DNA from: Auanema rhodensis | Taxonomy: Eukaryota > Animalia > Nematoda | Length of the DNA stretch: 64,000 nucleotides | NCBI GenBank assembly: GCA_964057225.1 | Contig: OZ059894.1 | Location: forward strand, 17,236,001-17,300,000 | Reading direction: 5' to 3' | Shown here: positions 1-64,000 of the stretch, in pieces | Position numbering within the stretch: the first letter of the stretch is position 1 | Layout: the number at the start of each line of letters is the position of its first letter | Translations under genes and position numbers: made by a program | Notes under the pieces: model-generated | Database searches by the model: none | What the model was told of the DNA's origin: nothing | Seen by the model: the letters and a program-made list of their open reading frames with translations, nothing else

Positions 1-400
1 GAAGTGTACTTCTTCTTCGTATTTAGTTCAAGTTCTCTTGAAATTCAATTATTGTTGAGCTTTAGTATTCACCTATAGATATCAGATTAATAATATTCAG
101 TTAAAAATAATTATGGAAACGTAGAAGGTTCATCGTAGTGAATGAATATTTCAGGCCGAGTGGTCTAGTGGTATGATTCTCGCTTAGGGTGCGAGAGGTC
201 ACGGAATCGATCCCCGGCTCGACCCACGTTTTAACATTTTGTTTCGAGAAGTGTACTTCTTCTTAGTGTTTATTGGAAGTTCTCTTGAAATTCAATTAAT
301 TTTAAGCTTGAGTGTTCACCTATAGATATCAGATTAATAATATTCAGTTAAAAATAATTATGGAAACGTAGAGGGTTCATCGTAGTGAATGGATATTTCA

Positions 401-472
401 GGCCGAGTGGTCTAGTGGTATGATTCTCGCTTAGGGTGCGAGAGGTCCCGGGATCGATCCCCGGCTCGGCCC
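401..472 (+). tRNA. tRNA-Pro(AGG), representative intact copy of the array unit
   Basis: Cloverleaf: GGCCGAG/CTCGGCC acceptor stem, GTCT/TGAT D stem, CTCGC-TTAGGGT-GCGAG anticodon arm (AGG), CCGGG-ATCGATC-CCCGG T arm, discriminator C, no encoded CCA tail assumed; A box TGGTCTAGTGG. Confidence 0.97.
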
Positions 473-474
473 AC

Positions 475-492
475 ATTTTAACATTTTGTTTC
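475..492 (+). terminator. RNA polymerase III terminator T-runs, repeated after every tRNA copy
   Basis: T4-T5 run 2-3 nt after the tRNA 3' end, followed by a second run TTTT(G/T/A)TTT. Confidence 0.8.
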
Positions 493-1882
493 GAGAAGTG
501 TACTTCTTCTTTGTATTTAGTTTAAGTTCTCTTGAAATTCAATTAGTGTTGAGCTTTAGTATTCACCTATAGATATCAGATTAATAATATTCAGTTAAAA
601 ATAATTATGGAAACGTAGAAGGTTCATCGTAGTGAATGGATATTTCAGGCCGAGTGGTCTAGTGGTATGATTCTCGCTTAGGGTGCGAGAGGTCCCGGGA
701 TCGATCCCCGGCTCGGCCCACGTTTTAACATTTTTTTTCGAGAAGTGTACTTCTTCTTAGTATTTAGTGGAAGTTCTCTTGAAATTCAATTAATTTTAAG
801 CTTTAGTATTCACCTATAGATATCAGATTAATAATATTCAGTTAAAAATAATTATGGAAACGTAGAAGGTTCATCGTAGTGAATGGATATTTCAGGCCGA
901 GTGGTCTAGTGGTATGATTCTCGCTTAGGGTGCGAGAGGTCCCGGGATCGATCCCCGGCTCGGCCCACGTTTTAACATTTTGTTTCGAGAAGTGTACTTC
1001 TTCTTCGTATTTAGTTTAAGTTCTCTTGAAATTCAATTATTGTTGAGCTTTAGTATTCACCTATAGATATCAGATTAATAATATTCAGTTAAACATATAT
1101 ATGGAAACGTAGAAGGTTCATCGTAGTGAATGGATATTTCAGGCCGAGTGGTCTAGTGGTATGATTCTCGCTTAGGGTGCGAGAGGTCACGGGATCGATC
1201 CCCGGCTCGAACCACGTTTTAACATTTTGTTTCGAGAAGTGTACTTCTTCTTAGTGTTTATTGGAAGTTCTCTTGAAATTCAATTAATTTTAAGCTTGAG
1301 TGTTCACCTATAGATATCAGATTAATAATATTCAGTTAAAAATAATTATGGAAACGTAGAAGGTTCATCGTAGTGAATGGATATTTCAGGCCGAGTGGTC
1401 TAGTGGTATGATTCTCGCTTAGGGTGCGAGAGGTCCCGGGATCGATCCCCGGCTCGGCCCACGTTTTAACATTTTGTTTCGAGAAGTGTACTTCTTCTTC
1501 GTATTTAGTTTAAGTTCTCTTGAAATTCAATTATTGTTTAGCTTTAGTATTCACCTATAGATATCAGATTAATAATATTCAGTTAAACATATATATGGAA
1601 AAGTAGGAGGTTCATCGTAGTGAATGGATATTTCAGGCCGAGTGGTCTAGTGGTATGATTCTCGCTTAGGGTGCGAGAGGTCACCGGATCGATCCCCGGC
1701 TCGACCCACGTTTTAACATTTTGTTTCGAGAAGTGTACTTCTTCTTAGTGTTTATTGGAAGTTCTCTTGAAATTCAATTAATTTTAAGCTTGAGTGTTCA
1801 CCTATAGATATCAGATTAATAATATTCAGTTAAAAATAATTATGGAAACGTAGAAGGTTCATCGTAGTGAATGGATATTTCA

Positions 1883-1954
1883 GGCCGAGTGGTCTAGTGG
1901 TATGATTCTCGCTTAGAGTGCGAGAGGTCACCGGATCGATCCCCGGCTCGACCC
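1883..1954 (+). pseudogene. tRNA-Pro-body copy with anticodon changed to AGA (Ser), plus T-stem and acceptor-stem mismatches
   Basis: Loop TTAGAGT instead of TTAGGGT (anticodon 1915-1917); ggtcaccgg and ctcgaccc variants. Confidence 0.8.
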
Positions 1955-2628
1955 ACGTTTTAACATTTTGTTTCGAGAAGTGTACTTCTTCTTAGTGTTT
2001 ATTGGAAGTTCTCTTGAAATTCAATTAATGTGGAGCTTTAGTATTCACCTATAGATATCAGATTAATAATATTCAATTAAAAATATATATGGAAAAGTAG
2101 GAGGTTCATCGTAGTGAATGGATATTTCAGGCCGAGTGGTCTAGTGGTATGATTCTCGCTTAGGGTGCGAGAGGTCCCGGGATCGATCCCCGGCTCGGCC
2201 CACGTTTTAACATTTTGTTTCGAGAAGTGTACTTCTTCTTAGTATTTAATGGAAGTTCTCTTGAAATTCAATTAATTTTAAGCTTGAGTGTTCACCTATA
2301 GATATCAGATTAATAATATGTAGTTAAAAATAATTATGGAAAAGTAGGAGGTTCATCGTAGTGAATGGATATTTCAGGCCGAGTGGTCTAGTGGTATGAT
2401 TCTCGCTTAGGGTGGGAGAGGTCCCGGGATCGATCCCCGGCTCGGCCCACGTTTTAACATTTTGTTTCGAGAAGTGTACTTCTTCTTCGTATTTAGTTTA
2501 AGTTCTCTTGAAATTCAATTAATTTTAAGCTTTAGTATTCACCTATAGATATCAGATTAATAATATTCAGTTAAAAATAATTATGGAAAAGTAGGAGGTT
2601 CATCGTAGTGAATGGATATTTCAGGCCG

Positions 2629-2994
2629 CGTTCCATTCGGAGACTCTATATATGTAACTGCAGGGTTAGAGCCAGACCGACTAGAGGAATGTGGAATGGC
2701 ACCGCCTTCCCTCATGCCCCTATTCGGGAGTTCGCCCCTTTGCAAGCCCATGGACGGTTTGTATCTAACTTAGTTAATCTTATATATTAGTCTTTGTCTT
2801 GTAAATGTAGTTTACTTTATCCTTGTGTTATTGTATTGTAATGATATTGTATTGTGTATAATAAACCTATATATTTCCTTATCTTATGTAATCCTTATGC
2901 TCTGTTTCCATACCGCTACACTTATGGAATACTATACGCGTAGTTGAGCAGACTACAATGGTCTGTTCAATATACGTAGGAGCATAATGGAACG
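2629..2994 (+). repeat. E1 5' LTR
   Basis: Direct repeat of 14013-14378; 8-bp terminal inverted repeat CGTTCCAT...ATGGAACG; AATAAA near 2860. Confidence 0.97.
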
Positions 2995-3007
2995 TGGGGG
3001 TTCCACC
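2995..3007 (+). promoter_or_regulatory. E1 primer-binding site (tRNA-Gln, one mismatch)
   Basis: TGGGGGTTCCACC directly after the LTR; complementary to the 3' end of metazoan tRNA-Gln (GGTGGAACCT-CCA) with one A>G change. Confidence 0.85.
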
Positions 3008-3977
3008 TCGAACTCATTTTTGTCGCAAAAACTCGCATAAAAAGTCTATATTTTGATATCTAAATTAAAATTTCCTCCACGGTTAGCAACATAATGAGGT
3101 CGCCAACTTGTATAAGGTGCAGGTACAAGGGATCTCTCTTTTAGAGAGCTAGGACTATATAATTTTGAATTTTTACCCGCTGTCCCCACTCATAAAACCG
3201 TCTGAGTGTCCACCCTTATAATATCGTATCCTGCACCGCTTCTCTTGCATTTTTTTTTGAGGACGTTTGGATCGAAATAGGGGACAATTTCACCAAACGA
3301 AATTTTGATTTCATTATTATTTGGCACCGAGGAGTTAGAATGAAATTTTGAAAGCGCACAAAGTTTAATATTTTATTGTGGTCAGGACTAGAGATTTGAA
3401 AGTTAAATTCAGGCGTAAAAGAGCATGCTAAGCCTAAATATTTTTGCGGGAGCCGTTATTCGGTTTTTATTTTTTTTTGATTGTGAGAATAGACCACACT
3501 AGTCCGAAAAATCCTGGCACAAATTTTATTGCCTGTCAGGTCATTTTGGCGAAAGCACATGGGCTACGGATGTTTTCTTCTCCGTAGAATGTGTCACCTT
3601 CCTCAGCTCATTTTTGTTGCTAACATCATAAGATATTCCCACACACCTACCGTAGTCTTCATATTGTAATATTCTATAAATTAGTAAAATGGTTTAAAGA
3701 AAAAAATTGCGTTTTATAAACGAGCTTTGGTCTCAGTCCATTAGTAAAATGAGCAATCTTTTTAAAATATTCTCGGAATCTCATTAGCATGCCAAAATCA
3801 TTCCGGAAAAGAATCGCCCACGGCTTTTAATAATCAACGTGCACATGAGCCATTTTCCCAAGGCGCACGCACTCTTTCTTTATTAATAAGCTCGACCAAA
3901 GTTTGTGTTATGAAAAAAAAAAGAGAGAGAGAGAACAAATGAGTGAAATTAAGTATTTATTATATATAAAACAATTG

Positions 3978-4328
3978 TTAAAAGCCCCATTTAAAATGCA
4001 ACTGTCTCACAAATTCTATAGGCTGTGAGATGGGCTCATTGCTAGGCTCTAAATACTGCGAATACACTGAATCCGCAGAGGTCCTTAGCAATAAGCCCAT
4101 AGGAGACTGTTCATAAAACAAATAAATTTTAAACAAAATTTTAGACATATAATCATAAAAATCATGAGGCTTATGCTCATACCAATTCCAAGGGGATGCG
4201 ATTAAATTGGGGTTTTCATACCAATGCGCGCACAAATCGGTGAGGCACCATCGCCCAATAGCTGCAACCTCATCCGCTATTTCTTGCATTAGGGAGAAAT
4301 TCACTAATCCCCTCCCCAGATAATGCAT
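3978..4328 (-). CDS. Antisense ORF of unknown function in the E1 leader (116 aa)
   Basis: ATG-started, not overlapping another ORF, globular W/Y/H-rich composition, flanked by AT-rich tracts; no family recognised. Confidence 0.4.
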   Translation of the reverse strand: MHYLGRGLVNFSLMQEIADEVAAIGRWCLTDLCAHWYENPNLIASPWNWYEHKPHDFYDYMSKILFKIYLFYEQSPMGLLLRTSADSVYSQYLEPSNEPISQPIEFVRQLHFKWGF

Positions 4329-4926
4329 TTTTAAATCCTCGATAAACTAAAATTTTTTTTTTATTATTAATATAACATGTTTCTTTGTTTTAACCAACCA
4401 TCTTAATCATGTCTGGGTGAGGCCTATAAGCTAACACTTCGTCTTGATCATACAAGACGAGGTCAGCGTACAGCTTCCTCAAGACAAAAGTCATTTCCGA
4501 TAGACCTTCATAAGCCATTCTTTGATTATTTTGTTTCAGCTCTACAAATATGAAGATTCTTATGCATAAAAAGGGGACATAAAACGACTGAAAATCTCTC
4601 TCAAACTTTCAAGAATTCAATTAGAGTAAAGTATTAAGATTGAGGCTAGAAAGAGCGAAGACCAACAAAATTTATAATTGATGAACATCTGTGAAAAAGA
4701 ATAAAGAAAAGAGAATACGGTAGATAGGCGGAGCCAGATCTCAGGCCAAGATTTTAAAACTCTTTCTCATCTAATAACGATTCTCGGCGAAAGACGCCAA
4801 GTCTCAATCTTCAAACGTTTCTTACTTTCCCTATAACCGACCCGAATTTCTTGTCACTCATTCAACGTCAACATCCCCCATATAACGAAACACTCGCGGT
4901 TTTTCCAAACCAAGAGTGATTACAAA

Positions 4927-6519
4927 GTGGCACGAAGATACTCTTCGGCCGTCCCTGCTCTATACCCTTCTGAGTCCAGTGACGACATCGCAGTCGCCAG
5001 TCGAACCAGAAGCCGCACTCGACTCCTCAGTGTTCAGATTGAAGAGCCTGAACAAGAGGTAAAACCCAAAGTCGAGAAAACCTTCATTCCTCGAGAAGGC
5101 ACGTATTCACCTCCGGACAACACCGAGGAGGACCCTGATTTCTATATTCAGGACTACAATATTCAAACTTCAGCTTCAACTCCAAAAGTACACTCTTTTA
5201 AAAGTAATAAGAAGATTCAAAAAATTCAAAAACCAAAACAAATAACCTCTAATACTTCACCAGCCACCCCCCACCTAAACTTATCAACTTTATCAGTTAA
5301 TACTGATAACGATCTTGCATCTTCTTTTGAACTAACTCTAACACCGCAGGCATTTTCCACTCCGATAGAAAACTCACAAATTAATAAAACCTCATCTCTC
5401 ACTATTCGCAAATCACCCTTATCAGTTATCACTGATAAGCTTGATTCGAAAAAGCTTGATTCTAAAAAGATTAATAAAAGAAAAACTAATACACCGCGTA
5501 GGCGCTCAACCTCTAATAATCCCGTAGAACCAAATCAGGAAATTACCGAAGTTTTGCCCTTATCACTAACTACTGATAAGTTCAAAAGTAAGAAATCTTT
5601 AACAGCTCGCTTAATAAAAGTTTTGAATTTGTCTCCAGGGGAGGTAACAACAGAACAAGTTGATAACTCTCTTCACGTATCCTCCAACCCAACCCTTAAT
5701 AAGTCAGATAGCGCTATACCCAGCTCAAGCGTTTCAATACATTCGACGCCTCAGGCAACGAGTCGAGTTATCAAACTCCCAGGGAAGCGGTTCTCCTCAG
5801 CCGCCCCTACCATTAGTTATCCAACATCTGGTAACTCGAAAAAGGGAGGTAAGAATTTAACGGCGAGAAGCTCAGGCAGCAAAGGGATTACGTCATCTCA
5901 CACATACCCTGAGGATATACCAACCATGACGGAGACACCACGTCTTCCGGGAGCTGGTAAATCTACCATTGCGCACGCATTAAGCTCACCTTATTGCCCC
6001 ATATACGACGGAAGTCGTAACTTTAGAGATTTTGTGGCAAAGTTTAATACATTTTCTAACGCCTTAGGCTTAGTGATGCCCGAAAGACTAACTATTTTAC
6101 CATTACTATTGAAAAATGATAGAGCAATTCGAGCAAAACCCAAAACTTTTGCAGAGGCTTTTTATAGTGCTCGCTGGGAGGAATCAATTGCAAACCAAGT
6201 AGCAGACCCTCAGGCGCTATTGGTTAACGCAATTGAAAGAACTTTCCCCCCGCGCAGAAACAATGGTGGGAGAGGTATGGCAAGAGGTTATCAATCTTTT
6301 AATAATAAAAATTATCAAAATTATAATAATTATAATAATTATCATTCAAACTTTCAAAACAATCAAAATTATCATAAATTTTCAAAAAATCAAAAAGGCT
6401 GGAATTTCCAAAACCCATTTGCTAGGAACCGCATTTTGGTGACCGCGGTCGAAATTATCAGAATCAAAATCAAAATGGGTATCAAAGAAGCCACAATGCA
6501 TCACAAAATCAAGAAATGA
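4927..6519 (+). CDS. gag: Gag-like ORF: S/T/K/P-rich disordered N-terminal region, capsid-like segment (apparently internally deleted), N/Q/R/G-rich tail
   Basis: Position before pol; PIYDGSRNFRDFVAKF..LPLLLK and PKTFAEAFYSARWEE resemble the start and end of Ty3/gypsy capsid; first in-frame ATG only at 5926. Confidence 0.7.
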   Translation: MARRYSSAVPALYPSESSDDIAVASRTRSRTRLLSVQIEEPEQEVKPKVEKTFIPREGTYSPPDNTEEDPDFYIQDYNIQTSASTPKVHSFKSNKKIQKIQKPKQITSNTSPATPHLNLSTLSVNTDNDLASSFELTLTPQAFSTPIENSQINKTSSLTIRKSPLSVITDKLDSKKLDSKKINKRKTNTPRRRSTSNNPVEPNQEITEVLPLSLTTDKFKSKKSLTARLIKVLNLSPGEVTTEQVDNSLHVSSNPTLNKSDSAIPSSSVSIHSTPQATSRVIKLPGKRFSSAAPTISYPTSGNSKKGGKNLTARSSGSKGITSSHTYPEDIPTMTETPRLPGAGKSTIAHALSSPYCPIYDGSRNFRDFVAKFNTFSNALGLVMPERLTILPLLLKNDRAIRAKPKTFAEAFYSARWEESIANQVADPQALLVNAIERTFPPRRNNGGRGMARGYQSFNNKNYQNYNNYNNYHSNFQNNQNYHKFSKNQKGWNFQNPFARNRILVTAVEIIRIKIKMGIKEATMHHKIKK

Positions 6520-9500
6520 GCAATAATAGACAGAGAAATAACAGTACCTTTAGGGGAAATAACAACAATAGAGGCAGAGGTAGAGGCTCAAGAGTAAATA
6601 ATTTGACTCTGATATCTCCTTTGACTTTAGCCGTAGCTTTATCAGTAATCTTATCACTGGTTACAACAGCTGAAGCATACCAGCTATGTACTAAAGCTAC
6701 TGGAGGAGCCCTTCTCCGTCCCCCTTCTCTCCGAAAATGCTTATTACCACCAATAAAGCATATCTTACGAACAAAAGTTCATCTTTATACAAGGAATCAA
6801 ACGGCACATGAATGGGATGCATGGAGATGCTCCAAAGAAATTCATAAAATGTGTATCAGAGACCTTTTGTTCCTTAGAGATACCAATACAACGATAGCGA
6901 GAATTGAAAAGATACCAGCTGCAGAATGCAGACTGGCAGTGAGAGATAGAAGATGGAATTGGAGTGAATTAAAGAAGATCGACAGCATAACATATGCAAC
7001 TGACGAGCCTTCCTTCTCGCCAGGCCGATTTTTTAATAATGAACTATGTAAAGAGAAAGCCAGATTGGTTATCGAAAGAGGGGTTATGACACGGATGCCA
7101 GATGAAACTATAATCTCCAATTTAATACTAAATACTGAAGGATGCTTAGCGCATCATGGAGAATGTGCATCAGATACCTCAATCATCATATGGGAGAAAC
7201 AGCCTTATGAATATCGATGCAACTATATCGACATGAGTGAATATGATGCGATAATTGGAGACGGCATTATTCTGTTACCAACCACTCAATCAGCCCTTGT
7301 AATCGATCAAAAAGAGATACCGAAGCAAATATCTTCTTGTTTTAAACAGCCAATCTTCCACACCACAACTGGCAATTACATTCTCTTACCACAGTACCCA
7401 AATGACACCAATATCCATGTTTTAATAGAGAGAGAATATAAGAAACTTCCGGCGAAAAGAGATAAAAGAGCAATTGCGGAATGCACGGTTGAATTAAACA
7501 AGGAGTGGATACAAAAACAGGAAGATTTTGAAACTTTAATATTAAATATTTGTCCTTATCCTTTCTTACGACCGGTGATGAGTAATCCTGGTATTTATCA
7601 GATAATACCGCTTATAAAGGCCAGACGAGCTGTCAACCCTTCATATTCAATTATTGATTGGGTTTCAGCACATCCCGAGAAGTTTTATTTCTTCTTAAGA
7701 AGTCCCGTATATGATAAATCCATACAACGTTTCCTTCAAACATACGAAATACACAACCCTGAGGAAGCAATACTTTATTTTCTTGCGCAAAAGGAACTGG
7801 CAGCAACCACTCGCGGCGCTATACGGTATTTAACCTCACAACAATTATTAGAACAGATAGGTGACAGATTAACAGCACACGAATTTGACGAAAAACTACT
7901 AGAAAAGGACGGATCCTACCGTGAAAGAGCCGAAAGCATAGCGATGGAGCTAGCTTATACACCGGTAATATTTGAAAACAATCTGTCGGTACCATCAAGG
8001 CAAGAGGTTTTAAAATCCTTTGTGAACATGCCGCCTATCCGACCAACTTTAACAACTGACAATGCTGATGAGCGTATAGTACTTAGAAATACTCTTTACT
8101 TATACCATAACTTGATGACATTGCGAGTAATAAGGCCAAATAAAACAGCAGCAGCCGTAGATGATGAAAAGTTCCGACAATTAACAATCAATGTGCCAGA
8201 TACCAACAAACTATATCGAGATAAAGATTCTAACTACGGTATATCGATAGGCCCCCACCCTCGCATTCAAACTCCAAGCGCGTATATTGAAACGTATACG
8301 TATATTGAAACACCGCCTTATCTGACTAGAAGACTGTCATTAACGACAACAACGGACAAACCCGCTTCACTAGTTCAGGAGACAACTATAAGCTATACGA
8401 CTCGGATTCCGACGACAACCACAGTTGACACGACAACAGCCGTGATAACTACGACTCTCTCGCCAACAACATTAGCAACAGTCACTGACACGGCGTCACG
8501 AACCTTAAGGAAACAAAGAACATCATCTCCACCCGTAGAAACCAGAGAAATTCAGGCTCAGGCAACGTATACAGCGTCAAAAGTGAACAACGAAATACAA
8601 TTCAACCTCAACGTATCTCGCAGAATAGCTCAAGATCATCTACAATATACAACAACACTCATACAAGAAGAGCTACAGAAACATTTTATGGAATCTTATG
8701 AATCCATATGTGAGATTCAAAATAGATACCTCGAGCTATGGCGTTCTATTTTACACATAGAACCTACAATAGCAATGAGGACTATTTTAGGAAGAGAGGA
8801 TATTGCAGCCCGTTTCGTAGGCAGCGATATAGTTCATGTTCATATATGCCTACCTCTTCAACCTAAAGCTGTTTATCATAATCATAAGATCAATGATACA
8901 TGCTATTTGGAAACACCAGTAATAACAGAAGATGAGAGATTATATTTTGCTGCTCCAGGATCAAGAGACTTATTAACACATGGAAAAGAGATAGATTGCG
9001 AACATGTACCAACAGATGTGTACTATCAAAATGGAGAATGGATAAATATAAATGGATCGGTTGAAGTAAAACCAATATCACTCTTTGATAAAGCGAAATA
9101 CCACCAATTAACACCTTTAAAGTTCACAGGCGCTAACTTATACACCAATTTATCATTGAGAGTTTACTCAATGTCAACAGCTATTGCATATGGAGCAAGT
9201 TTAGCATCCATACGACAGAACCATGTTTTACATACTATTCACAACGATCCAAAAATTACGTCAGCCTTTAATCTTTTGAAAAAGGGCAGTGACTATATCT
9301 CTAAAGCAGCTGAGTTCACAACTTCCGCCTGGACTAGCGTAAAACAATTTCTAATAGGATCAATTGAGAGAACACTCATCTTCATAGGATCAATAGTCAC
9401 GATTGCCGCAGTATTAATAATTCTTTTCGTTGTTGCTAAATTTTGGTTCTTCAGGGCCACTCCACTAACCGTAATGCATGTCCACGAAATAGATAATGAG

Positions 9501-12500
9501 CCCCCAGGCTATGAAGAAACATTGGAACTTGTAAGCCGCCCAGACCAACAGATGCCAGATAACATCATGAAGCAATACTATCCTGCTTTAGTAACATTTA
9601 TTCCAATCGCAATACCATTTGTTGCTTCTATTGCATCAGCGGAAACAAAGTTACCATTAATATATATATCAGTTGAAGATAAACTGATTTTAGCTTTATG
9701 GGATTCAGGCTCATCAGTGTCATATGTTAGGCTCTCCACCCTCAAATATCTGAACATGGCCGAAAATGTCAAGAAGAGACATTTAGTAGCGATGGCAGCC
9801 AACAAGTCCACTTTCACATTTTATGGAAAGATAAATCTTGTAATTGAAATTGCCGGTTACGAGATCGAACACACCTTTTTGGTCTCAAACGATCATGACT
9901 GTCCTGCTCCCGCTTTAATTGGACTAGATTTCATGAAAGCGCTTAACAGCGAAAACATCGACGTTAGCCTTAAACCATCCAAGAAGAGGTTGGAGATTGA
10001 TGCCATCCCATTAATAGGAAATGAATCTATTAAGCATACGGAGATAACTGTGAATATCATTAATTTAAGAACAAAAACATTAAAACCTGATGAAGAGGCA
10101 CCTATCCCAATAAAGACAGATAAACCACTAGAATCTAACGAAGTGGTTGTCTTAGGGGATAGTGGAAGCGCATTAAAATCATTATATCCAACTGCGTTTC
10201 GTGATACCAGTGGAGTATATGTTATGTTCCGTAACGATACCGATGAAACAATAGCTATGGAAGCTAATTCAGTCATCGGACAGGCAATAATTGGAGAAAT
10301 TCCGGCTTGTGAACCCTTTAAGCATAAGCCAATTCTACCATATGTTCCGCCAGAAGCCGATTGGGAGAGTAAACTACCATATTTTCCAAGAGACTTCATA
10401 AAAGATCTTGATCTAGAGAATGCTGATCTCACGAAAGAAGAAAAACATGAGCTTACAAAAATAATTGAAAGCAATCGTGAGGCATTTCTTAACGAGGACA
10501 GGAAAATAGGCTTATTCAAAGGTTCTATAGAGCATACCATACCATTGAGAACAGATATGGATATGCCAAAGCCGAGAATAACACGTATTCCCTTAGGAAA
10601 ACAGGAAGAAATTGAAAAGCAAGTCAAAGAAATGCTTGAGCAAGGCATAATAGAGCCTTCTACATCTCTATTTAATAGCCCTGTAGTACTAGTTAAGAAG
10701 AAAGATGACACGTATAGGTTTGTGACAGATTTTCGAGCTTTAAATAATGTCACACGCAAGCAAGCTTATGTCATTCCAAGCATTTCTGACATAGTTGATT
10801 TGGCAGCAGGCGCTCAATTTTTCACAAACTTCGATTTAGTGTCAGGATTTTTTCAAATATCCTTGAGAAAATCAGATCGACCACTAACAGCATTTACGAC
10901 CACATCCGGCACATACCAGTACAAACGGATGCCGATGGGCCTTTGTGGAGCCCCTCATACCTTTCAAACAGCAGTAAGGTATTTGCAAAGTAAATGTTCG
11001 TGTAAACTATTTGTTTACTTGGACGATCTATTAGTTATATCTGATACAAGAGAACAACATCTCAAAGATATCGATGATTTACTGCAAGCAGTAGAAGAAT
11101 TGGGAATGAAGATAAAGCTTAAGAAATGCGCTTTTGCTCAACCAGAAGTGAAATTTCTAGGACTTATTGTAGGACGTCAAGGTATAAAACCTGACCCTCA
11201 AAAAGTCGCCGCCATACAAGATTATCCGGCACCAAAGAATGCAACAGGTGTACGAGCATTCTTGGGAATGGTTGGATTCTTTCGCAAATTCATGAAAGAT
11301 TTTGCACGTATCGCAAGCCCTTTATACGATCTGACAAAGGCAGATACTGAATTCAAATGGGAAAACAAACATCAAGAAGCTTTAGACCTCCTTAAAAGAA
11401 TTTTAATACAGGCACCCGTTTTAAGCCCACCTAAATCGGACCGCTTGTTTATAGTTGAAAGCGACGGTAGTAACATCGCCATAGGTGCTGTATTATTACA
11501 ACCGGAAGATCCAAAACAACCTCTGAAAAATCTACACCCTATCGCATTTGCAAGCAGAAAACTAGTTAAAGCCGAACGTAACTACGCACCAATCGAGATA
11601 GAAGCATTAGGCCTTGTATATGCATTAAATCAATTCCGTACATACATTCTTGGAACTCATACTATATGTATTACGGACCATCGACCCCTTACCAGCTTAA
11701 TGACACGCAGAGACTTATTTGGTCGTCTTGCGAAGTTCCAGCTGGTCATCCAAGAATATGATATTGAAATAAAATATCGCGCAGGCCAATTAAATAAAGT
11801 ATGCGATGCTCTATCTCGATATATAGGTGAAGAAGCTAACGATGCTAAGCCGGAAACAAAGAAGAAGAAAATGGAAGAAATTCACATTAACGCCATAAAT
11901 ACACCAACAATAAAGGAAATTCAACTAAACACCCCTTGGATTAAACGGACGATAGCGGAGATTGAATATAGAGCACAAAAGAACATGACAGCTAATGACA
12001 GATATTGTGTCATAAATGACTTGCTCTATACAAAACCAACAGACAAAAAGCCACAACCACAAGAACACCCCATAATTGAGGAAATAATCAAAGTTTTTCA
12101 TGAGGATCCTACAATTGCAGCACATCAAGGAATTATTAAAACAAAAGAAGCAATTCTAAGAAGATTCTATTGGACAAATATGCAGAACGACATTACTATA
12201 TTCATCAAGAATTGCATTAAATGTGCTCAAAGAAAAAAAGATCCACATTCCATGACGGTACAACCAATAGGTCATTTTGAGATACCAAGCAAGCCATTTG
12301 AACGAGTCCACATGGACGTAATGGGACCATTTCCCCCTTCAAAAAGAAACTGTACCTACGTCATTACCATGCAAGACGCATTTACAAAATGGTCAACAAC
12401 AATTGCTGTACCACAAATAACAACGGAAATCACAATTGACCGATTTCTAAGACATTTCGTTTACATTTTTGGACCACCCCATCGCTTGATCACCGATAGA

Positions 12501-13304
12501 GGTTCGAACTTTGTATCCAAAAAGTTCGAAGAAATGTGTACTAAACTTGGAATCAAACATGAACCAACACTACCACACCAAAAGAACTCAAATGGACAAG
12601 TGGAAAGACTTCACAGAACCCTCGAAGAAGGATTAACCCACTACTTAAAAAAGGACCTTAGTGACTGGGATACTGTATTACCAAAAATCACTTTTGCTAT
12701 CAACAATATTCAGCACGCGACTACAGGAATTGCGCCATACATTGCATTATTTGGTAAAGAATGCAGAATGTCAATGGACGCTGAATTACCAGAAACGATC
12801 ACCAAAATTCAAGAAATTTCTGAAGAATTACTCCAAAGAAGACCAGATATGGACAAGAGAGACAAAATAATAAAGAACCGCATAGCTAAAAATCAAGAAA
12901 ATGCGAAAAAGAAGAAGGATAGAACGCAAAGAGCACACCATAGAGACATTCAACCGGGCGACATGGTGATGACGACCATAAAATCACACCAAATCGACCA
13001 AAAGCTTCGGAAAAGCTATGATGGACCATACGAAGTCATCAACGTAGAAGGATCAAAAGTTCAAATCAGAAATTCATCAGGAAAACTACAAGATATCCAC
13101 AAAGATAACTTGAAAATCTTCTCTCCTGCTTCACAAAACATCTCTTACAACACTCGCGCAAGATTTCGAGAAAGTCAAGCAGAAGAAGATAGCGACATCG
13201 AAAGAATAGAAGTGATCAACAGGAACAACAAAGATAGCATAGATACAGAGCCAGAAAATGAAAATGAAGACGAAATATGGCTTCCGAGGAATGAAGAAGA
13301 ATAA
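6516..13304 (+). CDS. pol: Env-Pol fusion polyprotein (2262 aa): signal sequence, gB-like glycoprotein, TM helix, aspartic protease, RT, RNase H, integrase
   Basis: One uninterrupted ORF. PR LWDSGS (D at 9702); RT SPVVLVKKKD..DFRALN..MPMGL..YLDD (11016-11027); RNase H ESDGS..EALGL..TDHRPL; IN H..H..CIKC, HMD..TDRG..VER, GPY. Confidence 0.96.
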   Translation: MSNNRQRNNSTFRGNNNNRGRGRGSRVNNLTLISPLTLAVALSVILSLVTTAEAYQLCTKATGGALLRPPSLRKCLLPPIKHILRTKVHLYTRNQTAHEWDAWRCSKEIHKMCIRDLLFLRDTNTTIARIEKIPAAECRLAVRDRRWNWSELKKIDSITYATDEPSFSPGRFFNNELCKEKARLVIERGVMTRMPDETIISNLILNTEGCLAHHGECASDTSIIIWEKQPYEYRCNYIDMSEYDAIIGDGIILLPTTQSALVIDQKEIPKQISSCFKQPIFHTTTGNYILLPQYPNDTNIHVLIEREYKKLPAKRDKRAIAECTVELNKEWIQKQEDFETLILNICPYPFLRPVMSNPGIYQIIPLIKARRAVNPSYSIIDWVSAHPEKFYFFLRSPVYDKSIQRFLQTYEIHNPEEAILYFLAQKELAATTRGAIRYLTSQQLLEQIGDRLTAHEFDEKLLEKDGSYRERAESIAMELAYTPVIFENNLSVPSRQEVLKSFVNMPPIRPTLTTDNADERIVLRNTLYLYHNLMTLRVIRPNKTAAAVDDEKFRQLTINVPDTNKLYRDKDSNYGISIGPHPRIQTPSAYIETYTYIETPPYLTRRLSLTTTTDKPASLVQETTISYTTRIPTTTTVDTTTAVITTTLSPTTLATVTDTASRTLRKQRTSSPPVETREIQAQATYTASKVNNEIQFNLNVSRRIAQDHLQYTTTLIQEELQKHFMESYESICEIQNRYLELWRSILHIEPTIAMRTILGREDIAARFVGSDIVHVHICLPLQPKAVYHNHKINDTCYLETPVITEDERLYFAAPGSRDLLTHGKEIDCEHVPTDVYYQNGEWININGSVEVKPISLFDKAKYHQLTPLKFTGANLYTNLSLRVYSMSTAIAYGASLASIRQNHVLHTIHNDPKITSAFNLLKKGSDYISKAAEFTTSAWTSVKQFLIGSIERTLIFIGSIVTIAAVLIILFVVAKFWFFRATPLTVMHVHEIDNEPPGYEETLELVSRPDQQMPDNIMKQYYPALVTFIPIAIPFVASIASAETKLPLIYISVEDKLILALWDSGSSVSYVRLSTLKYLNMAENVKKRHLVAMAANKSTFTFYGKINLVIEIAGYEIEHTFLVSNDHDCPAPALIGLDFMKALNSENIDVSLKPSKKRLEIDAIPLIGNESIKHTEITVNIINLRTKTLKPDEEAPIPIKTDKPLESNEVVVLGDSGSALKSLYPTAFRDTSGVYVMFRNDTDETIAMEANSVIGQAIIGEIPACEPFKHKPILPYVPPEADWESKLPYFPRDFIKDLDLENADLTKEEKHELTKIIESNREAFLNEDRKIGLFKGSIEHTIPLRTDMDMPKPRITRIPLGKQEEIEKQVKEMLEQGIIEPSTSLFNSPVVLVKKKDDTYRFVTDFRALNNVTRKQAYVIPSISDIVDLAAGAQFFTNFDLVSGFFQISLRKSDRPLTAFTTTSGTYQYKRMPMGLCGAPHTFQTAVRYLQSKCSCKLFVYLDDLLVISDTREQHLKDIDDLLQAVEELGMKIKLKKCAFAQPEVKFLGLIVGRQGIKPDPQKVAAIQDYPAPKNATGVRAFLGMVGFFRKFMKDFARIASPLYDLTKADTEFKWENKHQEALDLLKRILIQAPVLSPPKSDRLFIVESDGSNIAIGAVLLQPEDPKQPLKNLHPIAFASRKLVKAERNYAPIEIEALGLVYALNQFRTYILGTHTICITDHRPLTSLMTRRDLFGRLAKFQLVIQEYDIEIKYRAGQLNKVCDALSRYIGEEANDAKPETKKKKMEEIHINAINTPTIKEIQLNTPWIKRTIAEIEYRAQKNMTANDRYCVINDLLYTKPTDKKPQPQEHPIIEEIIKVFHEDPTIAAHQGIIKTKEAILRRFYWTNMQNDITIFIKNCIKCAQRKKDPHSMTVQPIGHFEIPSKPFERVHMDVMGPFPPSKRNCTYVITMQDAFTKWSTTIAVPQITTEITIDRFLRHFVYIFGPPHRLITDRGSNFVSKKFEEMCTKLGIKHEPTLPHQKNSNGQVERLHRTLEEGLTHYLKKDLSDWDTVLPKITFAINNIQHATTGIAPYIALFGKECRMSMDAELPETITKIQEISEELLQRRPDMDKRDKIIKNRIAKNQENAKKKKDRTQRAHHRDIQPGDMVMTTIKSHQIDQKLRKSYDGPYEVINVEGSKVQIRNSSGKLQDIHKDNLKIFSPASQNISYNTRARFRESQAEEDSDIERIEVINRNNKDSIDTEPENENEDEIWLPRNEEE
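6603..9452 (+). other. env: Envelope glycoprotein domain, herpesvirus gB / class III fusogen-like
   Basis: Signal LTLISPLTLAVALSVILSLVTTAEA|Y; Cys-rich ectodomain with N-glycosylation sequons; furin-type RDKR (7458-7469) and RKQR (8508-8519); CEIQNRYLELWRSILHIEPTIAMRTILGREDIAARFVGSDIVHVHICLP..CYLETPV..EIDC parallels the gB core-helix region as I recall it; TM LIFIGSIVTIAAVLIILFVVA at about 9375-9440. Confidence 0.85.
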
Positions 13305-14001
13305 CAACAAGATAATGCTACGTTATTTAAATTATTGTAACAAAATAACGATGAATTAGAAAAAAAAAAAAAAAAAAAAAATTAATGCTAAATAACATTC
13401 AAAATAAAAATAGCATTTAATAGAGATTGAGAAAGGAAAAATAAGGCAAATTCTAAACGAGGAGATGTTATGACTAATGGTTCCAAGTTACCGTAATCCT
13501 ATGCGGACTAGAGGACATTTTGACAACCATCCGAGCTCCATGTGCCTCCCCAAATAAGATGAGATAAACACTGGTAGGCGTATAAACCACAATTTCATCT
13601 TAAGTGGTAGTCTCCATTAGTAATCAAGGATTCACTCTGGGAGACATATGGAGACACATTATTAAATCATAATCTCGGTTCAATTTAGAAATGAGTACTT
13701 CTTGAGACCATTAGTCAAAATAATAACATATTCCCATTCATTACTAGCCCCTTATTCTACAATCTCTATTAAGAAATGCTTGAATATTAAGATAATTAAT
13801 TTATGAAATTAATAATATTCTAATTCATCGTCACTTCATATTATATTGAACCCTTCTTATAAATTATTGTAATTTTGTTTTATACTAATTAAAACTCTAT
13901 CATACTATAGTTATTGTGAAGCTAAAACATTTAAACTTTAAAACTCAGTTACATATAAGCCCAAACTTTTGTTTAAAATATCGCGAGGTGCGACAATCTT
14001 T

Positions 14002-14010
14002 GAAAAAGGG
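14002..14010 (+). promoter_or_regulatory. E1 polypurine tract
   Basis: GAAAAAGGG, then CA, then the 3' LTR. Confidence 0.8.
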
Positions 14011-14012
14011 CA

Positions 14013-14378
14013 CGTTCCATTCGGAGACTCTATATATGTAACTGCAGGGTTAGAGCCAGACCGACTAGAGGAATGTGGAATGGCACCGCCTTCCCTCATG
14101 CCCCTATTCGGGAGTTCGCCCCTTTGCAAGCCCATGGACGGTTTGTATCTAACTTAGTTAATCTTATATATTAGTCTTTGTCTTGTAAATGTAGTTTACT
14201 TTATACTTGTGTTATTGTATTGTAATGATATTGTATTGTGTATAATAAACCTATATATTTCCTTATCTTATGTAATCCTTATGCTCTGTTTCCATACCGC
14301 TACACTTATGGAATACTATACGCGTAGTTGAGCAGACTACAATGGTCTGTTCAATATACGTAGGAGCATAATGGAACG
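14013..14378 (+). repeat. E1 3' LTR
   Basis: 366-bp direct repeat of 2629-2994. Confidence 0.97.
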
Positions 14379-15794
14379 GCCGAGTGGTCTAGTGGTATAA
14401 TTCTCGCTTAGGGTGCGAGAGGTCCCGGGATCGATCCCCGGCTCGGCCCAGATTTTAACATTTTGTTTCGAGAAGTGTACTTCTTCTTCGTATTTAGTGG
14501 AAGTTCTCTTGAAATTCAATTAATTTTAAGCTTTAGTATTCACCTATAGATATCAGATTAATAATATTCATTTAAAAATATATATGGAAAAGTAGGAGGT
14601 TCATCGTAGTGAATGGATATTTCAGGCCGAGTGGTCTAGTGGTATGATTCTCGCTTAGGGTGCGAGAGGTCCCGGGATCGATCCCCGGCTCGGCCCACGT
14701 TTTAACATTTTTTTTCGAGAAGTGTACTTCTTCTTAGTATTTAGTGGAAGTTCTCTTGAAATTCAATTAATTTTAAGCTTTAGTATTCACCTATAGATAT
14801 CAGATTAATAATATTCAGTTAAAAATATATATGGAAAAGTAGGAGGTTCATCGTAGTGAATGGATATTTCAGGCCGAGTGGTCTAGTGGTATAATTCTCG
14901 CTTAGGGTGCGAGAGGTCCCGGGATCGATCCCCGGCTCGGCCCACGTTTTAACATTTTTTTTCGAGAAGTGTACTTCTTCTTAGTATTTAGTGGAAGTTC
15001 TCTTGAAATTCAATTAATTTTAAGCTTGAGTGTTCACCTATAAATATCAGATTGATAATATTCAGTTAAAAATATATATGGAAAAGTAGGAGGTTCATCG
15101 TAGTGAATGGATATTTCAGGCCGAGTGGTCTAGTGGTATGATTCTCGCTTAGGGTGCGAGAGGTCCCAGGATCGATCCCCGGCTCGGCCCACATTTTAAC
15201 ATTTTGTTTCGAGAAGTGTACTTCTTCTTCGTATTTAGTGGAAGTTCTCTTGAAATTCAATTAATTTTAAGCTTGAGTGTTCACCTATAAATATCAGATT
15301 GATAATATTCAGTTAAAAATATATATGGAAAAGTAGGAGGTTCATCGTAGTGAATGGATATTTCAGGCCGAGTGGTCTAGTGGTATGATTCTCGCTTAGG
15401 GTGCGAGAGGTCCCGGGATCGATCCCCGGCTCGGCCCACATTTTAACATTTTATTTCGAGAAGTGTACTTCTTCTTCGTATTTAGTGGAAGTTCTCTTGA
15501 AATTCAATTAATGTTGAGCTTTAGTATTCACCTATAGATATCAGATTAATAATATTCAGTTAAAAATAATTATGGAAACGTAGAAGGTTCATCGTAGTGA
15601 ATGGATATTTCAGGCCGAGTGGTCTAGTGGTATGATTCTCGCTTAGGGTGCGAGAGGTCCCGGGATCGATCCCCGGCTCGGCCCACGTTTTAACATTTTT
15701 TTTCGAGAAGTGTACTTCTTCTTAGTATTTAGTGGAAGTTCTCTTGAAATTCAATTAATTTTAAGCTTTAGTATTCACCTATAGATATCAGATT
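14378..15794 (+). repeat. tRNA-Pro(AGG) array, segment 2 (6 genes; G1 of the first gene, 14378-14449, is the last base of the E1 LTR)
   Basis: 247-bp period; gene starts 14378, 14625 ... 15613. Confidence 0.97.
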
Positions 15795-18486
15795 TGTCAC
15801 ATCTGCAAGCACATGGTAAACATGTGCGCGCTATTCAAATAGCGGGAGCCTGAACAAGCCCCGCCTACAACATGGGACACACATGACACTCTTGCTTCTG
15901 GCCTAACCCAGATAGGTTGTCTTTTAGCCATGTGAGTCTCATCTCTATATCATCTCTATATATAATCTATTTAATACTTTATCATATCTCTTTATATTCT
16001 TCCTTAATGTAATTCTTATATTGTATTTTCTTGTTATCTGATAATGAATCCTTTTCTCTTTAAGTATTTGTCGTAATAAGGAAATCGGGGCGTTCGGGTC
16101 TGCCTACCTAAGGAACAAGGTAGAAGTACATATATCTTCCGACCATGAAAAGACGGGAAGAAACAATATGTAACGTGGAGGTTCCACCTTGCTTACTTTA
16201 CTGTTAATTTATTGACAGCAAGTTTACGAGACTTTTGGACTTAATTACCCAACAGTGAGGAGTAACCGAGCCGTGCACCATAATTTCCCCAAAAATTATT
16301 TTGGCTACCACTTCTCCTCCGCTCAACGAAAACTGGGAGGTGTCTGAGACGTTTGGGGAAACTATCAGACAATAGTTTTGACGAGCGTTACCTTTTTGTT
16401 ATGCACGCGCGTGCTATTTTGATTCATTACTTTATGATGTGAATGTCCAGTGTGGCAACAGAGCTCACTTTCTAGCTGAGTTGTTTGGAAGCTGGAGGCT
16501 GTTGGGATAATTTTATTTACGATTTTTGATTTTGATTCACATCCAAGGGTTCATCAGGGTTCTACTCCTGTTAACTCTTTTCTTATTAGTTCAGAGATAA
16601 TAAGAATATTTAAATTCCTACCCACCCAAGTCCACTCTACGTCTGCCAACGTTTCCTTTTTCCTATATTATTGACAGATTACTGAATTTAAATTCCTATA
16701 TCAATCTTAAATTACCTTCTAAATCTTTTGAAATTAAATTAAAAATTATCTTAATTAAGATTTATTTTGAAATTCTTTCTACAAATCTTAATAAACTTTA
16801 TAAAATTGAACTTAATATACGAGATGAGACATTTTTGTTTACTTTAAGCTTACTCACATTCAAATAGTTGGCCCACGCGTACCAGCTGTTCGGCATGTGT
16901 AGTCAATAACAGCTGTTAAAATTCAAAAGTTTTCAAACAGGCTTAAGGCACCATCTGTGATTCCTAATTTGTCTCTAAGCTGACATTAGTGATTATAATA
17001 TTCAAATATCACGACAGACGGTCAATGGTTGTTTACCATAAGCGCTAACATCTGGTGTCGTGACACATGGCTGGAGGCGGAGCTTGAAGCTTCAACGATC
17101 CTCCTTCATCAGACGCCATTGTCACAAACGTTTTTACTGGAGTCTAGTTGCTTCCAGTACGCGCTCTTATATTCATCTAACTGTATTCACCAGCCACCAT
17201 GTCGGACTCGGACATCAGCGAGGACAACAAAGATTAGGAACAAGGATCACCAGAGCCATACCTTTTGTATGTCACACAACAACAAAGAAGAATGAACAAC
17301 GGTTAATGACTTAGTTATGATAAAAGTGAATTCTACTCGAAACAAACTAACACCTTCATTCGAAGGGCCTTATTTAGTTACAGCAGTTCAAAGATCTTTC
17401 GTCGTGGTTCAAACAGATAAAGGAAAAAGCAGAAGAGTACACAAGGACTTCGTCAAACCTTACCAACGGACAACATCTATTCCGGTTATCACAATTTCTT
17501 GAAGGTAGTTTTTTTTTTAACAAAATCAAATTGTTGAAATTTTTTTATTTTATTTTGTGCCATTTCTGATTGTACCACATCTTTGTTGTTGATTGATTTT
17601 CTCTGAGAAGTCTGCTATTGTTTTACAAGGTTTTGTTTTATTACTCCAACTCTCATTGAGTAGATTTTTTTTTCAACATTCTCTTGTGAATCATGCTATT
17701 TTTTATGCTTAATCATTACTTGTATTCACCTTATGGACATTAGTCATACGGGTTAAACGAGTTTTCATTTTTTTGTACAGAACGGGCTCGACCTATTCTC
17801 AGGGTAACACCGTACCTGTACTACTCAAGAAAATGAACGACTATATCACAGTCGAATGGTTTAGAAGCAAAGCTCTCGTTTGCAAGCATTTCACTACTCA
17901 AGTGAATGAAATAGAATCTACTCGATACTACATTTCGAATTCAACAAACTTGAAGAGACAATAGCTAAACTTTCAAATCGTATTGTATACATTTTTTTTA
18001 TCCACTACACCATGATTTTTTTTTTCCAACATCCAACTATCTTAAAAAGTGAATTAATTTATTTTGTTTTTGAACGAGGACGTTCAACTTTTTAAGGTGG
18101 GGGGATGTCACATCTGCAAGCACATGGTAAACATGTGCGCGCTATTCAAATAGCGGGAGCCTGAACAAGCCCCGCCTACAACATGGGACACACATGACAC
18201 TCTTGCTTCTGGCCTAACCCAGATAGGTTGTCTTTTAGCCATGTGAGTCTCATCTCTATATCATCTCTATATATAATCTATTTAATACTTTATTATATCT
18301 CTTTATATTCTTCCTTAATGTAATTCTTATATTGTATTTTCTTGTTATCTGATAATGAATCCTTTTCTCTTTAAGTATTTGTCGTAATAAGGAAATCGGG
18401 GCGTTCGGGTCTGCCTACCTAAGGAACAAGGTAGAAGTACATATATCTTCCGACCATGAAAAGACGGGAAGAAACAATATGTAACG
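15795..18486 (+). mobile_element. E2: non-autonomous LTR retrotransposon, 2692 bp
   Basis: 381-bp LTRs 15795-16175 and 18106-18486 (one mismatch seen), ends TGTCACAT...ATGTAACG, TSD GATT, PBS TGGAGGTTCCACC 16176-16188, PPT AAGGTGGGGGGA 18094-18105. Confidence 0.96.
17317..17502 (+). pseudogene. Integrase C-terminal (GPY/F) remnant in E2
   Basis: KLTPSFEGPYLV...VHKDFVKPY aligns with E1 KLRKSYDGPYEV...IHKDNLKIF. Confidence 0.85.
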
Positions 18487-21400
18487 GATTAATAATATTC
18501 AGTTAAAAATATATATGGAAAAGTAGGAGGTTCATCGTAGTGAATGGATATTTCAGGCCGAGTGGTCTAGTGGTATGATTCTCGCTTAGGGTGCGAGAGG
18601 TCCCGGGATCGATCCCCGGCTCGGCCCACATTTTAACATTTTGTTTCGAGAAGTGTACTTCTTCTTCGTATTTAGTGGAAGTTCTCTTGAAATTCAATTA
18701 ATTTTAAGCTTGAGTGTTCACCTATAAATATCAGATTGATAATATTCAGTTAAAAATATATATGGAAAAGTAGGAGGTTCATCGTAGTGAATGGATATTT
18801 CAGGCCGAGTGGTCTAGTGGTATGATTCTCGCTTAGGGTGCGAGAGGTCCCGGGATCGATCCCCGGCTCGGCCCACATTTTAACATTTTATTTCGAGAAG
18901 TGTACTTCTTCTTCGTATTTAGTGGAAGTTCTCTTGAAATTCAATTAATGTTGAGCTTTAGTAATCACCTATAGATATCAGATTAATAATATTCAGTTAA
19001 AAATAATTATGGAAACGTAGAAGGTTCATCGTAGTGAATGGATATTTCAGGCCGAGTGGTCTAGTGGTATGATTCTCGCTTAGGGTGCGAGAGGTCCCGG
19101 GATCGATCCCCGGCTCGGCCCACGTTTTAACATTTTTTTTCGAGAAGTGTACTTCTTCTTAGTATTTAGTGGAAGTTCTCTTGAAATTCAATTAATTTTA
19201 AGCTTGAGTGTTCACCTATAAATATCAGATTGATAATATTCAGTTAAAAATATATATGGAAAAGTAGGAGGTTCATCGTAGTGAATGGATATTTCAGGCC
19301 GAGTGGTCTAGTGGTATGATTCTCGCTTAGGGTGCGAGAGGTCCCGGGATCGATCCCCGGCTCGGCCCACGTTTTAACATTTTTTTTCGAGAAGTGTACT
19401 TCTTCTTCGTATTTAGTGGAAGTTCTCTTGAAATTCAATTAATGTTGAGATTTAGTATTCACCTATAGATATCAGATTAATAATATTCAGTTAAAAATAA
19501 TTATGGAAACGTAGAAGGTTCATCGTAGTGAATGGATATTTCAGGCCGAGTGGTCTAGTGGTATGATTCTCGCTTAGGGTGCGAGAGGTCCCGGGATCGA
19601 TCCCCGGCTCGGCCCACGTTTTAACATTTTTTTTCGAGAAGTGTACTTCTTCTTAGTATTTAGTGGAAGTTCTCTTGAAATTCAATTAATTTTAAGCTTG
19701 AGTGTTCACCTATAAATATCAGATTGATAATATTCAGTTAAAAATATATATGGAAAAGTAGGAGGTTCATCGTAGTGAATGGATATTTCAGGCCGAGTGG
19801 TCTAGTGGTATGATTCTCGCTTAGGGTGCGAGAGGTCCCGGGATCGATCCCCGGCTCGGCCCACATTTTAACATTTTGTTTCGAGAAGTGTACTTCTTCT
19901 TAGTATTTAATGGAAGTTCTCTTGAAAATCAATTAATTTTAAGCTTGAGTGTTCACCTATAAATATCAGATTGATAATATTCAGTTAAAAATATATATGG
20001 AAAAGTAGGAGGTTCATCGTAGTGAATGGATATTTCAGGCCGAGTGGTCTAGTGGTATGATTCTCGCTTAGGGTGCGAGAGGTCCCGGGATCGATCCCCG
20101 GCTCGGCCCACGTTTTAACATTTTTTTTCGAGAAGTGTACTTCTTCTTCGTATTTAGTGGAAGTTCTCTTGAAATTCAATTAATGTTGAGCTTTAGTATT
20201 CACCTATAGATATCAGATTAATAATATTCAGTTAAAAATAATTATGGAAACGTAGAAGGTTCATCGTAGTGAATGGATATTTCAGGCCGAGTGGTCTAGT
20301 GGTATGATTCTCGCTTAGGGTGCGAGAGGTCCCGGGATCGATCCCCGGCTCGGCCCACGTTTTAACATTTTTTTTCGAGAAGTGTACTTCTTCTTAGTAT
20401 TTAGTGGAAGTTCTCTTGAAATTCAATTAATTTTAAGCTTGAGTGTTCACCTATAAATATCAGATTGATAATATTCAGTTAAAAATATATATGGAAAAGT
20501 AGGAGGTTCATCGTAGTGAATGGATATTTCAGGCCGAGTGGTCTAGTGGTATGATTCTCGCTTAGGGTGCGAGAGGTCCCGGGATCGATCCCCGGCTCGG
20601 CCCACATTTTAACATTTTATTTCGAGAAGTGTACTTCTTCTTCGTATTTAGTGGAAGTTCTCTTGAAATTCAATTAATGTTGAGCTTTAGTAATCACCTA
20701 TAGATATCAGATTAATAATATTCAGTTAAAAATAATTATGGAAACGTAGAAGGTTCATCGTAGTGAATGGATATTTCAGGCCGAGTGGTCTAGTGGTATG
20801 ATTCTCGCTTAGGGTGCGAGAGGTCCCGGGATCGATCCCCGGCTCGGCCCACGTTTTAACATTTTTTTTCGAGAAGTGTACTTCTTCTTAGTATTTAGTG
20901 GAAGTTCTCTTGAAATTCAATTAATTTTAAGCTTGAGTGTTCACCTATAAATATCAGATTGATAATATTCAGTTAAAAATATATATGGAAAAGTAGGAGG
21001 TTCATCGTAGTGAATGGATATTTCAGGCCGAGTGGTCTAGTGGTATGATTCTCGCTTAGGGTGCGAGAGGTCCCGGGATCGATCCCCGGCTCGGCCCACG
21101 TTTTAACATTTTTTTTCGAGAAGTGTACTTCTTCTTCGTATTTAGTGGAAGTTCTCTTGAAATTCAATTAATGTTGAGATTTAGTATTCACCTATAGATA
21201 TCAGATTAATAATATTCAGTTAAAAATAATTATGGAAACGTAGAAGGTTCATCGTAGTGAATGGATATTTCAGGCCGAGTGGTCTAGTGGTATGATTCTC
21301 GCTTAGGGTGCGAGAGGTCCCGGGATCGATCCCCGGCTCGGCCCACGTTTTAACATTTTTTTTCGAGAAGTGTACTTCTTCTTAGTATTTAGTGGAAGTT

Positions 21401-24400
21401 CTCTTGAAATTCAATTAATTGTAAGCTTGAGTGTTCACCTATAAATATCAGATTGATAATATTCAGTTAAAAATATATATGGAAAAGTAGGAGGTTCATC
21501 GTAGTGAATGGATATTTCAGGCCGAGTGGTCTAGTGGTATGATTCTCGCTTAGGGTGCGAGAGGTCCCGGGATCGATCCCCGGCTCGGCCCACATTTTAA
21601 CATTTTGTTTCGAGAAGTGTACTTCTTCTTAGTATTTAATGGAAGTTCTCTTGAAAATCAATTAATTTTAAGCTTGAGTGTTCACCTATAAATATCAGAT
21701 TGATAATATTCAGTTAAAAATATATATGGAAAAGTAGGAGGTTCATCGTAGTGAATGGATATTTCAGGCCGAGTGGTCTAGTGGTATGATTCTCGCTTAG
21801 GGTGCGAGAGGTCCCGGGATCGATCCCCGGCTCGGCCCACGTTTTAACATTTTTTTTCGAGAAGTGTACTTCTTCTTCGTATTTAGTGGAAGTTCTCTTG
21901 AAATTCAATTAATGTTGAGCTTTAGTATTCACCTATAGATATCAGATTAATAATATTCAGTTAAAAATAATTATGGAAACGTAGAAGGTTCATCGTAGTG
22001 AATGGATATTTCAGGCCGAGTGGTCTAGTGGTATGATTCTCGCTTAGGGTGCGAGAGGTCCCGGGATCGATCCCCGGCTCGGCCCACGTTTTAACATTTT
22101 TTTTCGAGAAGTGTACTTCTTCTTAGTATTTAGTGGAAGTTCTCTTGAAATTCAATTAATTTTAAGCTTGAGTGTTCACCTATAAATATCAGATTGATAA
22201 TATTCAGTTAAAAATATATATGGAAAAGTAGGAGGTTCATCGTAGTGAATGGATATTTCAGGCCGAGTGGTCTAGTGGTATGATTCTCGCTTAGGGTGCG
22301 AGAGGTCCCGGGATCGATCCCCGGCTCGGCCCACATTTTAACATTTTGTTTCGAGAAGTGTACTTCTTCTTTGTATTTAGTTTAAGTTCTCTTGAAATTC
22401 AATTAATGTTGAGCTTTAGTATTCACCTATAGATATCAGATTAATAATATTCAATTAAAAATATATATGGAAAAGTAGAAGGTTCATCGTAGTGAATGGA
22501 TATTTCAGGCCGAGTGGTCTAGTGGTATGATTCTCGCTTAGGGTGCGAGAGGTCCCGGGATCGATCCCCGGCTCGGCCCACGTTTTAACATTTTTTTTCG
22601 AGAAGTGTACTTCTTCTTAGTATTTAGTGGAAGTTCTCTTGAAATTCAATTAATTTTAAGCTTTAGTGTTCACCTATAGATATCAGATTAATAATATTCA
22701 GTTAAAAATATATATGGAAAAGTAGGAGGTTCATCGTAGTGAATGGATATTTCAGGCCGAGTGGTCTAGTGGTATGATTCTCGCTTAGGGTGCGAGAGGT
22801 CCCGGGATCGATCCCCGGCTCGGCCCACATTTTAACATTTTATTTCGAGAAGTGTACTTCTTCTTCGTATTTAGTGGAAGTTCTCTTGAAATTCAATTAA
22901 TGTTGAGCTTTAGTATTCACCTATAGATATCAGATTAATAATATTCAGTTAAAAATAATTATGGAAACGTAGAAGGTTCATCGTAGTGAATGGATATTTC
23001 AGGCCGAGTGGTCTAGTGGTATGATTCTCGCTTAGGGTGCGAGAGGTCCCGGGATCGATCCCCGGCTCGGCCCACATTTTAACATTTTGTTCCGAGAAGT
23101 GTACTTATTCTTAGTATTTAGTTGAAGTTCTCTTGAAATTCAATCAATGTTGAGCTTTAGTATTCACCTATAGATATCAGATTAATAATATTCAGTTAAA
23201 CATATATATGGAAAAGTAGGAGGTTCATCGTAGTGAATGGATGTTTCAGGCCGAGTGGTCTAGTGGTATGATTCTCGCTTAGGGTGCGAGAGGTCCCGGG
23301 ATCGATCCCCGGCTCGGCCCACGTTTTAACATTTTTTTTCGAGAAGTGTACTTCTTCTTAGTATTTAGTGGAAGTTCTCTTGAAAATCAATTAATTTTAA
23401 GCTTGAGTGTCCACCTATAGATATCAGATTAATAATATTCAGTTAAAAATAATTATGGAAACGTAGAAGGTTCATCGTAGTGAATGGATATTTCAGGCCG
23501 AGTGGTCTAGTGGTATGATTCTCGCTTAGGGTGCGAGAGGTCCCGGGATCGATCCCCGGCTCGGCCCACGTTTTAACATTTTTTTTCGAGAAGTGTACTT
23601 CTTCTTCGTATTTAGTGGAAGTTCTCTTGAAATTCAATTAATGTTGAGCTTTAGTATTCACCTATAGATATCAGATTAATAATATTCAGTTAAAAATAAT
23701 TATGGAAACGTAGAAGGTTCATCGTAGTGAATGGATATTTCAGGCCGAGTGGTCTAGTGGTATGATTCTCGCTTAGGGTGCGAGAGGTCCCGGGATCGAT
23801 CCCCGGCTCGGCCCACGTTTTAACATTTTTTTTCGAGAAGTGTACTTCTTCTTAGTATTTAGTGGAAGTTCTCTTGAAATTCAATTAATTTTAAGCTTGA
23901 GTGTTCACCTATAAATATCAGATTGATAATATTCAGTTAAAAATATATATGGAAAAGTAGGAGGTTCATCGTAGTGAATGGATATTTCAGGCCGAGTGGT
24001 CTAGTGGTATGATTCTCGCTTAGGGTGCGAGAGGTCCCGGGATCGATCCCCGGCTCGGCCCACATTTTAACATTTTGTTTCGAGAAGTGTACTTCTTCTT
24101 AGTATTTAATGGAAGTTCTCTTGAAAATCAATTAATTTTAAGCTTGAGTGTTCACCTATAAATATCAGATTGATAATATTCAGTTAAAAATATATATGGA
24201 AAAGTAGGAGGTTCATCGTAGTGAATGGATATTTCAGGCCGAGTGGTCTAGTGGTATGATTCTCGCTTAGGGTGCGAGAGGTCCCGGGATCGATCCCCGG
24301 CTCGGCCCACGTTTTAACATTTTTTTCGAGAAGTGTACTTCTTCTTCGTATTTAGTGGAAGTTCTCTTGAAATTCAATTAATGTTGAGCTTTAGTATTCA

Positions 24401-27400
24401 CCTATAGATATCAGATTAATAATATTCAGTTAAAAATAATTATGGAAACGTAGAAGGTTCATCGTAGTGAATGGATATTTCAGGCCGAGTGGTCTAGTGG
24501 TATGATTCTCGCTTAGGGTGCGAGAGGTCCCGGGATCGATCCCCGGCTCGGCCCACGTTTTAACATTTTTTTTCGAGAAGTGTACTTCTTCTTAGTATTT
24601 AGTGGAAGTTCTCTTGAAATTCAATTAATTTTAAGCTTGAGTGTTCACCTATAAATATCAGATTGATAATATTCAGTTAAAAATATATATGGAAAAGTAG
24701 GAGGTTCATCGTAGTGAATGGATATTTCAGGCCGAGTGGTCTAGTGGTATGATTCTCGCTTAGGGTGCGAGAGGTCCCGGGATCGATCCCCGGCTCGGCC
24801 CACATTTTAACATTTTGTTTCGAGAAGTGTACTTCTTCTTCGTATTTAGTGGAAGTTCTCTTGAAATTCAATTAATGTTGAGCTTTAGTATTCACCTATA
24901 GATATCAGATTAATAATATTCAGTTAAAAATAATTATGGAAACGTAGAAGGTTCATCGTAGTGAATGGATATTTCAGGCCGAGTGGTCTAGTGGTATGAT
25001 TCTCGCTTAGGGTGCGAGAGGTCCCGGGATCGATCCCCGGCTCGGCCCACGTTTTAACATTTTTTTTCGAGAAGTGTACTTCTTCTTAGTATTTAGTGGA
25101 AGTTCTCTTGAAATTCAATTAATTTTAAGCTTTAGTATTCACCTATAGATATCAGATTAATAATATTCAGTTAAAAATAATTATGGAAACGTAGAAGGTT
25201 CATCGTAGTGAATGGATATTTCAGGCCGAGTGGTCTAGTGGTATGATTCTCGCTTAGGGTGCGAGAGGTCCCGGGATCGATCCCCGGCTCGGCCCACGTT
25301 TTAACATTTTTTTTCGAGAAGTGTACTTCTTCTTTGTATTTAGTTTAAGTTCTCTTGAAATTCAATTAATGTTGAGCTTTAGTATTCACCTATAGATATC
25401 AGATTAATAATATTCAATTAAAAATATATATGGAAAAGTAGAAGGTTCATCGTAGTGAATGGATATTTCTGGCCGAGTGGTCTAGTGGTATGATTCTCGC
25501 TTAGGGTGCGAGAGGTCCCGGGATCGATCCCCGGCTCGGCCCACGTTTTAACATTTTTTTTCGAGAAGTGTACTTCTTCTTAGTATTTAGTGGAAGTTCT
25601 CTTGAAATTCAATTAATTTTAAGCTTTAGTGTTCACCTATAGATATCAGATTAATAATATTCAGTTAAAAATATATATGGAAAAGTAGGAGGTTCATCGT
25701 AGTGAATGGATATTTCAGGCCGAGTGGTCTAGTGGTATGATTCTCGCTTAGGGTGCGAGAGGTCCCGGGATCGATCCCCGGCTCGGCCCACATTTTAACA
25801 TTTTATTTCGAGAAGTGTACTTCTTCTTCGTATTTAGTGGAAGTTCTCTTGAAATTCAATTAATGTTGAGCTTTAGTATTCACCTATAGATATCAGATTA
25901 ATAATATTCAGTTAAAAATAATTATGGAAACGTAGAAGGTTCATCGTAGTGAATGGATATTTCAGGCCGAGTGGTCTAGTGGTATGATTCTCGCTTAGGG
26001 TGCGAGAGGTCCCGGGATCGATCCCCGGCTCGGCCCACATTTTAACATTTTGTTCCGAGAAGTGTACTTATTCTTAGTATTTAGTTGAAGTTCTCTTGAA
26101 ATTCAATCAATGTTGAGCTTTAGTATTCACCTATAGATATCAGATTAATAATATTCAGTTAAACATATATATGGAAAAGTAGGAGGTTCATCGTAGTGAA
26201 TGGATGTTTTAGGCCGAGTGGTCTAGTGGTATGATTCTCGCTTAGGGTGCGAGAGGTCCCGGGATCGATCCCCGGCTCGGCCCACGTTTTAACATTTTTT
26301 TTCGAGAAGTGTACTTCTTCTTAGTATTTAGTGGAAGTTCTCTTGAAAATCAATTAATTTTAAGCTTGAGTGTTCACCTATAAATATCAGATTGATAATA
26401 TTCAGTTAAAAATATATATGGAAAAGTAGGAGATTCATCGTAGTGAATGGATATTTCAGGCCGAGTGGTCTAGTGGTATGATTCTCGCTTAGGGTGCGAG
26501 AGGTCCCGGGATCGATCCCCGGTTCGGCCCACATTTTAACATTTTGTTTCGAGAAGTGTACTTCTTCTTTGTATTTAGTTTAAGTTCTCTTGAAATTCAA
26601 TTAATTTTAAGCTTGAGTGTTCACCTATAAATATCAGATTGATAATATTCAGTTAAAAGTATATATGGAAAAGTAGGAGGTTCATCGTAGTGAATGGATA
26701 TTTCAGGCCGAGTGGTCTAGTGGTATGATTCTCGCTTAGGGTGCGAGAGGTCCCGGGATCGATCCCCGGCTCGGCCCACGTTTTAACATTTTTTTTCGAG
26801 AAGTGTACTTCTTCTTCGTATTTAGTGGAAGTTCTCTTGAAATTCAATTAATGTTGAGCTTTAGTATTCACCTATAGATATCAGATTAATAATATTCAGT
26901 TAAAAATAATTATGGAAACGTAGAAGGTTCATCGTAGTGAATGGATATTTCAGGCCGAGTGGTCTAGTGGTATGATTCTCGCTTAGGGTGCGAGAGGTCC
27001 CGGGATCGATCCCCGGCTCGGCCCACGTTTTAACATTTTTTTTCGAGAAGTGTACTTCTTCTTAGTATTTAGTGGAAGTTCTCTTGAAATTCAATTAATT
27101 TTAAGCTTGAGTGTTCACCTATAAATATCAGATTGATAATATTCAGTTAAAAATATATATGGAAAAGTAGGAGGTTCATCGTAGTGAATGGATATTTCAG
27201 GCCGAGTGGTCTAGTGGTATGATTCTCGCTTAGGGTGCGAGAGGTCCCGGGATCGATCCCCGGCTCGGCCCACATTTTAACATTTTGTTTCGAGAAGTGT
27301 ACTTCTTCTTCGTATTTAGTGGAAGTTCTCTTGAAATTCAATTAATGTTGAGCTTTAGTATTCACCTATAGATATCAGATTAATAATATTCAGTTAAAAA

Positions 27401-30400
27401 TAATTATGGAAACGTAGAAGGTTCATCGTAGTGAATGGATATTTCAGGCCGAGTGGTCTAGTGGTATGATTCTCGCTTAGGGTGCGAGAGGTCCCGGGAT
27501 CGATCCCCGGCTCGGCCCACGTTTTAACATTTTTTTTCGAGAAGTGTACTTCTTCTTAGTATTTAGTGGAAGTTCTCTTGAAATTCAATTAATTTTAAGC
27601 TTTAGTATTCACCTATAGATATCAGATTAATAATATTCAGTTAAAAATAATTATGGAAACGTAGAAGGTTCATCGTAGTGAATGGATATTTCAGGCCGAG
27701 TGGTCTAGTGGTATGATTCTCGCTTAGGGTGCGAGAGGTCCCGGGATCGATCCCCGGCTCGGCCCACGTTTTAACATTTTTTTTCGAGAAGTGTACTTCT
27801 TCTTTGTATTTAGTTTAAGTTCTCTTGAAATTCAATTAATGTTGAGCTTTAGTATTCACCTATAGATATCAGATTAATAATATTCAATTAAAAATATATA
27901 TGGAAAAGTAGAAGGTTCATCGTAGTGAATGGATATTTCAGGCCGAGTGGTCTAGTGGTATGATTCTCGCTTAGGGTGCGAGAGGTCCCGGGATCGATCC
28001 CCGGCTCGGCCCACGTTTTAACATTTTTTTTCGAGAAGTGTACTTCTTCTTAGTATTTAGTGGAAGTTCTCTTGAAATTCAATTAATTTTAAGCTTTAGT
28101 ATTCACCTATAGATATCAGATTAATAATATTCAGTTAAAAATAATTATGGAAACGTAGAAGGTTCATCGTAGTGAATGGATATTTCAGGCCGAGTGGTCT
28201 AGTGGTATGATTCTCGCTTAGGGTGCGAGAGGTCCCGGGATCGATCCCCGGCTCGGCCCACGTTTTAACATTTTTTTTCGAGAAGTGTACTTCTTCTTTG
28301 TATTTAGTTTAAGTTCTCTTGAAATTCAATTAATGTTGAGCTTTAGTATTCACCTATAGATATCAGATTAATAATATTCAATTAAAAATATATATGGAAA
28401 AGTAGAAGGTTCATCGTAGTGAATGGATATTTCTGGCCGAGTGGTCTAGTGGTATGATTCTCGCTTAGGGTGCGAGAGGTCCCGGGATCGATCCCCGGCT
28501 CGGCCCACGTTTTAACATTTTTTTTCGAGAAGTGTACTTCTTCTTAGTATTTAGTGGAAGTTCTCTTGAAATTCAATTAATTTTAAGCTTTAGTGTTCAC
28601 CTATAGATATCAGATTAATAATATTCAGTTAAAAATATATATGGAAAAGTAGGAGGTTCATCGTAGTGAATGGATATTTCAGGCCGAGTGGTCTAGTGGT
28701 ATGATTCTCGCTTAGGGTGCGAGAGGTCCCGGGATCGATCCCCGGCTCGGCCCACATTTTAACATTTTATTTCGAGAAGTGTACTTCTTCTTCGTATTTA
28801 GTGGAAGTTCTCTTGAAATTCAATTAATGTTGAGCTTTAGTATTCACCTATAGATATCAGATTAATAATATTCAGTTAAAAATAATTATGGAAACGTAGA
28901 AGGTTCATCGTAGTGAATGGATATTTCAGGCCGAGTGGTCTAGTGGTATGATTCTCGCTTAGGGTGCGAGAGGTCCCGGGATCGATCCCCGGCTCGGCCC
29001 ACATTTTAACATTTTGTTCCGAGAAGTGTACTTATTCTTAGTATTTAGTTGAAGTTCTCTTGAAATTCAATCAATGTTGAGCTTTAGTATTCACCTATAG
29101 ATATCAGATTAATAATATTCAGTTAAACATATATATGGAAAAGTAGGAGGTTCATCGTAGTGAATGGATGTTTCAGGCCGAGTGGTCTAGTGGTATGATT
29201 CTCGCTTAGGGTGCGAGAGGTCCCGGGATCGATCCCCGGCTCGGCCCACGTTTTAACATTTTTTTTCGAGAAGTGTACTTCTTCTTAGTATTTAGTGGAA
29301 GTTCTCTTGAAAATCAATTAATTTTAAGCTTGAGTGTTCACCTATAAATATCAGATTGATAATATTCAGTTAAAAATATATATGGAAAAGTAGGAGATTC
29401 ATCGTAGTGAATGGATATTTCAGGCCGAGTGGTCTAGTGGTATGATTCTCGCTTAGGGTGCGAGAGGTCCCGGGATCGATCCCCGGTTCGGCCCACATTT
29501 TAACATTTTGTTTCGAGAAGTGTACTTCTTCTTTGTATTTAGTTTAAGTTCTCTTGAAATTCAATTAATTTTAAGCTTGAGTGTTCACCTATAAATATCA
29601 GATTGATAATATTCAGTTAAAAGTATATATGGAAAAGTAGGAGGTTCATCGTAGTGAATGGATATTTCAGGCCGAGTGGTCTAGTGGTATGATTCTCGCT
29701 TAGGGTGCGAGAGGTCCCGGGATCGATCCCCGGCTCGGCCCACGTTTTAACATTTTTTTTCGAGAAGTGTACTTCTTCTTCGTATTTAGTGGAAGTTCTC
29801 TTGAAATTCAATTAATGTTGAGCTTTAGTATTCACCTATAGATATCAGATTAATAATATTCAGTTAAAAATAATTATGGAAACGTAGAAGGTTCATCGTA
29901 GTGAATGGATATTTCAGGCCGAGTGGTCTAGTGGTATGATTCTCGCTTAGGGTGCGAGAGGTCCCGGGATCGATCCCCGGCTCGGCCCACGTTTTAACAT
30001 TTTTTTTCGAGAAGTGTACTTCTTCTTAGTATTTAGTGGAAGTTCTCTTGAAATTCAATTAATTTTAAGCTTGAGTGTTCACCTATAAATATCAGATTGA
30101 TAATATTCAGTTAAAAATATATATGGAAAAGTAGGAGGTTCATCGTAGTGAATGGATATTTCAGGCCGAGTGGTCTAGTGGTATGATTCTCGCTTAGGGT
30201 GCGAGAGGTCCCGGGATCGATCCCCGGCTCGGCCCACATTTTAACATTTTGTTTCGAGAAGTGTACTTCTTCTTCGTATTTAGTGGAAGTTCTCTTGAAA
30301 TTCAATTAATGTTGAGCTTTAGTATTCACCTATAGATATCAGATTAATAATATTCAGTTAAAAATAATTATGGAAACGTAGAAGGTTCATCGTAGTGAAT

Positions 30401-33400
30401 GGATATTTCAGGCCGAGTGGTCTAGTGGTATGATTCTCGCTTAGGGTGCGAGAGGTCCCGGGATCGATCCCCGGCTCGGCCCACGTTTTAACATTTTTTT
30501 TCGAGAAGTGTACTTCTTCTTAGTATTTAGTGGAAGTTCTCTTGAAATTCAATTAATTTTAAGCTTTAGTATTCACCTATAGATATCAGATTAATAATAT
30601 TCAGTTAAAAATAATTATGGAAACGTAGAAGGTTCATCGTAGTGAATGGATATTTCAGGCCGAGTGGTCTAGTGGTATGATTCTCGCTTAGGGTGCGAGA
30701 GGTCCCGGGATCGATCCCCGGCTCGGCCCACGTTTTAACATTTTTTTTCGAGAAGTGTACTTCTTCTTTGTATTTAGTTTAAGTTCTCTTGAAATTCAAT
30801 TAATGTTGAGCTTTAGTATTCACCTATAGATATCAGATTAATAATATTCAATTAAAAATATATATGGAAAAGTAGAAGGTTCATCGTAGTGAATGGATAT
30901 TTCAGGCCGAGTGGTCTAGTGGTATGATTCTCGCTTAGGGTGCGAGAGGTCCCGGGATCGATCCCCGGCTCGGCCCACGTTTTAACATTTTTTTTCGAGA
31001 AGTGTACTTCTTCTTAGTATTTACTGGAAGTTCTCTTGAAATTCAATTAATTTTAAGCTTTAGTATTCACCTATAGATATCAGATTAATAATATTCAGTT
31101 AAAAATAATTATGGAAACGTAGAAGGTTCATCGTAATGAATGGATATTTCAGGCCGAGTGGTCTAGTGGTATGATTCTCGCTTAGGGTGCGAGAGGTCCC
31201 AGGATCGATCCCCGGCTCGGCCCACGTTTTAACATTTTTTTTCGAGAAGTGTACTTCTTCTTAGTATTTAGTGGAAGTTCTCTTGAAATTCAATTAATTT
31301 TAAGCTTGAGTGTTCACCTATAAATATCAGATTGATAATATTCAGTTAAAAATATATATGGAAAAGTAGGAGGTTCATCTTAGTGAATGAATATTTCAGG
31401 CCGAGTGGTCTAGTGGTATGATTCTCGCTTAGGGTGCGAGAGGTCCCGGGATCGATCCCCGGCTCGGCCCACGTTTTAACATTTTGTTTCGAGAAGTGTA
31501 CTTCTTCTTAGTATTTAGTGGAAGTTCTCTTGAAATTCAATTAATTTTAAGCTTGAGTGTTCACCTATAAATATCAGATTGATAATATTCAGTTAAAAAT
31601 ATATATGGAAAAGTAGGAGGTTCATCTTAGTGAATGGATATTTCAGGCCGAGTGGTCTAGTGGTATGATTCTCGCTTAGGGTGCGAGAGGTCCCGGGATC
31701 GATCCCCGGCTCGGCCCACGTTTTAACATTTTGTTTCGAGTAGTGTACTTCTTCTTAGTGTTTATTGGAAGTTCTCTTGAAATTCAATTAATTTTAAGCT
31801 TTAGTATTCACCTATAGATATCAGATTAATAATATTCAGTTAAAAATAATTATGGAAACGTAGAAGGTTCATCGTAGTGAATGGATATTTCAGGCCGAGT
31901 GGTCTAGTGGTATGATTCTCGCTTAGGGTGCGAGAGGTCCCGGGATCGATCCCCGGCTCGGCCCACGTTTTAACATTTTGTTTCGAGAAGTGTACTTCTT
32001 CTTCGTATTTAGTTCAAGTTTTCTTGAAGTTCAATTATTGTTGAGCTTTAGTATTCACCTATAGATATCAGATTAATAATATTCAGTTAAACATATATAT
32101 GGAAAAGTAGGAGGTTCATCGTAGTGAATGGATGTTTCAGGCCGAGTGGTCTAGTGGTATGATTCTCGCTTAGGGTGCGAGAGGTCCCAGGATCGATCCC
32201 CGGCTCGGCCCACGTTTTAACATTTTTTTTCGTGAAGTGTACTTCTTCTTAGTATTTAGTGGAAGTTCTCTTGAAATTCAATTAATTTTAAGCTTGAGTG
32301 TTCACCTATAAATATCAGATTGATAATATTCAGTTAAAAATATATATGGAAAAGTAGGAGGTTCATCTTAGTGAATGAATATTTCAGGCCGAGTGGTCTA
32401 GTGGTATGAATCTCGCTTAGGGTGCGAGAGGTCCCGGGATCGATCCCCGGCTCGGCCCACGTTTTAACATTTTGTTTCGAGAAGTGTACTTCTTCTTAGT
32501 ATTTAGTGGAAGTTCTCTTGAAATTCAATTAATTTTAAGCTTGAGTGTTCACCTATAAATATCAGATTGATAATATTCAGTTAAAAATATATATGGAAAA
32601 GTAGGAGGTTCATCTTAGTGAATGAATATTTCAGGCCGAGTGGTCTAGTGGTATGATTCTCGCTTAGGGTGCGAGAGGTCCCGGGATCGATCCCCGGCTC
32701 GGCCCACGTTTTAACATTTTTTTTCGAGAAGTGTACTTCTTCTTAGTATTTAGTGCAAGTTCTCTTGAAATTCAATTAATTTTAAGCTTGAGTGTTCACC
32801 TATAAATATCAGATTGATAATATTCAGTTAAAAATATATATGGAAACGTAGAAGGTTCATCTTAGTGAATGGATATTTCAGGCCGAGTGGTCTAGTGGTA
32901 TGATTCTCGCTTAGGGTGCGAGAGGTCCCGGGATCGATCCCCGGCTCGGCCCACGTTTTAACATTTTGTTTCGAGAAGTGTACTTCTTCTTAGTATTTAG
33001 TGCAAGTTCTCTTGAAATTTAATCAATGTGGAGCTTTAGTATTCACCTATAGATATCAGATTAATAATATTCAGTTAAAAATAATTATGGAAACGTAGAA
33101 GGTTCATCGTAGTGAATGGATATTTCAGGCCGAGTGGTCTAGTGGTATGATTCTCGCTTAGGGTGCGAGAGGTCCCGGGATCGATCCCCGGCTCGGCCCA
33201 CGTTTTAACATTTTTTTTCGAGAAGTGTACTTCTTCTTAGTATTTAGTGCAAGTTCTCTTGAAATTTAATCAATGTGGAGCTTTAGTATTCACCTATAGA
33301 TATCAGATTAATAATATTCAGTTAAAAATAATTATGGAAACGTAGAAGGTTCATCGTAGTGAATGGATATTTCAGGCCGAGTGGTCTAGTGGTATGATTC

Positions 33401-35307
33401 TCGCTTAGGGTGCGAGAGGTCCCGGGATCGATCCCCGGCTCGGCCCACGTTTTAACATTTTTTTTCGAGAAGTGTACTTCTTCTTAGTATTTAGTGCAAG
33501 TTCTCTTGAAATTCAATTAATTTTAAGCTTGAGTGTTCACCTATAAATATCAGATTGATAATATTCAGTTAAAAATATATATGGAAACGTAGAAGGTTCA
33601 TCTTAGTGAATGGATATTTCAGGCCGAGTGGTCTAGTGGTATGATTCTCGCTTAGGGTGCGAGAGGTCCCGGGATCGATCCCCGGCTCGGCCCACGTTTT
33701 AACATTTTGTTTCGAGAAGTGTACTTCTTCTTAGTATTTAGTGCAAGTTCTCTTGAAATTTAATCAATGTGGAGCTTTAGTATTCACCTATAGATATCAG
33801 ATTAATAATATTCAGTTAAAAATAATTATGGAAACGTAGAAGGTTCATCGTAGTGAATGGATATTTCAGGCCGAGTGGTCTAGTGGTATGATTCTCGCTT
33901 AGGGTGCGAGAGGTCCCGGGATCGATCCCCGGCTCGGCCCACGTTTTAACATTTTTTTTCGAGAAGTGTACTTCTTCTTAGTATTTAGTGCAAGTTCTCT
34001 TGAAATTCAATTAATTTTAAGCTTGAGTGTTCACCTATAAATATCAGATTGATAATATTCAGTTAAAAATATATATGGAAACGTAGAAGGTTCATCTTAG
34101 TGAATGGATATTTCAGGCCGAGTGGTCTAGTGGTATGATTCTCGCTTAGGGTGCGAGAGGTCCCGGGATCGATCCCCGGCTCGGCCCACGTTTTAACATT
34201 TTGTTTCGAGAAGTGTACTTCTTCTTAGTATTTAGTGCAAGTTCTCTTGAAATTTAATCAATGTGGAGCTTTAGTATTCACCTATAGATATCAGATTAAT
34301 AATATTCAGTTAAAAATAATTATGGAAAAGTAGGAGGTTCATCGTAGTGAATGGATATTTCAGGCCGAGTGGTCTAGTGGATTGATTCTCGCTTAGGGTG
34401 CGAGAGGTCCCGGGATCGATCCCCGGCTCGGCCCACGTTTTAACATTTTTTTTCGAGAAGTGTACTTCTTCTTAGTATTTAGTTGAAGTTCTCTTGAAAT
34501 TCAATCAATGTGGAGCTTTAGTATTCACCTATAGATATCAGATTAATAATATTCAGTTAAAAATAATTATGGAAAAGTAGGAGGTTCATCGTAGTGAATG
34601 GATATTTCAGGCCGAGTGGTCTAGTGGTATGATTCTCGCTTAGGGTGCGAGAGGTCCCGGGATCGATCCCCGGCTCGGCCCACGTTTTAACATTTTTTTT
34701 CGAGAAGTGTACTTCTTCTTAGTATTTAGTGGAAGTTCTCTTGAAATTCAATTAATTTTAAGCTTGAGTATTCACCTATAGATATCAGATTAATAATATG
34801 TAGTTAAAAATAATTATGGAAAAGTAGGAGGTTCATCGTAGTGAATGGATATTTCAGGCCGAGTGGTCTAGTGGTATGATTCTCGCTTAGGGTGCGAGAG
34901 GTCCCGGGATCGATCCCCGGCTCGGCCCACGTTTTAACATTTTTTTTCGAGAAGTGTACTTCTTCTTAGTATTTAGTGCAAGTTCTCTTGAAATTCAATT
35001 AATTTTAAGCTTGAGTGTTCACCTATAAATATCAGATTGATAATATTCAGTTAAAAATATATATGGAAACGTAGAAGGTTCATCGTAGTGAATGGATATT
35101 TCAGGCCGAGTGGTCTAGTGGTATGATTCTCGCTTAGGGTGCGAGAGGTCCCGGGATCGATCCCCGGCTCGGCCCACGTTTTAACATTTTTTTTCGAGAA
35201 GTGTACTTCTTCTTAGTGTTTATTGGAAGTTCTCTTGAAATTAAATTAATTTTAAGCTTTAGTATTCACCTATAGATATCAGATTAATAATATTCAGTTA
35301 AAAATAA
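18487..35307 (+). repeat. tRNA-Pro(AGG) array, segment 3 (about 68 genes) with 7-unit and 12-unit higher-order repeats
   Basis: Gene starts 18556 to 35104 span 67 periods; rare variants recur at 1729-bp and 2964-bp spacing. Confidence 0.97.
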
Positions 35308-38300
35308 CGTTCCATTCGGAAATCAATACGTAGCAGGCGGGTTAGAATCAGACGACATGAGGCTGAGAGAGGACGACACGCCCTTCATATGGAACACAGA
35401 CTTCAGCTTTGCCTTATGGAATGACTATGGATGGTTGGTCTTCCTTTCTTAGCTCTCTTTCACTTTATATCTTTATGTAGACTTATATAACTTATTGTAA
35501 TCATGTAGACATAATAAACCTTTCTTTCTCGAGTCTTATGTTTATCCATTATGCTCTTTATCTACCGCTACATCTGGAATACTATCACACTCATCTTGTA
35601 GGCTTTATTGGTCTATAGGATCGACGTGAGAGCATAACGGAACGTGGAGGTTCCACCTCGAACATTTTATCTTGATTTCTTGACTATTTTCTCTTATATT
35701 TCGTTATTTTCAATATTTCATTGAATCTGAATTCTCTTATATCTCTAAACCATCTACTCCATGTCTTAACACAATACGGTGGGGCCAACAACGTTTAAAA
35801 GGGAACAGATGCAAGGACCACTCCTTTTGGAGATGGATATTTTATATTTTTTGAAACTGAAGTTATATTTTCCCGTTTGTTCACAATTTTCTGTCTGTCT
35901 GAACCCAACAATTTTTATATCCTTGCTGTTAACATCGAATACTCTGTTACCCGAACTCGAAGCATTTTTGAGGACCCTAGGATGAATTAGTGAACAAATT
36001 CACCCAAGGATAATTTTTATTGAGATTTATGCCCACACTTTCTCCTTTTAAGGATTGATTTTGGCTTCGAGGAAAGAATAGCCACGGTTATTTCTTTATT
36101 TTTGTGGATGAAACAATTTTGCGCACCAAATCGAGATTATTTCATATTTTGCGATCAGGACTATTTTATTTTGCGTTACATTTCTGTTCAGACAACTTTT
36201 TGCCATTAACATCCAAAAATATTTTGATAACGCATTGAATTTACACGGGAAACCTCACCTAAATGGGAGGAACATTATGAAAAGTGAATTTTAAGATCGC
36301 TATAGTCCGAAAAATCCTGTACAATTTTACGAACTGAATTATTATTAGTGATTGTCTATCAGGTCGTGTTGGCTTAAGCATATCAGTTTGGATTTTCTCC
36401 CCTTACTATATGTCACCTTCCTCATACCGTTATTGTTGGTTTGAAGCATAAGACTCATTCCTAAACACCATAATTCTTTAAATATAGTTATTGTAATCTT
36501 TAGTCATCTATTCCTAGCCATAATTTTAAAACTAGATTTCTGATCATGATGGGACTACGGTACTCATTCGTTTTCCAAATTGCTTCCTTAAAAGAGTAAT
36601 GCTATTACGAATGTACATTATGAAAACCGCTAAAATCCTTTGAACATTTACCAAAGTCCATTTTCGTGGCATTTTCGATCACTCGTGAGTCCAAGAAGAT
36701 CAGAATCGTCAGAAAAAGAACATGCTTTCTAATGATCGTTATTGTGTCATTGACAACATGTTATACACAAAACCAAGCAGAAAACGACCACACCCAGCTT
36801 TGATTTTACCAAGGGAAAGCAAGCTTATCAACAAGGTTATCGAAGAATTTCACGAAGACCCAGCAATTGGAGCACATCAAGGAATTAACAAAACTAAAGA
36901 AGCCATACTACGAAGATTTTGCTGGACAAATATGCAAACGGACATAGCAATTTTTGTGAAACAATGCGTTAAATGCGCACAAAGGAAGAAAGATCCTCAC
37001 GCTATGACCGTTCAGCCTATGGGTCAATTTGAAATACCATCAAAACCATTTGAGAGAATACATATGGATATTATGGGACCATTCCCTACTTCAAAAAGAA
37101 ACAACAATTATGTCCTAACAATACAAGATTCATTCTCCAAATGGGCGACAACCATCGCTATACCAACAATTGTCACCGATGTCATCATTGATAGATTCCT
37201 CAGGAATTTCGTATATATTTTTGGACCACCAAATCGTTTAATAACCGATCGTGGATCTAATTTTGTATCAAAGAAATTTGAAGAAATGTGTGAAAAACTT
37301 GGCATTAAACACGAGCCAACACTCCCTCATCAGAAAAACTCTAATGGACAAGTCGAAAGACTACACAGAACGCTAGAAGAAGGATTAACACACTATCTCA
37401 ACGAAGACGTAACTGATTGGGACATGTATTTACCAAAAATTACTTTTGCGTTAAATACAATAACACACGCAACCACAGGAATCTCTCCATACATAGCATT
37501 ATTTGGAAAAGAAAGTCGTATGAGATTAGACGAAGAATTATTCCCCGAGACATTACAACCAGAGATCTTGGAAGAAATTGAGAATACCGAATATATCAGA
37601 GGAGAAAGAAGAACCATCATTCAAGAAAATCTTGCAAAACATCAAGAAACCGCGAAGAGAAAACATGATGGACGACAACGAATAGAAGAAAGAGATATCC
37701 GAAAAGGAGACCAAGTTATGTTAGCAATTAAAGCGCATAAACCAGGTCAAAAGCTTCGCAAATCATATGATGGACCATTTGAAGTCATCAACGTTGAAGG
37801 AAACATGGTACAACTCAAGAATCCATTTGGAAAAATTCAAGACGTACACAAAGACAATCTCAAACTTTTTGAACGCAAAATGGAGCATACAATCGCTCAA
37901 AACACGCGATCAAATACAACGACTTATGACACGGACGACGACAGCGATATTGAGATCATAAAAGTCATAAATGGTAACGATAACTATGACTCTACTGAAG
38001 AAACAGAACCAGAAGACCCATCGGACCAAAATTGGCTACCACCAAGAAGAAGACGATGAAAGAAATAATTTCGAGATTGATAAAATTATTGTGTGTTGTA
38101 TCAACTCTCTTTTAAAAAAAACCAGAGCTATTAATATTATTATATCATTGAAAAACTTGAGTAAGACGAGATGTAAGCTAATAATCAAAAAGCATTTCAG
38201 TTTCAAAGCATATATGATTATAAAACTTCATCAATTTCAAATAATTTCCCGTAAATAATGAAGAAATGAAAGATAAGAGACATTATATTGCATATTCATC

Positions 38301-39091
38301 TGAGCAACAGTCCTTATCAAGTAGTTAATGATTCAATTCCGGAAATTATATGGGATTTAGTTTAATTTTTTTTATTATTACAATTCGCTTTGAATACGCT
38401 GAAGAAACATGCTAGCTCCATCGATAATATAGCATGACTCTCGTTTCTCTATACTCAAACAAGTTAGACATGCAGCGTCGTGCCTAAAAAGCTATTTTGC
38501 GCACTCTCGCTGACAAAATATAGCCCTGGTATTCTAAAAGATTGTTTTATTCCTTAATATTCATGTATTTTCAAATAATTTTTATTAAATTCTTTTCAGA
38601 TAATATTGTTTAACATTATATTGTAATTTATCTTTACTATTTTTATGTTAACATTGTAATTTTTATTTTTTAAAACTAAACCTTCTGCTACGATTGAAAC
38701 AAGCCACATACTTTGCTATTCGCGAGGACGCGACATAAACTCGAAAAAATGGCACGTTCCATTCGGAAATCAATACGTAGCAGGCGGGTTAGAATCAGAC
38801 GACATGAGGCTGAGAGAGGACGACACGCCCTTCATATGGAACACAGACTTCAGCTTTGCCTTATGGAATGACTATGGATGGTTGGTCTTCCTTTCTTAGC
38901 TCTCTTTCACTTTATATCTTTATGTAGACTTATATAACTTATTGTAATCATGTAGACATAATAAACCTTTCTTTCTCGAGTCTTATGTTTATCCATTATG
39001 CTCTTTATCTACCGCTACATCTGGAATACTATCACACTCATCTTGTAGGCTTTATTGGTCTATAGGATCGACGTGAGAGCATAACGGAACG
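35308..39091 (+). mobile_element. E3: internally deleted LTR retrotransposon related to E1, retaining only integrase, 3784 bp
   Basis: 337-bp LTRs 35308-35644 and 38755-39091 (no mismatch seen), ends CGTTCC...GGAACG, TSD ATAA, PBS TGGAGGTTCCACC 35645-35657, purine-rich GAAAAAATGG before the 3' LTR. Confidence 0.96.
36722..38059 (+). CDS. Ty3/gypsy integrase (445 aa)
   Basis: HHCC zinc finger (FHEDPAIGAH..CVKC), D-D-E (HMD, TDRG, VER), GPF motif, acidic tail; aligns end to end with the E1 integrase. Confidence 0.93.
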   Translation: MLSNDRYCVIDNMLYTKPSRKRPHPALILPRESKLINKVIEEFHEDPAIGAHQGINKTKEAILRRFCWTNMQTDIAIFVKQCVKCAQRKKDPHAMTVQPMGQFEIPSKPFERIHMDIMGPFPTSKRNNNYVLTIQDSFSKWATTIAIPTIVTDVIIDRFLRNFVYIFGPPNRLITDRGSNFVSKKFEEMCEKLGIKHEPTLPHQKNSNGQVERLHRTLEEGLTHYLNEDVTDWDMYLPKITFALNTITHATTGISPYIALFGKESRMRLDEELFPETLQPEILEEIENTEYIRGERRTIIQENLAKHQETAKRKHDGRQRIEERDIRKGDQVMLAIKAHKPGQKLRKSYDGPFEVINVEGNMVQLKNPFGKIQDVHKDNLKLFERKMEHTIAQNTRSNTTTYDTDDDSDIEIIKVINGNDNYDSTEETEPEDPSDQNWLPPRRRR

Positions 39092-42000
39092 ATAATTATG
39101 GAAAAGTAGGAGGTTCATCGTAGTGAATGGATATTTCAGGCCGAGTGGTCTAGTGGTATGATTCTCGCTTAGGGTGCGAGAGGTCCCGGGATCGATCCCC
39201 GGCTCGGCCCATATTTTTACATTTTTTTTCGAGAAGTGTACTTCTTCTTAGTATTTAGTTGAAGTTCTCTTGAAATTCAATCAATGTGGGGCTTTAGTAT
39301 TCACCTATAGATATCAGATTAATAATATTCAGTTAAAAATAATTATGGAAAAGTAGGAGGTTCATCGTAGTGAATGGATATTTCAGGCCGAGTGGTCTAG
39401 TGGATTGATTCTCGCTTAGGGTGCGAGAGGTCCCGGGATCGATCCCCGGCTCGGCCCACGTTTTAACATTTTTTTTCGAGAAGTGTACTTCTTCTTAGTA
39501 TTTAGTTGAAGTTCTCTTGAAATTCAATCAATGTGGAGCTTTAGTATTCACCTATAGATATCAGATTAATAATATTCAGTTAAAAATAATTATGGAAAAG
39601 TAGGAGGTTCATCGTAGTGAATGGATATTTCAGGCCGAGTGGTCTAGTGGTATGATTCTCGCTTAGGGTGCGAGAGGTCCCGGGATCGATCCCCGGCTCG
39701 GCACACGTTTTAACATTTTTTTTCGAGAAGTGTACTTCTTCTTAGTATTTAGTGGAAGTTCTCTTGAAATTCAATTAATTTTAAGCTTGAGTATTCACCT
39801 ATAGATATCAGATTAATAATATGTAGTTAAAAATAATTATGGAAAAGTAGGAGGTTCATCGTAGTGAATGGATATTTCAGGCCGAGTGGTCTAGTGGTAT
39901 GATTCTCGCTTAGGGTGCGAGAGGTCCCGGGATCGATCCCCGGCTCGGCCCACGTTTTAACATTTTTTTTCGAGAAGTGTACTTCTTCTTAGTATTTAGT
40001 GCAAGTTCTCTTGAAAATCAATTAATTTTAAGCTTGAGTGTTCACCTATAAATATCAGATTGATAATATTCAGTTAAAAATATATATGGAAACGTAGAAG
40101 GTTCATCGTAGTGAATGGATATTTCAGGCCGAGTGGTCTAGTGGTATGATTCTCGCTTAGGGTGCGAGAGGTCCCGGGATCGATCCCCGGCTCGGCCCAC
40201 GTTTTAACATTTTTTTTCGAGAAGTGTACTTCTTCTTAGTGTTTATTGGAAGTTCTCTTGAAATTAAATTAATTTTAAGCTTTAGTATTCACCTATAGAT
40301 ATCAGATTAATAATATTCAGTTAAAAATAATTATGGAAAAGTAGGAGGTTCATCGTAGTGAATGGATATTTCAGGCCGAGTGGTCTAGTGGTATGATTCT
40401 CGCTTAGGGTGCGAGAGGTCCCGGGATCGATCCCCGGCTCGGCCCACATTTTAACTTTTTTTTTCGAGAAGTGTACTTCTTCTTAGTATTTAGTTGAAGT
40501 TCTCTTGAAATTCAATCAATGTGGGGCTTTAGTATTCACCTATAGATATCAGATTAATAATATTCAGTTAAAAATAATTATGGAAAAGTAGGAGGTTTAT
40601 CTTAGTGAATGGATATTTCAGGCCGAGTGGTCTAGTGGTATGATTCTCGCTTAGGGTGCGAGAGGTCCCGGGATCGATCCCCGGCTCGGCCCACGTTTTA
40701 ACATTTTGTTTCGAGAAGTGTACTTCTTCTTAGTATTTAGTGGAAGTTCTCTTGAAATTCAATTAATTTTAAGCTTGAGTGTTCACCTATAAATATCAGA
40801 TTGATAATATTCAGTTAAAAATATATATGGAAAAGTAGGAGGTTCATCTTAGTGAATGGATATTTCAGGCCGAGTGGTCTAGTGGTATGATTCTCGCTTA
40901 GGGTGCGAGAGGTCCCGGGATCGATCCCCGGCTCGGCCCACGTTTTAACATTTTGTTTCGAGTAGTGTACTTCTTCTTCGTATTTAGTGGAAGTTCTCTT
41001 GAAATTCAATTAATGTTGAGCTTTAGTATTCACCTATAGATATCAGATTAATAATATTCAGTTAAAAATAATTATGGAAACGTAGAAGGTTCATCGTAGT
41101 GAATGGATATTTCAGGCCGAGTGGTCTAGTGGTATGATTCTCGCTTAGGGTGCGAGAGGTCCCGGGATCGATCCCCGGCTCGGCCCACGTTTTAACATTT
41201 TGTTTCGAGAAGTGTACTTCTTTTTAGTATTTAGTGGAAGTTCTCTTGAAATTCAATTAATTTTAAGCTTGAGTGTTCACCTATAAATATCAGATTGATA
41301 ATATTCAGTTAAAAATATATATGGAAAAGTAGGAGGTTCATCTTAGTGAATGGATATTTCAGGCCGAGTGGTCTAGTGGTATGATTCTCGCTTAGGGTGC
41401 GAGAGGTCCCGGGATCGATCCCCGGCTCGGCCCACGTTTTAACATTTTGTTTCGAGAAGTGTACTTCTTCTTAGTATTTAGTGGAAGTTCTCTTGAAATT
41501 CAATCAATGTGGAGCTTTAGTATTCACCTATAGATATCAGATTAATAATATTCAGTTAAAAAAAATTATGGAAAAGTAGGAGGTTCATCGTAGTGAATGG
41601 ATATTTCAGGCCGAGTGGTCTAGTGGTATGATTCTCGCTTAGGGTGCGAGAGGTCCCGGGATCGATCCCCGGCTCGGCCCACGTTTTAACATTTTGTTTC
41701 GAGTAGTGTACTTCTTCTTCGTATTTAGTGGAAGTTCTCTTGAAATTCAATTAATGTTGAGCTTTAGTATTCACCTATAGATATCAGATTAATAATATTC
41801 AGTTAAAAATAATTATGGAAACGTAGAAGGTTCATCGTAGTGAATGGATATTTCAGGCCGAGTGGTCTAGTGGTATGATTCTCGCTTAGGGTGCGAGAGG
41901 TCCCGGGATCGATCCCCTGCTCGGCCCACGTTTTAACATTTTGTTTCGAGAAGTGTACTTCTTTTTAGTATTTAGTGGAAGTTCTCTTGAAATTCAATTA

Positions 42001-45000
42001 ATTTTAAGCTTGAGTGTTCACCTATAAATATCAGATTGATAATATTCAGTTAAAAATATATATGGAAAAGTAGGAGGTTCATCTTAGTGAATGGATATTT
42101 CAGGCCGAGTGGTCTAGTGGTATGATTCTCGCTTAGGGTGCGAGAGGTCCCGGGATCGATCCCCGGCTCGGCCCACGTTTTAACATTTTGTTTCGAGAAG
42201 TGTACTTCTTCTTAGTATTTAGTGGAAGTTCTCTTGAAATTCAATCAATGTGGAGCTTTAGTATTCACCTATAGATATCAGATTAATAATATTCAGTTAA
42301 AAAAAATTATGGAAAAGTAGGAGGTTCATCGTAGTGAATGGATATTTCAGGCCGAGTGGTCTAGTGGATTGATTCTCGCTTAGGGTGCGAGAGGTCCCGG
42401 GATCGATCCCCGGCTCGGCCCACGTTTTAACATTTTTTTTCGAGAAGTGTACTTCTTCTTAGTATTTAGTTGAAGTTCTCTTGAAATTCAATCAATGTGG
42501 AGCTTTAGTATTCACCTATAGATATCAGATTAATAATATTCAGTTAAAAATAATTATGGAAAAGTAGGAGGTTCATCGTAGTGAATGGATATTTCAGGCC
42601 GAGTGGTCTAGTGGATTGATTCTCGCTTAGGGTGCGAGAGGTCCCGGGATCGATCCCCGGCTCGGCCCACGTTTTAACATTTTTTTTCGAGAAGTGTACT
42701 TCTTCTTAGTATTTAGTGGAAGTTCTCTTGAAATTCAATTAATTTTAAGCTTGAGTATTCACCTATAGATATCAGATTAATAATATGTAGTTAAAAATAA
42801 TTATGGAAAAGTAGGAGGTTCATCGTAGTGAATGGATATTTCAGGCCGAGTGGTCTAGTGGTATGATTCTCGCTTAGGGTGCGAGAGGTCCCGGGATCGA
42901 TCCCCGGCTCGGCCCACGTTTTAACATTTTTTTTCGAGAAGTGTACTTCTTCTTAGTATTTAGTGGAAGTTCTCTTGAAATTCAATTAATTTTAAGCTTG
43001 AGTATTCACCTATAGATATCAGATTAATAATAGGTAGTTAAAAATAATTATGGAAAAGTAGGAGGTTCATCGTAGTGAATGGATATTTCAGGCCGAGTGG
43101 TCTAGTGGTATGATTCTCGCTTAGGGTGCGAGAGGTCCCGGGATCGATCCCCGGCTCGGCTCACGTTTTAACATTTTTTTTCGAGATGTGTACTTCTTCT
43201 TAGTATTTAGTGGAAGTTCTCTTGAAATTCAATTAATTTTAAGCTTGAGTATTCACCTATAGATATCAGATTAATAATAGGTAGTTAAAAATAATTATGG
43301 AAAAGTAGGAGGTTCATCGTAGTGAATGGATATTTCAGGCCGAGTGGTCTAGTGGATTGATTCTCGCTTAGGGTGCGAGAGGTCCCGGGATCGATCCCCG
43401 GCTCGGCCCACGTTTTAACATTTTTTTTCGAGAAGTGTACTTCTTCTTAGTATTTAGTGGAAGTTCTCTTGAAATTCAATCAATGTTGAGCTTTAGTATT
43501 CACCTATAGATATCAGATTAATAATAGGTAGTTAAAAATAATTATGGAAAAGTAGGAGGTTCATCGTAGTGAATGGATATTTCAGGCCGAGTGGTCTAGT
43601 GGTATGATTCTCGCTTAGGGTGCGAGAGGTCCCGGGATCGATCCCCGGCTCGGCCCACGTTTTAACATTTTTTTTCGAGAAGTGTACTTCTTCTTAGTAT
43701 TTAGTGCAAGTTCTCTTGAAATTCAATTAATTTTAAGCTTGAGTGTTCACCTATAAATATCAGATTAATAATATTCAGTTAAAAATAATTATGGAAAAGT
43801 AGGAGGTTCATCGTAGTGAATGGATATTTCAGGCCGAGTGGTCTAGTGGTATGATTCTCGCTTAGGGTGCGAGAGGTCCCGGGATCGATCCCCGGCTCGG
43901 CCCACGTTTTAACATTTTTTTTCGAGAAGTGTACTTCTTCTTAGTATTTAGTTGAAGTTCTCTTGAAATTCAATCAATGTTGAGCTTTAGTATTCACCTA
44001 TAGATATCAGATTAATAATAGGTAGTTAAAAATAATTATGGAAAAGTAGGAGGTTCATCGTAGTGAATGGATATTTCAGGCCGAGTGGTCTAGTGGTATG
44101 ATTCTCGCTTAGGGTGCGAGAGGTCCCGGGATCGATCCCCGGCTCGGCCCACGTTTTAACATTTTTTTTCGAGAAGTGTACTTCTTCTTAGTATTTAGTG
44201 GAAGTTCTCTTGAAATTCAATTAATTTTAAGCTTGAGTATTCACCTATAGATATCAGATTAATAATATTCAGTTAAAAATAATTATGGAAAAGTAGGAGG
44301 TTCATCGTAGTGAATGGATATTTCAGGCCGAGTGGTCTAGTGGTATGATTCTCGCTTAGGGTGCGAGAGGTCCCGGGATCGATCCCCGGCTCGGCCCACG
44401 TTTTAACATTTTTTTTCGAGAAGTGTACTTCTTCTTAGTATTTAGTTGAAGTTCTCTTGAAATTCAATCAATGTGGAGCTTTAGTATTCACCTATAGATA
44501 TCAGATTAATAATATTCAGTTAAAAATAATTATGGAAAAGTAGGAGGTTCATCGTAGTGAATGGATATTTCAGGCCGAGTGGTCTAGTGGTATGATTCTC
44601 GCTTAGGGTGCGAGAGGTCCCGGGATCGATCCCCGGCTCGGCCCACGTTTTAACATTTTTTTTCGAGAAGTGTACTTCTTCTTAGTATTTAGTTGAAGTT
44701 CTCTTGAAATTCAATCAATGTTGAGCTTTAGTATTCACCTATAGATATCAGATTAATAATAGGTAGTTAAAAATAATTATGGAAAAGTAGGAGGTTCATC
44801 GTAGTGAATGGATATTTCAGGCCGAGTGGTCTAGTGGTATGATTCTCGCTTAGGGTGCGAGAGGTCCCGGGATCGATCCCCGGCTCGGCCCACGTTTTAA
44901 CATTTTTTTTCGAGAAGTGTACTTCTTCTTAGTATTTAGTTGAAGTTCTCTTGAAATTCAATCAATGTGGAGCTTTAGTATTCACCTATAGATATCAGAT

Positions 45001-48000
45001 TAATAATATTCAGTTAAAAATAATTATGGAAAAGTAGGAGGTTCATCGTAGTGAATGGATATTTCAGGCCGAGTGGTCTAGTGGATTGATTCTCGCTTAG
45101 GGTGCGAGAGGTCCCGGGATCGATCCCCGGCTCGGCCCACGTTTTAAAAATTTTTTTTCGAGAAGTGTACTTCTTTTTAGTATTTAGTTGAAGTTCTCTT
45201 GAAATTCAATCAATGTTGAGCTTTAGTATTCACCTATAGATATCAGATTAATAATATTCAGTTAAAAATAATTATGGAAAAGTAGGAGGTTCATCGTAGT
45301 GAATGGATATTTCAGGCCGAGTGGTCTAGTGGATTGATTCTCGCTTAGGGTGCGAGAGGTCCCGGGATCGATCCCCGGCTCGGCCCACGTTTTAACATTT
45401 TTTTTCGAGAAGTGTACTTCTTCTTAGTATTTAGTTGAAGTTCTCTTGAAATTCAATCAATGTGGAGCTTTAGTATTCACCTATAGATATCAGATTAATA
45501 ATATTCAGTTAAAAATAATTATGGAAAAGTAGGAGGTTCATCGTAGTGAATGGATATTTCAGGCCGAGTGGTCTAGTGGTATGATTCTCGCTTAGGGTGC
45601 GAGAGGTCCCGGGATCGATCCCCGGCTCGGCCCACGTTTTAACATTTTTTTTCGAGAAGTGTACTTCTTCTTAGTATTTAGTGGAAGTTCTCTTGAAATT
45701 CAATCAATGTGGAGCTTTAGTATTCACCTATAGATATCAGATTAATAATATTCAGTTAAAAAAAATTATGGAAAAGTAGGAGGTTCATCGTAGTGAATGG
45801 ATATTTCAGGCCGAGTGGTCTAGTGGTATGATTCTCGATTAGGGTGCGAGAGGTCCCGGGATCGATCCCCGGCTCGGCCCACGTTTTAACATTTTTTTTC
45901 GAGAAGTGTACTTCTTCTTAGTATTTAGTGGAAGTTCTCTTGAAATTCAATTAATTTTAAGCTTGAGTATTCACCTATAGATATCAGATTAATAATAGGT
46001 AGTTAAAAATAATTATGGAAAAGTAGGAGGTTCATCGTAGTGAATGGATATTTCAGGCCGAGTGGTCTAGTGGATTGATTCTCGCTTAGGGTGCGAGAGG
46101 TTCCGGGATCGATCCCCGGCTCGGCCCACGTTTTAACATTTTTTTTCGAGAAGTGTACTTCTTCTTAGTATTTAGTGGAAGTTCTCTTGAAATTCAATCA
46201 ATGTTGAGCTTTAGTATTCACCTATAGATATCAGATTAATAATAGGTAGTTAAAAATAATTATGGAAAAGTAGGAGGTTCATCGTAGTGAATGGATATTT
46301 CAGGCCGAGTGGTCTAGTGGTATGATTCTCGCTTAGGGTGCGAGAGGTCCCGGGATCGATCCCCGGCTCGGCCCACGTTTTAACATTTTTTTTCGAGAAG
46401 TGTACTTCTTCTTAGTATTTAGTGCAAGTTCTCTTGAAATTCAATTAATTTTAAGCTTGAGTGTTCACCTATAAATATCAGATTAATAATATTCAGTTAA
46501 AAATAATTATGGAAAAGTAGGAGGTTCATCGTAGTGAATGGATATTTCAGGCCGAGTGGTCTAGTGGTATGATTCTCGCTTAGGGTGCGAGAGGTCCCGG
46601 GATCGATCCCCGGCTCGGCCCACGTTTTAACATTTTTTTCGAGAAGTGTACTTCTTCTTAGTATTTAGTTGAAGTTCTCTTGAAATTCAATCAATGTTGA
46701 GCTTTAGTATTCACCTATAGATATCAGATTAATAATAGGTAGTTAAAAATAATTATGGAAAAGTAGGAGGTTCATCGTAGTGAATGGATATTTCAGGCCG
46801 AGTGGTCTAGTGGTATGATTCTCGCTTAGGGTGCGAGAGGTCCCGGGATCGATCCCTGGCTCGGCCCACGTTTTAACATTTTTTTTCGAGAAGTGTACTT
46901 CTTCTTAGTATTTAGTGGAAGTTCTCTTGAAATTCAATTAATTTTAAGCTTGAGTATTCACCTATAGATATCAGATTAATAATATGTAGTTAAAAATAAT
47001 TATGGAAAAGTAGGAGGTTCATCGTAGTGAATGGATATTTCAGGCCGAGTGGTCTAGTGGATCGATTCTCGCTTAGGGTGCGAGAGGTTCCGGGATCGAT
47101 CCCCGGCTCGGCCCACGTTTTAACATTTTTTTTCGAGAAGTGTACTTCTTCTTAGTATTTAGTGGAAGTTCTCTTGAAATTCAATTAATTTTAAGCTTGA
47201 GTATTCACCTATAGATATCAGATTAATAATATGTAGTTAAAAATAATTATGGAAAAGTAGGAGGTTCATCGTAGTGAATGGATATTTCAGGCCGAGTGGT
47301 CTAGTGGATTGATTCTCGCTTAGGGTGCGAGAGGTTCCGGGATCGATCCCCGGCTCGGCCCACGTTTTAACATTTTTTTTCGAGAAGTGTACTTCTTCTT
47401 TGTATTTAGTGGAAGTTCTCTTGAAATTCAATCAATGTTGAGCTTTAGTATTCACCTATAGATATCAGATTAATAATATTCAGTTAAAAATAATTATGGA
47501 AAAGTAGGAGGTTCATCGTAGTGAATGGATATTTCAGGCCGAGTGGTCTAGTGGATTGATTCTCGCTTAGGGTGCGAGAGGTTCCGGGATCGATCCCCGG
47601 CTCGGCCCACGTTTTAACATTTTTTTTCGAGAAGTGTACTTCTTCTTAGTATTTAGTTGAAGTTCTCTTGAAATTCAATCAATGTTGAGCTTTAGTATTC
47701 ACCTATAGATATCAGATTAATAATATTCAGTTAAAAATAATTATGGAAAAGTAGGAGGTTCATCGTAGTGAATGGATATTTCAGGCCGAGTGGTCTAGTG
47801 GTATGATTCTCGCTTAGGGTGCGAGAGGTCCCGGGATCGATCCCCGGCTCGGCCCACGTTTTAACATTTTTTTTCGAGAAGTGTACTTCTTCTTAGTATT
47901 TAGTGGAAGTTCTCTTGAAATTCAATTAATTTTAAGCTTGAGTATTCACCTATAGATATCAGATTAATAATATGTAGTTAAAAATAATTATGAAAAAGTA

Positions 48001-51000
48001 GGAGGTTCATCGTAGTGAATGGATATTTCAGGCCGAGTGGTCTAGTGGTATGATTCTCGCTTAGGGTGCGAGAGGTCCCGGGATCGATCCCCGGCTCGGC
48101 CCACGTTTTAACATTTTTTTCGAGAAGTGTACTTCTTCTTAGTATTTAGTGGAAGTTCTCTTGAAATTCAATTAATTTTAAGCTTGAGTATTCACCTATA
48201 GATATCAGATTAATAATAGGTAGTTAAAAATAATTATGGAAAAGTAGGAGGTTCATCGTAGTGAATGGATATTTCAGGCCGAGTGGTCTAGTGGTATGAT
48301 TCTCGCTTAGGGTGCGAGAGGTCCCGGGATCGATCCCCGGCTCGGCTCACGTTTTAACATTTTTTTTCGAGATGTGTACTTCTTCTTAGTATTTAGTGGA
48401 AGTTCTCTTGAAATTCAATTAATTTTAAGCTTGAGTATTCACCTATAGATATCAGATTAATAATAGGTAGTTAAAAATAATTATGGAAAAGTAGGAGGTT
48501 CATCGTAGTGAATGGATATTTCAGGCCGAGTGGTCTAGTGGATTGATTCTCGCTTAGGGTGCGAGAGGTCCCGGGATCGATCCCCGGCTCGGCCCACGTT
48601 TTAACATTTTTTTTCGAGAAGTGTACTTCTTCTTAGTATTTAGTGGAAGTTCTCTTGAAATTCAATCAATGTTGAGCTTTAGTATTCACCTATAGATATC
48701 AGATTAATAATAGGTAGTTAAAAATAATTATGGAAAAGTAGGAGGTTCATCGTAGTGAATGGATATTTCAGGCCGAGTGGTCTAGTGGTATGATTCTCGC
48801 TTAGGGTGCGAGAGGTCCCGGGATCGATCCCCGGCTCGGCCCACGTTTTAACATTTTTTTTCGAGAAGTGTACTTCTTCTTAGTATTTAGTGCAAGTTCT
48901 CTTGAAATTCAATTAATTTTAAGCTTGAGTGTTCACCTATAAATATCAGATTAATAATATTCAGTTAAAAATAATTATGGAAAAGTAGGAGGTTCATCGT
49001 AGTGAATGGATATTTCAGGCCGAGTGGTCTAGTGGTATGATTCTCGCTTAGGGTGCGAGAGGTCCCGGGATCGATCCCCGGCTCGGCCCACGTTTTAACA
49101 TTTTTTTTCGAGAAGTGTACTTCTTCTTAGTATTTAGTTGAAGTTCTCTTGAAATTCAATCAATGTTGAGCTTTAGTATTCACCTATAGATATCAGATTA
49201 ATAATAGGTAGTTAAAAATAATTATGGAAAAGTAGGAGGTTCATCGTAGTGAATGGATATTTCAGGCCGAGTGGTCTAGTGGTATGATTCTCGCTTAGGG
49301 TGCGAGAGGTCCCGGGATCGATCCCCGGCTCGGCCCACGTTTTAACATTTTTTTTCGAGAAGTGTACTTCTTCTTAGTATTTAGTGGAAGTTCTCTTGAA
49401 ATTCAATTAATTTTAAGCTTGAGTATTCACCTATAGATATCAGATTAATAATATGTAGTTAAAAATAATTATGGAAAAGTAGGAGGTTCATCGTAGTGAA
49501 TGGATATTTCAGGCCGAGTGGTCTAGTGGATTGATTCTCGCTTAGGGTGCGAGAGGTCCCGGGATCGATCCCCGGCTCGGCCCACGTTTTAAAAATTTTT
49601 TTTCGAGAAGTGTACTTCTTTTTAGTATTTAGTTGAAGTTCTCTTGAAATTCAATCAATGTTGAGCTTTAGTATTCACCTATAGATATCAGATTAATAAT
49701 ATTCAGTTAAAAATAATTATGGAAAAGTAGGAGGTTCATCGTAGTGAATGGATATTTCAGGCCGAGTGGTCTAGTGGATTGATTCTCGCTTAGGGTGCGA
49801 GAGGTCCCGGGATCGATCCCCGGCTCGGCCCACGTTTTAACATTTTTTTTCGAGAAGTGTACTTCTTCTTAGTATTTAGTTGAAGTTCTCTTGAAATTCA
49901 ATCAATGTGGAGCTTTAGTATTCACCTATAGATATCAGATTAATAATATTCAGTTAAAAATAATTATGGAAAAGTAGGAGGTTCATCGTAGTGAATGGAT
50001 ATTTCAGGCCGAGTGGTCTAGTGGTATGATTCTCGCTTAGGGTGCGAGAGGTCCCGGGATCGATCCCCGGCTCGGCCCACGTTTTAACATTTTTTTTCGA
50101 GAAGTGTACTTCTTCTTAGTATTTAGTTGAAGTTCTCTTGAAATTCAATCAATGTGGAGCTTTAGTATTCACCTATAGATATCAGATTAATAATATTCAG
50201 TTAAAAATAATTATGGAAAAGTAGGAGGTTCATCGTAGTGAATGGATATTTCAGGCCGAGTGGTCTAGTGGTATGATTCTCGATTAGGGTGCGAGAGGTC
50301 CCGGGATCGATCCCCGGCTCGGCCCACGTTTTAACATTTTTTTTCGAGAAGTGTACTTCTTCTTAGTATTTAGTGGAAGTTCTCTTGAAATTCAATTAAT
50401 TTTAAGCTTGAGTATTCACCTATAGATATCAGATTAATAATAGGTAGTTAAAAATAATTATGGAAAAGTAGGAGGTTCATCGTAGTGAATGGATATTTCA
50501 GGCCGAGTGGTCTAGTGGATTGATTCTCGCTTAGGGTGCGAGAGGTTCCGGGATCGATCCCCGGCTCGGCCCACGTTTTAACATTTTTTTTCGAGAAGTG
50601 TACTTCTTCTTAGTATTTAGTGGAAGTTCTCTTGAAATTCAATCAATGTTGAGCTTTAGTATTCACCTATAGATATCAGATTAATAATAGGTAGTTAAAA
50701 ATAATTATGGAAAAGTAGGAGGTTCATCGTAGTGAATGGATATTTCAGGCCGAGTGGTCTAGTGGTATGATTCTCGCTTAGGGTGCGAGAGGTCCCGGGA
50801 TCGATCCCCGGCTCGGCCCACGTTTTAACATTTTTTTTCGAGAAGTGTACTTCTTCTTAGTATTTAGGGCAAGTTCTCTTGAAATTCAATTAATTTTAAG
50901 CTTGAGTGTTCACCTATAAATATCAGATTAATAATATTCAGTTAAAAATAATTATGGAAAAGTAGGAGGTTCATCGTAGTGAATGGATATTTCAGGCCGA

Positions 51001-53816
51001 GTGGTCTAGTGGTATGATTCTCGCTTAGGGTGCGAGAGGTCCCGGGATCGATCCCCGGCTCGGCCCACGTTTTAACATTTTTTTCGAGAAGTGTACTTCT
51101 TCTTAGTATTTAGTTGAAGTTCTCTTGAAATTCAATCAATGTTGAGCTTTAGTATTCACCTATAGATATCAGATTAATAATAGGTAGTTAAAAATAATTA
51201 TGGAAAAGTAGGAGGTTCATCGTAGTGAATGGATATTTCAGGCCGAGTGGTCTAGTGGTATGATTCTCGCTTAGGGTGCGAGAGGTCCCGGGATCGATCC
51301 CTGGCTCGGCCCACGTTTTAACATTTTTTTTCGAGAAGTGTACTTCTTCTTAGTATTTAGTGGAAGTTCTCTTGAAATTCAATTAATTTTAAGCTTGAGT
51401 ATTCACCTATAGATATCAGATTAATAATATGTAGTTAAAAATAATTATGGAAAAGTAGGAGGTTCATCGTAGTGAATGGATATTTCAGGCCGAGTGGTCT
51501 AGTGGATCGATTCTCGCTTAGGGTGCGAGAGGTTCCGGGATCGATCCCCGGCTCGGCCCACGTTTTAACATTTTTTTTCGAGAAGTGTACTTCTTCTTAG
51601 TATTTAGTGGAAGTTCTCTTGAAATTCAATTAATTTTAAGCTTGAGTATTCACCTATAGATATCAGATTAATAATATGTAGTTAAAAATAATTATGGAAA
51701 AGTAGGAGGTTCATCGTAGTGAATGGATATTTCAGGCCGAGTGGTCTAGTGGATTGATTCTCGCTTAGGGTGCGAGAGGTTCCGGGATCGATCCCCGGCT
51801 CGGCCCACGTTTTAACATTTTTTTTCGAGAAGTGTACTTCTTCTTTGTATTTAGTGGAAGTTCTCTTGAAATTCAATCAATGTTGAGCTTTAGTATTCAC
51901 CTATAGATATCAGATTAATAATATTCAGTTAAAAATAATTATGGAAAAGTAGGAGGTTCATCGTAGTGAATGGATATTTCAGGCCGAGTGGTCTAGTGGA
52001 TTGATTCTCGCTTAGGGTGCGAGAGGTTCCGGGATCGATCCCCGGCTCGGCCCACGTTTTAACATTTTTTTTCGAGAAGTGTACTTCTTCTTAGTATTTA
52101 GTTGAAGTTCTCTTGAAATTCAATCAATGTTGAGCTTTAGTATTCACCTATAGATATCAGATTAATAATATTCAGTTAAAAATAATTATGGAAAAGTAGG
52201 AGGTTCATCGTAGTGAATGGATATTTCAGGCCGAGTGGTCTAGTGGTATGATTCTCGCTTAGGGTGCGAGAGGTCCCGGGATCGATCCCCGGCTCGGCCC
52301 ACGTTTTAACATTTTTTTTCGAGAAGTGTACTTCTTCTTAGTATTTAGTGGAAGTTCTCTTGAAATTCAATTAATTTTAAGCTTGAGTATTCACCTATAG
52401 ATATCAGATTAATAATATGTAGTTAAAAATAATTATGGAAAAGTAGGAGGTTCATCGTAGTGAATGGATATTTCAGGCCGAGTGGTCTAGTGGATTGATT
52501 CTCGCTTAGGGTGCGAGAGGTCCCGGGATCGATCCCCGGCTCGGCCCACGTTTTAAAAATTTTTTTTCGAGAAGTGTACTTCTTTTTAGTATTTAGTTGA
52601 AGTTCTCTTGAAATTCAATCAATGTTGAGCTTTAGTATTCACCTATAGATATCAGATTAATAATATTCAGTTAAAAATAATTATGGAAAAGTAGGAGATT
52701 CATCGTAGTGAATGGATATTTCAGGCCGAGTGGTCTAGTGGATTGATTCTCGCTTAGGGTGCGAGAGGTCCCGGGATCGATCCCCGGCTCGGCCCACGTT
52801 TTAACATTTTTTTTCGAGAAGTGTACTTCTTCTTAGTATTTAGTTGAAGTTCTCTTGAAATTCAATCAATGTGGAGCTTTAGTATTCACCTATAGATATC
52901 AGATTAATAATATTCAGTTAAAAATAATTATGGAAAAGTAGGAGGTTCATCGTAGTGAATGGATATTTCAGGCCGAGTGGTCTAGTGGTATGATTCTCGC
53001 TTAGGGTGCGAGAGGTCCCGGGATCGATCCCCGGCTCGGCCCACGTTTTAACATTTTTTTTCGAGAAGTGTACTTCTTCTTAGTATTTAGTGCAAGTTCT
53101 CTTGAAATTCAATTAATTTTAAGCTTGAGTATTCACCTATAGATATCAGATTAATAATATGTAGTTAAAAATAATTATGGAAAAGTAGGAGGTTCATCGT
53201 AGTGAATGGATATTTCAGGCCGAATGGTCTAGTGGTATGATTCTCGCTTAGGGTGCGAGAGGTCCCGGGATCGATCCCCGGCTCGGCCCACGTTTTAACA
53301 TTTTTTTTCGAGAAGTGTACTTCTTTTTAGTATTTAGTTGAAGTTCTCTTGAAATTCAATCAATGTTGAGCTTTAGTATTCACCTATAGATATCAGATTA
53401 ATAATAGGTAGTTAAAAATAATTATGGAAAAGTAGGAGGTTCATCGTAGTGAATGGATATTTCAGGCCGAGTGGTCTAGTGGTATGATTCTCGCTTAGGG
53501 TGCGAGAGGTCCCGGGATCGATCCCCGGCTCGGCCCACGTTTTAACATTTTTTTTCGAGAAGTGTACTTCTTCTTAGTATTTAGTGGAAGTTCTCTTGAA
53601 ATTCAATTAATTTTAAGCTTGAGTATTCACCTATAGATATCAGATTAATAATAGGTAGTTAAAAATAATTATGGAAAAGTAGGAGGTTCATCGTAGTGAA
53701 TGGATATTTCAGGCCGAGTGGTCTAGTGGATTGATTCTCGCTTAGGGTGCGAGAGGTCCCGGGATCGATCCCCGGCTCGGCCCACGTTTTAACATTTTTT
53801 TTCGAGAAGTGTACTT
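39092..53816 (+). repeat. tRNA-Pro(AGG) array, segment 4 (about 60 genes) with an 18-unit duplication and a common GGAT-TGAT D-loop variant
   Basis: Gene starts 39139 to 53712 span 59 periods; variants recur at 4445 bp. Confidence 0.97.
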
Positions 53817-53817
53817 T
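53816..53817. other. Inversion breakpoint of the tRNA array
   Basis: ...GAGAAGTGTACTT (forward unit) is joined directly to TAGGTGAATACTAAAGC (reverse-complement unit). Confidence 0.95.
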
Positions 53818-53913
53818 AGGTGAATACTAAAGCTTAAAATTAATTGAATTTCAAGAGAACTTCCACTAAATACTAGAAAAAAGTACACTTCTCGAAAAAA
53901 AATGTTAAAACGT

Positions 53914-53985
53914 GGGCCGAGCCGGGGATCGATCCCGGGACCTCTCGCACCCTAAGCGAGAATCATACCACTAGACCACTCGGCC
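53914..53985 (-). tRNA. tRNA-Pro(AGG), first inverted copy
   Basis: Reverse complement of the consensus gene. Confidence 0.96.
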
Positions 53986-55084
53986 TGAAATATCCATTCA
54001 CAACGATGAACCTTCTACGTTTCCATAATTATTTTTAACTGAATATTATTAATCTGTGTTCCATACGTGTCCTATAAGTAGAGCGATTGACAACGTCAAT
54101 CGCTTATAAAACGGAACATTATAAAAACAAATAGCTGACGCTACATTTGAGAAACAGGAATTCAATGCAATAATGAACGAACACTTTTTCATATTAAGTT
54201 TAATTAAAGAAAGCCCAATTCAAGCGGAACCAAGTTCCGCGGACCTGATATAACCACTTTTTATGCTCGTAAGGAAAACTATATAAGGTTTCCTTACGAG
54301 TCCTTTGGGCTGCGACTAGGAATCATTATGTAACTTTTATTATTGTAATTTGTATACTTTATCATGAATAAACCTTTCTCTCTATACTCTTTATCATTTA
54401 TATTTGGAAGAAAAGAAAGTAATTCCATGTGGTTACCCAGCCGGAACCCTGGGGAACCACCATGGAACGTGGAGGTTCCACCGAGATTCGTCTATAACCG
54501 ACGAATCTCTAAGAACCATATTTCGCTACATAAATTTAATTTTGTTGTCTTTCATACATCTAATTAAAGAATTATATTTCGATTATGCTATATGAATTTA
54601 ATTTGAAATCTTTCTCTTCTTTATTTCATTCATTCAAAGAACTTTATTTTGATTTTGATTCATAAATTAATACTGAAATCTTATATACATTTATTTAAAA
54701 AGATATATTTTGAAACAACTCAATTTTGAAATTTTATATTTATTCATTTAAAAGAAACATTTCGATTTTTATCCATATTCTAAGATCTTTCATTCATTTT
54801 TGAGGAAAAACTTTGTTTATAACTATCATAAATTAATTTGAAATTCTTTTATATTTATTCATTTAAAGAAAGGTATTTCGATATTTTTTTTTCTGTCAAT
54901 CTTTTCTTTTTCTGTTTTTTTTAATCAAAATCTATTCTATCTCTTATAAATTTTTGTTATAAAGTTTCAAACAATTTTTGAATCAAAAATGAATTAATTT
55001 CTTTCATGAATCATCACAAAATTCATTGTTTTATATATATTAAAATTCATTAATTTCTATTCTATCCTTTAAAATGTATTACTC

Positions 55085-55087
<3 letters not shown>

Positions 55088-55126
<39 letters not shown>
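55088..55126. repeat. (TA)n microsatellite inside E4
   Basis: About 19 TA units, followed by a short TTCCTACTATA tandem repeat. Confidence 0.95.
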
Positions 55127-55130
<4 letters not shown>

Positions 55131-55906
55131 GTACAAAACTATTCTATACTAGTACTATATTCCTACTATATTCCTACTATATTCCTATTTTATTTTTCTT
55201 TTATCTTCTTTTAAATTTTATCTTTTTCCCTCTCTTATTACTATTATTTTTTCTCTTCTTCCTAATATAACCCAGAAAACAGCCAAATAATTTTGAAATT
55301 TTTTATCTGAATCCCGAACCTAAGATTTACAATTTTGCATTTTGATCCTAAAAGTAGCCCGTGAGAAGCAATACCAGACTGTCTCGAGAACTGAGCGGAG
55401 GCAACCACTATTTTTGATATAAGACGTACGCATTCCTGATTTTGAAGATCCCTTTTTGGTCCTATTTTTGCAAGTTCGAAAATTACGACAGAATTAGTCG
55501 AGAATGAAAGTGTTAGAGTGGTCTCACCATGAAAAATCAGGGAAGCAGAATTTCGTTAAGGGAGCGATTTCTGTGATTTTTCATAGGCAAGAGAAGTCTG
55601 GGAAAGTGAATGTACGAGGCCTGAGCACCTAATCTTGTCGAAAGACTGAAAGGGAATACTGCTTAGATCACCGTCGTATATTTCACGCCTATTCGAGAGA
55701 TGGGAACTTGATCCTAGAAAGGGCGCACCGGTCACAGGCCCGTGTATGTACCCGATTGAGCAATTCTCCGTTAGAAGATTCGCTGCAGGCTGGCCCCCTA
55801 GCAAGCGTCACGCATACAACCCCATATTGCCTCTCACGTTGTATATATATTTTTATAAGTTTCGCATCGTTGGTATAATAATTTCCTTTCCAGGAAAACC
55901 AACAAG

Positions 55907-56645
55907 ATGACGGACTCGAAGAGTAAAAATCCTCCACAGGATAAAACAAATCCACAGAGCGCAGCCCCCCGTAATGATACGCACGTCGAGCCAGTACTCG
56001 AGCAGAATCAAAGAAAGAGAGGACCTCCAAATGTTTATGAGCCGGACACGAAGCGCCGACCTACTGCTGCAAAGAAACCACCCGCTATACCGGGTACCCC
56101 CGCGAAAAAAAAATAGGCACAACAGCTATCAAAACTTCTCGCCACGCTATTACTCTTAGTAAAATTAAAACGTCTATTAACAAACAAACTCCTAAACGCA
56201 ATTCTAACGTTATCAAAAGCTCTAGCTATGTTAGCACAAATACTTCCCCTTGTAAAGATTATTCTCAAATATCATTTTCATACCCAAATACTGCTATTCT
56301 TTCTTCTCCTCTTCCTCGAAATTCACCAAACTATCAGAGAAAATAGAAGAAAACGCAAGAAAAGAATTGTATGAGGAACGGAAGAAGGAGCCACCCACAA
56401 TTAAGAAATGGAGTTCAGCACTTAAATTGGCATTGGGATTAGAAGATAATTCTCCTACAACGCCAGCAAAGCCTTATCATGTGCCGATAAGGTATCACAG
56501 CACCATACCAGTAACAGAGCCGAAGAAGAGAGTTTCGAAGAGTCAGATCCCGGACCCAAACTTCGTGGCACCAACAGTACCAGTCATCCATAAGAAAAGA
56601 CCGTCAATAGTTATTGGGACTACAAGTAAGAAGCTAGAACAATAG
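55907..56645 (+). pseudogene. Possible single K/P/S/T-rich ORF broken by two frameshifts at A-runs
   Basis: ATG 55907 follows a TTTCCAG acceptor-like site; shifts at the A-runs near 56105-56114 and 56340 join the 69-aa ORF, an open IGTTAIKTSR...NYQRK frame and the 92-aa ORF. Confidence 0.4.
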
Positions 56646-57008
56646 TAAAAATCCATAATTTCTATATAAAAATCACAAAAAGTATAATACCATTTTCATA
56701 ATTTTCATCTAAACTTGAACCTATATATAATTTTTTTTTTCTCATTTAAGTAATACATAAAATTCTACACAAATTATTGTACATTTTTTATTTTTCACTC
56801 TCATAAAAATATTGTATTAATAACCAAAATTTCAAAATAAAATTATACATCATACTTGGAATCTTTCAAAAATCACTGCAAAGTTTTAATCAACAATCTT
56901 CATCACTTTTTCACCTAACTGGTCAGAAAGGAGGCGACAAAAAGGAAGGAACAGACCGACCTAGTTTTAAAAAGGATAAAAGGACAGAAAACAGCAACAA
57001 AGATAACA

Positions 57009-57611
57009 ATGTCCACCCAACTTCCTGAAGCCGTCGAAATTCCCCTCATGGTGGCCAAAAAGAGATGGCTTTCAATTCAACTATTAGTAAGAGAATTGAA
57101 GCAGCTAGGCGCCAATACCATCACCAACCGCCCTAGGAAAGAGAAGATCCTGAAAGAGTTAGTTCAAGGACTAACAAGAGCGAAAACTAGTACTGAAACG
57201 CTCAAAATCCTATGTTACCAATACGACAAGGACCGACTGTCGGAGGTTGACCACTGCATAGGACCATGGACCAACATAGCAGGAGTCATCCAAGAAGCCA
57301 TTGCTGAACTAAGGGACCAACTAGGTTATTCACCTAGTTGCGATTCACCAGAACAGCAGACACCAAACTGGATTATTGCCGAGACCCATTCGGCCTATCA
57401 AGAATGGAGCCTGCAACATTGCAGCGAACTGCCATCCATAGAGGCAAGAAAAAACATTATAAATGCTCTACAAATATTTCTGGCATCACCAGCAACCACC
57501 AAGGAAGAAATGGAAAGAAAAACGGATTTATGCAACAAGACTATGGATCTTCTCCACGACCTAGGATTATCACCATTACCAGAGATACACCAGTATTATG
57601 AAGAAGACTAA
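57009..57611 (+). CDS. Unknown, probably helical 200-aa protein in E4
   Basis: ATG-to-TAA intact ORF, GC-richer than its flanks, protein-like composition, just upstream of the 3' LTR; no family recognised. Confidence 0.65.
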   Translation: MSTQLPEAVEIPLMVAKKRWLSIQLLVRELKQLGANTITNRPRKEKILKELVQGLTRAKTSTETLKILCYQYDKDRLSEVDHCIGPWTNIAGVIQEAIAELRDQLGYSPSCDSPEQQTPNWIIAETHSAYQEWSLQHCSELPSIEARKNIINALQIFLASPATTKEEMERKTDLCNKTMDLLHDLGLSPLPEIHQYYEED

Positions 57612-58225
57612 AAAGGACTTTTGAAAGATTCCCAGTATGATATATGATATATTATTTTGTAATTACATTGTTTTCCTTTATTTTTTCTCATAAAATTGTT
57701 CTGTATTATCAGTATTCTTTTATTTTTTGAAATATTTCATACAACTTTCACATTGCATGGAATTTCACTTTCTCGATGTAGCTGAGGTCAGCTACTTTTT
57801 CGGTATTAGGCATGTTCCATACGTGTCCTATAAGTAGAGCGATTGACAACGTCAATCGCTTATAAAACGGAACATTATAAAAACAAATAGCTGACGCTAC
57901 ATTTGAGAAACAGGAATTCAATGCAATAATGAACGAACACTTTTTCATATTAAGTTTAATTAAAGAAAGCCCAATTCAAGCGGAACCAAGTTCCGCGGAC
58001 CTGATATAACCACTTTTTATGCTCGTAAGGAAAACTATATAAGGTTTCCTTACGAGTCCTTTGGGCTGCGACTAGGAATCATTATGTAACTTTTATTATT
58101 GTAATTTGTATACTTTATCATGAATAAACCTTTCTCTCTATACTCTTTATCATTTATATTTGGAAGAAAAGAAAGTAATTCCATGTGGTTACCCAGCCGG
58201 AACCCTGGGGAACCACCATGGAACG

Positions 58226-61200
58226 TCTGATATCTATAGGTGAATACTAAAGCTTAAAATTAATTGAATTTCAAGAGAACTTCTACTAAATACTAGAAAA
58301 AAGTACACTTCTCGAAAAAAAATGTTAAAACGTGGGCCGAGCCGGGGATCGATCCCGGGACCTCTCGCACCCTAAGCGAGAATCATACCACTAGACCACT
58401 CGGCCTGAAATATCCATTCACTACGATGAACCTTCTACGTTTCCATAATTATTTTTAACTGAATATTATTAATCTGATATCTATAGGTGAATACTAAAGC
58501 TTAAAATTAATTGAATTTCAAGAGAACTTTCACTAAATACTAAAAAAAAGTACACTTCTCGAAAAAAAATGTTAAAACGTGGGCCGAGCCGGGGATCGAT
58601 CCCGGGACCTCTCGCACCCTAAGCGAGAATCATACCACTAGACCACTCGGCCTGAAATATCCATTCACTAAGATGAACCTCCTACTTTTCCATATATATT
58701 TTTAACTGAATATTATTAATCTGATATCTATAGGTGAATACTAAAGCTTAAAATTAATTGAATTTCAAGAGAACTTCCACTAAATACTAAGAAAAAGTAC
58801 ACTTCTCGAAAAAAAATGTTAAAACGTGGGCCGAGCCGGGGATCGATCCCGGGACCTCTCGCACCCTAAGCGAGAATCATACCACTAGACCACTCGGCCT
58901 GAAATATCCATTCACTAAGATGAACCTCCTACTTTTCCATATATATTTTTAACTGAATATTATTAATCTGATATTTATAGGTGAACACTCAAGCTTAAAA
59001 TTAATTGAATTTCAAGAGAACTTAAACTAAATACGAAGAAGAAGTACACTTCTCGAAAAAAAATGTTAAAACGTGGGCCGAGCCGGGGATCGATCCCGGG
59101 ACCTCTCGCACCCTAAGCGACAATCATACCAATAGACCACTCGGCCTGTAATATCCATTCACTACGATGAAAATTCTACTTTTCCATATATATTTTTAAT
59201 TGAATATCATTAATCTGATATCTATAGGTGAATACTAAAGCTCAACATTAATTGAATTTCAAGAGAACTTAAACTAAATACGAAGAAGAAGTACACTTCT
59301 CGAAACAAAATGTTAAAACGTGGGCCGAGCCGGGGATCGATCCCGGGACCTCTCGCACCCTAAGCGAGAATCATACCACTAGACCACTCGGCCTGAAATA
59401 TCCATTCACTACGATGAACCTTCTACGTTTCCATAATTATTTTTAACTGAATATTATTAATCTGATATCTATAGGTGAATACTAAAGCTTAAAATTAATT
59501 GAATTTCAAGAGAACTTTCACTAAATACTAAAAAAAAGTACACTTCTCGAAAAAAAATGTTAAAACGTGGGCCGAGCCGGGGATCGATCCCGGGACCTCT
59601 CGCACCCTAAGCGAGAATCATACCACTAGACCACTGGGCCTGAAATATCCATTCACTACGATGAACCTTCTACGTTTCCATAATTATTTTTAACTACATA
59701 TTATTAATCTGATATCTAGAGGTGAATACTAAAGCTTAAAATTAATTGAATTTCAAGAGAACTTCCACTAAATACTAAGAAGAAGTACACTTCTCGAAAA
59801 AAAATGTTAAAACGTGGGCCGAGCCGGGGATCGATCCCGGGACCTCTCGCACCCTAAGCGAGAATCATACCACTAGACCACTCGGCCTGAAATATCCATT
59901 CACTACGATGAACCTTCTACGTTTCCATAATTATTTTTAACTGAATATTATTAATCTGATATCTATAGGTGAATACTAAAGCTTAAAATTAATTGAATTT
60001 CAAGAGAACTTTCACTAAATACTAAAAAAAAGTACACTTCTCGAAAAAAAATGTTAAAACGTGGGCCGAGCCGGGGATCGATCCCGGGACCTCTCGCACC
60101 CTAAGCGAGAATTATACCACTAGACCACTCGGCCTAAAATATCCATTCACTACGATGAACCTTCTACGTTTCCATAATTATTTTTAACTGAATATTATTA
60201 ATCTGATATCTATAGGTGAATACTAAAGCTTAAAATTAATTGAATTTCAAGAGAACTTCCACTAAATACTAAGAAGAAGTACACTTCTCGAAAAAAAATG
60301 TTAAAACGTGGGCCGAGCCGGGGATCGATCCCGGGACCTCTCGCACCCTAAGCGAGAATCATACCACTAGACCACTCGGCCTGAAATATCCATTCACTAC
60401 GATGAACCTTCTACGTTTCCATAATTATTTTTAACTGAATATTATTAATCTGATATCTATAGGTGAATACTAAAGCTTAAAATTAATTGAATTTCAAGAG
60501 AACTTTCACTAAATACTAAAAAAAAGTACACTTCTCGAAAAAAAATGTTAAAACGTGGGCCGAGCCGGGGATCGATCCCGGGACCTCTCGCACCCTAAGC
60601 GAGAATCATACCACTAGACCACTCGGCCTGAAATATCCATTCACTACGATGAACCTTCTACGTTTCCATAATTATTTTTAACTGAATATTATTAATCTGA
60701 TATCTATAGGTGAATACTAAAGCTTAAAATTAATTGAATTTCAAGAGAACTTCCACTAAATACTAAGAAGAAGTACACTTCTCGAAAAAAAATGTTAAAA
60801 CGTGGGCCGAGCCGGGGATCGATCCCGGGACCTCTCGCACCCTAAGCGAGAATCATACCACTAGACCACTCGGCCTGAAATATCTATTCACTACGATGAA
60901 CCTTCTACGTTTCCATAATTATTTTTAACTGAATATTATTAATCTGATATCTATAGGTGAATACTAAAGCTTAAAATTAATTGAATTTCAAGAGAACTTC
61001 CACTAAATACTAAGAAAAAGTACACTTCTCGAAAAAAAATGTTAAAACGTGGGCCGAGCCGGGGATCGATCCCGGGACCTCTCGCACCCTAAGCGAGAAT
61101 CATACCACTAGACCACTCGGCCTGAAATATCCATTCACTAAGATGAACCTCCTACTTTTCCATATATATTTTTAACTGAATATTATTAATCTGATATCTA

Positions 61201-64000
61201 TAGGTGAATACTAAAGCTTAAAATTAATTGAATTTCAAGAGAACTTCCACTAAATACTAAGAAAAAGTACACTTCTCGAAAAAAAATGTTAAAACGTGGG
61301 CCGAGCCGGGGATCGATCCCGGGACCTCTCGCACCCTAAGCGAGAATCATACCACTAGACCACTCGGCCTGAAATATCCATTCACTAAGATGAACCTCCT
61401 ACTTTTCCATATATATTTTTAACTGAATATTATTAATCTGATATTTATAGGTGAACACTCAAGCTTAAAATTAATTGAATTTCAAGAGAACTTAAACTAA
61501 ATACGAAGAAGAAGTACACTTCTCGAAAAAAAATGTTAAAACGTGGGCCGAGCCGGGGATCGATCCCGGGACCTCTCGCACCCTAAGCGACAATCATACC
61601 AATAGACCACTCGGCCTGAAATATCCATTCACTACGATGAAAATTCTACTTTTCCATATATATTTTTAATTGAATATCATTAATCTGATATCTATAGGTG
61701 AATACTAAAGCTCAACATTAATTGAATTTCAAGAGAACTTAAACTAAATACGAAGAAGAAGTACACTTCTCGAAACAAAATGTTAAAACGTGGGCCGAGC
61801 CGGGGATCGATCCCGGGACCTCTCGCACCCTAAGCGAGAATCATACCACTAGACCACTCGGCCTGAAATATCCATTCACTACGATGAACCTTCTACGTTT
61901 CCATAATTATTTTTAACTGAATATTATTAATCTGATATCTATAGGTGAATACTAAAGCTTAAAATTAATTGAATTTCAAGAGAACTTCCACTAAATACTA
62001 AGAAGAAGTACACTTCTCGAAAAAAAATGTTAAAACGTGGGCCGAGCCGGGGATCGATCCCGGGACCTCTCGCACCCTAAGCGAGAATCATACCACTAGA
62101 CCACTCGGCCTGAAATATCCATTCACTACGATGAACCTTCTACGTTTCCATAATTATTTTTAACTACATATTATTAATCTGATATCTATAGGTGAATACT
62201 AAAGCTTAAAATTAATTGAATTTCAAGAGAACTTTCACTAAATACTAAAAAAAAGTACACTTCTCGAAAAAAAATGTTTAACGTGGGCCGAGCCGGGGAT
62301 CGATCCCGGGACCTCTCGCACCCTAAGCGAGAATCATACCACTAGACCACTCGGCCTGAAATATCCATTCACTACGATGAACCTTCTACGTTTCCATAAT
62401 TATTTTTAACTACATATTATTAATCTGATATCTATAGGTGAATACTAAAGCTTAAAATTAATTGAATTTCAAGAGAACTTTCACTAAATACTAAAAAAAA
62501 GTACACTTCTCGAAAAAAAATGTTAAAACGTGGGCCGAGCCGGGGATCGATCCCGGGACCTCTCGCACCCTAAGCGAGAATTATACCACTAGACCACTCG
62601 GCCTGAAATATCCATTCACTACGATGAACCTTCTACGTTTCCATAATTATTTTTAACTGAATATTATTAATCTGATATCTATAGGTGAATACTAAAGCTT
62701 AAAATTAATTGAATTTCAAGAGAACTTCCACTAAATACTAAGAAGAAGTACACTTCTCGAAAAAAAATGTTAAAACGTGGGCCGAGCCGGGGATCGATCC
62801 CGGGACCTCTCGCACCCTAAGCGAGAATCATACCACTAGACCACTCGGCCTGAAATATCCATTCACTACGATGAACCTTCTACGTTTCCATAATTATTTT
62901 TAACTGAATATTATTAATCTGATATCTATAGGTGAATACTAAAGCTTAAAATTAATTGAATTTCAAGAGAACTTTCACTAAATACTAAAAAAAAGTACAC
63001 TTCTCGAAAAAAAATGTTAAAACGTGGGCCGAGCCGGGGATCGATCCCGGGACCTCTCGCACCCTAAGCGAGAATCATACCACTAGACCACTCGGCCTGA
63101 AATATCCATTCACTACGATGAACCTCCTACTTTTCCATATATATTTTTAATTGAATATCATTAATCTGATATCTATAGGTGAATACTAAAGCTCAACATT
63201 AATTGAATTTCAAGAGAACTTAAACTAAATACGAAGAAGAAGTACACTTCTCGAAACAAAATGTTCAAACGTGGGCCGAGCCGGGGATCGATCCCGGAAC
63301 CTCTCGCACCCTAAGCGAGAATCATACCACTAGACCACTCGGCCTGAAATATCCATTCACTACGATGAACCTTCTACGTTTCCATAATTATTTTTAACTG
63401 AATATTATTAATCTGATATCTATAGGTGAATACTAAAGCTTAAAATTAATTGAATTTCAAGAGAACTTTCACTAAATACTAAAAAAAAGTACACTTCTCG
63501 AAAAAAAATGTTAAAACGTGGGCCGAGCCGGGGATCGATCCCGGGACCTCTCGCACCCTAAGCGAGAATCATACCACTAGACCACTCGGCCTGAAATATC
63601 CATTCTTTACGATGAACCTTCTACGTTTCCATAATTTTTTTTAACTGAATATTATTAATCTGATATCTATAGGTGAATACTAAAGCTTAAAATTAATTGA
63701 ATTTCAAGAGAACTTCCACTAAATACTAAGAAGAAGTACACTTCTCGAAACAAAATGTTGAAACGTGGGCCGAGCCGGGGATCGATCCCGGGACCTCTCG
63801 CACCCTAAGCGAGATTCATACCACTAGACCACTCGGCCTGAGATATCCATTCACTACGATGAACCTTCTACGTTTCCATAATTTTTTTTAACTGAATATT
63901 ATTAATCTGATATCTATAGGTGAATACTAAAGCTTAAAATTAATTGAATTTCAAGAGAACTTCCACTAAATACTAAGAAGAAGTACACTTCTCGAAAAAA
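58226..64000 (-). repeat. tRNA-Pro(AGG) array, inverted segment (about 23 genes), running off the window end; 10-unit duplication
   Basis: Reverse-complement 247-bp units from 58334 to 63838; the agcgacaatcataccaat variant recurs at 2470 bp. Confidence 0.97.

Follow-up and report, generated by a model that had tools for sequence, protein, structure and literature searches.

Four young LTR element families near the tRNA starts of a tandem tRNA-Pro array: opportunistic accumulation or Pol III targeting

Within the window, i.e. the whole stretch of 64,000 nucleotides that was analysed, four LTR elements (E1 to E4) interrupt a tandem tRNA-Pro array close to the 5' ends of its genes, which raises the question whether they were guided there by the Pol III machinery or merely accumulated in a redundant repeat block. 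The window (Table 1) contains 167 tRNA genes, 166 of them Pro-AGG and one with a variant anticodon. The minor-allele value was 0.007 for the tRNA body compared to 0.034-0.041 for the spacer, corresponding to an about 5-fold lower variability of the body. All element-free units examined (162/162) were gapless, and neither a solo LTR nor a fifth insert was found within the window. The array changes its direction once at an inversion junction, for which the unit position -79 was counted by hand from the sequence and which is located 240 bases left of E4.

Table 1. Positions of the array, the four elements and their parts within the window.
Feature	Position	Strand	Description
tRNA-Pro(AGG) tandem array	1..64000	plus to 53816, minus beyond	247-bp units of one tRNA gene and a 175-bp spacer
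E1	2629..14378	+	11,750-bp Ty3/gypsy element, gag-env-pol; ends CG...CG
E1 LTRs	2629-2994 and 14013-14378		1/366 mismatch
E1 target duplication GCCG	2625..2628 (left) and 14379-14382 (right)	+	+2..+5 of tRNA
E1 primer-binding site	2995..3006	+	tRNA-Gln type, 11/12, flush with LTR
E1 gag-like ORF	4837..6519	+	560 aa stop to stop; other frame than env-pol
E1 env-protease-RT-RNaseH-integrase ORF	6426..13304	+	2292 aa
tRNA gene at E1 right junction	14378..14449	+	whole gene (ARAGORN, Rfam)
E2	15795..18486	+	2,692-bp non-autonomous element; ends TG...CG
E2 LTRs	15795-16175 and 18106-18486		1/381 mismatch
E2 target duplication GATT			-69..-66 of tRNA
E2 integrase SH3 remnant	17275..17484	+	closest to an Auanema relative of E1/E3 (45%, E=1e-10)
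E3	35308..39091	+	3,784-bp deleted element; ends CG...CG
E3 LTRs	35308-35644 and 38755-39091		identical, 0/337 mismatch
E3 target duplication ATAA			-47..-44 of tRNA
E3 integrase-only ORF	36689..38059	+	456 aa, 62-aa acidic tail; 69% identical to E1 integrase
Inversion junction	53816..53817		blunt, tail-to-tail; unit +105 joined to unit -79
E4	54057..58225	+	4,169-bp non-autonomous element; ends TG...CG
E4 LTRs	54057-54469 and 57813-58225		identical, 0/413 mismatch
E4 target duplication TCTG			-71..-68 on tRNA strand
E4 ORF	56919..57611	+	230 aa, no homologue found

The initial annotation had described the elements as four distinct and young families. This holds true, since the LTR pairs showed 0-1 mismatch and the LTR-to-LTR identity among E1-E4 was 48-64%. 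The most complete element, E1, comprises the gene order protease-RT-RNaseH-integrase, as in the nematode GAG-ENV-POL Ty3/gypsy clade, with an env located between gag and pol. This env carries a fusion domain of the gB/class III type (aa 738-879), detected by Pfam as PF24664 with 55.1 bits (cut-off 27), while PF00606 stayed under its own cut-off. The gag-like ORF showed no Pfam match, and its capsid portion appears short. The frame changes from gag to env-pol between about 6300 and 6450, whereas the homologue P0027 spans this joint. According to Sacco et al. 2022, the nematode elements termed NERVs reportedly comprise, in the strict sense, one continuous gag-env-pro-pol ORF; due to the frame difference, E1 is not classed as an intact NERV in this sense. 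The integrase of E1 ends in an SH3 domain followed by a 60-aa acidic tail.

A tRNA-Gln primer site lies flush with the 5' LTR in 4/4 elements (12/12 bases in E2, E3 and E4). E1-E3 have the same orientation as their own tRNA, while E4 is inserted in the opposite one, the array running on the minus strand there. No env matches were found in E2, in E4 or upstream of the E3 integrase, and the ORF of E4 gave nothing in Pfam, homologue or Atlas searches. Since env occurs in E1 only and no element looks fully autonomous, the four insertions do not necessarily require four different integrases. The LTR of E4 compared to the other three reached z=1.9-2.2, and E4 also has the GTTCC...GGAACG ends and the Gln primer site; its kinship with the other elements is thus suggested by termini and primer site only, not by protein homology.

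In a quick integrase tree, built without bootstrap on 43 of the 122 eligible rows, E1 and E3 grouped with four Auanema proteins (SH-aLRT 100), and this group was sister to Caenorhabditis/Diploscapter/Heterorhabditis with a support of 97. The nearest integrases to E1 and E3 were likewise from Auanema. Judged by sequence, E1 and E3 fall within the known GAG-ENV-POL Ty3/gypsy clade of nematodes, and the best match of the integrase remnant, as the only indication, suggests the same kinship for E2. The proposal of a metazoan env-bearing lineage is therefore sustained for the clade and for the integrase kinship of E1, E3 and the E2 remnant, but env itself is confined to E1. The protein P0061 (Q17329), which we take to be C. 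elegans Cer1, is also a nematode Ty3/gypsy polyprotein, but shows 31% identity and a long branch outside the E1/E3 clade, so that membership of E1 and E3 with Cer1 was rejected.

Compared to the nematode GAG-ENV-POL elements described as 'ancient errantiviruses' (PMC13524379), the similarities comprise the gB-type env between gag and pol, the RT-RH-IN order and the Gln primer flush with the LTR, which is common to E1-E4 and 8/11 Caenorhabditis rows. The identity of E1 to these relatives amounts to 38-46% over residues 700-2200, and the out-of-frame gag of E1, the three non-autonomous partners and the LTRs ending in CG are different. The families are new, and those with integrase sequence (E1-E3) are nearest to Auanema copies. 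The main text of PMC13524379 contains none of the terms 'target site', 'TSD', 'insertion site' and 'Pol III'. Protein scans of viral contigs revealed no relative of the elements, and a search with the motif at the junction of LTR and primer site hit 10 loci there with 0 tRNA genes, which were taken as chance. Scans of metagenomes and prokaryote genomes yielded 80 (of 90) and 54 Ty3/gypsy loci with an RT at most about 45% identical; none of the 134 carried the env, and the 1.14 Mb covered contained 0 tRNA genes. These loci belong to another clade and serve as weak background only.

The positions determined for the target duplications relative to the tRNA start (+2..+5, -47..-44, -69..-66 and -71..-68) are exactly those of the initial annotation. 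The sites span 76 bases, with the E1 site inside the mature tRNA end and the E2 and E4 sites only 2 bases apart in opposite orientations relative to the tRNA. Since the duplications GCCG, GATT, ATAA and TCTG all differ, as does a fifth one elsewhere, and no common flank was visible by eye, the view that the target choice is positional is supported, and sequence-specific targeting was rejected. E1 leaves its tRNA intact: because the last G of the E1 LTR supplies base +1, the gene is whole, and a whole tRNA gene is in fact left by all four insertions (ARAGORN, Rfam), for which a chance of 0.21 was calculated. The four insertions are independent and very recent. An artefact of the assembly, or multiplication of a single insertion by copying within the array, was ruled out by the four families and four sites, and is also countered by empty-site units that show 1-6 mismatches to intact units.

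For random placement, the probability of four sites within a 72-base arc is 0.10 and that of two sites within 2 bases 0.12, resulting in a joint value of 0.028. With a window of -80..+5 fixed beforehand, the probability for all four sites decreases to 0.014 (A+T-weighted 0.023-0.047), and the likelihood ratio for loose targeting amounts to 4-29, given 4/4 sites in this window, which was picked post hoc with one array site per family. Clustering of the sites is thus weakly beyond chance. The single values of 0.10, obtained without a prior, and 0.12 would be compatible with placement by chance, i.e. survival in the repeat block without any positional bias and a window picked for its oddness; a genome with about 1000 young copies per 100 Mb should somewhere contain a stretch of this kind. 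Nonetheless, this explanation appears rather improbable. The joint value argues against it. The depth of the E1-family LTR is just 1.1-2.8 times the internal depth, which indicates a low-copy family, and the cluster coincides with the insertion zone of known Pol III-associated elements in the available part of Table 1 of PMC5911963.

The best explanation, to which we assign a probability of roughly 0.45, is opportunistic accumulation in a redundant, possibly germline-restricted array with an accessibility bias and without a dedicated tether. Related Gln-primed LTR elements would land in the array, where insertions into the redundant repeat block should cost little, and A+T-rich DNA exposed around the tRNA start would likely be hit by integration. 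Defective copies may be moved in trans by one or few helper integrases recognising the common ...AACG ends and the Gln primer site. In yeast footprints, TFIIIC covers the gene and TFIIIB roughly -45..-10. Here as well, the parts covered by bound TFIIIC and TFIIIB could be shielded, leaving the edges (+2, -44 to -71) open. Moreover, body cells may eliminate the array, as they do in Auanema rhodense.

For A. rhodense, the available parts of a preprint (bioRxiv 10.64898/2026.08.27.747507) report 19,554 tRNA genes, germline-restricted tRNA, 5S and U2 arrays, and a transposon annotation for 39% of eliminated compared to about 0.9% of retained genes. Since its germline-only repeat DNA holds both tRNA arrays and transposon genes, a safe-harbour explanation is at hand, and the idea of the array as a low-cost site for insertions is supported. 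The spread over 76 bases also counts toward accumulation and against a tether, as the window of Ty3 is 2-3 bases upstream of the start site (PMC8632968, in the part available). On the other hand, the array holds four young elements in 41 kb, a density far over that of uniform insertion if the genome does not contain some hundreds to a thousand young copies; the E2 and E4 sites look like a hot spot, the DGLT-A families of D. lacteum target positions 55-65 bases in front of tRNA genes (available text of PMC5006619), and the tRNA density of 29% in the array exceeds the under 20% given for A. rhodense RNA arrays in the same parts of the preprint.

Dedicated Pol III targeting, in which the integrase would be tethered to Pol III itself or to TFIIIB or TFIIIC in the manner of Ty1, Ty3 and DGLT-A, is regarded as doubtful; each family would keep its own preferred distance, possibly by means of the acidic integrase tail. 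The position-set sites proposed as a sign of such targeting were confirmed, and the low probability for a prior window, the insertion of two families in opposite orientations at points separated by 2 bases, the lack of a common target sequence and the whole tRNA genes speak in its favour. The stretch from -43 to +1, the expected TFIIIB zone, is free of insertions, and the tails of E1 and E3 have the words DSDIE and WLP in common. Different distances are also known for DGLT-A families (13-33 and 55-65 bases; available text of PMC5006619). Contrary to this, the sites are widely spread, E1 is located within the mature 5' end, the tail words are absent in the Caenorhabditis, Diploscapter and Heterorhabditis relatives inspected, and perhaps one or two integrases stand behind the four events. 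Ty3 and S. japonicus Tj1 are similar in that Ty3/gypsy LTR elements insert near tRNA starts in both orientations without a target sequence, and Ty3 is the best PDB match of the E3 integrase (E=6e-26). This match ends at residue 374 of 456 (SH3), and while Ty3 has a vestigial chromodomain after the integrase CTD, E1 and E3 comprise a 60-62 aa acidic tail without Pfam match, chromodomains included. Comparable distances of 40-65 bases upstream are given for TRE5, NLTR-B and D. lacteum DGLT-A, and a broad window like the spread here for Ty1, in the available parts of PMC5006619 and PMC5911963. However, the preference of DGLT-A, TRE5 and Ty1 was shown on many copies, in genomes that are compact and have their tRNA genes dispersed, whereas here one copy per family is found in a tandem array.

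A further point against targeting comes from public contigs, in which an E1-family LTR with other flanks was present in 2/4 runs (X1, X8). Its left flank (X1, X8) and right flank (X8) share a 4-base duplication, and neither flank equals an array unit by eye over the 30 bases visible per side. In X8, these flanks were unbranched over at least 255 bases, while the spacer contigs there comprised 68-115 bases. This copy lies outside the 247-bp unit, although a dispersed Pol III gene could be located beyond the 30 visible bases. Among the contig rows listed, no E1-array junction occurred. The survey covered the spacer and the E1 LTR; in 4/4 runs the spacer showed no foreign loose end among the pieces listed, which is not evidence of absence, as rare variants drop from contigs. 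In favour of targeting, the junction of LTR end and primer site reached 49 times the internal depth in the array-richest run compared to 8-12 times in the other three, an increase seen in a single run.

A purely local preference of the integrase for a flexible TA/CA-rich stretch near -80..-65, in any transcription state, seems very unlikely. E2, E4 and the inversion break all fall within -79..-66, and two words of 7 and 6 bases from this part of the unit recur by eye in the right flank of the additional E1-family copy, but A+T-rich DNA should yield 7-base matches by chance. In addition, the four duplications have no common sequence, and E1 and E3 inserted elsewhere.

Multicopy animal tRNA genes are known as a safe harbour from Dada DNA transposons and sequence-specific non-LTR elements (available text of PMC8869645), which read fixed sequences inside the gene, whereas E1-E4 are LTR elements whose sites share no sequence. 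In the available parts of two reviews (PMC5911963, PMC5006619), LTR elements that target tRNA genes by position are listed from yeasts and social amoebae only, and compact genomes are given as the reason. If true, an animal env-bearing case in a possibly germline-only array would mean that such targeting arose independently once more and under another pressure, and would link transposon ecology with programmed DNA elimination. In this animal counterpart of Ty1/Ty3, env-bearing nematode retroviruses with CG-ended LTRs and non-autonomous passengers would dock on the Pol III initiation complex, insert at TFIIIB edges and live in germline-restricted arrays deleted in body cells, a scenario we consider less probable than accumulation and on the whole unlikely. 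Even if targeting fails, the window still shows active traffic of the clade, LTRs that unusually end in CG, and tRNA arrays serving as an insertion sink. The ratio of spacer depth to E1-internal depth ranged from 2.3 to 207 across the four public runs, contig depth not being equal to copy number, and this spread weakly suggests that array DNA is under-represented in part of the samples.

The window contains 167 tRNA genes, nearly all Pro-AGG, in a single tandem array of 247-bp units, which is interrupted by the four LTR elements E1 to E4 (see table). The duplication sequences and their positions relative to the tRNA start, as given in the initial annotation, were confirmed and the exact ends were mapped. 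The target duplication comprised 4 bases in all four elements. Since all 162 element-free units examined were gapless and each empty site differed from the intact unit by 1–6 mismatches, the inserts are clean and a fifth is absent from the window. The LTRs of different elements were just 48–64% identical (z=15 for E1 and E3, 1.9–4.4 for the other pairs), which bears out the earlier claim of four distinct families and therefore represents four events.

LTR elements inserted in the tRNA-Pro array (duplication positions counted from the tRNA start)
Element	Coordinates	Duplication	Position	LTR mismatches
E1	2629-14378	GCCG	+2..+5	1/366
E2	15795-18486	GATT	-69..-66	1/381
E3	35308-39091	ATAA	-47..-44	0/337
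E4	54057-58225	TCTG	-71..-68 (tRNA strand)	0/413

None of the four insertions destroyed a tRNA gene, for which the chance probability is 0.21. E1 spares its gene because the terminal G of the element and the duplication rebuild the first five bases; ARAGORN and Rfam recognise a whole gene at its right junction (14378–14449), the upstream flank of which is now the E1 LTR. All LTRs end in AACG (2994, 16175, 35644, 54469 and the 3' LTR ends), with CG in place of the usual CA, and those of E1 and E3 also start with CG. In the array, 115 of 162 tRNA copies were identical and variation in the tRNA body was about 5-fold lower than in the spacer, which suggests selection on the tRNA genes. One copy (1883–1954) carries an AGA anticodon. 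The array is inverted, blunt and tail-to-tail, at 53816/53817; one break, at unit position -79, is separated by 8 bases from the hot spot of E2 and E4 and by one unit from E4.

Four random sites would fall within a 72-base arc of the unit with P=0.10 and two of four within 2 bases with P=0.12, the combination having P=0.028. For a window fixed beforehand at -80..+5, all four sites would be included with P=0.014 (A+T-weighted 0.023–0.047), and the likelihood ratio favours loose targeting, with 60–80% of events in -80..+5, by 4–29. Chance placement is considered unlikely, and a local sequence or shape preference highly improbable. Under a uniform rate, four young elements in the 41 kb array would have a genome-wide P of 0.0004–0.02 for young-copy numbers of 200 or fewer in 50–200 Mb, and are expected at about 1000 copies per 50–100 Mb; whether the array is enriched depends on the young-copy number of the genome. 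None of the four sites lies between -43 and +1, a gap coinciding with the putative seat of TFIIIB, as judged from yeast.

The most likely explanation, with a probability of roughly 0.45, is opportunistic persistence in the array combined with an accessibility bias near the Pol III initiation complex. A known clade would actively mobilise defective copies, these would survive in a redundant, possibly germline-only array, and A+T-rich DNA exposed at the edges of the initiation complex may bias landing, so that a dedicated tether would not be needed. True tethering of integration to Pol III genes, as implied by the candidate Pol III-targeting lineage of the initial annotation, appears possible but rather doubtful. 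In distance it has precedents in D. lacteum DGLT-A (55–65 bases upstream of tRNA genes) and TRE5 (40–54), as described in the accessible parts of PMC5006619 and PMC5911963, whereas the insertion precision of 2–3 bases given for Ty3 in the accessible part of PMC8632968 is not matched here; one observation also runs contrary to strict targeting. The literature listings, judged for openly accessible papers, included none that described position-based targeting of Pol III genes for an LTR lineage of animals, and the words 'metazoan', 'animal', 'nematode' and 'elegans' are absent from the accessible text of the review PMC5911963. Known targeting of animal tRNA genes, according to the accessible part of PMC8869645, involves sequence-specific Dada transposons and non-LTR elements. 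If true, targeting would be a notable, position-based case in an animal LTR lineage; the present evidence is a sound lead and cheap to test.

The long ORF of E1 (2292 aa) encodes a fusion domain of the gB/class III type (PF24664, E=4e-15), followed by protease, RT, RNase H and integrase. It is most similar to polyproteins from Auanema, Caenorhabditis, Diploscapter and Heterorhabditis that share this arrangement (38–46% identity). The gag of E1 lies in a different frame and looks short compared to the protein P0014. E2 retains only an integrase SH3 remnant, nearest to an Auanema relative, and in E3 an open integrase frame (36689–38059) has outlasted the loss of gag, env and RT. Homology searches recognised no protein in E4, including its ORF of 230 aa (56919–57611); shorter gag-like low-complexity frames lie near 55900–56650. 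The description as an env-bearing lineage thus holds for E1, but env is present in only one of the four elements. None of them appears to be fully autonomous, and mobilisation in trans by one or a few helpers is inferred; the four events would then not represent four independent integrases.

A quick integrase tree was built from 43 of the 122 eligible rows, namely E1, E3, 21 named proteins and the first 20 of the remainder. E1 and E3 clustered with four Auanema proteins (support 100), as sister to other rhabditid elements (support 97), and the C. elegans protein Q17329 fell elsewhere; the host is accordingly likely to be a rhabditid nematode. The GAG-ENV-POL layout is described for nematode elements in the eLife survey PMC13524379, of which 30 of 36 nematode rows in supplementary file 1 were covered. 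All four elements share the tRNA-Gln primer site directly adjoining the LTR, without spacer, with 8 of the 11 Caenorhabditis rows among these (none called in 3). E1 and E3 are additional members of this clade, to which E2 probably and E4 possibly also belong. The E1 and E3 integrases terminate in an SH3 domain plus an acidic tail of 60–62 aa; words common to both recur only loosely in one Auanema protein and are absent from the other relatives inspected; the alignment with Ty3 integrase ends before the Ty3 chromodomain.

Eleven public runs from three studies held 68–76% of the sampled E1 ORF words, and four of them (X1, X4, X6, X8) were compared over the spacer and the E1 5' LTR. Since the LTR depth was 1.1–2.8x the E1 internal depth, the E1 family is low-copy, and since the LTR-end/primer junction was 8–49x deeper than the E1 interior, the lineage extends beyond E1. 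Three of the four runs also contained a sister LTR family, which shares about 90% identity with the E1 LTR over 2727–2966 and has a different 5' part. A non-array flank precedes the E1-family LTR in X1 and X8 and another follows it in X8; these flanks meet in a 4-base duplication and therefore mark a separate E1-family insertion. The X8 flanks of at least 255 bases each, compared to 68–115 bases for the listed X8 spacer contigs, point to low-copy DNA (the X1 left-flank contig ends after 79 bases). No tRNA body was evident by eye within 30 bases a side, a span short of the -44 to -71 distances. No flank of the E1 LTR was seen in X4 and X6, and no E1–array junction among the contigs listed for the four runs.

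Metagenome and prokaryote-genome scans for relatives with flanks returned distant Ty3/gypsy loci only (E1-type env in 0 of 134, no tRNA genes), and the viral contigs scanned contained no relatives. Fifty-four loci (L091–L144) are eukaryote-type Ty3/gypsy pol genes inside prokaryote genome bins, likely host contamination.

The spacer depth was 2.3–207x the E1 internal depth across the four runs, contig depth being a poor measure. The approximately 90-fold spread of the spacer (2449–2616)-to-E1 ratio is of the kind expected if the array were germline-restricted or variable in copy number. Junction and spacer depth both peak in X1, which, for this one run and by contig depth, fits a shared under-represented compartment. 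According to the accessible part of 10.64898/2026.08.27.747507, Auanema rhodense has 19,554 tRNA genes, its body cells eliminate about 61% of the genome, its tRNA, 5S and U2 gene arrays are germline-restricted, and 141 of 360 eliminated genes carry a transposon annotation. Given the tRNA densities below, the window need not derive from that species; if its host is similar, eliminated DNA would provide a ready low-cost compartment; by rough division, the 141 genes are no denser per Mb than in retained DNA. The tRNA density of the RNA arrays described there is under 20%, compared to 29% in the array of the window.

What the first reader, a model, noticed from the sequence alone, without database searches (positions are those of the whole stretch)
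6516..13304. Gypsy element with a gB-like envelope between gag and pol, fused in frame to Pol
Seen: a single 2262-aa ORF runs signal sequence, Cys-rich ectodomain, TM helix, short linker, then PR-RT-RH-IN, with no stop or frameshift. Established: retroviruses and insect errantiviruses place env 3' of pol as a separate, usually spliced ORF, and gB-like envs are known in some invertebrate LTR elements (e.g. Ascaris Tas). Inference: Env and Pol would be made 1:1 as a type I membrane protein whose cytoplasmic tail is Pol, so Pol could be recruited to budding particles through Env and released by PR. I cannot exclude that this order has already been reported.
Basis: partly seen in the sequence, partly recalled or inferred. 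Interest (0 to 1): 0.95.

Follow-up and report, generated by a model that had tools for sequence, protein, structure and literature searches.

The report
Nematode retroelement with mid-polyprotein fusion protein
This is a young, partly broken copy of a retrovirus-like jumping gene, likely from a roundworm, that carries a herpes-like membrane-fusion protein in the same reading frame as its enzymes; the layout is real but already published, and what is new is likely cleavage and budding signals plus an unexplained extra domain in the envelope.

Summary
Observation confirmed, novelty not. The 2262-aa ORF holds a gB-type class III fusogen (model matches prefusion herpes gB, Z 13.2), a TM helix, then PR-RT-RH-IN without a stop. 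It lies between LTRs differing at 1 of 366 bases. The order is published: GAG-ENV-POL elements of nematodes (Chary and Hayashi 2026, citing Sacco 2022), and this scan noted it three times on other DNA. 65 of 165 env-bearing homologues have PR/RT behind env in one protein, so a mis-join is unlikely.

One correction: the ORF does not start with a signal peptide. In relatives gag runs in frame into env. This copy's gag has a deletion and a frame break, and contigs of three DNA runs differ from the window at both. The family product is likely one Gag-Env-Pol polyprotein crossing the membrane twice.

Additions: one motif recurs at three junctions (likely protease sites); P(T/S)AP motifs are enriched in the Env tail (6 of 46); a ~210-aa helical domain without a clear fold match is inserted in Env; the element and three other young LTR elements sit in a tRNA-Pro gene array.

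The parts
2625..2628 (+). 4-bp target-site duplication GCCG (left copy), bases +2 to +5 of a tRNA-Pro gene
2629..2994 (+). 5' LTR, 366 bp, termini CGTTCC...GGAACG (not TG...CA)
   Evidence: 1 difference from the 3' LTR
2995..3006 (+). primer-binding site, one mismatch to the tRNA-Gln 3' end listed for Caenorhabditis GAG-ENV-POL elements
   Evidence: against rows of PMC13524379 supplement
4837..5925 (+). 363 open codons in the gag frame with no ATG, Ser/Thr/Lys/Pro-rich; in-frame GTG at 4927
   Evidence: chance of staying open about 3e-9 from base composition
5926..6519 (+). gag capsid region, broken: internal deletion near 6126 and frame break near 6426-6440
6594..6605 (+). junction motif VNNL (aa 27-30), inferred protease site releasing Gag
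6606..6662 (+). hydrophobic segment 1 (aa 31-49), inferred internal signal for Env
6678..7457 (+). Env N-terminal half (aa 55-314), beta-rich, aligns with gB
7458..7469 (+). RDKR, furin-type site (aa 315-318)
   Evidence: RTKR at the same place in P0001
7560..8180 (+). inserted all-helical domain (aa ~349-555), pLDDT 86, no clear fold match
8300..8519 (+). Thr-rich, predicted disordered stretch ending in a basic cluster RTLRKQR (aa ~595-668)
8583..9335 (+). Env C-terminal half (aa ~690-940): long central helix and beta domain of gB type
9378..9434 (+). Env transmembrane helix (aa 955-973)
   Evidence: hydropathy 3.09
9501..9512 (+). PPGY in the cytoplasmic linker, PPxY late-domain-like
   Evidence: PPxY alone is not enriched
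9669..9938 (+). aspartyl protease (DSG)
10692..11759 (+). reverse transcriptase (YLDD) and RNase H
11886..11897 (+). junction motif INAI (aa 1791-1794) between RNase H and integrase
12072..13304 (+). integrase (H2C2, core) to stop codon
14013..14378 (+). 3' LTR, preceded by a purine-rich tract
14379..14382 (+). target-site duplication GCCG (right copy)

Best explanation
A recently inserted, gag-damaged copy of a Ty3/gypsy element of the published GAG-ENV-POL kind, likely from a nematode, whose family likely makes one Gag-Env-PR-RT-RH-IN polyprotein that is predicted to cross the membrane twice. SHOWN: domain order, LTRs, TSD, gB-type fold of the model, env-PR in one frame in many relatives, the two breaks in this copy's gag. 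INFERRED: Gag is made in the cytosol; segment 1 acts as an internal signal and is cut on the lumenal side (AEA/YQLC, read by eye); Env folds in the lumen and is cut by furin at RDKR; the second helix stops transfer, so the ~80-aa tail and Pol are cytosolic. The element's protease cuts at a shared (V/I)N-x-(V/I/L) motif before segment 1, in the tail and between RNase H and integrase. Until then Gag and Pol are tethered to Env on the same membrane, which would co-assemble the three; late-domain-like motifs in the tail may recruit the budding machinery. This is like the capsid-signal-envelope-enzyme polyproteins of flaviviruses and alphaviruses (recalled). This copy would need Gag from another copy.
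For: Fold: profile of 48 sequences hits herpes gB at E 2e-17 and rhabdovirus-type G at 1e-5 (the G label 'Glycoprotein' is the depositors'); AlphaFold model, mean pLDDT 73.9, aligns to prefusion EBV gB at Z 13.2, rmsd 4.9 over 366 residues; top viral hits are rhabdo-, chu-, nyami-like and herpes glycoproteins. Fusion: of 169 fetched proteins examined (of 269), 165 match env and 65 have PR or RT behind env in one protein; P0003, P0007, P0015 run gag-env-PR-RT-RH-IN in one chain. Gag join: P0001 (Auanema sp., 47-48% identical) has gag tail, signal, env, PR and RT in one frame. Contigs of 3 of 3 DNA runs laid list an indel at the frame break, and contigs of at least 2 carry an extra block at the deletion. 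Tree: RT-RH groups with P0002 (Auanema sp., support 0.95) in a 27-member clade (0.95), 25 of them env-first, all named members nematodes. Motif, sequences used to define it left out: 5 of 19 before segment 1, 25 of 36 in the tail, 10 of 27 at RH-IN; no shuffle of 2000 reached these; background 18 of 1055 windows. P(T/S)AP in 6 of 46 tails against 0.2 shuffled.
Against: No protein or RNA evidence. Many homologues are gene predictions that may splice around stops. No single listed contig bridges TM to PR; contigs abut in the linker, and I did not translate contigs. This element's own tail lacks the strict motif. A third hydrophobic stretch (aa 1024-1042, hydropathy 2.07, also in close relatives) would put Pol in the lumen if it spans the membrane. 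37 of 46 tails have no PPxY or P(T/S)AP; PPxY alone is not enriched (3 of 46, 146 of 2000 shuffles reach it); the gag control had 2 of 30. Sequences are related, so counts are not independent events. A 1:1:1 ratio leaves unexplained how enough Gag is made.
Confidence: 0.8

Rival explanations
1. One reading: Env-Pol is a separate type I membrane protein started at ATG 6516, with gag as its own ORF (stop-restart at the ATGA overlap or a programmed shift).
For: In the window the gag stop overlaps ATG 6516 and a hydrophobic segment follows 30 codons later.
Against: The closest relative has gag and env in one frame and no Met at the matching place; three DNA runs differ from the window by an indel at the break; I saw no X-XXY-YYZ slippery heptamer between 6426 and 6519 (read by eye).
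Confidence: 0.07
2. One ORF on paper, but splicing or early polyadenylation yields Gag-rich and Env-skipping products; the element moves mainly inside cells and Env is used rarely.
For: Capsids need far more Gag than Pol (established for retroelements, recalled). The gag frame has an unexplained 363-codon ATG-free extension.
Against: Env is open, foldable and keeps its cysteines across species. No TTT(T/C)CAG acceptor found in 2995-6600 (a narrow test). Not exclusive with the best explanation.
Confidence: 0.25
3. Assembly mis-join or chance nesting of an env fragment into a gypsy element.
For: The element lies in a long tandem array, where assembly is hard.
Against: Same order in 65 homologues; matching LTRs and TSD; contigs of three DNA runs cover all 30 bins.
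Confidence: 0.01

Closest known systems
GAG-ENV-POL Ty3/gypsy 'errantiviruses' with HSV/gB-type ENV in Nematoda (Chary and Hayashi, eLife 2026, PMC13524379; read: abstract, sections 5 and 6 part 1, 9 part 1, 14, passages, supplement file 2 parts 31-32)
   Same: Order gag-env-pol, gB-type env, ectodomain 'flanked by two transmembrane domains', tRNA-Gln PBS (8 of 36 nematode rows), near-identical LTRs.
   Different: In the main text I found no 'polyprotein', 'fused' or 'frameshift', so processing is not discussed there. None of the 36 nematode rows is an Auanema element, though two Auanema assemblies were screened. Figure supplements were not visible.
Nematode endogenous retroviruses of Sacco et al. 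2022 (J Gen Virol, doi 10.1099/jgv.0.001739)
   Same: Seen only as a reference and as described in PMC13524379 (flipped env and pol). That it reports one continuous gag-env-pro-pol ORF is recalled; the paper is not held.
   Different: Cannot say whether it already describes cleavage sites, the insert, LTR ends or target sites.
Herpesvirus gB and mononegavirus/chuvirus G (class III fusogens)
   Same: Fold and domain layout of the model.
   Different: About 15% identity; embedded in a polyprotein; ~350-aa insert at the furin loop.
Atlas virus, Tas, Cer7/Cer13 (BEL/Pao nematode elements with env)
   Same: Nematode LTR elements with a captured fusogen (Atlas: search listing only; Tas and Cer: recalled).
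   Different: Atlas env is phlebovirus-like; these are BEL/Pao with env behind pol (recalled).
tRNA-gene-targeting retroelements (Ty3, DGLT-A, TRE5; PMC5006619, abstract only)
   Same: Four LTR insertions at or upstream of tRNA genes in this window.
   Different: Sites spread from -71 to +2 rather than one fixed distance; targeting is not shown.

Membership tests
Ty3/gypsy (Metaviridae) | pol order PR-RT-RH-IN with H2C2 integrase | tested here: met
Ty3/gypsy (Metaviridae) | LTRs, PBS, polypurine tract, short TSD | tested here: met
   LTR ends are CG...CG rather than TG...CA
Ty3/gypsy (Metaviridae) | RT places with Ty3/gypsy reference elements | tested here: inconclusive
   tree had no named reference elements or outgroup; best solved RT match of alignment A3 is Ty3
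Nematode GAG-ENV-POL elements (Chary and Hayashi; Sacco) | env between gag and pol | tested here: met
Nematode GAG-ENV-POL elements (Chary and Hayashi; Sacco) | HSV/gB-type env | tested here: met
Nematode GAG-ENV-POL elements (Chary and Hayashi; Sacco) | RT groups with nematode env-first elements | tested here: met
   the paper's own sequences were not in the tree
Nematode GAG-ENV-POL elements (Chary and Hayashi; Sacco) | continuous gag-env-pol frame (recalled from Sacco) | tested here: inconclusive
   broken in this copy; continuous in relatives; contigs differ from the window at the break but were not translated
Nematode GAG-ENV-POL elements (Chary and Hayashi; Sacco) | nematode host | tested here: inconclusive
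   inferred from closest relatives; no genome held
Class III fusogens | gB-like fold | tested here: met
   predicted model only
Class III fusogens | trimer and membrane-fusion activity | not tested
   no trimer model was run; activity needs an assay
Insect errantiviruses (gypsy, ZAM) | separate F-type env ORF behind pol | tested here: not met
   env is gB-type and in front of pol

The most novel reading that the evidence does not exclude
These elements bud in an envelope-driven way not described for retroelements in the papers I could search: Gag and Pol are anchored on either side of Env in one flavivirus-like polyprotein, budding signals sit in the Env tail instead of Gag, and a lineage-specific helical domain of undescribed fold, inserted between two basic sites, serves as the receptor-binding part that lone gB lacks. 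A second, independent possibility: the family favours tRNA-gene arrays as landing sites.
Probability: 0.3. Interest if true: 0.65.

Novelty: new member of a known kind. Interest (0 to 1): 0.3.

Why it matters
The gene order is not news. The processing model makes an open question testable: PMC13524379 (section 9) says the entry mechanism of gB-carrying elements is unknown, since herpes gB needs partner proteins. Predicted cut sites, tail motifs and the inserted domain give concrete things to measure. If tRNA arrays are targeted, it would extend a strategy known from yeast and Dictyostelium to an envelope-bearing animal element.

Tried and rejected
No whole genome held, so copy number and genome-wide insertion sites could not be examined. 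No RNA holder listed; run X12 is only guessed to be RNA, so its contigs (26 of 30 bins) are not used as evidence. Metagenome scan: 3 loci, RT only, about 35% identity, not used. Insert domain: no Pfam family; best VIA-align match a death domain at Z 6.0 over 63 residues, within noise for helical folds; no viral match below E 0.001; Atlas leads under 0.9 or none, run on homologues P0001 and P0199. This shows neither a new fold nor a function. YPxL and YxxPhi motifs are not enriched in tails (5 and 38 of 49 against 3.0 and 33 shuffled). tRNA targeting: 4 sites within 76 of 247 bp arises by chance about 12% of the time (my arithmetic), so not claimed. Literature searches for the single-ORF wording, Env-tail late domains, gypsy protease sites and nematode tRNA targeting listed nothing on these points beyond PMC13524379; I read listings only, subscription papers are not held, and bioRxiv supplements are closed.
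Full report
1. The observation. The ORF is there: 6516-13304, + strand, 2262 aa, open from 6426. Pfam gives a viral fusion glycoprotein match at aa 708-849 (E 4e-15), then protease, RT, RNase H and integrase. Hydrophobic segments lie at aa 31-49, 955-973 and, weaker, 1024-1042. The element spans 2629-14378: LTRs of 366 bp differing at one base, a 4-bp TSD, and a PBS one mismatch from the tRNA-Gln end listed for Caenorhabditis elements. The insertion is therefore young (inference from LTR identity).

2. The envelope. A profile of 48 sequences hits herpes gB structures at E 2e-17. The AlphaFold model of aa 55-955 (mean pLDDT 73.9, pTM 0.53) matches gB in Foldseek (best E 8e-12, but whole-chain TM only about 0.2) and aligns to prefusion EBV gB at Z 13.2, rmsd 4.9, 366 residues. 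Viral hits are rhabdo-like, chu-like, nyami-like and herpes glycoproteins.

3. The fusion to Pol is a family trait. The best relatives with source names are nematode proteins (Auanema sp., Caenorhabditis, Diploscapter, Ancylostoma, Oesophagostomum, Heterorhabditis, Panagrolaimus). Of 169 proteins examined (P0001-P0020 and P0121-P0269, out of 269 fetched), 165 match env and 65 carry PR or RT behind env in one chain; median TM-to-PR linker 82 aa among 46 linkers under 150 aa. Many are gene predictions, which is a caveat. An RT-RH tree of 81 sequences (35 env-first, 1 env-last, 45 of 98 without env; FastTree, midpoint root, no reference elements) puts the element beside P0002 in a clade of 27, 25 env-first; 10 other env-first sequences fall elsewhere, in line with the published non-monophyly.

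4. The correction. The first 30 residues are a basic N/R/G-rich stretch. In P0001 the same stretch is the tail of gag, in frame with env, and has no Met at the matching place. P0003, P0007 and P0015 run gag-env-PR-RT-RH-IN in one chain. In the window, gag (4837-6519) is in another frame and its capsid part is short. Contigs from three DNA runs of three studies, about 99% identical to the window, list an indel at the frame break near 6426-6440; contigs of X1 and X6 also carry roughly 0.3 kb more near 6126 (tables 4, 5, 8). They also differ by two small in-frame lengths in pol (near 10.0 and 12.06 kb). So this copy's gag is broken at two places. Whether by mutation or assembly error I cannot tell, and that the other copies are continuous is inferred, since contigs were not translated. 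No single listed contig bridges TM to PR; X6 contigs overlap by 30 bases in the linker.

5. How it likely works. One polyprotein, two membrane crossings: Gag cytosolic, internal signal, Env lumenal, TM, cytosolic tail and Pol. 59 of 63 homologues with sequence upstream of env have a hydrophobic segment at the same place. From the alignment of 10 sequences I defined the motif [VI][NH][ASNTQ][VILA]. With those 10 left out it occurs before segment 1 in 5 of 19 fused proteins (0.5 shuffled), in the tail in 25 of 36 (2.8) and at the RH-IN linker in 10 of 27 (1.4); none of 2000 shuffles reached these counts, and 18 of 1055 windows inside domains have it. The RH-IN linker is a known protease cut in this family (recalled), so the motif is likely the protease site; this is inference, and kinship inflates the counts. 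The window's protein has it at aa 27 and 1791 but only a loose version in the tail. P(T/S)AP occurs in 6 of 46 tails (0.2 shuffled), PPxY in 3 of 46 (not significant; includes this element and P0001); controls were 0 of 28 integrase tails and 2 of 30 gag stretches. Against the simple picture: the third hydrophobic stretch before PR, and the unexplained Gag supply at 1:1:1.

6. The insert. Between RDKR (aa 315-318) and a basic cluster at 662-668 lies about 350 aa: a helical domain and a Thr-rich disordered stretch. The gap between the two env halves ranges from about 0 to 490 aa among 77 proteins; this one (390) is the third longest. A profile finds the domain, whole or its first half, in 15 of 269 fetched proteins besides this one. 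Folded alone it is confident (pLDDT 86, pTM 0.81) with no clear match. A receptor-binding or shielding role is my guess.

7. Surroundings. The window is a 247-bp tandem array of tRNA genes, 166 tRNA-Pro(AGG) of 167 calls. Three more LTR elements interrupt it (15795-18486, 35308-39091, 54057-58225), each with LTRs 99.7-100% identical, a 4-bp TSD, ends in AACG and an exact tRNA-Gln-type PBS. None holds a full pol; the second is 65% identical to this element's integrase. TSDs start at +2, -69, -47 and -71 from the tRNA start. Large tRNA arrays are reported in the nematode Auanema rhodense (bioRxiv 10.64898/2026.08.27.747507, passages only); I did not try to place the window in a species.

8. What is known. 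PMC13524379 states that elements in Nematoda, Bryozoa and Platyhelminthes carry HSV/gB-type ENV arranged GAG-ENV-POL, credits Sacco et al. 2022 for nematodes, and notes ectodomains flanked by two transmembrane domains. Sacco et al. is not held; its continuous ORF is recalled. This scan recorded the layout three times on other genomes; a search by sequence found no look-alike.

9. Verdict. Real, correctly recognised in the main, and a new member of a known kind. Interest 0.3, carried by the processing motifs, the insert and the tRNA-array setting.

Noticed in passing
window 1-64000: 247-bp tandem array of tRNA-Pro(AGG) genes, 166 copies plus one called Ser(AGA) at 1883-1954.
   Followed up: partly
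window 15795-18486: 2.7-kb non-autonomous LTR element, 381-bp LTRs, TSD GATT, tRNA-Gln-type PBS, only an integrase C-terminal remnant.
   Followed up: partly
window 35308-39091: 3.8-kb deleted sister element keeping an open 445-aa integrase ORF (36722-38059) with its own ATG; identical 337-bp LTRs; shares PBS region and a leader patch (36351-36438 with 3528-3619).
   Followed up: partly
window 54057-58225: 4.2-kb element with identical 413-bp LTRs, opposite to the local array, with a 200-aa ORF (57009-57611) that has no Pfam match and no match among fetched proteins.
   Followed up: partly
window about 53815: The tRNA array switches strand here, about 240 bp before the fourth element.
   Followed up: no
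window 4837-5925: 363 ATG-free open codons in the gag frame; in-frame GTG at 4927 with A at -3 and G at +4, a possible non-AUG start for a long N-terminal extension; no homologue among fetched proteins.
   Followed up: partly
window 2629, 15795, 35308, 54057: All four elements end in AACG and two begin with CG, not the usual TG...CA.
   Followed up: no
window 3978-4346, minus strand: 122-codon stop-free frame in the 1.9-kb leader; no match among fetched proteins.
   Followed up: partly
window 9585-9641: Pro-containing hydrophobic stretch just before the protease, conserved in the closest relatives only; role unknown.
   Followed up: no

What the first reader, a model, noticed from the sequence alone, without database searches (positions are those of the whole stretch)
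6300..6700. Gag appears to read into Env through an internal signal peptide (single Gag-Env-Pol polyprotein)
Seen: the gag tail is N/Q/Y/R/G-rich up to ..FQNPFARN (about 6430). The Env-Pol frame (-1) is open from just after TAG 6423-6425 and continues the same composition (PHFGDRGRNYQNQNQNGYQRSHNASQNQEMSNNRQRNN..RGRGRGSRVNN) straight into the hydrophobic signal. I see no canonical XXXYYYZ slippery heptamer in the overlap. Inference: a small indel broke an ancestral single ORF. A basic RNA-binding tail followed by an internal signal recalls flavivirus capsid-envelope polyproteins, and the topology works (Gag cytosolic, Env lumenal, Pol cytosolic). The ATG at 6516 could alternatively start Env-Pol independently. 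No CCHC knuckle is present, so the RG/N-rich tract may act as nucleocapsid.
Basis: partly seen in the sequence, partly recalled or inferred. Interest (0 to 1): 0.85.

Follow-up and report, generated by a model that had tools for sequence, protein, structure and literature searches.

The report
Broken copy of Gag-Env-Pol retroelement
This is a damaged copy of a virus-like jumping gene, likely from a roundworm, whose other sequenced copies keep capsid and envelope in one reading frame that runs on into the enzymes; that layout is already published, but a motif conserved just before the envelope's predicted internal signal suggests the element's own protease likely frees the capsid from the membrane, as in flaviviruses.

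Summary
The window holds an 11.75-kb Ty3/gypsy LTR element (LTRs 365/366 identical) in a tRNA-Pro array, with a gB-type env between gag and pol. In this copy gag and env-pol overlap out of frame, with no slippery heptamer, stimulatory structure or acceptor site. Contigs from three DNA studies differ from the window by one frame-changing indel inside the overlap, which puts both frames in register; they also hold about 93 capsid codons that this copy lacks. Among 150 env homologues, 49 carry a gypsy capsid upstream of an internal signal in the same protein, 16 of them with Pol behind. So the family makes one Gag-signal-Env-anchor-Pol polyprotein and this copy is broken. The layout is in print (Burro, PMC6431247; GAG-ENV-POL errantiviruses, PMC13524379; Sacco 2022, recalled), and this scan found it before in flatworm DNA. 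What I did not find in print: a protease-boundary-like motif next to the signal (22 of 49 vs 17 of 147 control windows), and RG/N-rich tails where the zinc knuckle is absent. Both fit flavivirus-like capsid release, which is inferred and untested.

The parts
2629..2994 (+). 5' LTR, 366 nt, CG...CG ends; 4-bp target duplication GCCG at the 5' end of a tRNA-Pro gene
   Evidence: 1 difference between the LTRs; flanks; for the array
2995..3006 (+). Primer-binding site, tRNA-Gln-like
   Evidence: its reverse complement matches 11 of 12 letters of the Gln PBS listed for Caenorhabditis elements in PMC13524379 supplement 1; host tRNA not checked
4837..5925 (+). 363 stop-free codons in the gag frame before the first ATG; S/T/K/P-rich; start unexplained
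   Evidence: longest stop-free run in 2000 shuffles was 235 codons
5926..6425 (+). Gag: capsid-like domain with an in-frame loss of about 93 codons near 6110-6130, then first half of the RG/N/Q/Y-rich tail
   Evidence: capsid profile positions 6-49 (E 1e-4) and 147-174 (weak, E 0.44) matched, about 92 missing; contigs of other runs hold 279 more bases there (table 8); 33% identity over 83 aa to P0003
6426..6519 (+). Overlap of gag and env-pol frames; this copy's frame break lies in here
   Evidence: (table 4)
6426..6593 (+). Second half of the RG/N/Q-rich tail, likely RNA-binding nucleocapsid substitute
6594..6605 (+). VNNL, predicted site for the element's own protease just before the signal
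   Evidence: motif enrichment in relatives; inferred
6606..6677 (+). Predicted internal signal peptide ending in A-E-A before YQLC
   Evidence: KD 2.24 over 19 aa; hydrophobic segment at this place in 104 of 122 homologues whose env start is matched
6678..9377 (+). gB-type (class III) Env ectodomain with a furin-type site at 7458-7469, then a helical and a Thr-rich insert
   Evidence: Pfam Monjiviricetes_fusion E 4e-15 (55 bits, cutoff 27) and Glycoprotein_B E 6e-9 (below cutoff)
9378..9434 (+). Env membrane anchor, followed by a linker with PPGY (9501-9512)
9669..13304 (+). Pol in the same frame as Env: protease, RT (YLDD), RNase H, integrase
14013..14378 (+). 3' LTR

Best explanation
The window holds a recently inserted but broken copy of a Ty3/gypsy element whose other sequenced copies keep gag and env in one frame, and the family likely makes a single Gag-Env-Pol polyprotein that is predicted to be threaded through the ER membrane twice. 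Shown: this copy has a frame break in the gag/env overlap and an in-frame capsid deletion; other copies and many relatives are continuous. Inferred: Gag is made in the cytosol; the hydrophobic segment acts as an internal signal, and signal peptidase cuts at A-E-A; Env enters the lumen and stops at its anchor; Pol comes out in the cytosol. The element's protease would then cut at the motif before the signal to free Gag, and behind the anchor to free Pol. The RG/N-rich tail would bind RNA in place of a zinc knuckle. This copy could only have moved with help from an intact copy, or broke after insertion.
For: Junction: same frame-changing indel in X3, X5, X10, from three studies; X5 and X10 bridge it; X1 and X8 span it with one gap each. 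Relatives: of the 150 best of 483 hits, 122 match the env start, 104 have a hydrophobic segment there, 76 have it more than 150 aa from the N-terminus, 49 have a gypsy capsid upstream (39 not profile seeds), 16 also have PR/RT/IN downstream. Pfam finds a gag domain ahead of env in 11 of 24 hand-picked proteins. Several fused proteins nearly fill their contigs, so introns cannot explain the fusion. Topology: at most two segments under the dG 1.5 cut, signal and anchor, in 19 of 19 proteins scanned from signal to protease. Motif [VI]Nx[VILM]: 22 of 49 next to the signal, 17 of 147 in windows further upstream (Fisher p 2e-6), 0 of 27 in far-signal hits without a capsid hit; 6 of 16 before protease, 4 of 14 in the RNase H-integrase linker, 1 of 90 in RT core windows. 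RGNQY fraction before the signal 0.54 without CCHC (33 proteins) vs 0.28 with (14). RT tree: window in a 95/94 clade whose named rows are nematode elements.
Against: All read evidence is from assembled contigs, which drop rare variants; no raw reads and no RNA across the junction. X3's contig has fewer than 31 letters on one side of the indel, so it does not formally bridge; 13 pieces were not shown. 14 of 104 homologues have the signal within 35 aa of the N-terminus, two of them (P0029, P0125) with Pol behind; these may be separate Env-Pol frames or broken copies. The motif was chosen after seeing the window and P0003, 27 of 49 relatives lack it within the window tested, and relatedness was not corrected for. 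Signal and anchor calls rest on simple hydrophobicity scales, not a trained predictor; the signal missed the dG cut in 7 of 19 proteins. A Pro-rich hydrophobic stretch before the protease (KD 2.07, summed dG +3.0) would flip Pol into the lumen if it crossed the membrane; it is absent from most relatives.
Confidence: 0.88

Rival explanations
1. The family is a single frame, but the break in the window is an assembly error rather than a mutation of this copy.
For: No piece shown or 17 carries the window's form across the junction; the element sits in a long tandem array that is hard to assemble.
Against: The copy differs from the majority contigs at about 1% of letters and by several other length changes including the capsid deletion; a minor X3 contig matches the window's letters at 6003-6080 exactly, so a window-like copy exists. 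Its LTRs differ at 1 of 366, so the assembly is not noisy overall.
Confidence: 0.2
2. Two frames are the working design: Gag-Env-Pol is made by a programmed -1 frameshift in the overlap.
For: The frames overlap by 94 nt in the -1 relation usual for gag/pol; near-slippery heptamers lie just upstream.
Against: No canonical heptamer inside the overlap; those upstream run into TAG 6423-6425; no downstream structure; copies in three studies are in one frame.
Confidence: 0.03
3. Env-Pol is made separately from ATG 6516 or from a spliced message, and the signal is an ordinary N-terminal one.
For: ATG 6516 lies 30 codons before the hydrophobic segment; 14 of 104 homologues start near the signal; splicing of a nematode gypsy element is known (Cer1, PMC10309623, passages read). 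It could run alongside the polyprotein as a second product.
Against: No TTN(C/T)AG|R acceptor in 6200-6600; P0003 has no Met between its start and the signal; Met is not enriched before the signal in relatives.
Confidence: 0.07

Closest known systems
GAG-ENV-POL HSV/gB-type Ty3/gypsy errantiviruses of Nematoda, Bryozoa and Platyhelminthes (Chary and Hayashi, eLife 2026, PMC13524379; read: abstract, section 5 part 1, section 22, passages, 30 of 36 nematode rows of supplement 1, four rows of supplement 6)
   Same: Gene order, gB-type env, Ty3/gypsy pol, LTRs, Gln-type PBS as in the Caenorhabditis rows. The paper notes ectodomains flanked by two membrane segments. Supplement 6 lists ENV-POL hits in two Auanema assemblies. 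P0160 (C. brenneri, contig 12007 nt) is likely Cbre_errantivirus_2 by species and contig length; its cluster representative P0112 falls in the window's RT clade.
   Different: A word search of the main text found no 'polyprotein', 'single ORF', 'fused' or 'frameshift', so processing is not discussed there; figures could not be seen. This copy would fail their intactness filter.
Nematode endogenous retroviruses, NERV (Sacco et al. 2022, J Gen Virol 103:1739; seen only as a reference, content recalled)
   Same: Recalled as nematode metaviruses with one continuous gag-env-pro-pol frame and an RNA-virus-like glycoprotein. PMC13524379 confirms that it reported the flipped env/pol order.
   Different: Could not be read. 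I recall accessory ORFs in some members; none of 100 aa or more lies on the plus strand here besides the two frames.
Burro/GYPSM1 of planarians (Arkhipova and Yushenova 2019, PMC6431247; passages of section 7 read)
   Same: Env in frame between gag and pol in one polyprotein, called there the first such case, with homology to mononegavirus fusion proteins.
   Different: About 4900 aa with BIR, BCL2, ankyrin and other cargo, and CCHC knuckles; this element is about half the size with no knuckle.
Atlas virus, Belpaoviridae (Merchant et al. 2022, PMC9094657; passages read)
   Same: Nematode element with Env inside a single polyprotein.
   Different: Order Gag-Pol-Env, class II fusion protein, Bel/Pao RT.
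Flavivirus and hepacivirus capsid-envelope polyproteins (recalled)
   Same: Works-like analogy: basic capsid tail, then an internal signal cut by signal peptidase on the lumen side; flaviviruses free the capsid with their own protease on the cytosol side.
   Different: No homology; RNA viruses with class II fusion proteins and a serine protease.

Membership tests
GAG-ENV-POL HSV/gB-type Ty3/gypsy errantivirus | Pol order PR-RT-RNase H-IN | tested here: met
GAG-ENV-POL HSV/gB-type Ty3/gypsy errantivirus | gB-type env | tested here: met
   Monjiviricetes_fusion above cutoff, Glycoprotein_B E 6e-9 below cutoff
GAG-ENV-POL HSV/gB-type Ty3/gypsy errantivirus | Env between gag and pol | tested here: met
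GAG-ENV-POL HSV/gB-type Ty3/gypsy errantivirus | Near-identical LTRs and a tRNA primer-binding site | tested here: met
   365 of 366 identical; PBS 11 of 12 to a listed Gln PBS
GAG-ENV-POL HSV/gB-type Ty3/gypsy errantivirus | Ectodomain flanked by signal or membrane segment and an anchor | tested here: met
   (hydrophobicity scales only)
GAG-ENV-POL HSV/gB-type Ty3/gypsy errantivirus | RT groups with nematode members | tested here: met
   95/94 clade with Caenorhabditis, Acrobeloides and Diploscapter proteins plus two unnamed ones; no outgroup families were included
GAG-ENV-POL HSV/gB-type Ty3/gypsy errantivirus | Five-domain gB fold and cysteine-bridge type | not tested
   the ectodomain was not folded
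Intact errantivirus copy (as counted in PMC13524379) | Uninterrupted frames without large domain loss | tested here: not met
   this copy has a frame break and a capsid deletion; filed as a broken copy of the family, not as an intact element
NERV (Sacco 2022, recalled) | Continuous gag-env-pro-pol frame | tested here: met
   met at the junction in other copies and in relatives; not in this copy; the definition itself is recalled
NERV (Sacco 2022, recalled) | RT monophyly with the named NERV sequences | not testable with these tools
   paper and its sequence list not held
Belpaoviridae with env (Atlas, Tas) | Gag-Pol-Env order and YVDN-type RT motif in nematode members | tested here: not met
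   env precedes pol; RT motif is YLDD (definition)

The most novel reading that the evidence does not exclude
Gag-Env-Pol elements use a flavivirus-like maturation route that is new for retroelements. Gag is born tied to the ER by its C-terminal signal and is freed by the element's own protease at a conserved site. Pol is born as the cytosolic tail of Env, so it can reach a particle only through the envelope protein, and Env trimers would cluster and switch on the protease before capsid assembly. Transposition itself would then need Env and a membrane, which would explain why env stays in these elements across phyla.
Probability: 0.4. Interest if true: 0.65.

Novelty: new member of a known kind. 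Interest (0 to 1): 0.33.

Why it matters
The layout is known, so the finding mostly adds a family member and shows that the odd two-frame junction is damage. The processing question is open as far as my searches reach. A single frame forces one Gag, one Env and one Pol per protein, and signal cleavage parts Pol from Gag, so the textbook way of packaging Pol as a Gag fusion cannot apply. The conserved motif beside the signal gives a precise, testable cut site, and relatives occur in Caenorhabditis species that are easy to work with.

Tried and rejected
No whole genome is held for this window, so copies came from public runs. No RNA holder on record was listed; the guessed-RNA runs X12 and X13 did not cover the junction, which says nothing about expression. 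Programmed frameshift rejected. Splice acceptor not found. A third membrane segment before the protease judged unlikely. A budding motif (PPxY or P[ST]AP) behind the anchor is in only 4 of 30 proteins (background 2 of 253 windows), so it is not a family feature. A boundary motif just behind the anchor, with a looser pattern, was in 10 of 30, with no control run. Folding the helical Env insert from one sequence gave pLDDT 45 and was not searched; the Atlas look-up did not complete. Fixed targeting of tRNA 5' ends rejected: the three other LTR insertions in the array sit at other places in the unit. Searches for prior print: 'gag-env-pol'+retrotransposon (one paper), 'gag-env-pro-pol' (none), NERV terms, 'internal signal'+gag+env+retrotransposon+nematode (one unrelated paper), 'signal peptidase'+LTR retrotransposon+env+polyprotein+in-frame (two papers, listing only, not on these elements), 'between gag and pol' (eight listed, one read in passages). 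Sacco 2022 and the figures of PMC13524379 could not be seen and may already discuss the internal signal.

Full report
Setting. The window is mostly a 247-bp tandem array of tRNA genes (166 tRNA-Pro and one tRNA-Ser call). An LTR element of 11,750 bases sits in it at 2629-14378. Its LTRs are 366 nt with one difference, end CG...CG, and are flanked by the duplication GCCG at the 5' end of a tRNA gene. The primer-binding site matches 11 of 12 letters of the Gln site listed for Caenorhabditis elements in supplement 1 of PMC13524379. The host is not given; the nearest named proteins are from Auanema sp. and Diploscapter pachys, so a rhabditid nematode is likely.

Observation. Pfam places a gB-type fusion domain, then protease, RT, RNase H and integrase in the long frame. 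There is no canonical slippery heptamer in the overlap, no folded structure behind it and no nematode-type acceptor.

Other copies. Seventeen public runs from five studies hold the stretch or part of it; seven different runs were laid, all as contigs. In one search, X5 and X10 bridge the junction and X3 covers it near a contig end; all three differ from the window by the same frame-changing indel inside the overlap. By frame arithmetic that puts gag and env-pol in register, with no stop between. In one search, X1 and X8 span the junction with exactly one gap, whose place was cut from the table. X12 and X13 did not cover it. The same contigs hold 279 more bases near 6126 (table 8), and a capsid profile shows about 92 positions missing there in the window. 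A minor X3 contig has a different frame-changing difference a little upstream (depth 125 against 1200). So this copy is broken in two places in gag and at the junction, and differs from the majority by about 1%. Whether the junction indel is a mutation or an assembly error cannot be told from contigs.

Relatives. P0003 (Auanema sp.) matches the window's capsid end (33% over 83 aa) and its env start (56%) in one protein, and fills its contig to within 44 bases. A three-sequence profile of the env start found 483 proteins; the best 150 were analysed. Of these, 122 match the env start, 104 have a hydrophobic segment just before it, and 76 have it more than 150 residues in; 14 have it at 36-150 and 14 within 35. 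Of the 76, 49 carry a gypsy-type capsid upstream (10 were seeds of the capsid profile) and 16 of those have protease, RT or integrase behind env. Named ones come from Caenorhabditis nigoni, brenneri, remanei, briggsae and japonica, Aphelenchus and Acrobeloides; the ten looked up, mostly knuckle-bearing, have no host name. In an RT-RNase H tree of 18 rows the window falls in a 95/94 clade whose named rows are all nematode.

How it likely works. Hydrophobicity scans give a marginal first segment and one strong anchor, and no third segment under the cut, in 19 proteins scanned from signal to protease (the dG scale values are recalled). The first segment ends in A-E-A before the conserved YQLC, a typical signal peptidase site (recalled rule). 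The motif [VI]Nx[VILM] lies within 30 residues before the signal in 22 of 49 capsid-fused proteins, against 17 of 147 windows further upstream and 0 of 27 far-signal hits without a capsid hit. It is also common before the protease (6 of 16) and in the RNase H-integrase linker (4 of 14) and rare in RT core (1 of 90), which is how a protease boundary motif should behave. The motif was picked after seeing two sequences, and kinship was not corrected for. For the tail and Met tests I dropped 2 of the 49 (P0022, P0059) whose signal lies over 1000 residues in. In the 47 left, tails without CCHC are 54% R/G/N/Q/Y and tails with it 28%; Met before the signal is no more common than in control windows. 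The inferred order is: signal cleavage in the lumen, protease release of Gag from its membrane tether, and release of Pol from the Env tail. None of these cuts is shown.

What is known. In-frame env between gag and pol was described for planarian Burro (PMC6431247). GAG-ENV-POL elements with gB-type env are described for nematodes, bryozoans and flatworms (PMC13524379), which cites Sacco 2022 for nematodes (I recall it as reporting a continuous gag-env-pro-pol frame, but it is not held). Atlas shows another nematode element with env inside one polyprotein (PMC9094657). The bioRxiv Atlas capsid paper was seen in passages and added nothing. Earlier notes of this scan report the same layout in flatworm DNA. 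My searches found no paper on the internal signal or the adjacent motif, but the key nematode paper and all figures were out of reach.

Verdict. Observation confirmed and reading supported. It is a broken copy of a new member of a known kind. Interest 0.33, carried by the processing model rather than the gene order.

Noticed in passing
window 4837-5925: The gag frame is open for 363 codons before its first ATG, far beyond chance (shuffle maximum 235). A GTG in a purine-rich context at 4927 recurs in loose ends of related copies in three runs, so a non-AUG start or spliced leader is possible.
   Followed up: partly
window 7458-8560: Env carries an insert of about 370 aa after a furin-type site: a helical part shared with P0003 and a Thr-rich part. 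Relatives such as P0005 lack it. Single-sequence folding failed.
   Followed up: partly
window 15795-18486, 35308-39091, 54070-58225: Three more young LTR insertions in the tRNA array, each short and with 99.7-100% identical LTRs; the one at 35308 is a related deleted element (65% integrase identity, CG...CG ends).
   Followed up: partly
window 1-64000: Tandem array with 167 tRNA gene calls, 166 of them Pro(AGG), in 247-bp units; the array changes strand after the insertion at 54070-58225.
   Followed up: no
window 2629-2630 and 14377-14382: LTR ends are CG...CG rather than TG...CA, and the last LTR base plus the target duplication rebuilds the 5' end of the tRNA gene, which ARAGORN still calls (14378-14449).
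   Followed up: partly
window 9501-9512: PPGY behind the Env anchor, PPSY in P0003; such budding-type motifs are in 4 of 30 proteins tested.
   Followed up: yes
window 9570-9650: A Pro-rich hydrophobic stretch just before the protease is shared with P0003, P0004, P0056 and P0097; likely not membrane-spanning, role unknown.
   Followed up: partly
window near 10000 and near 12050: The window copy is also a few codons shorter than majority contigs at two in-frame places in pol.
   Followed up: no
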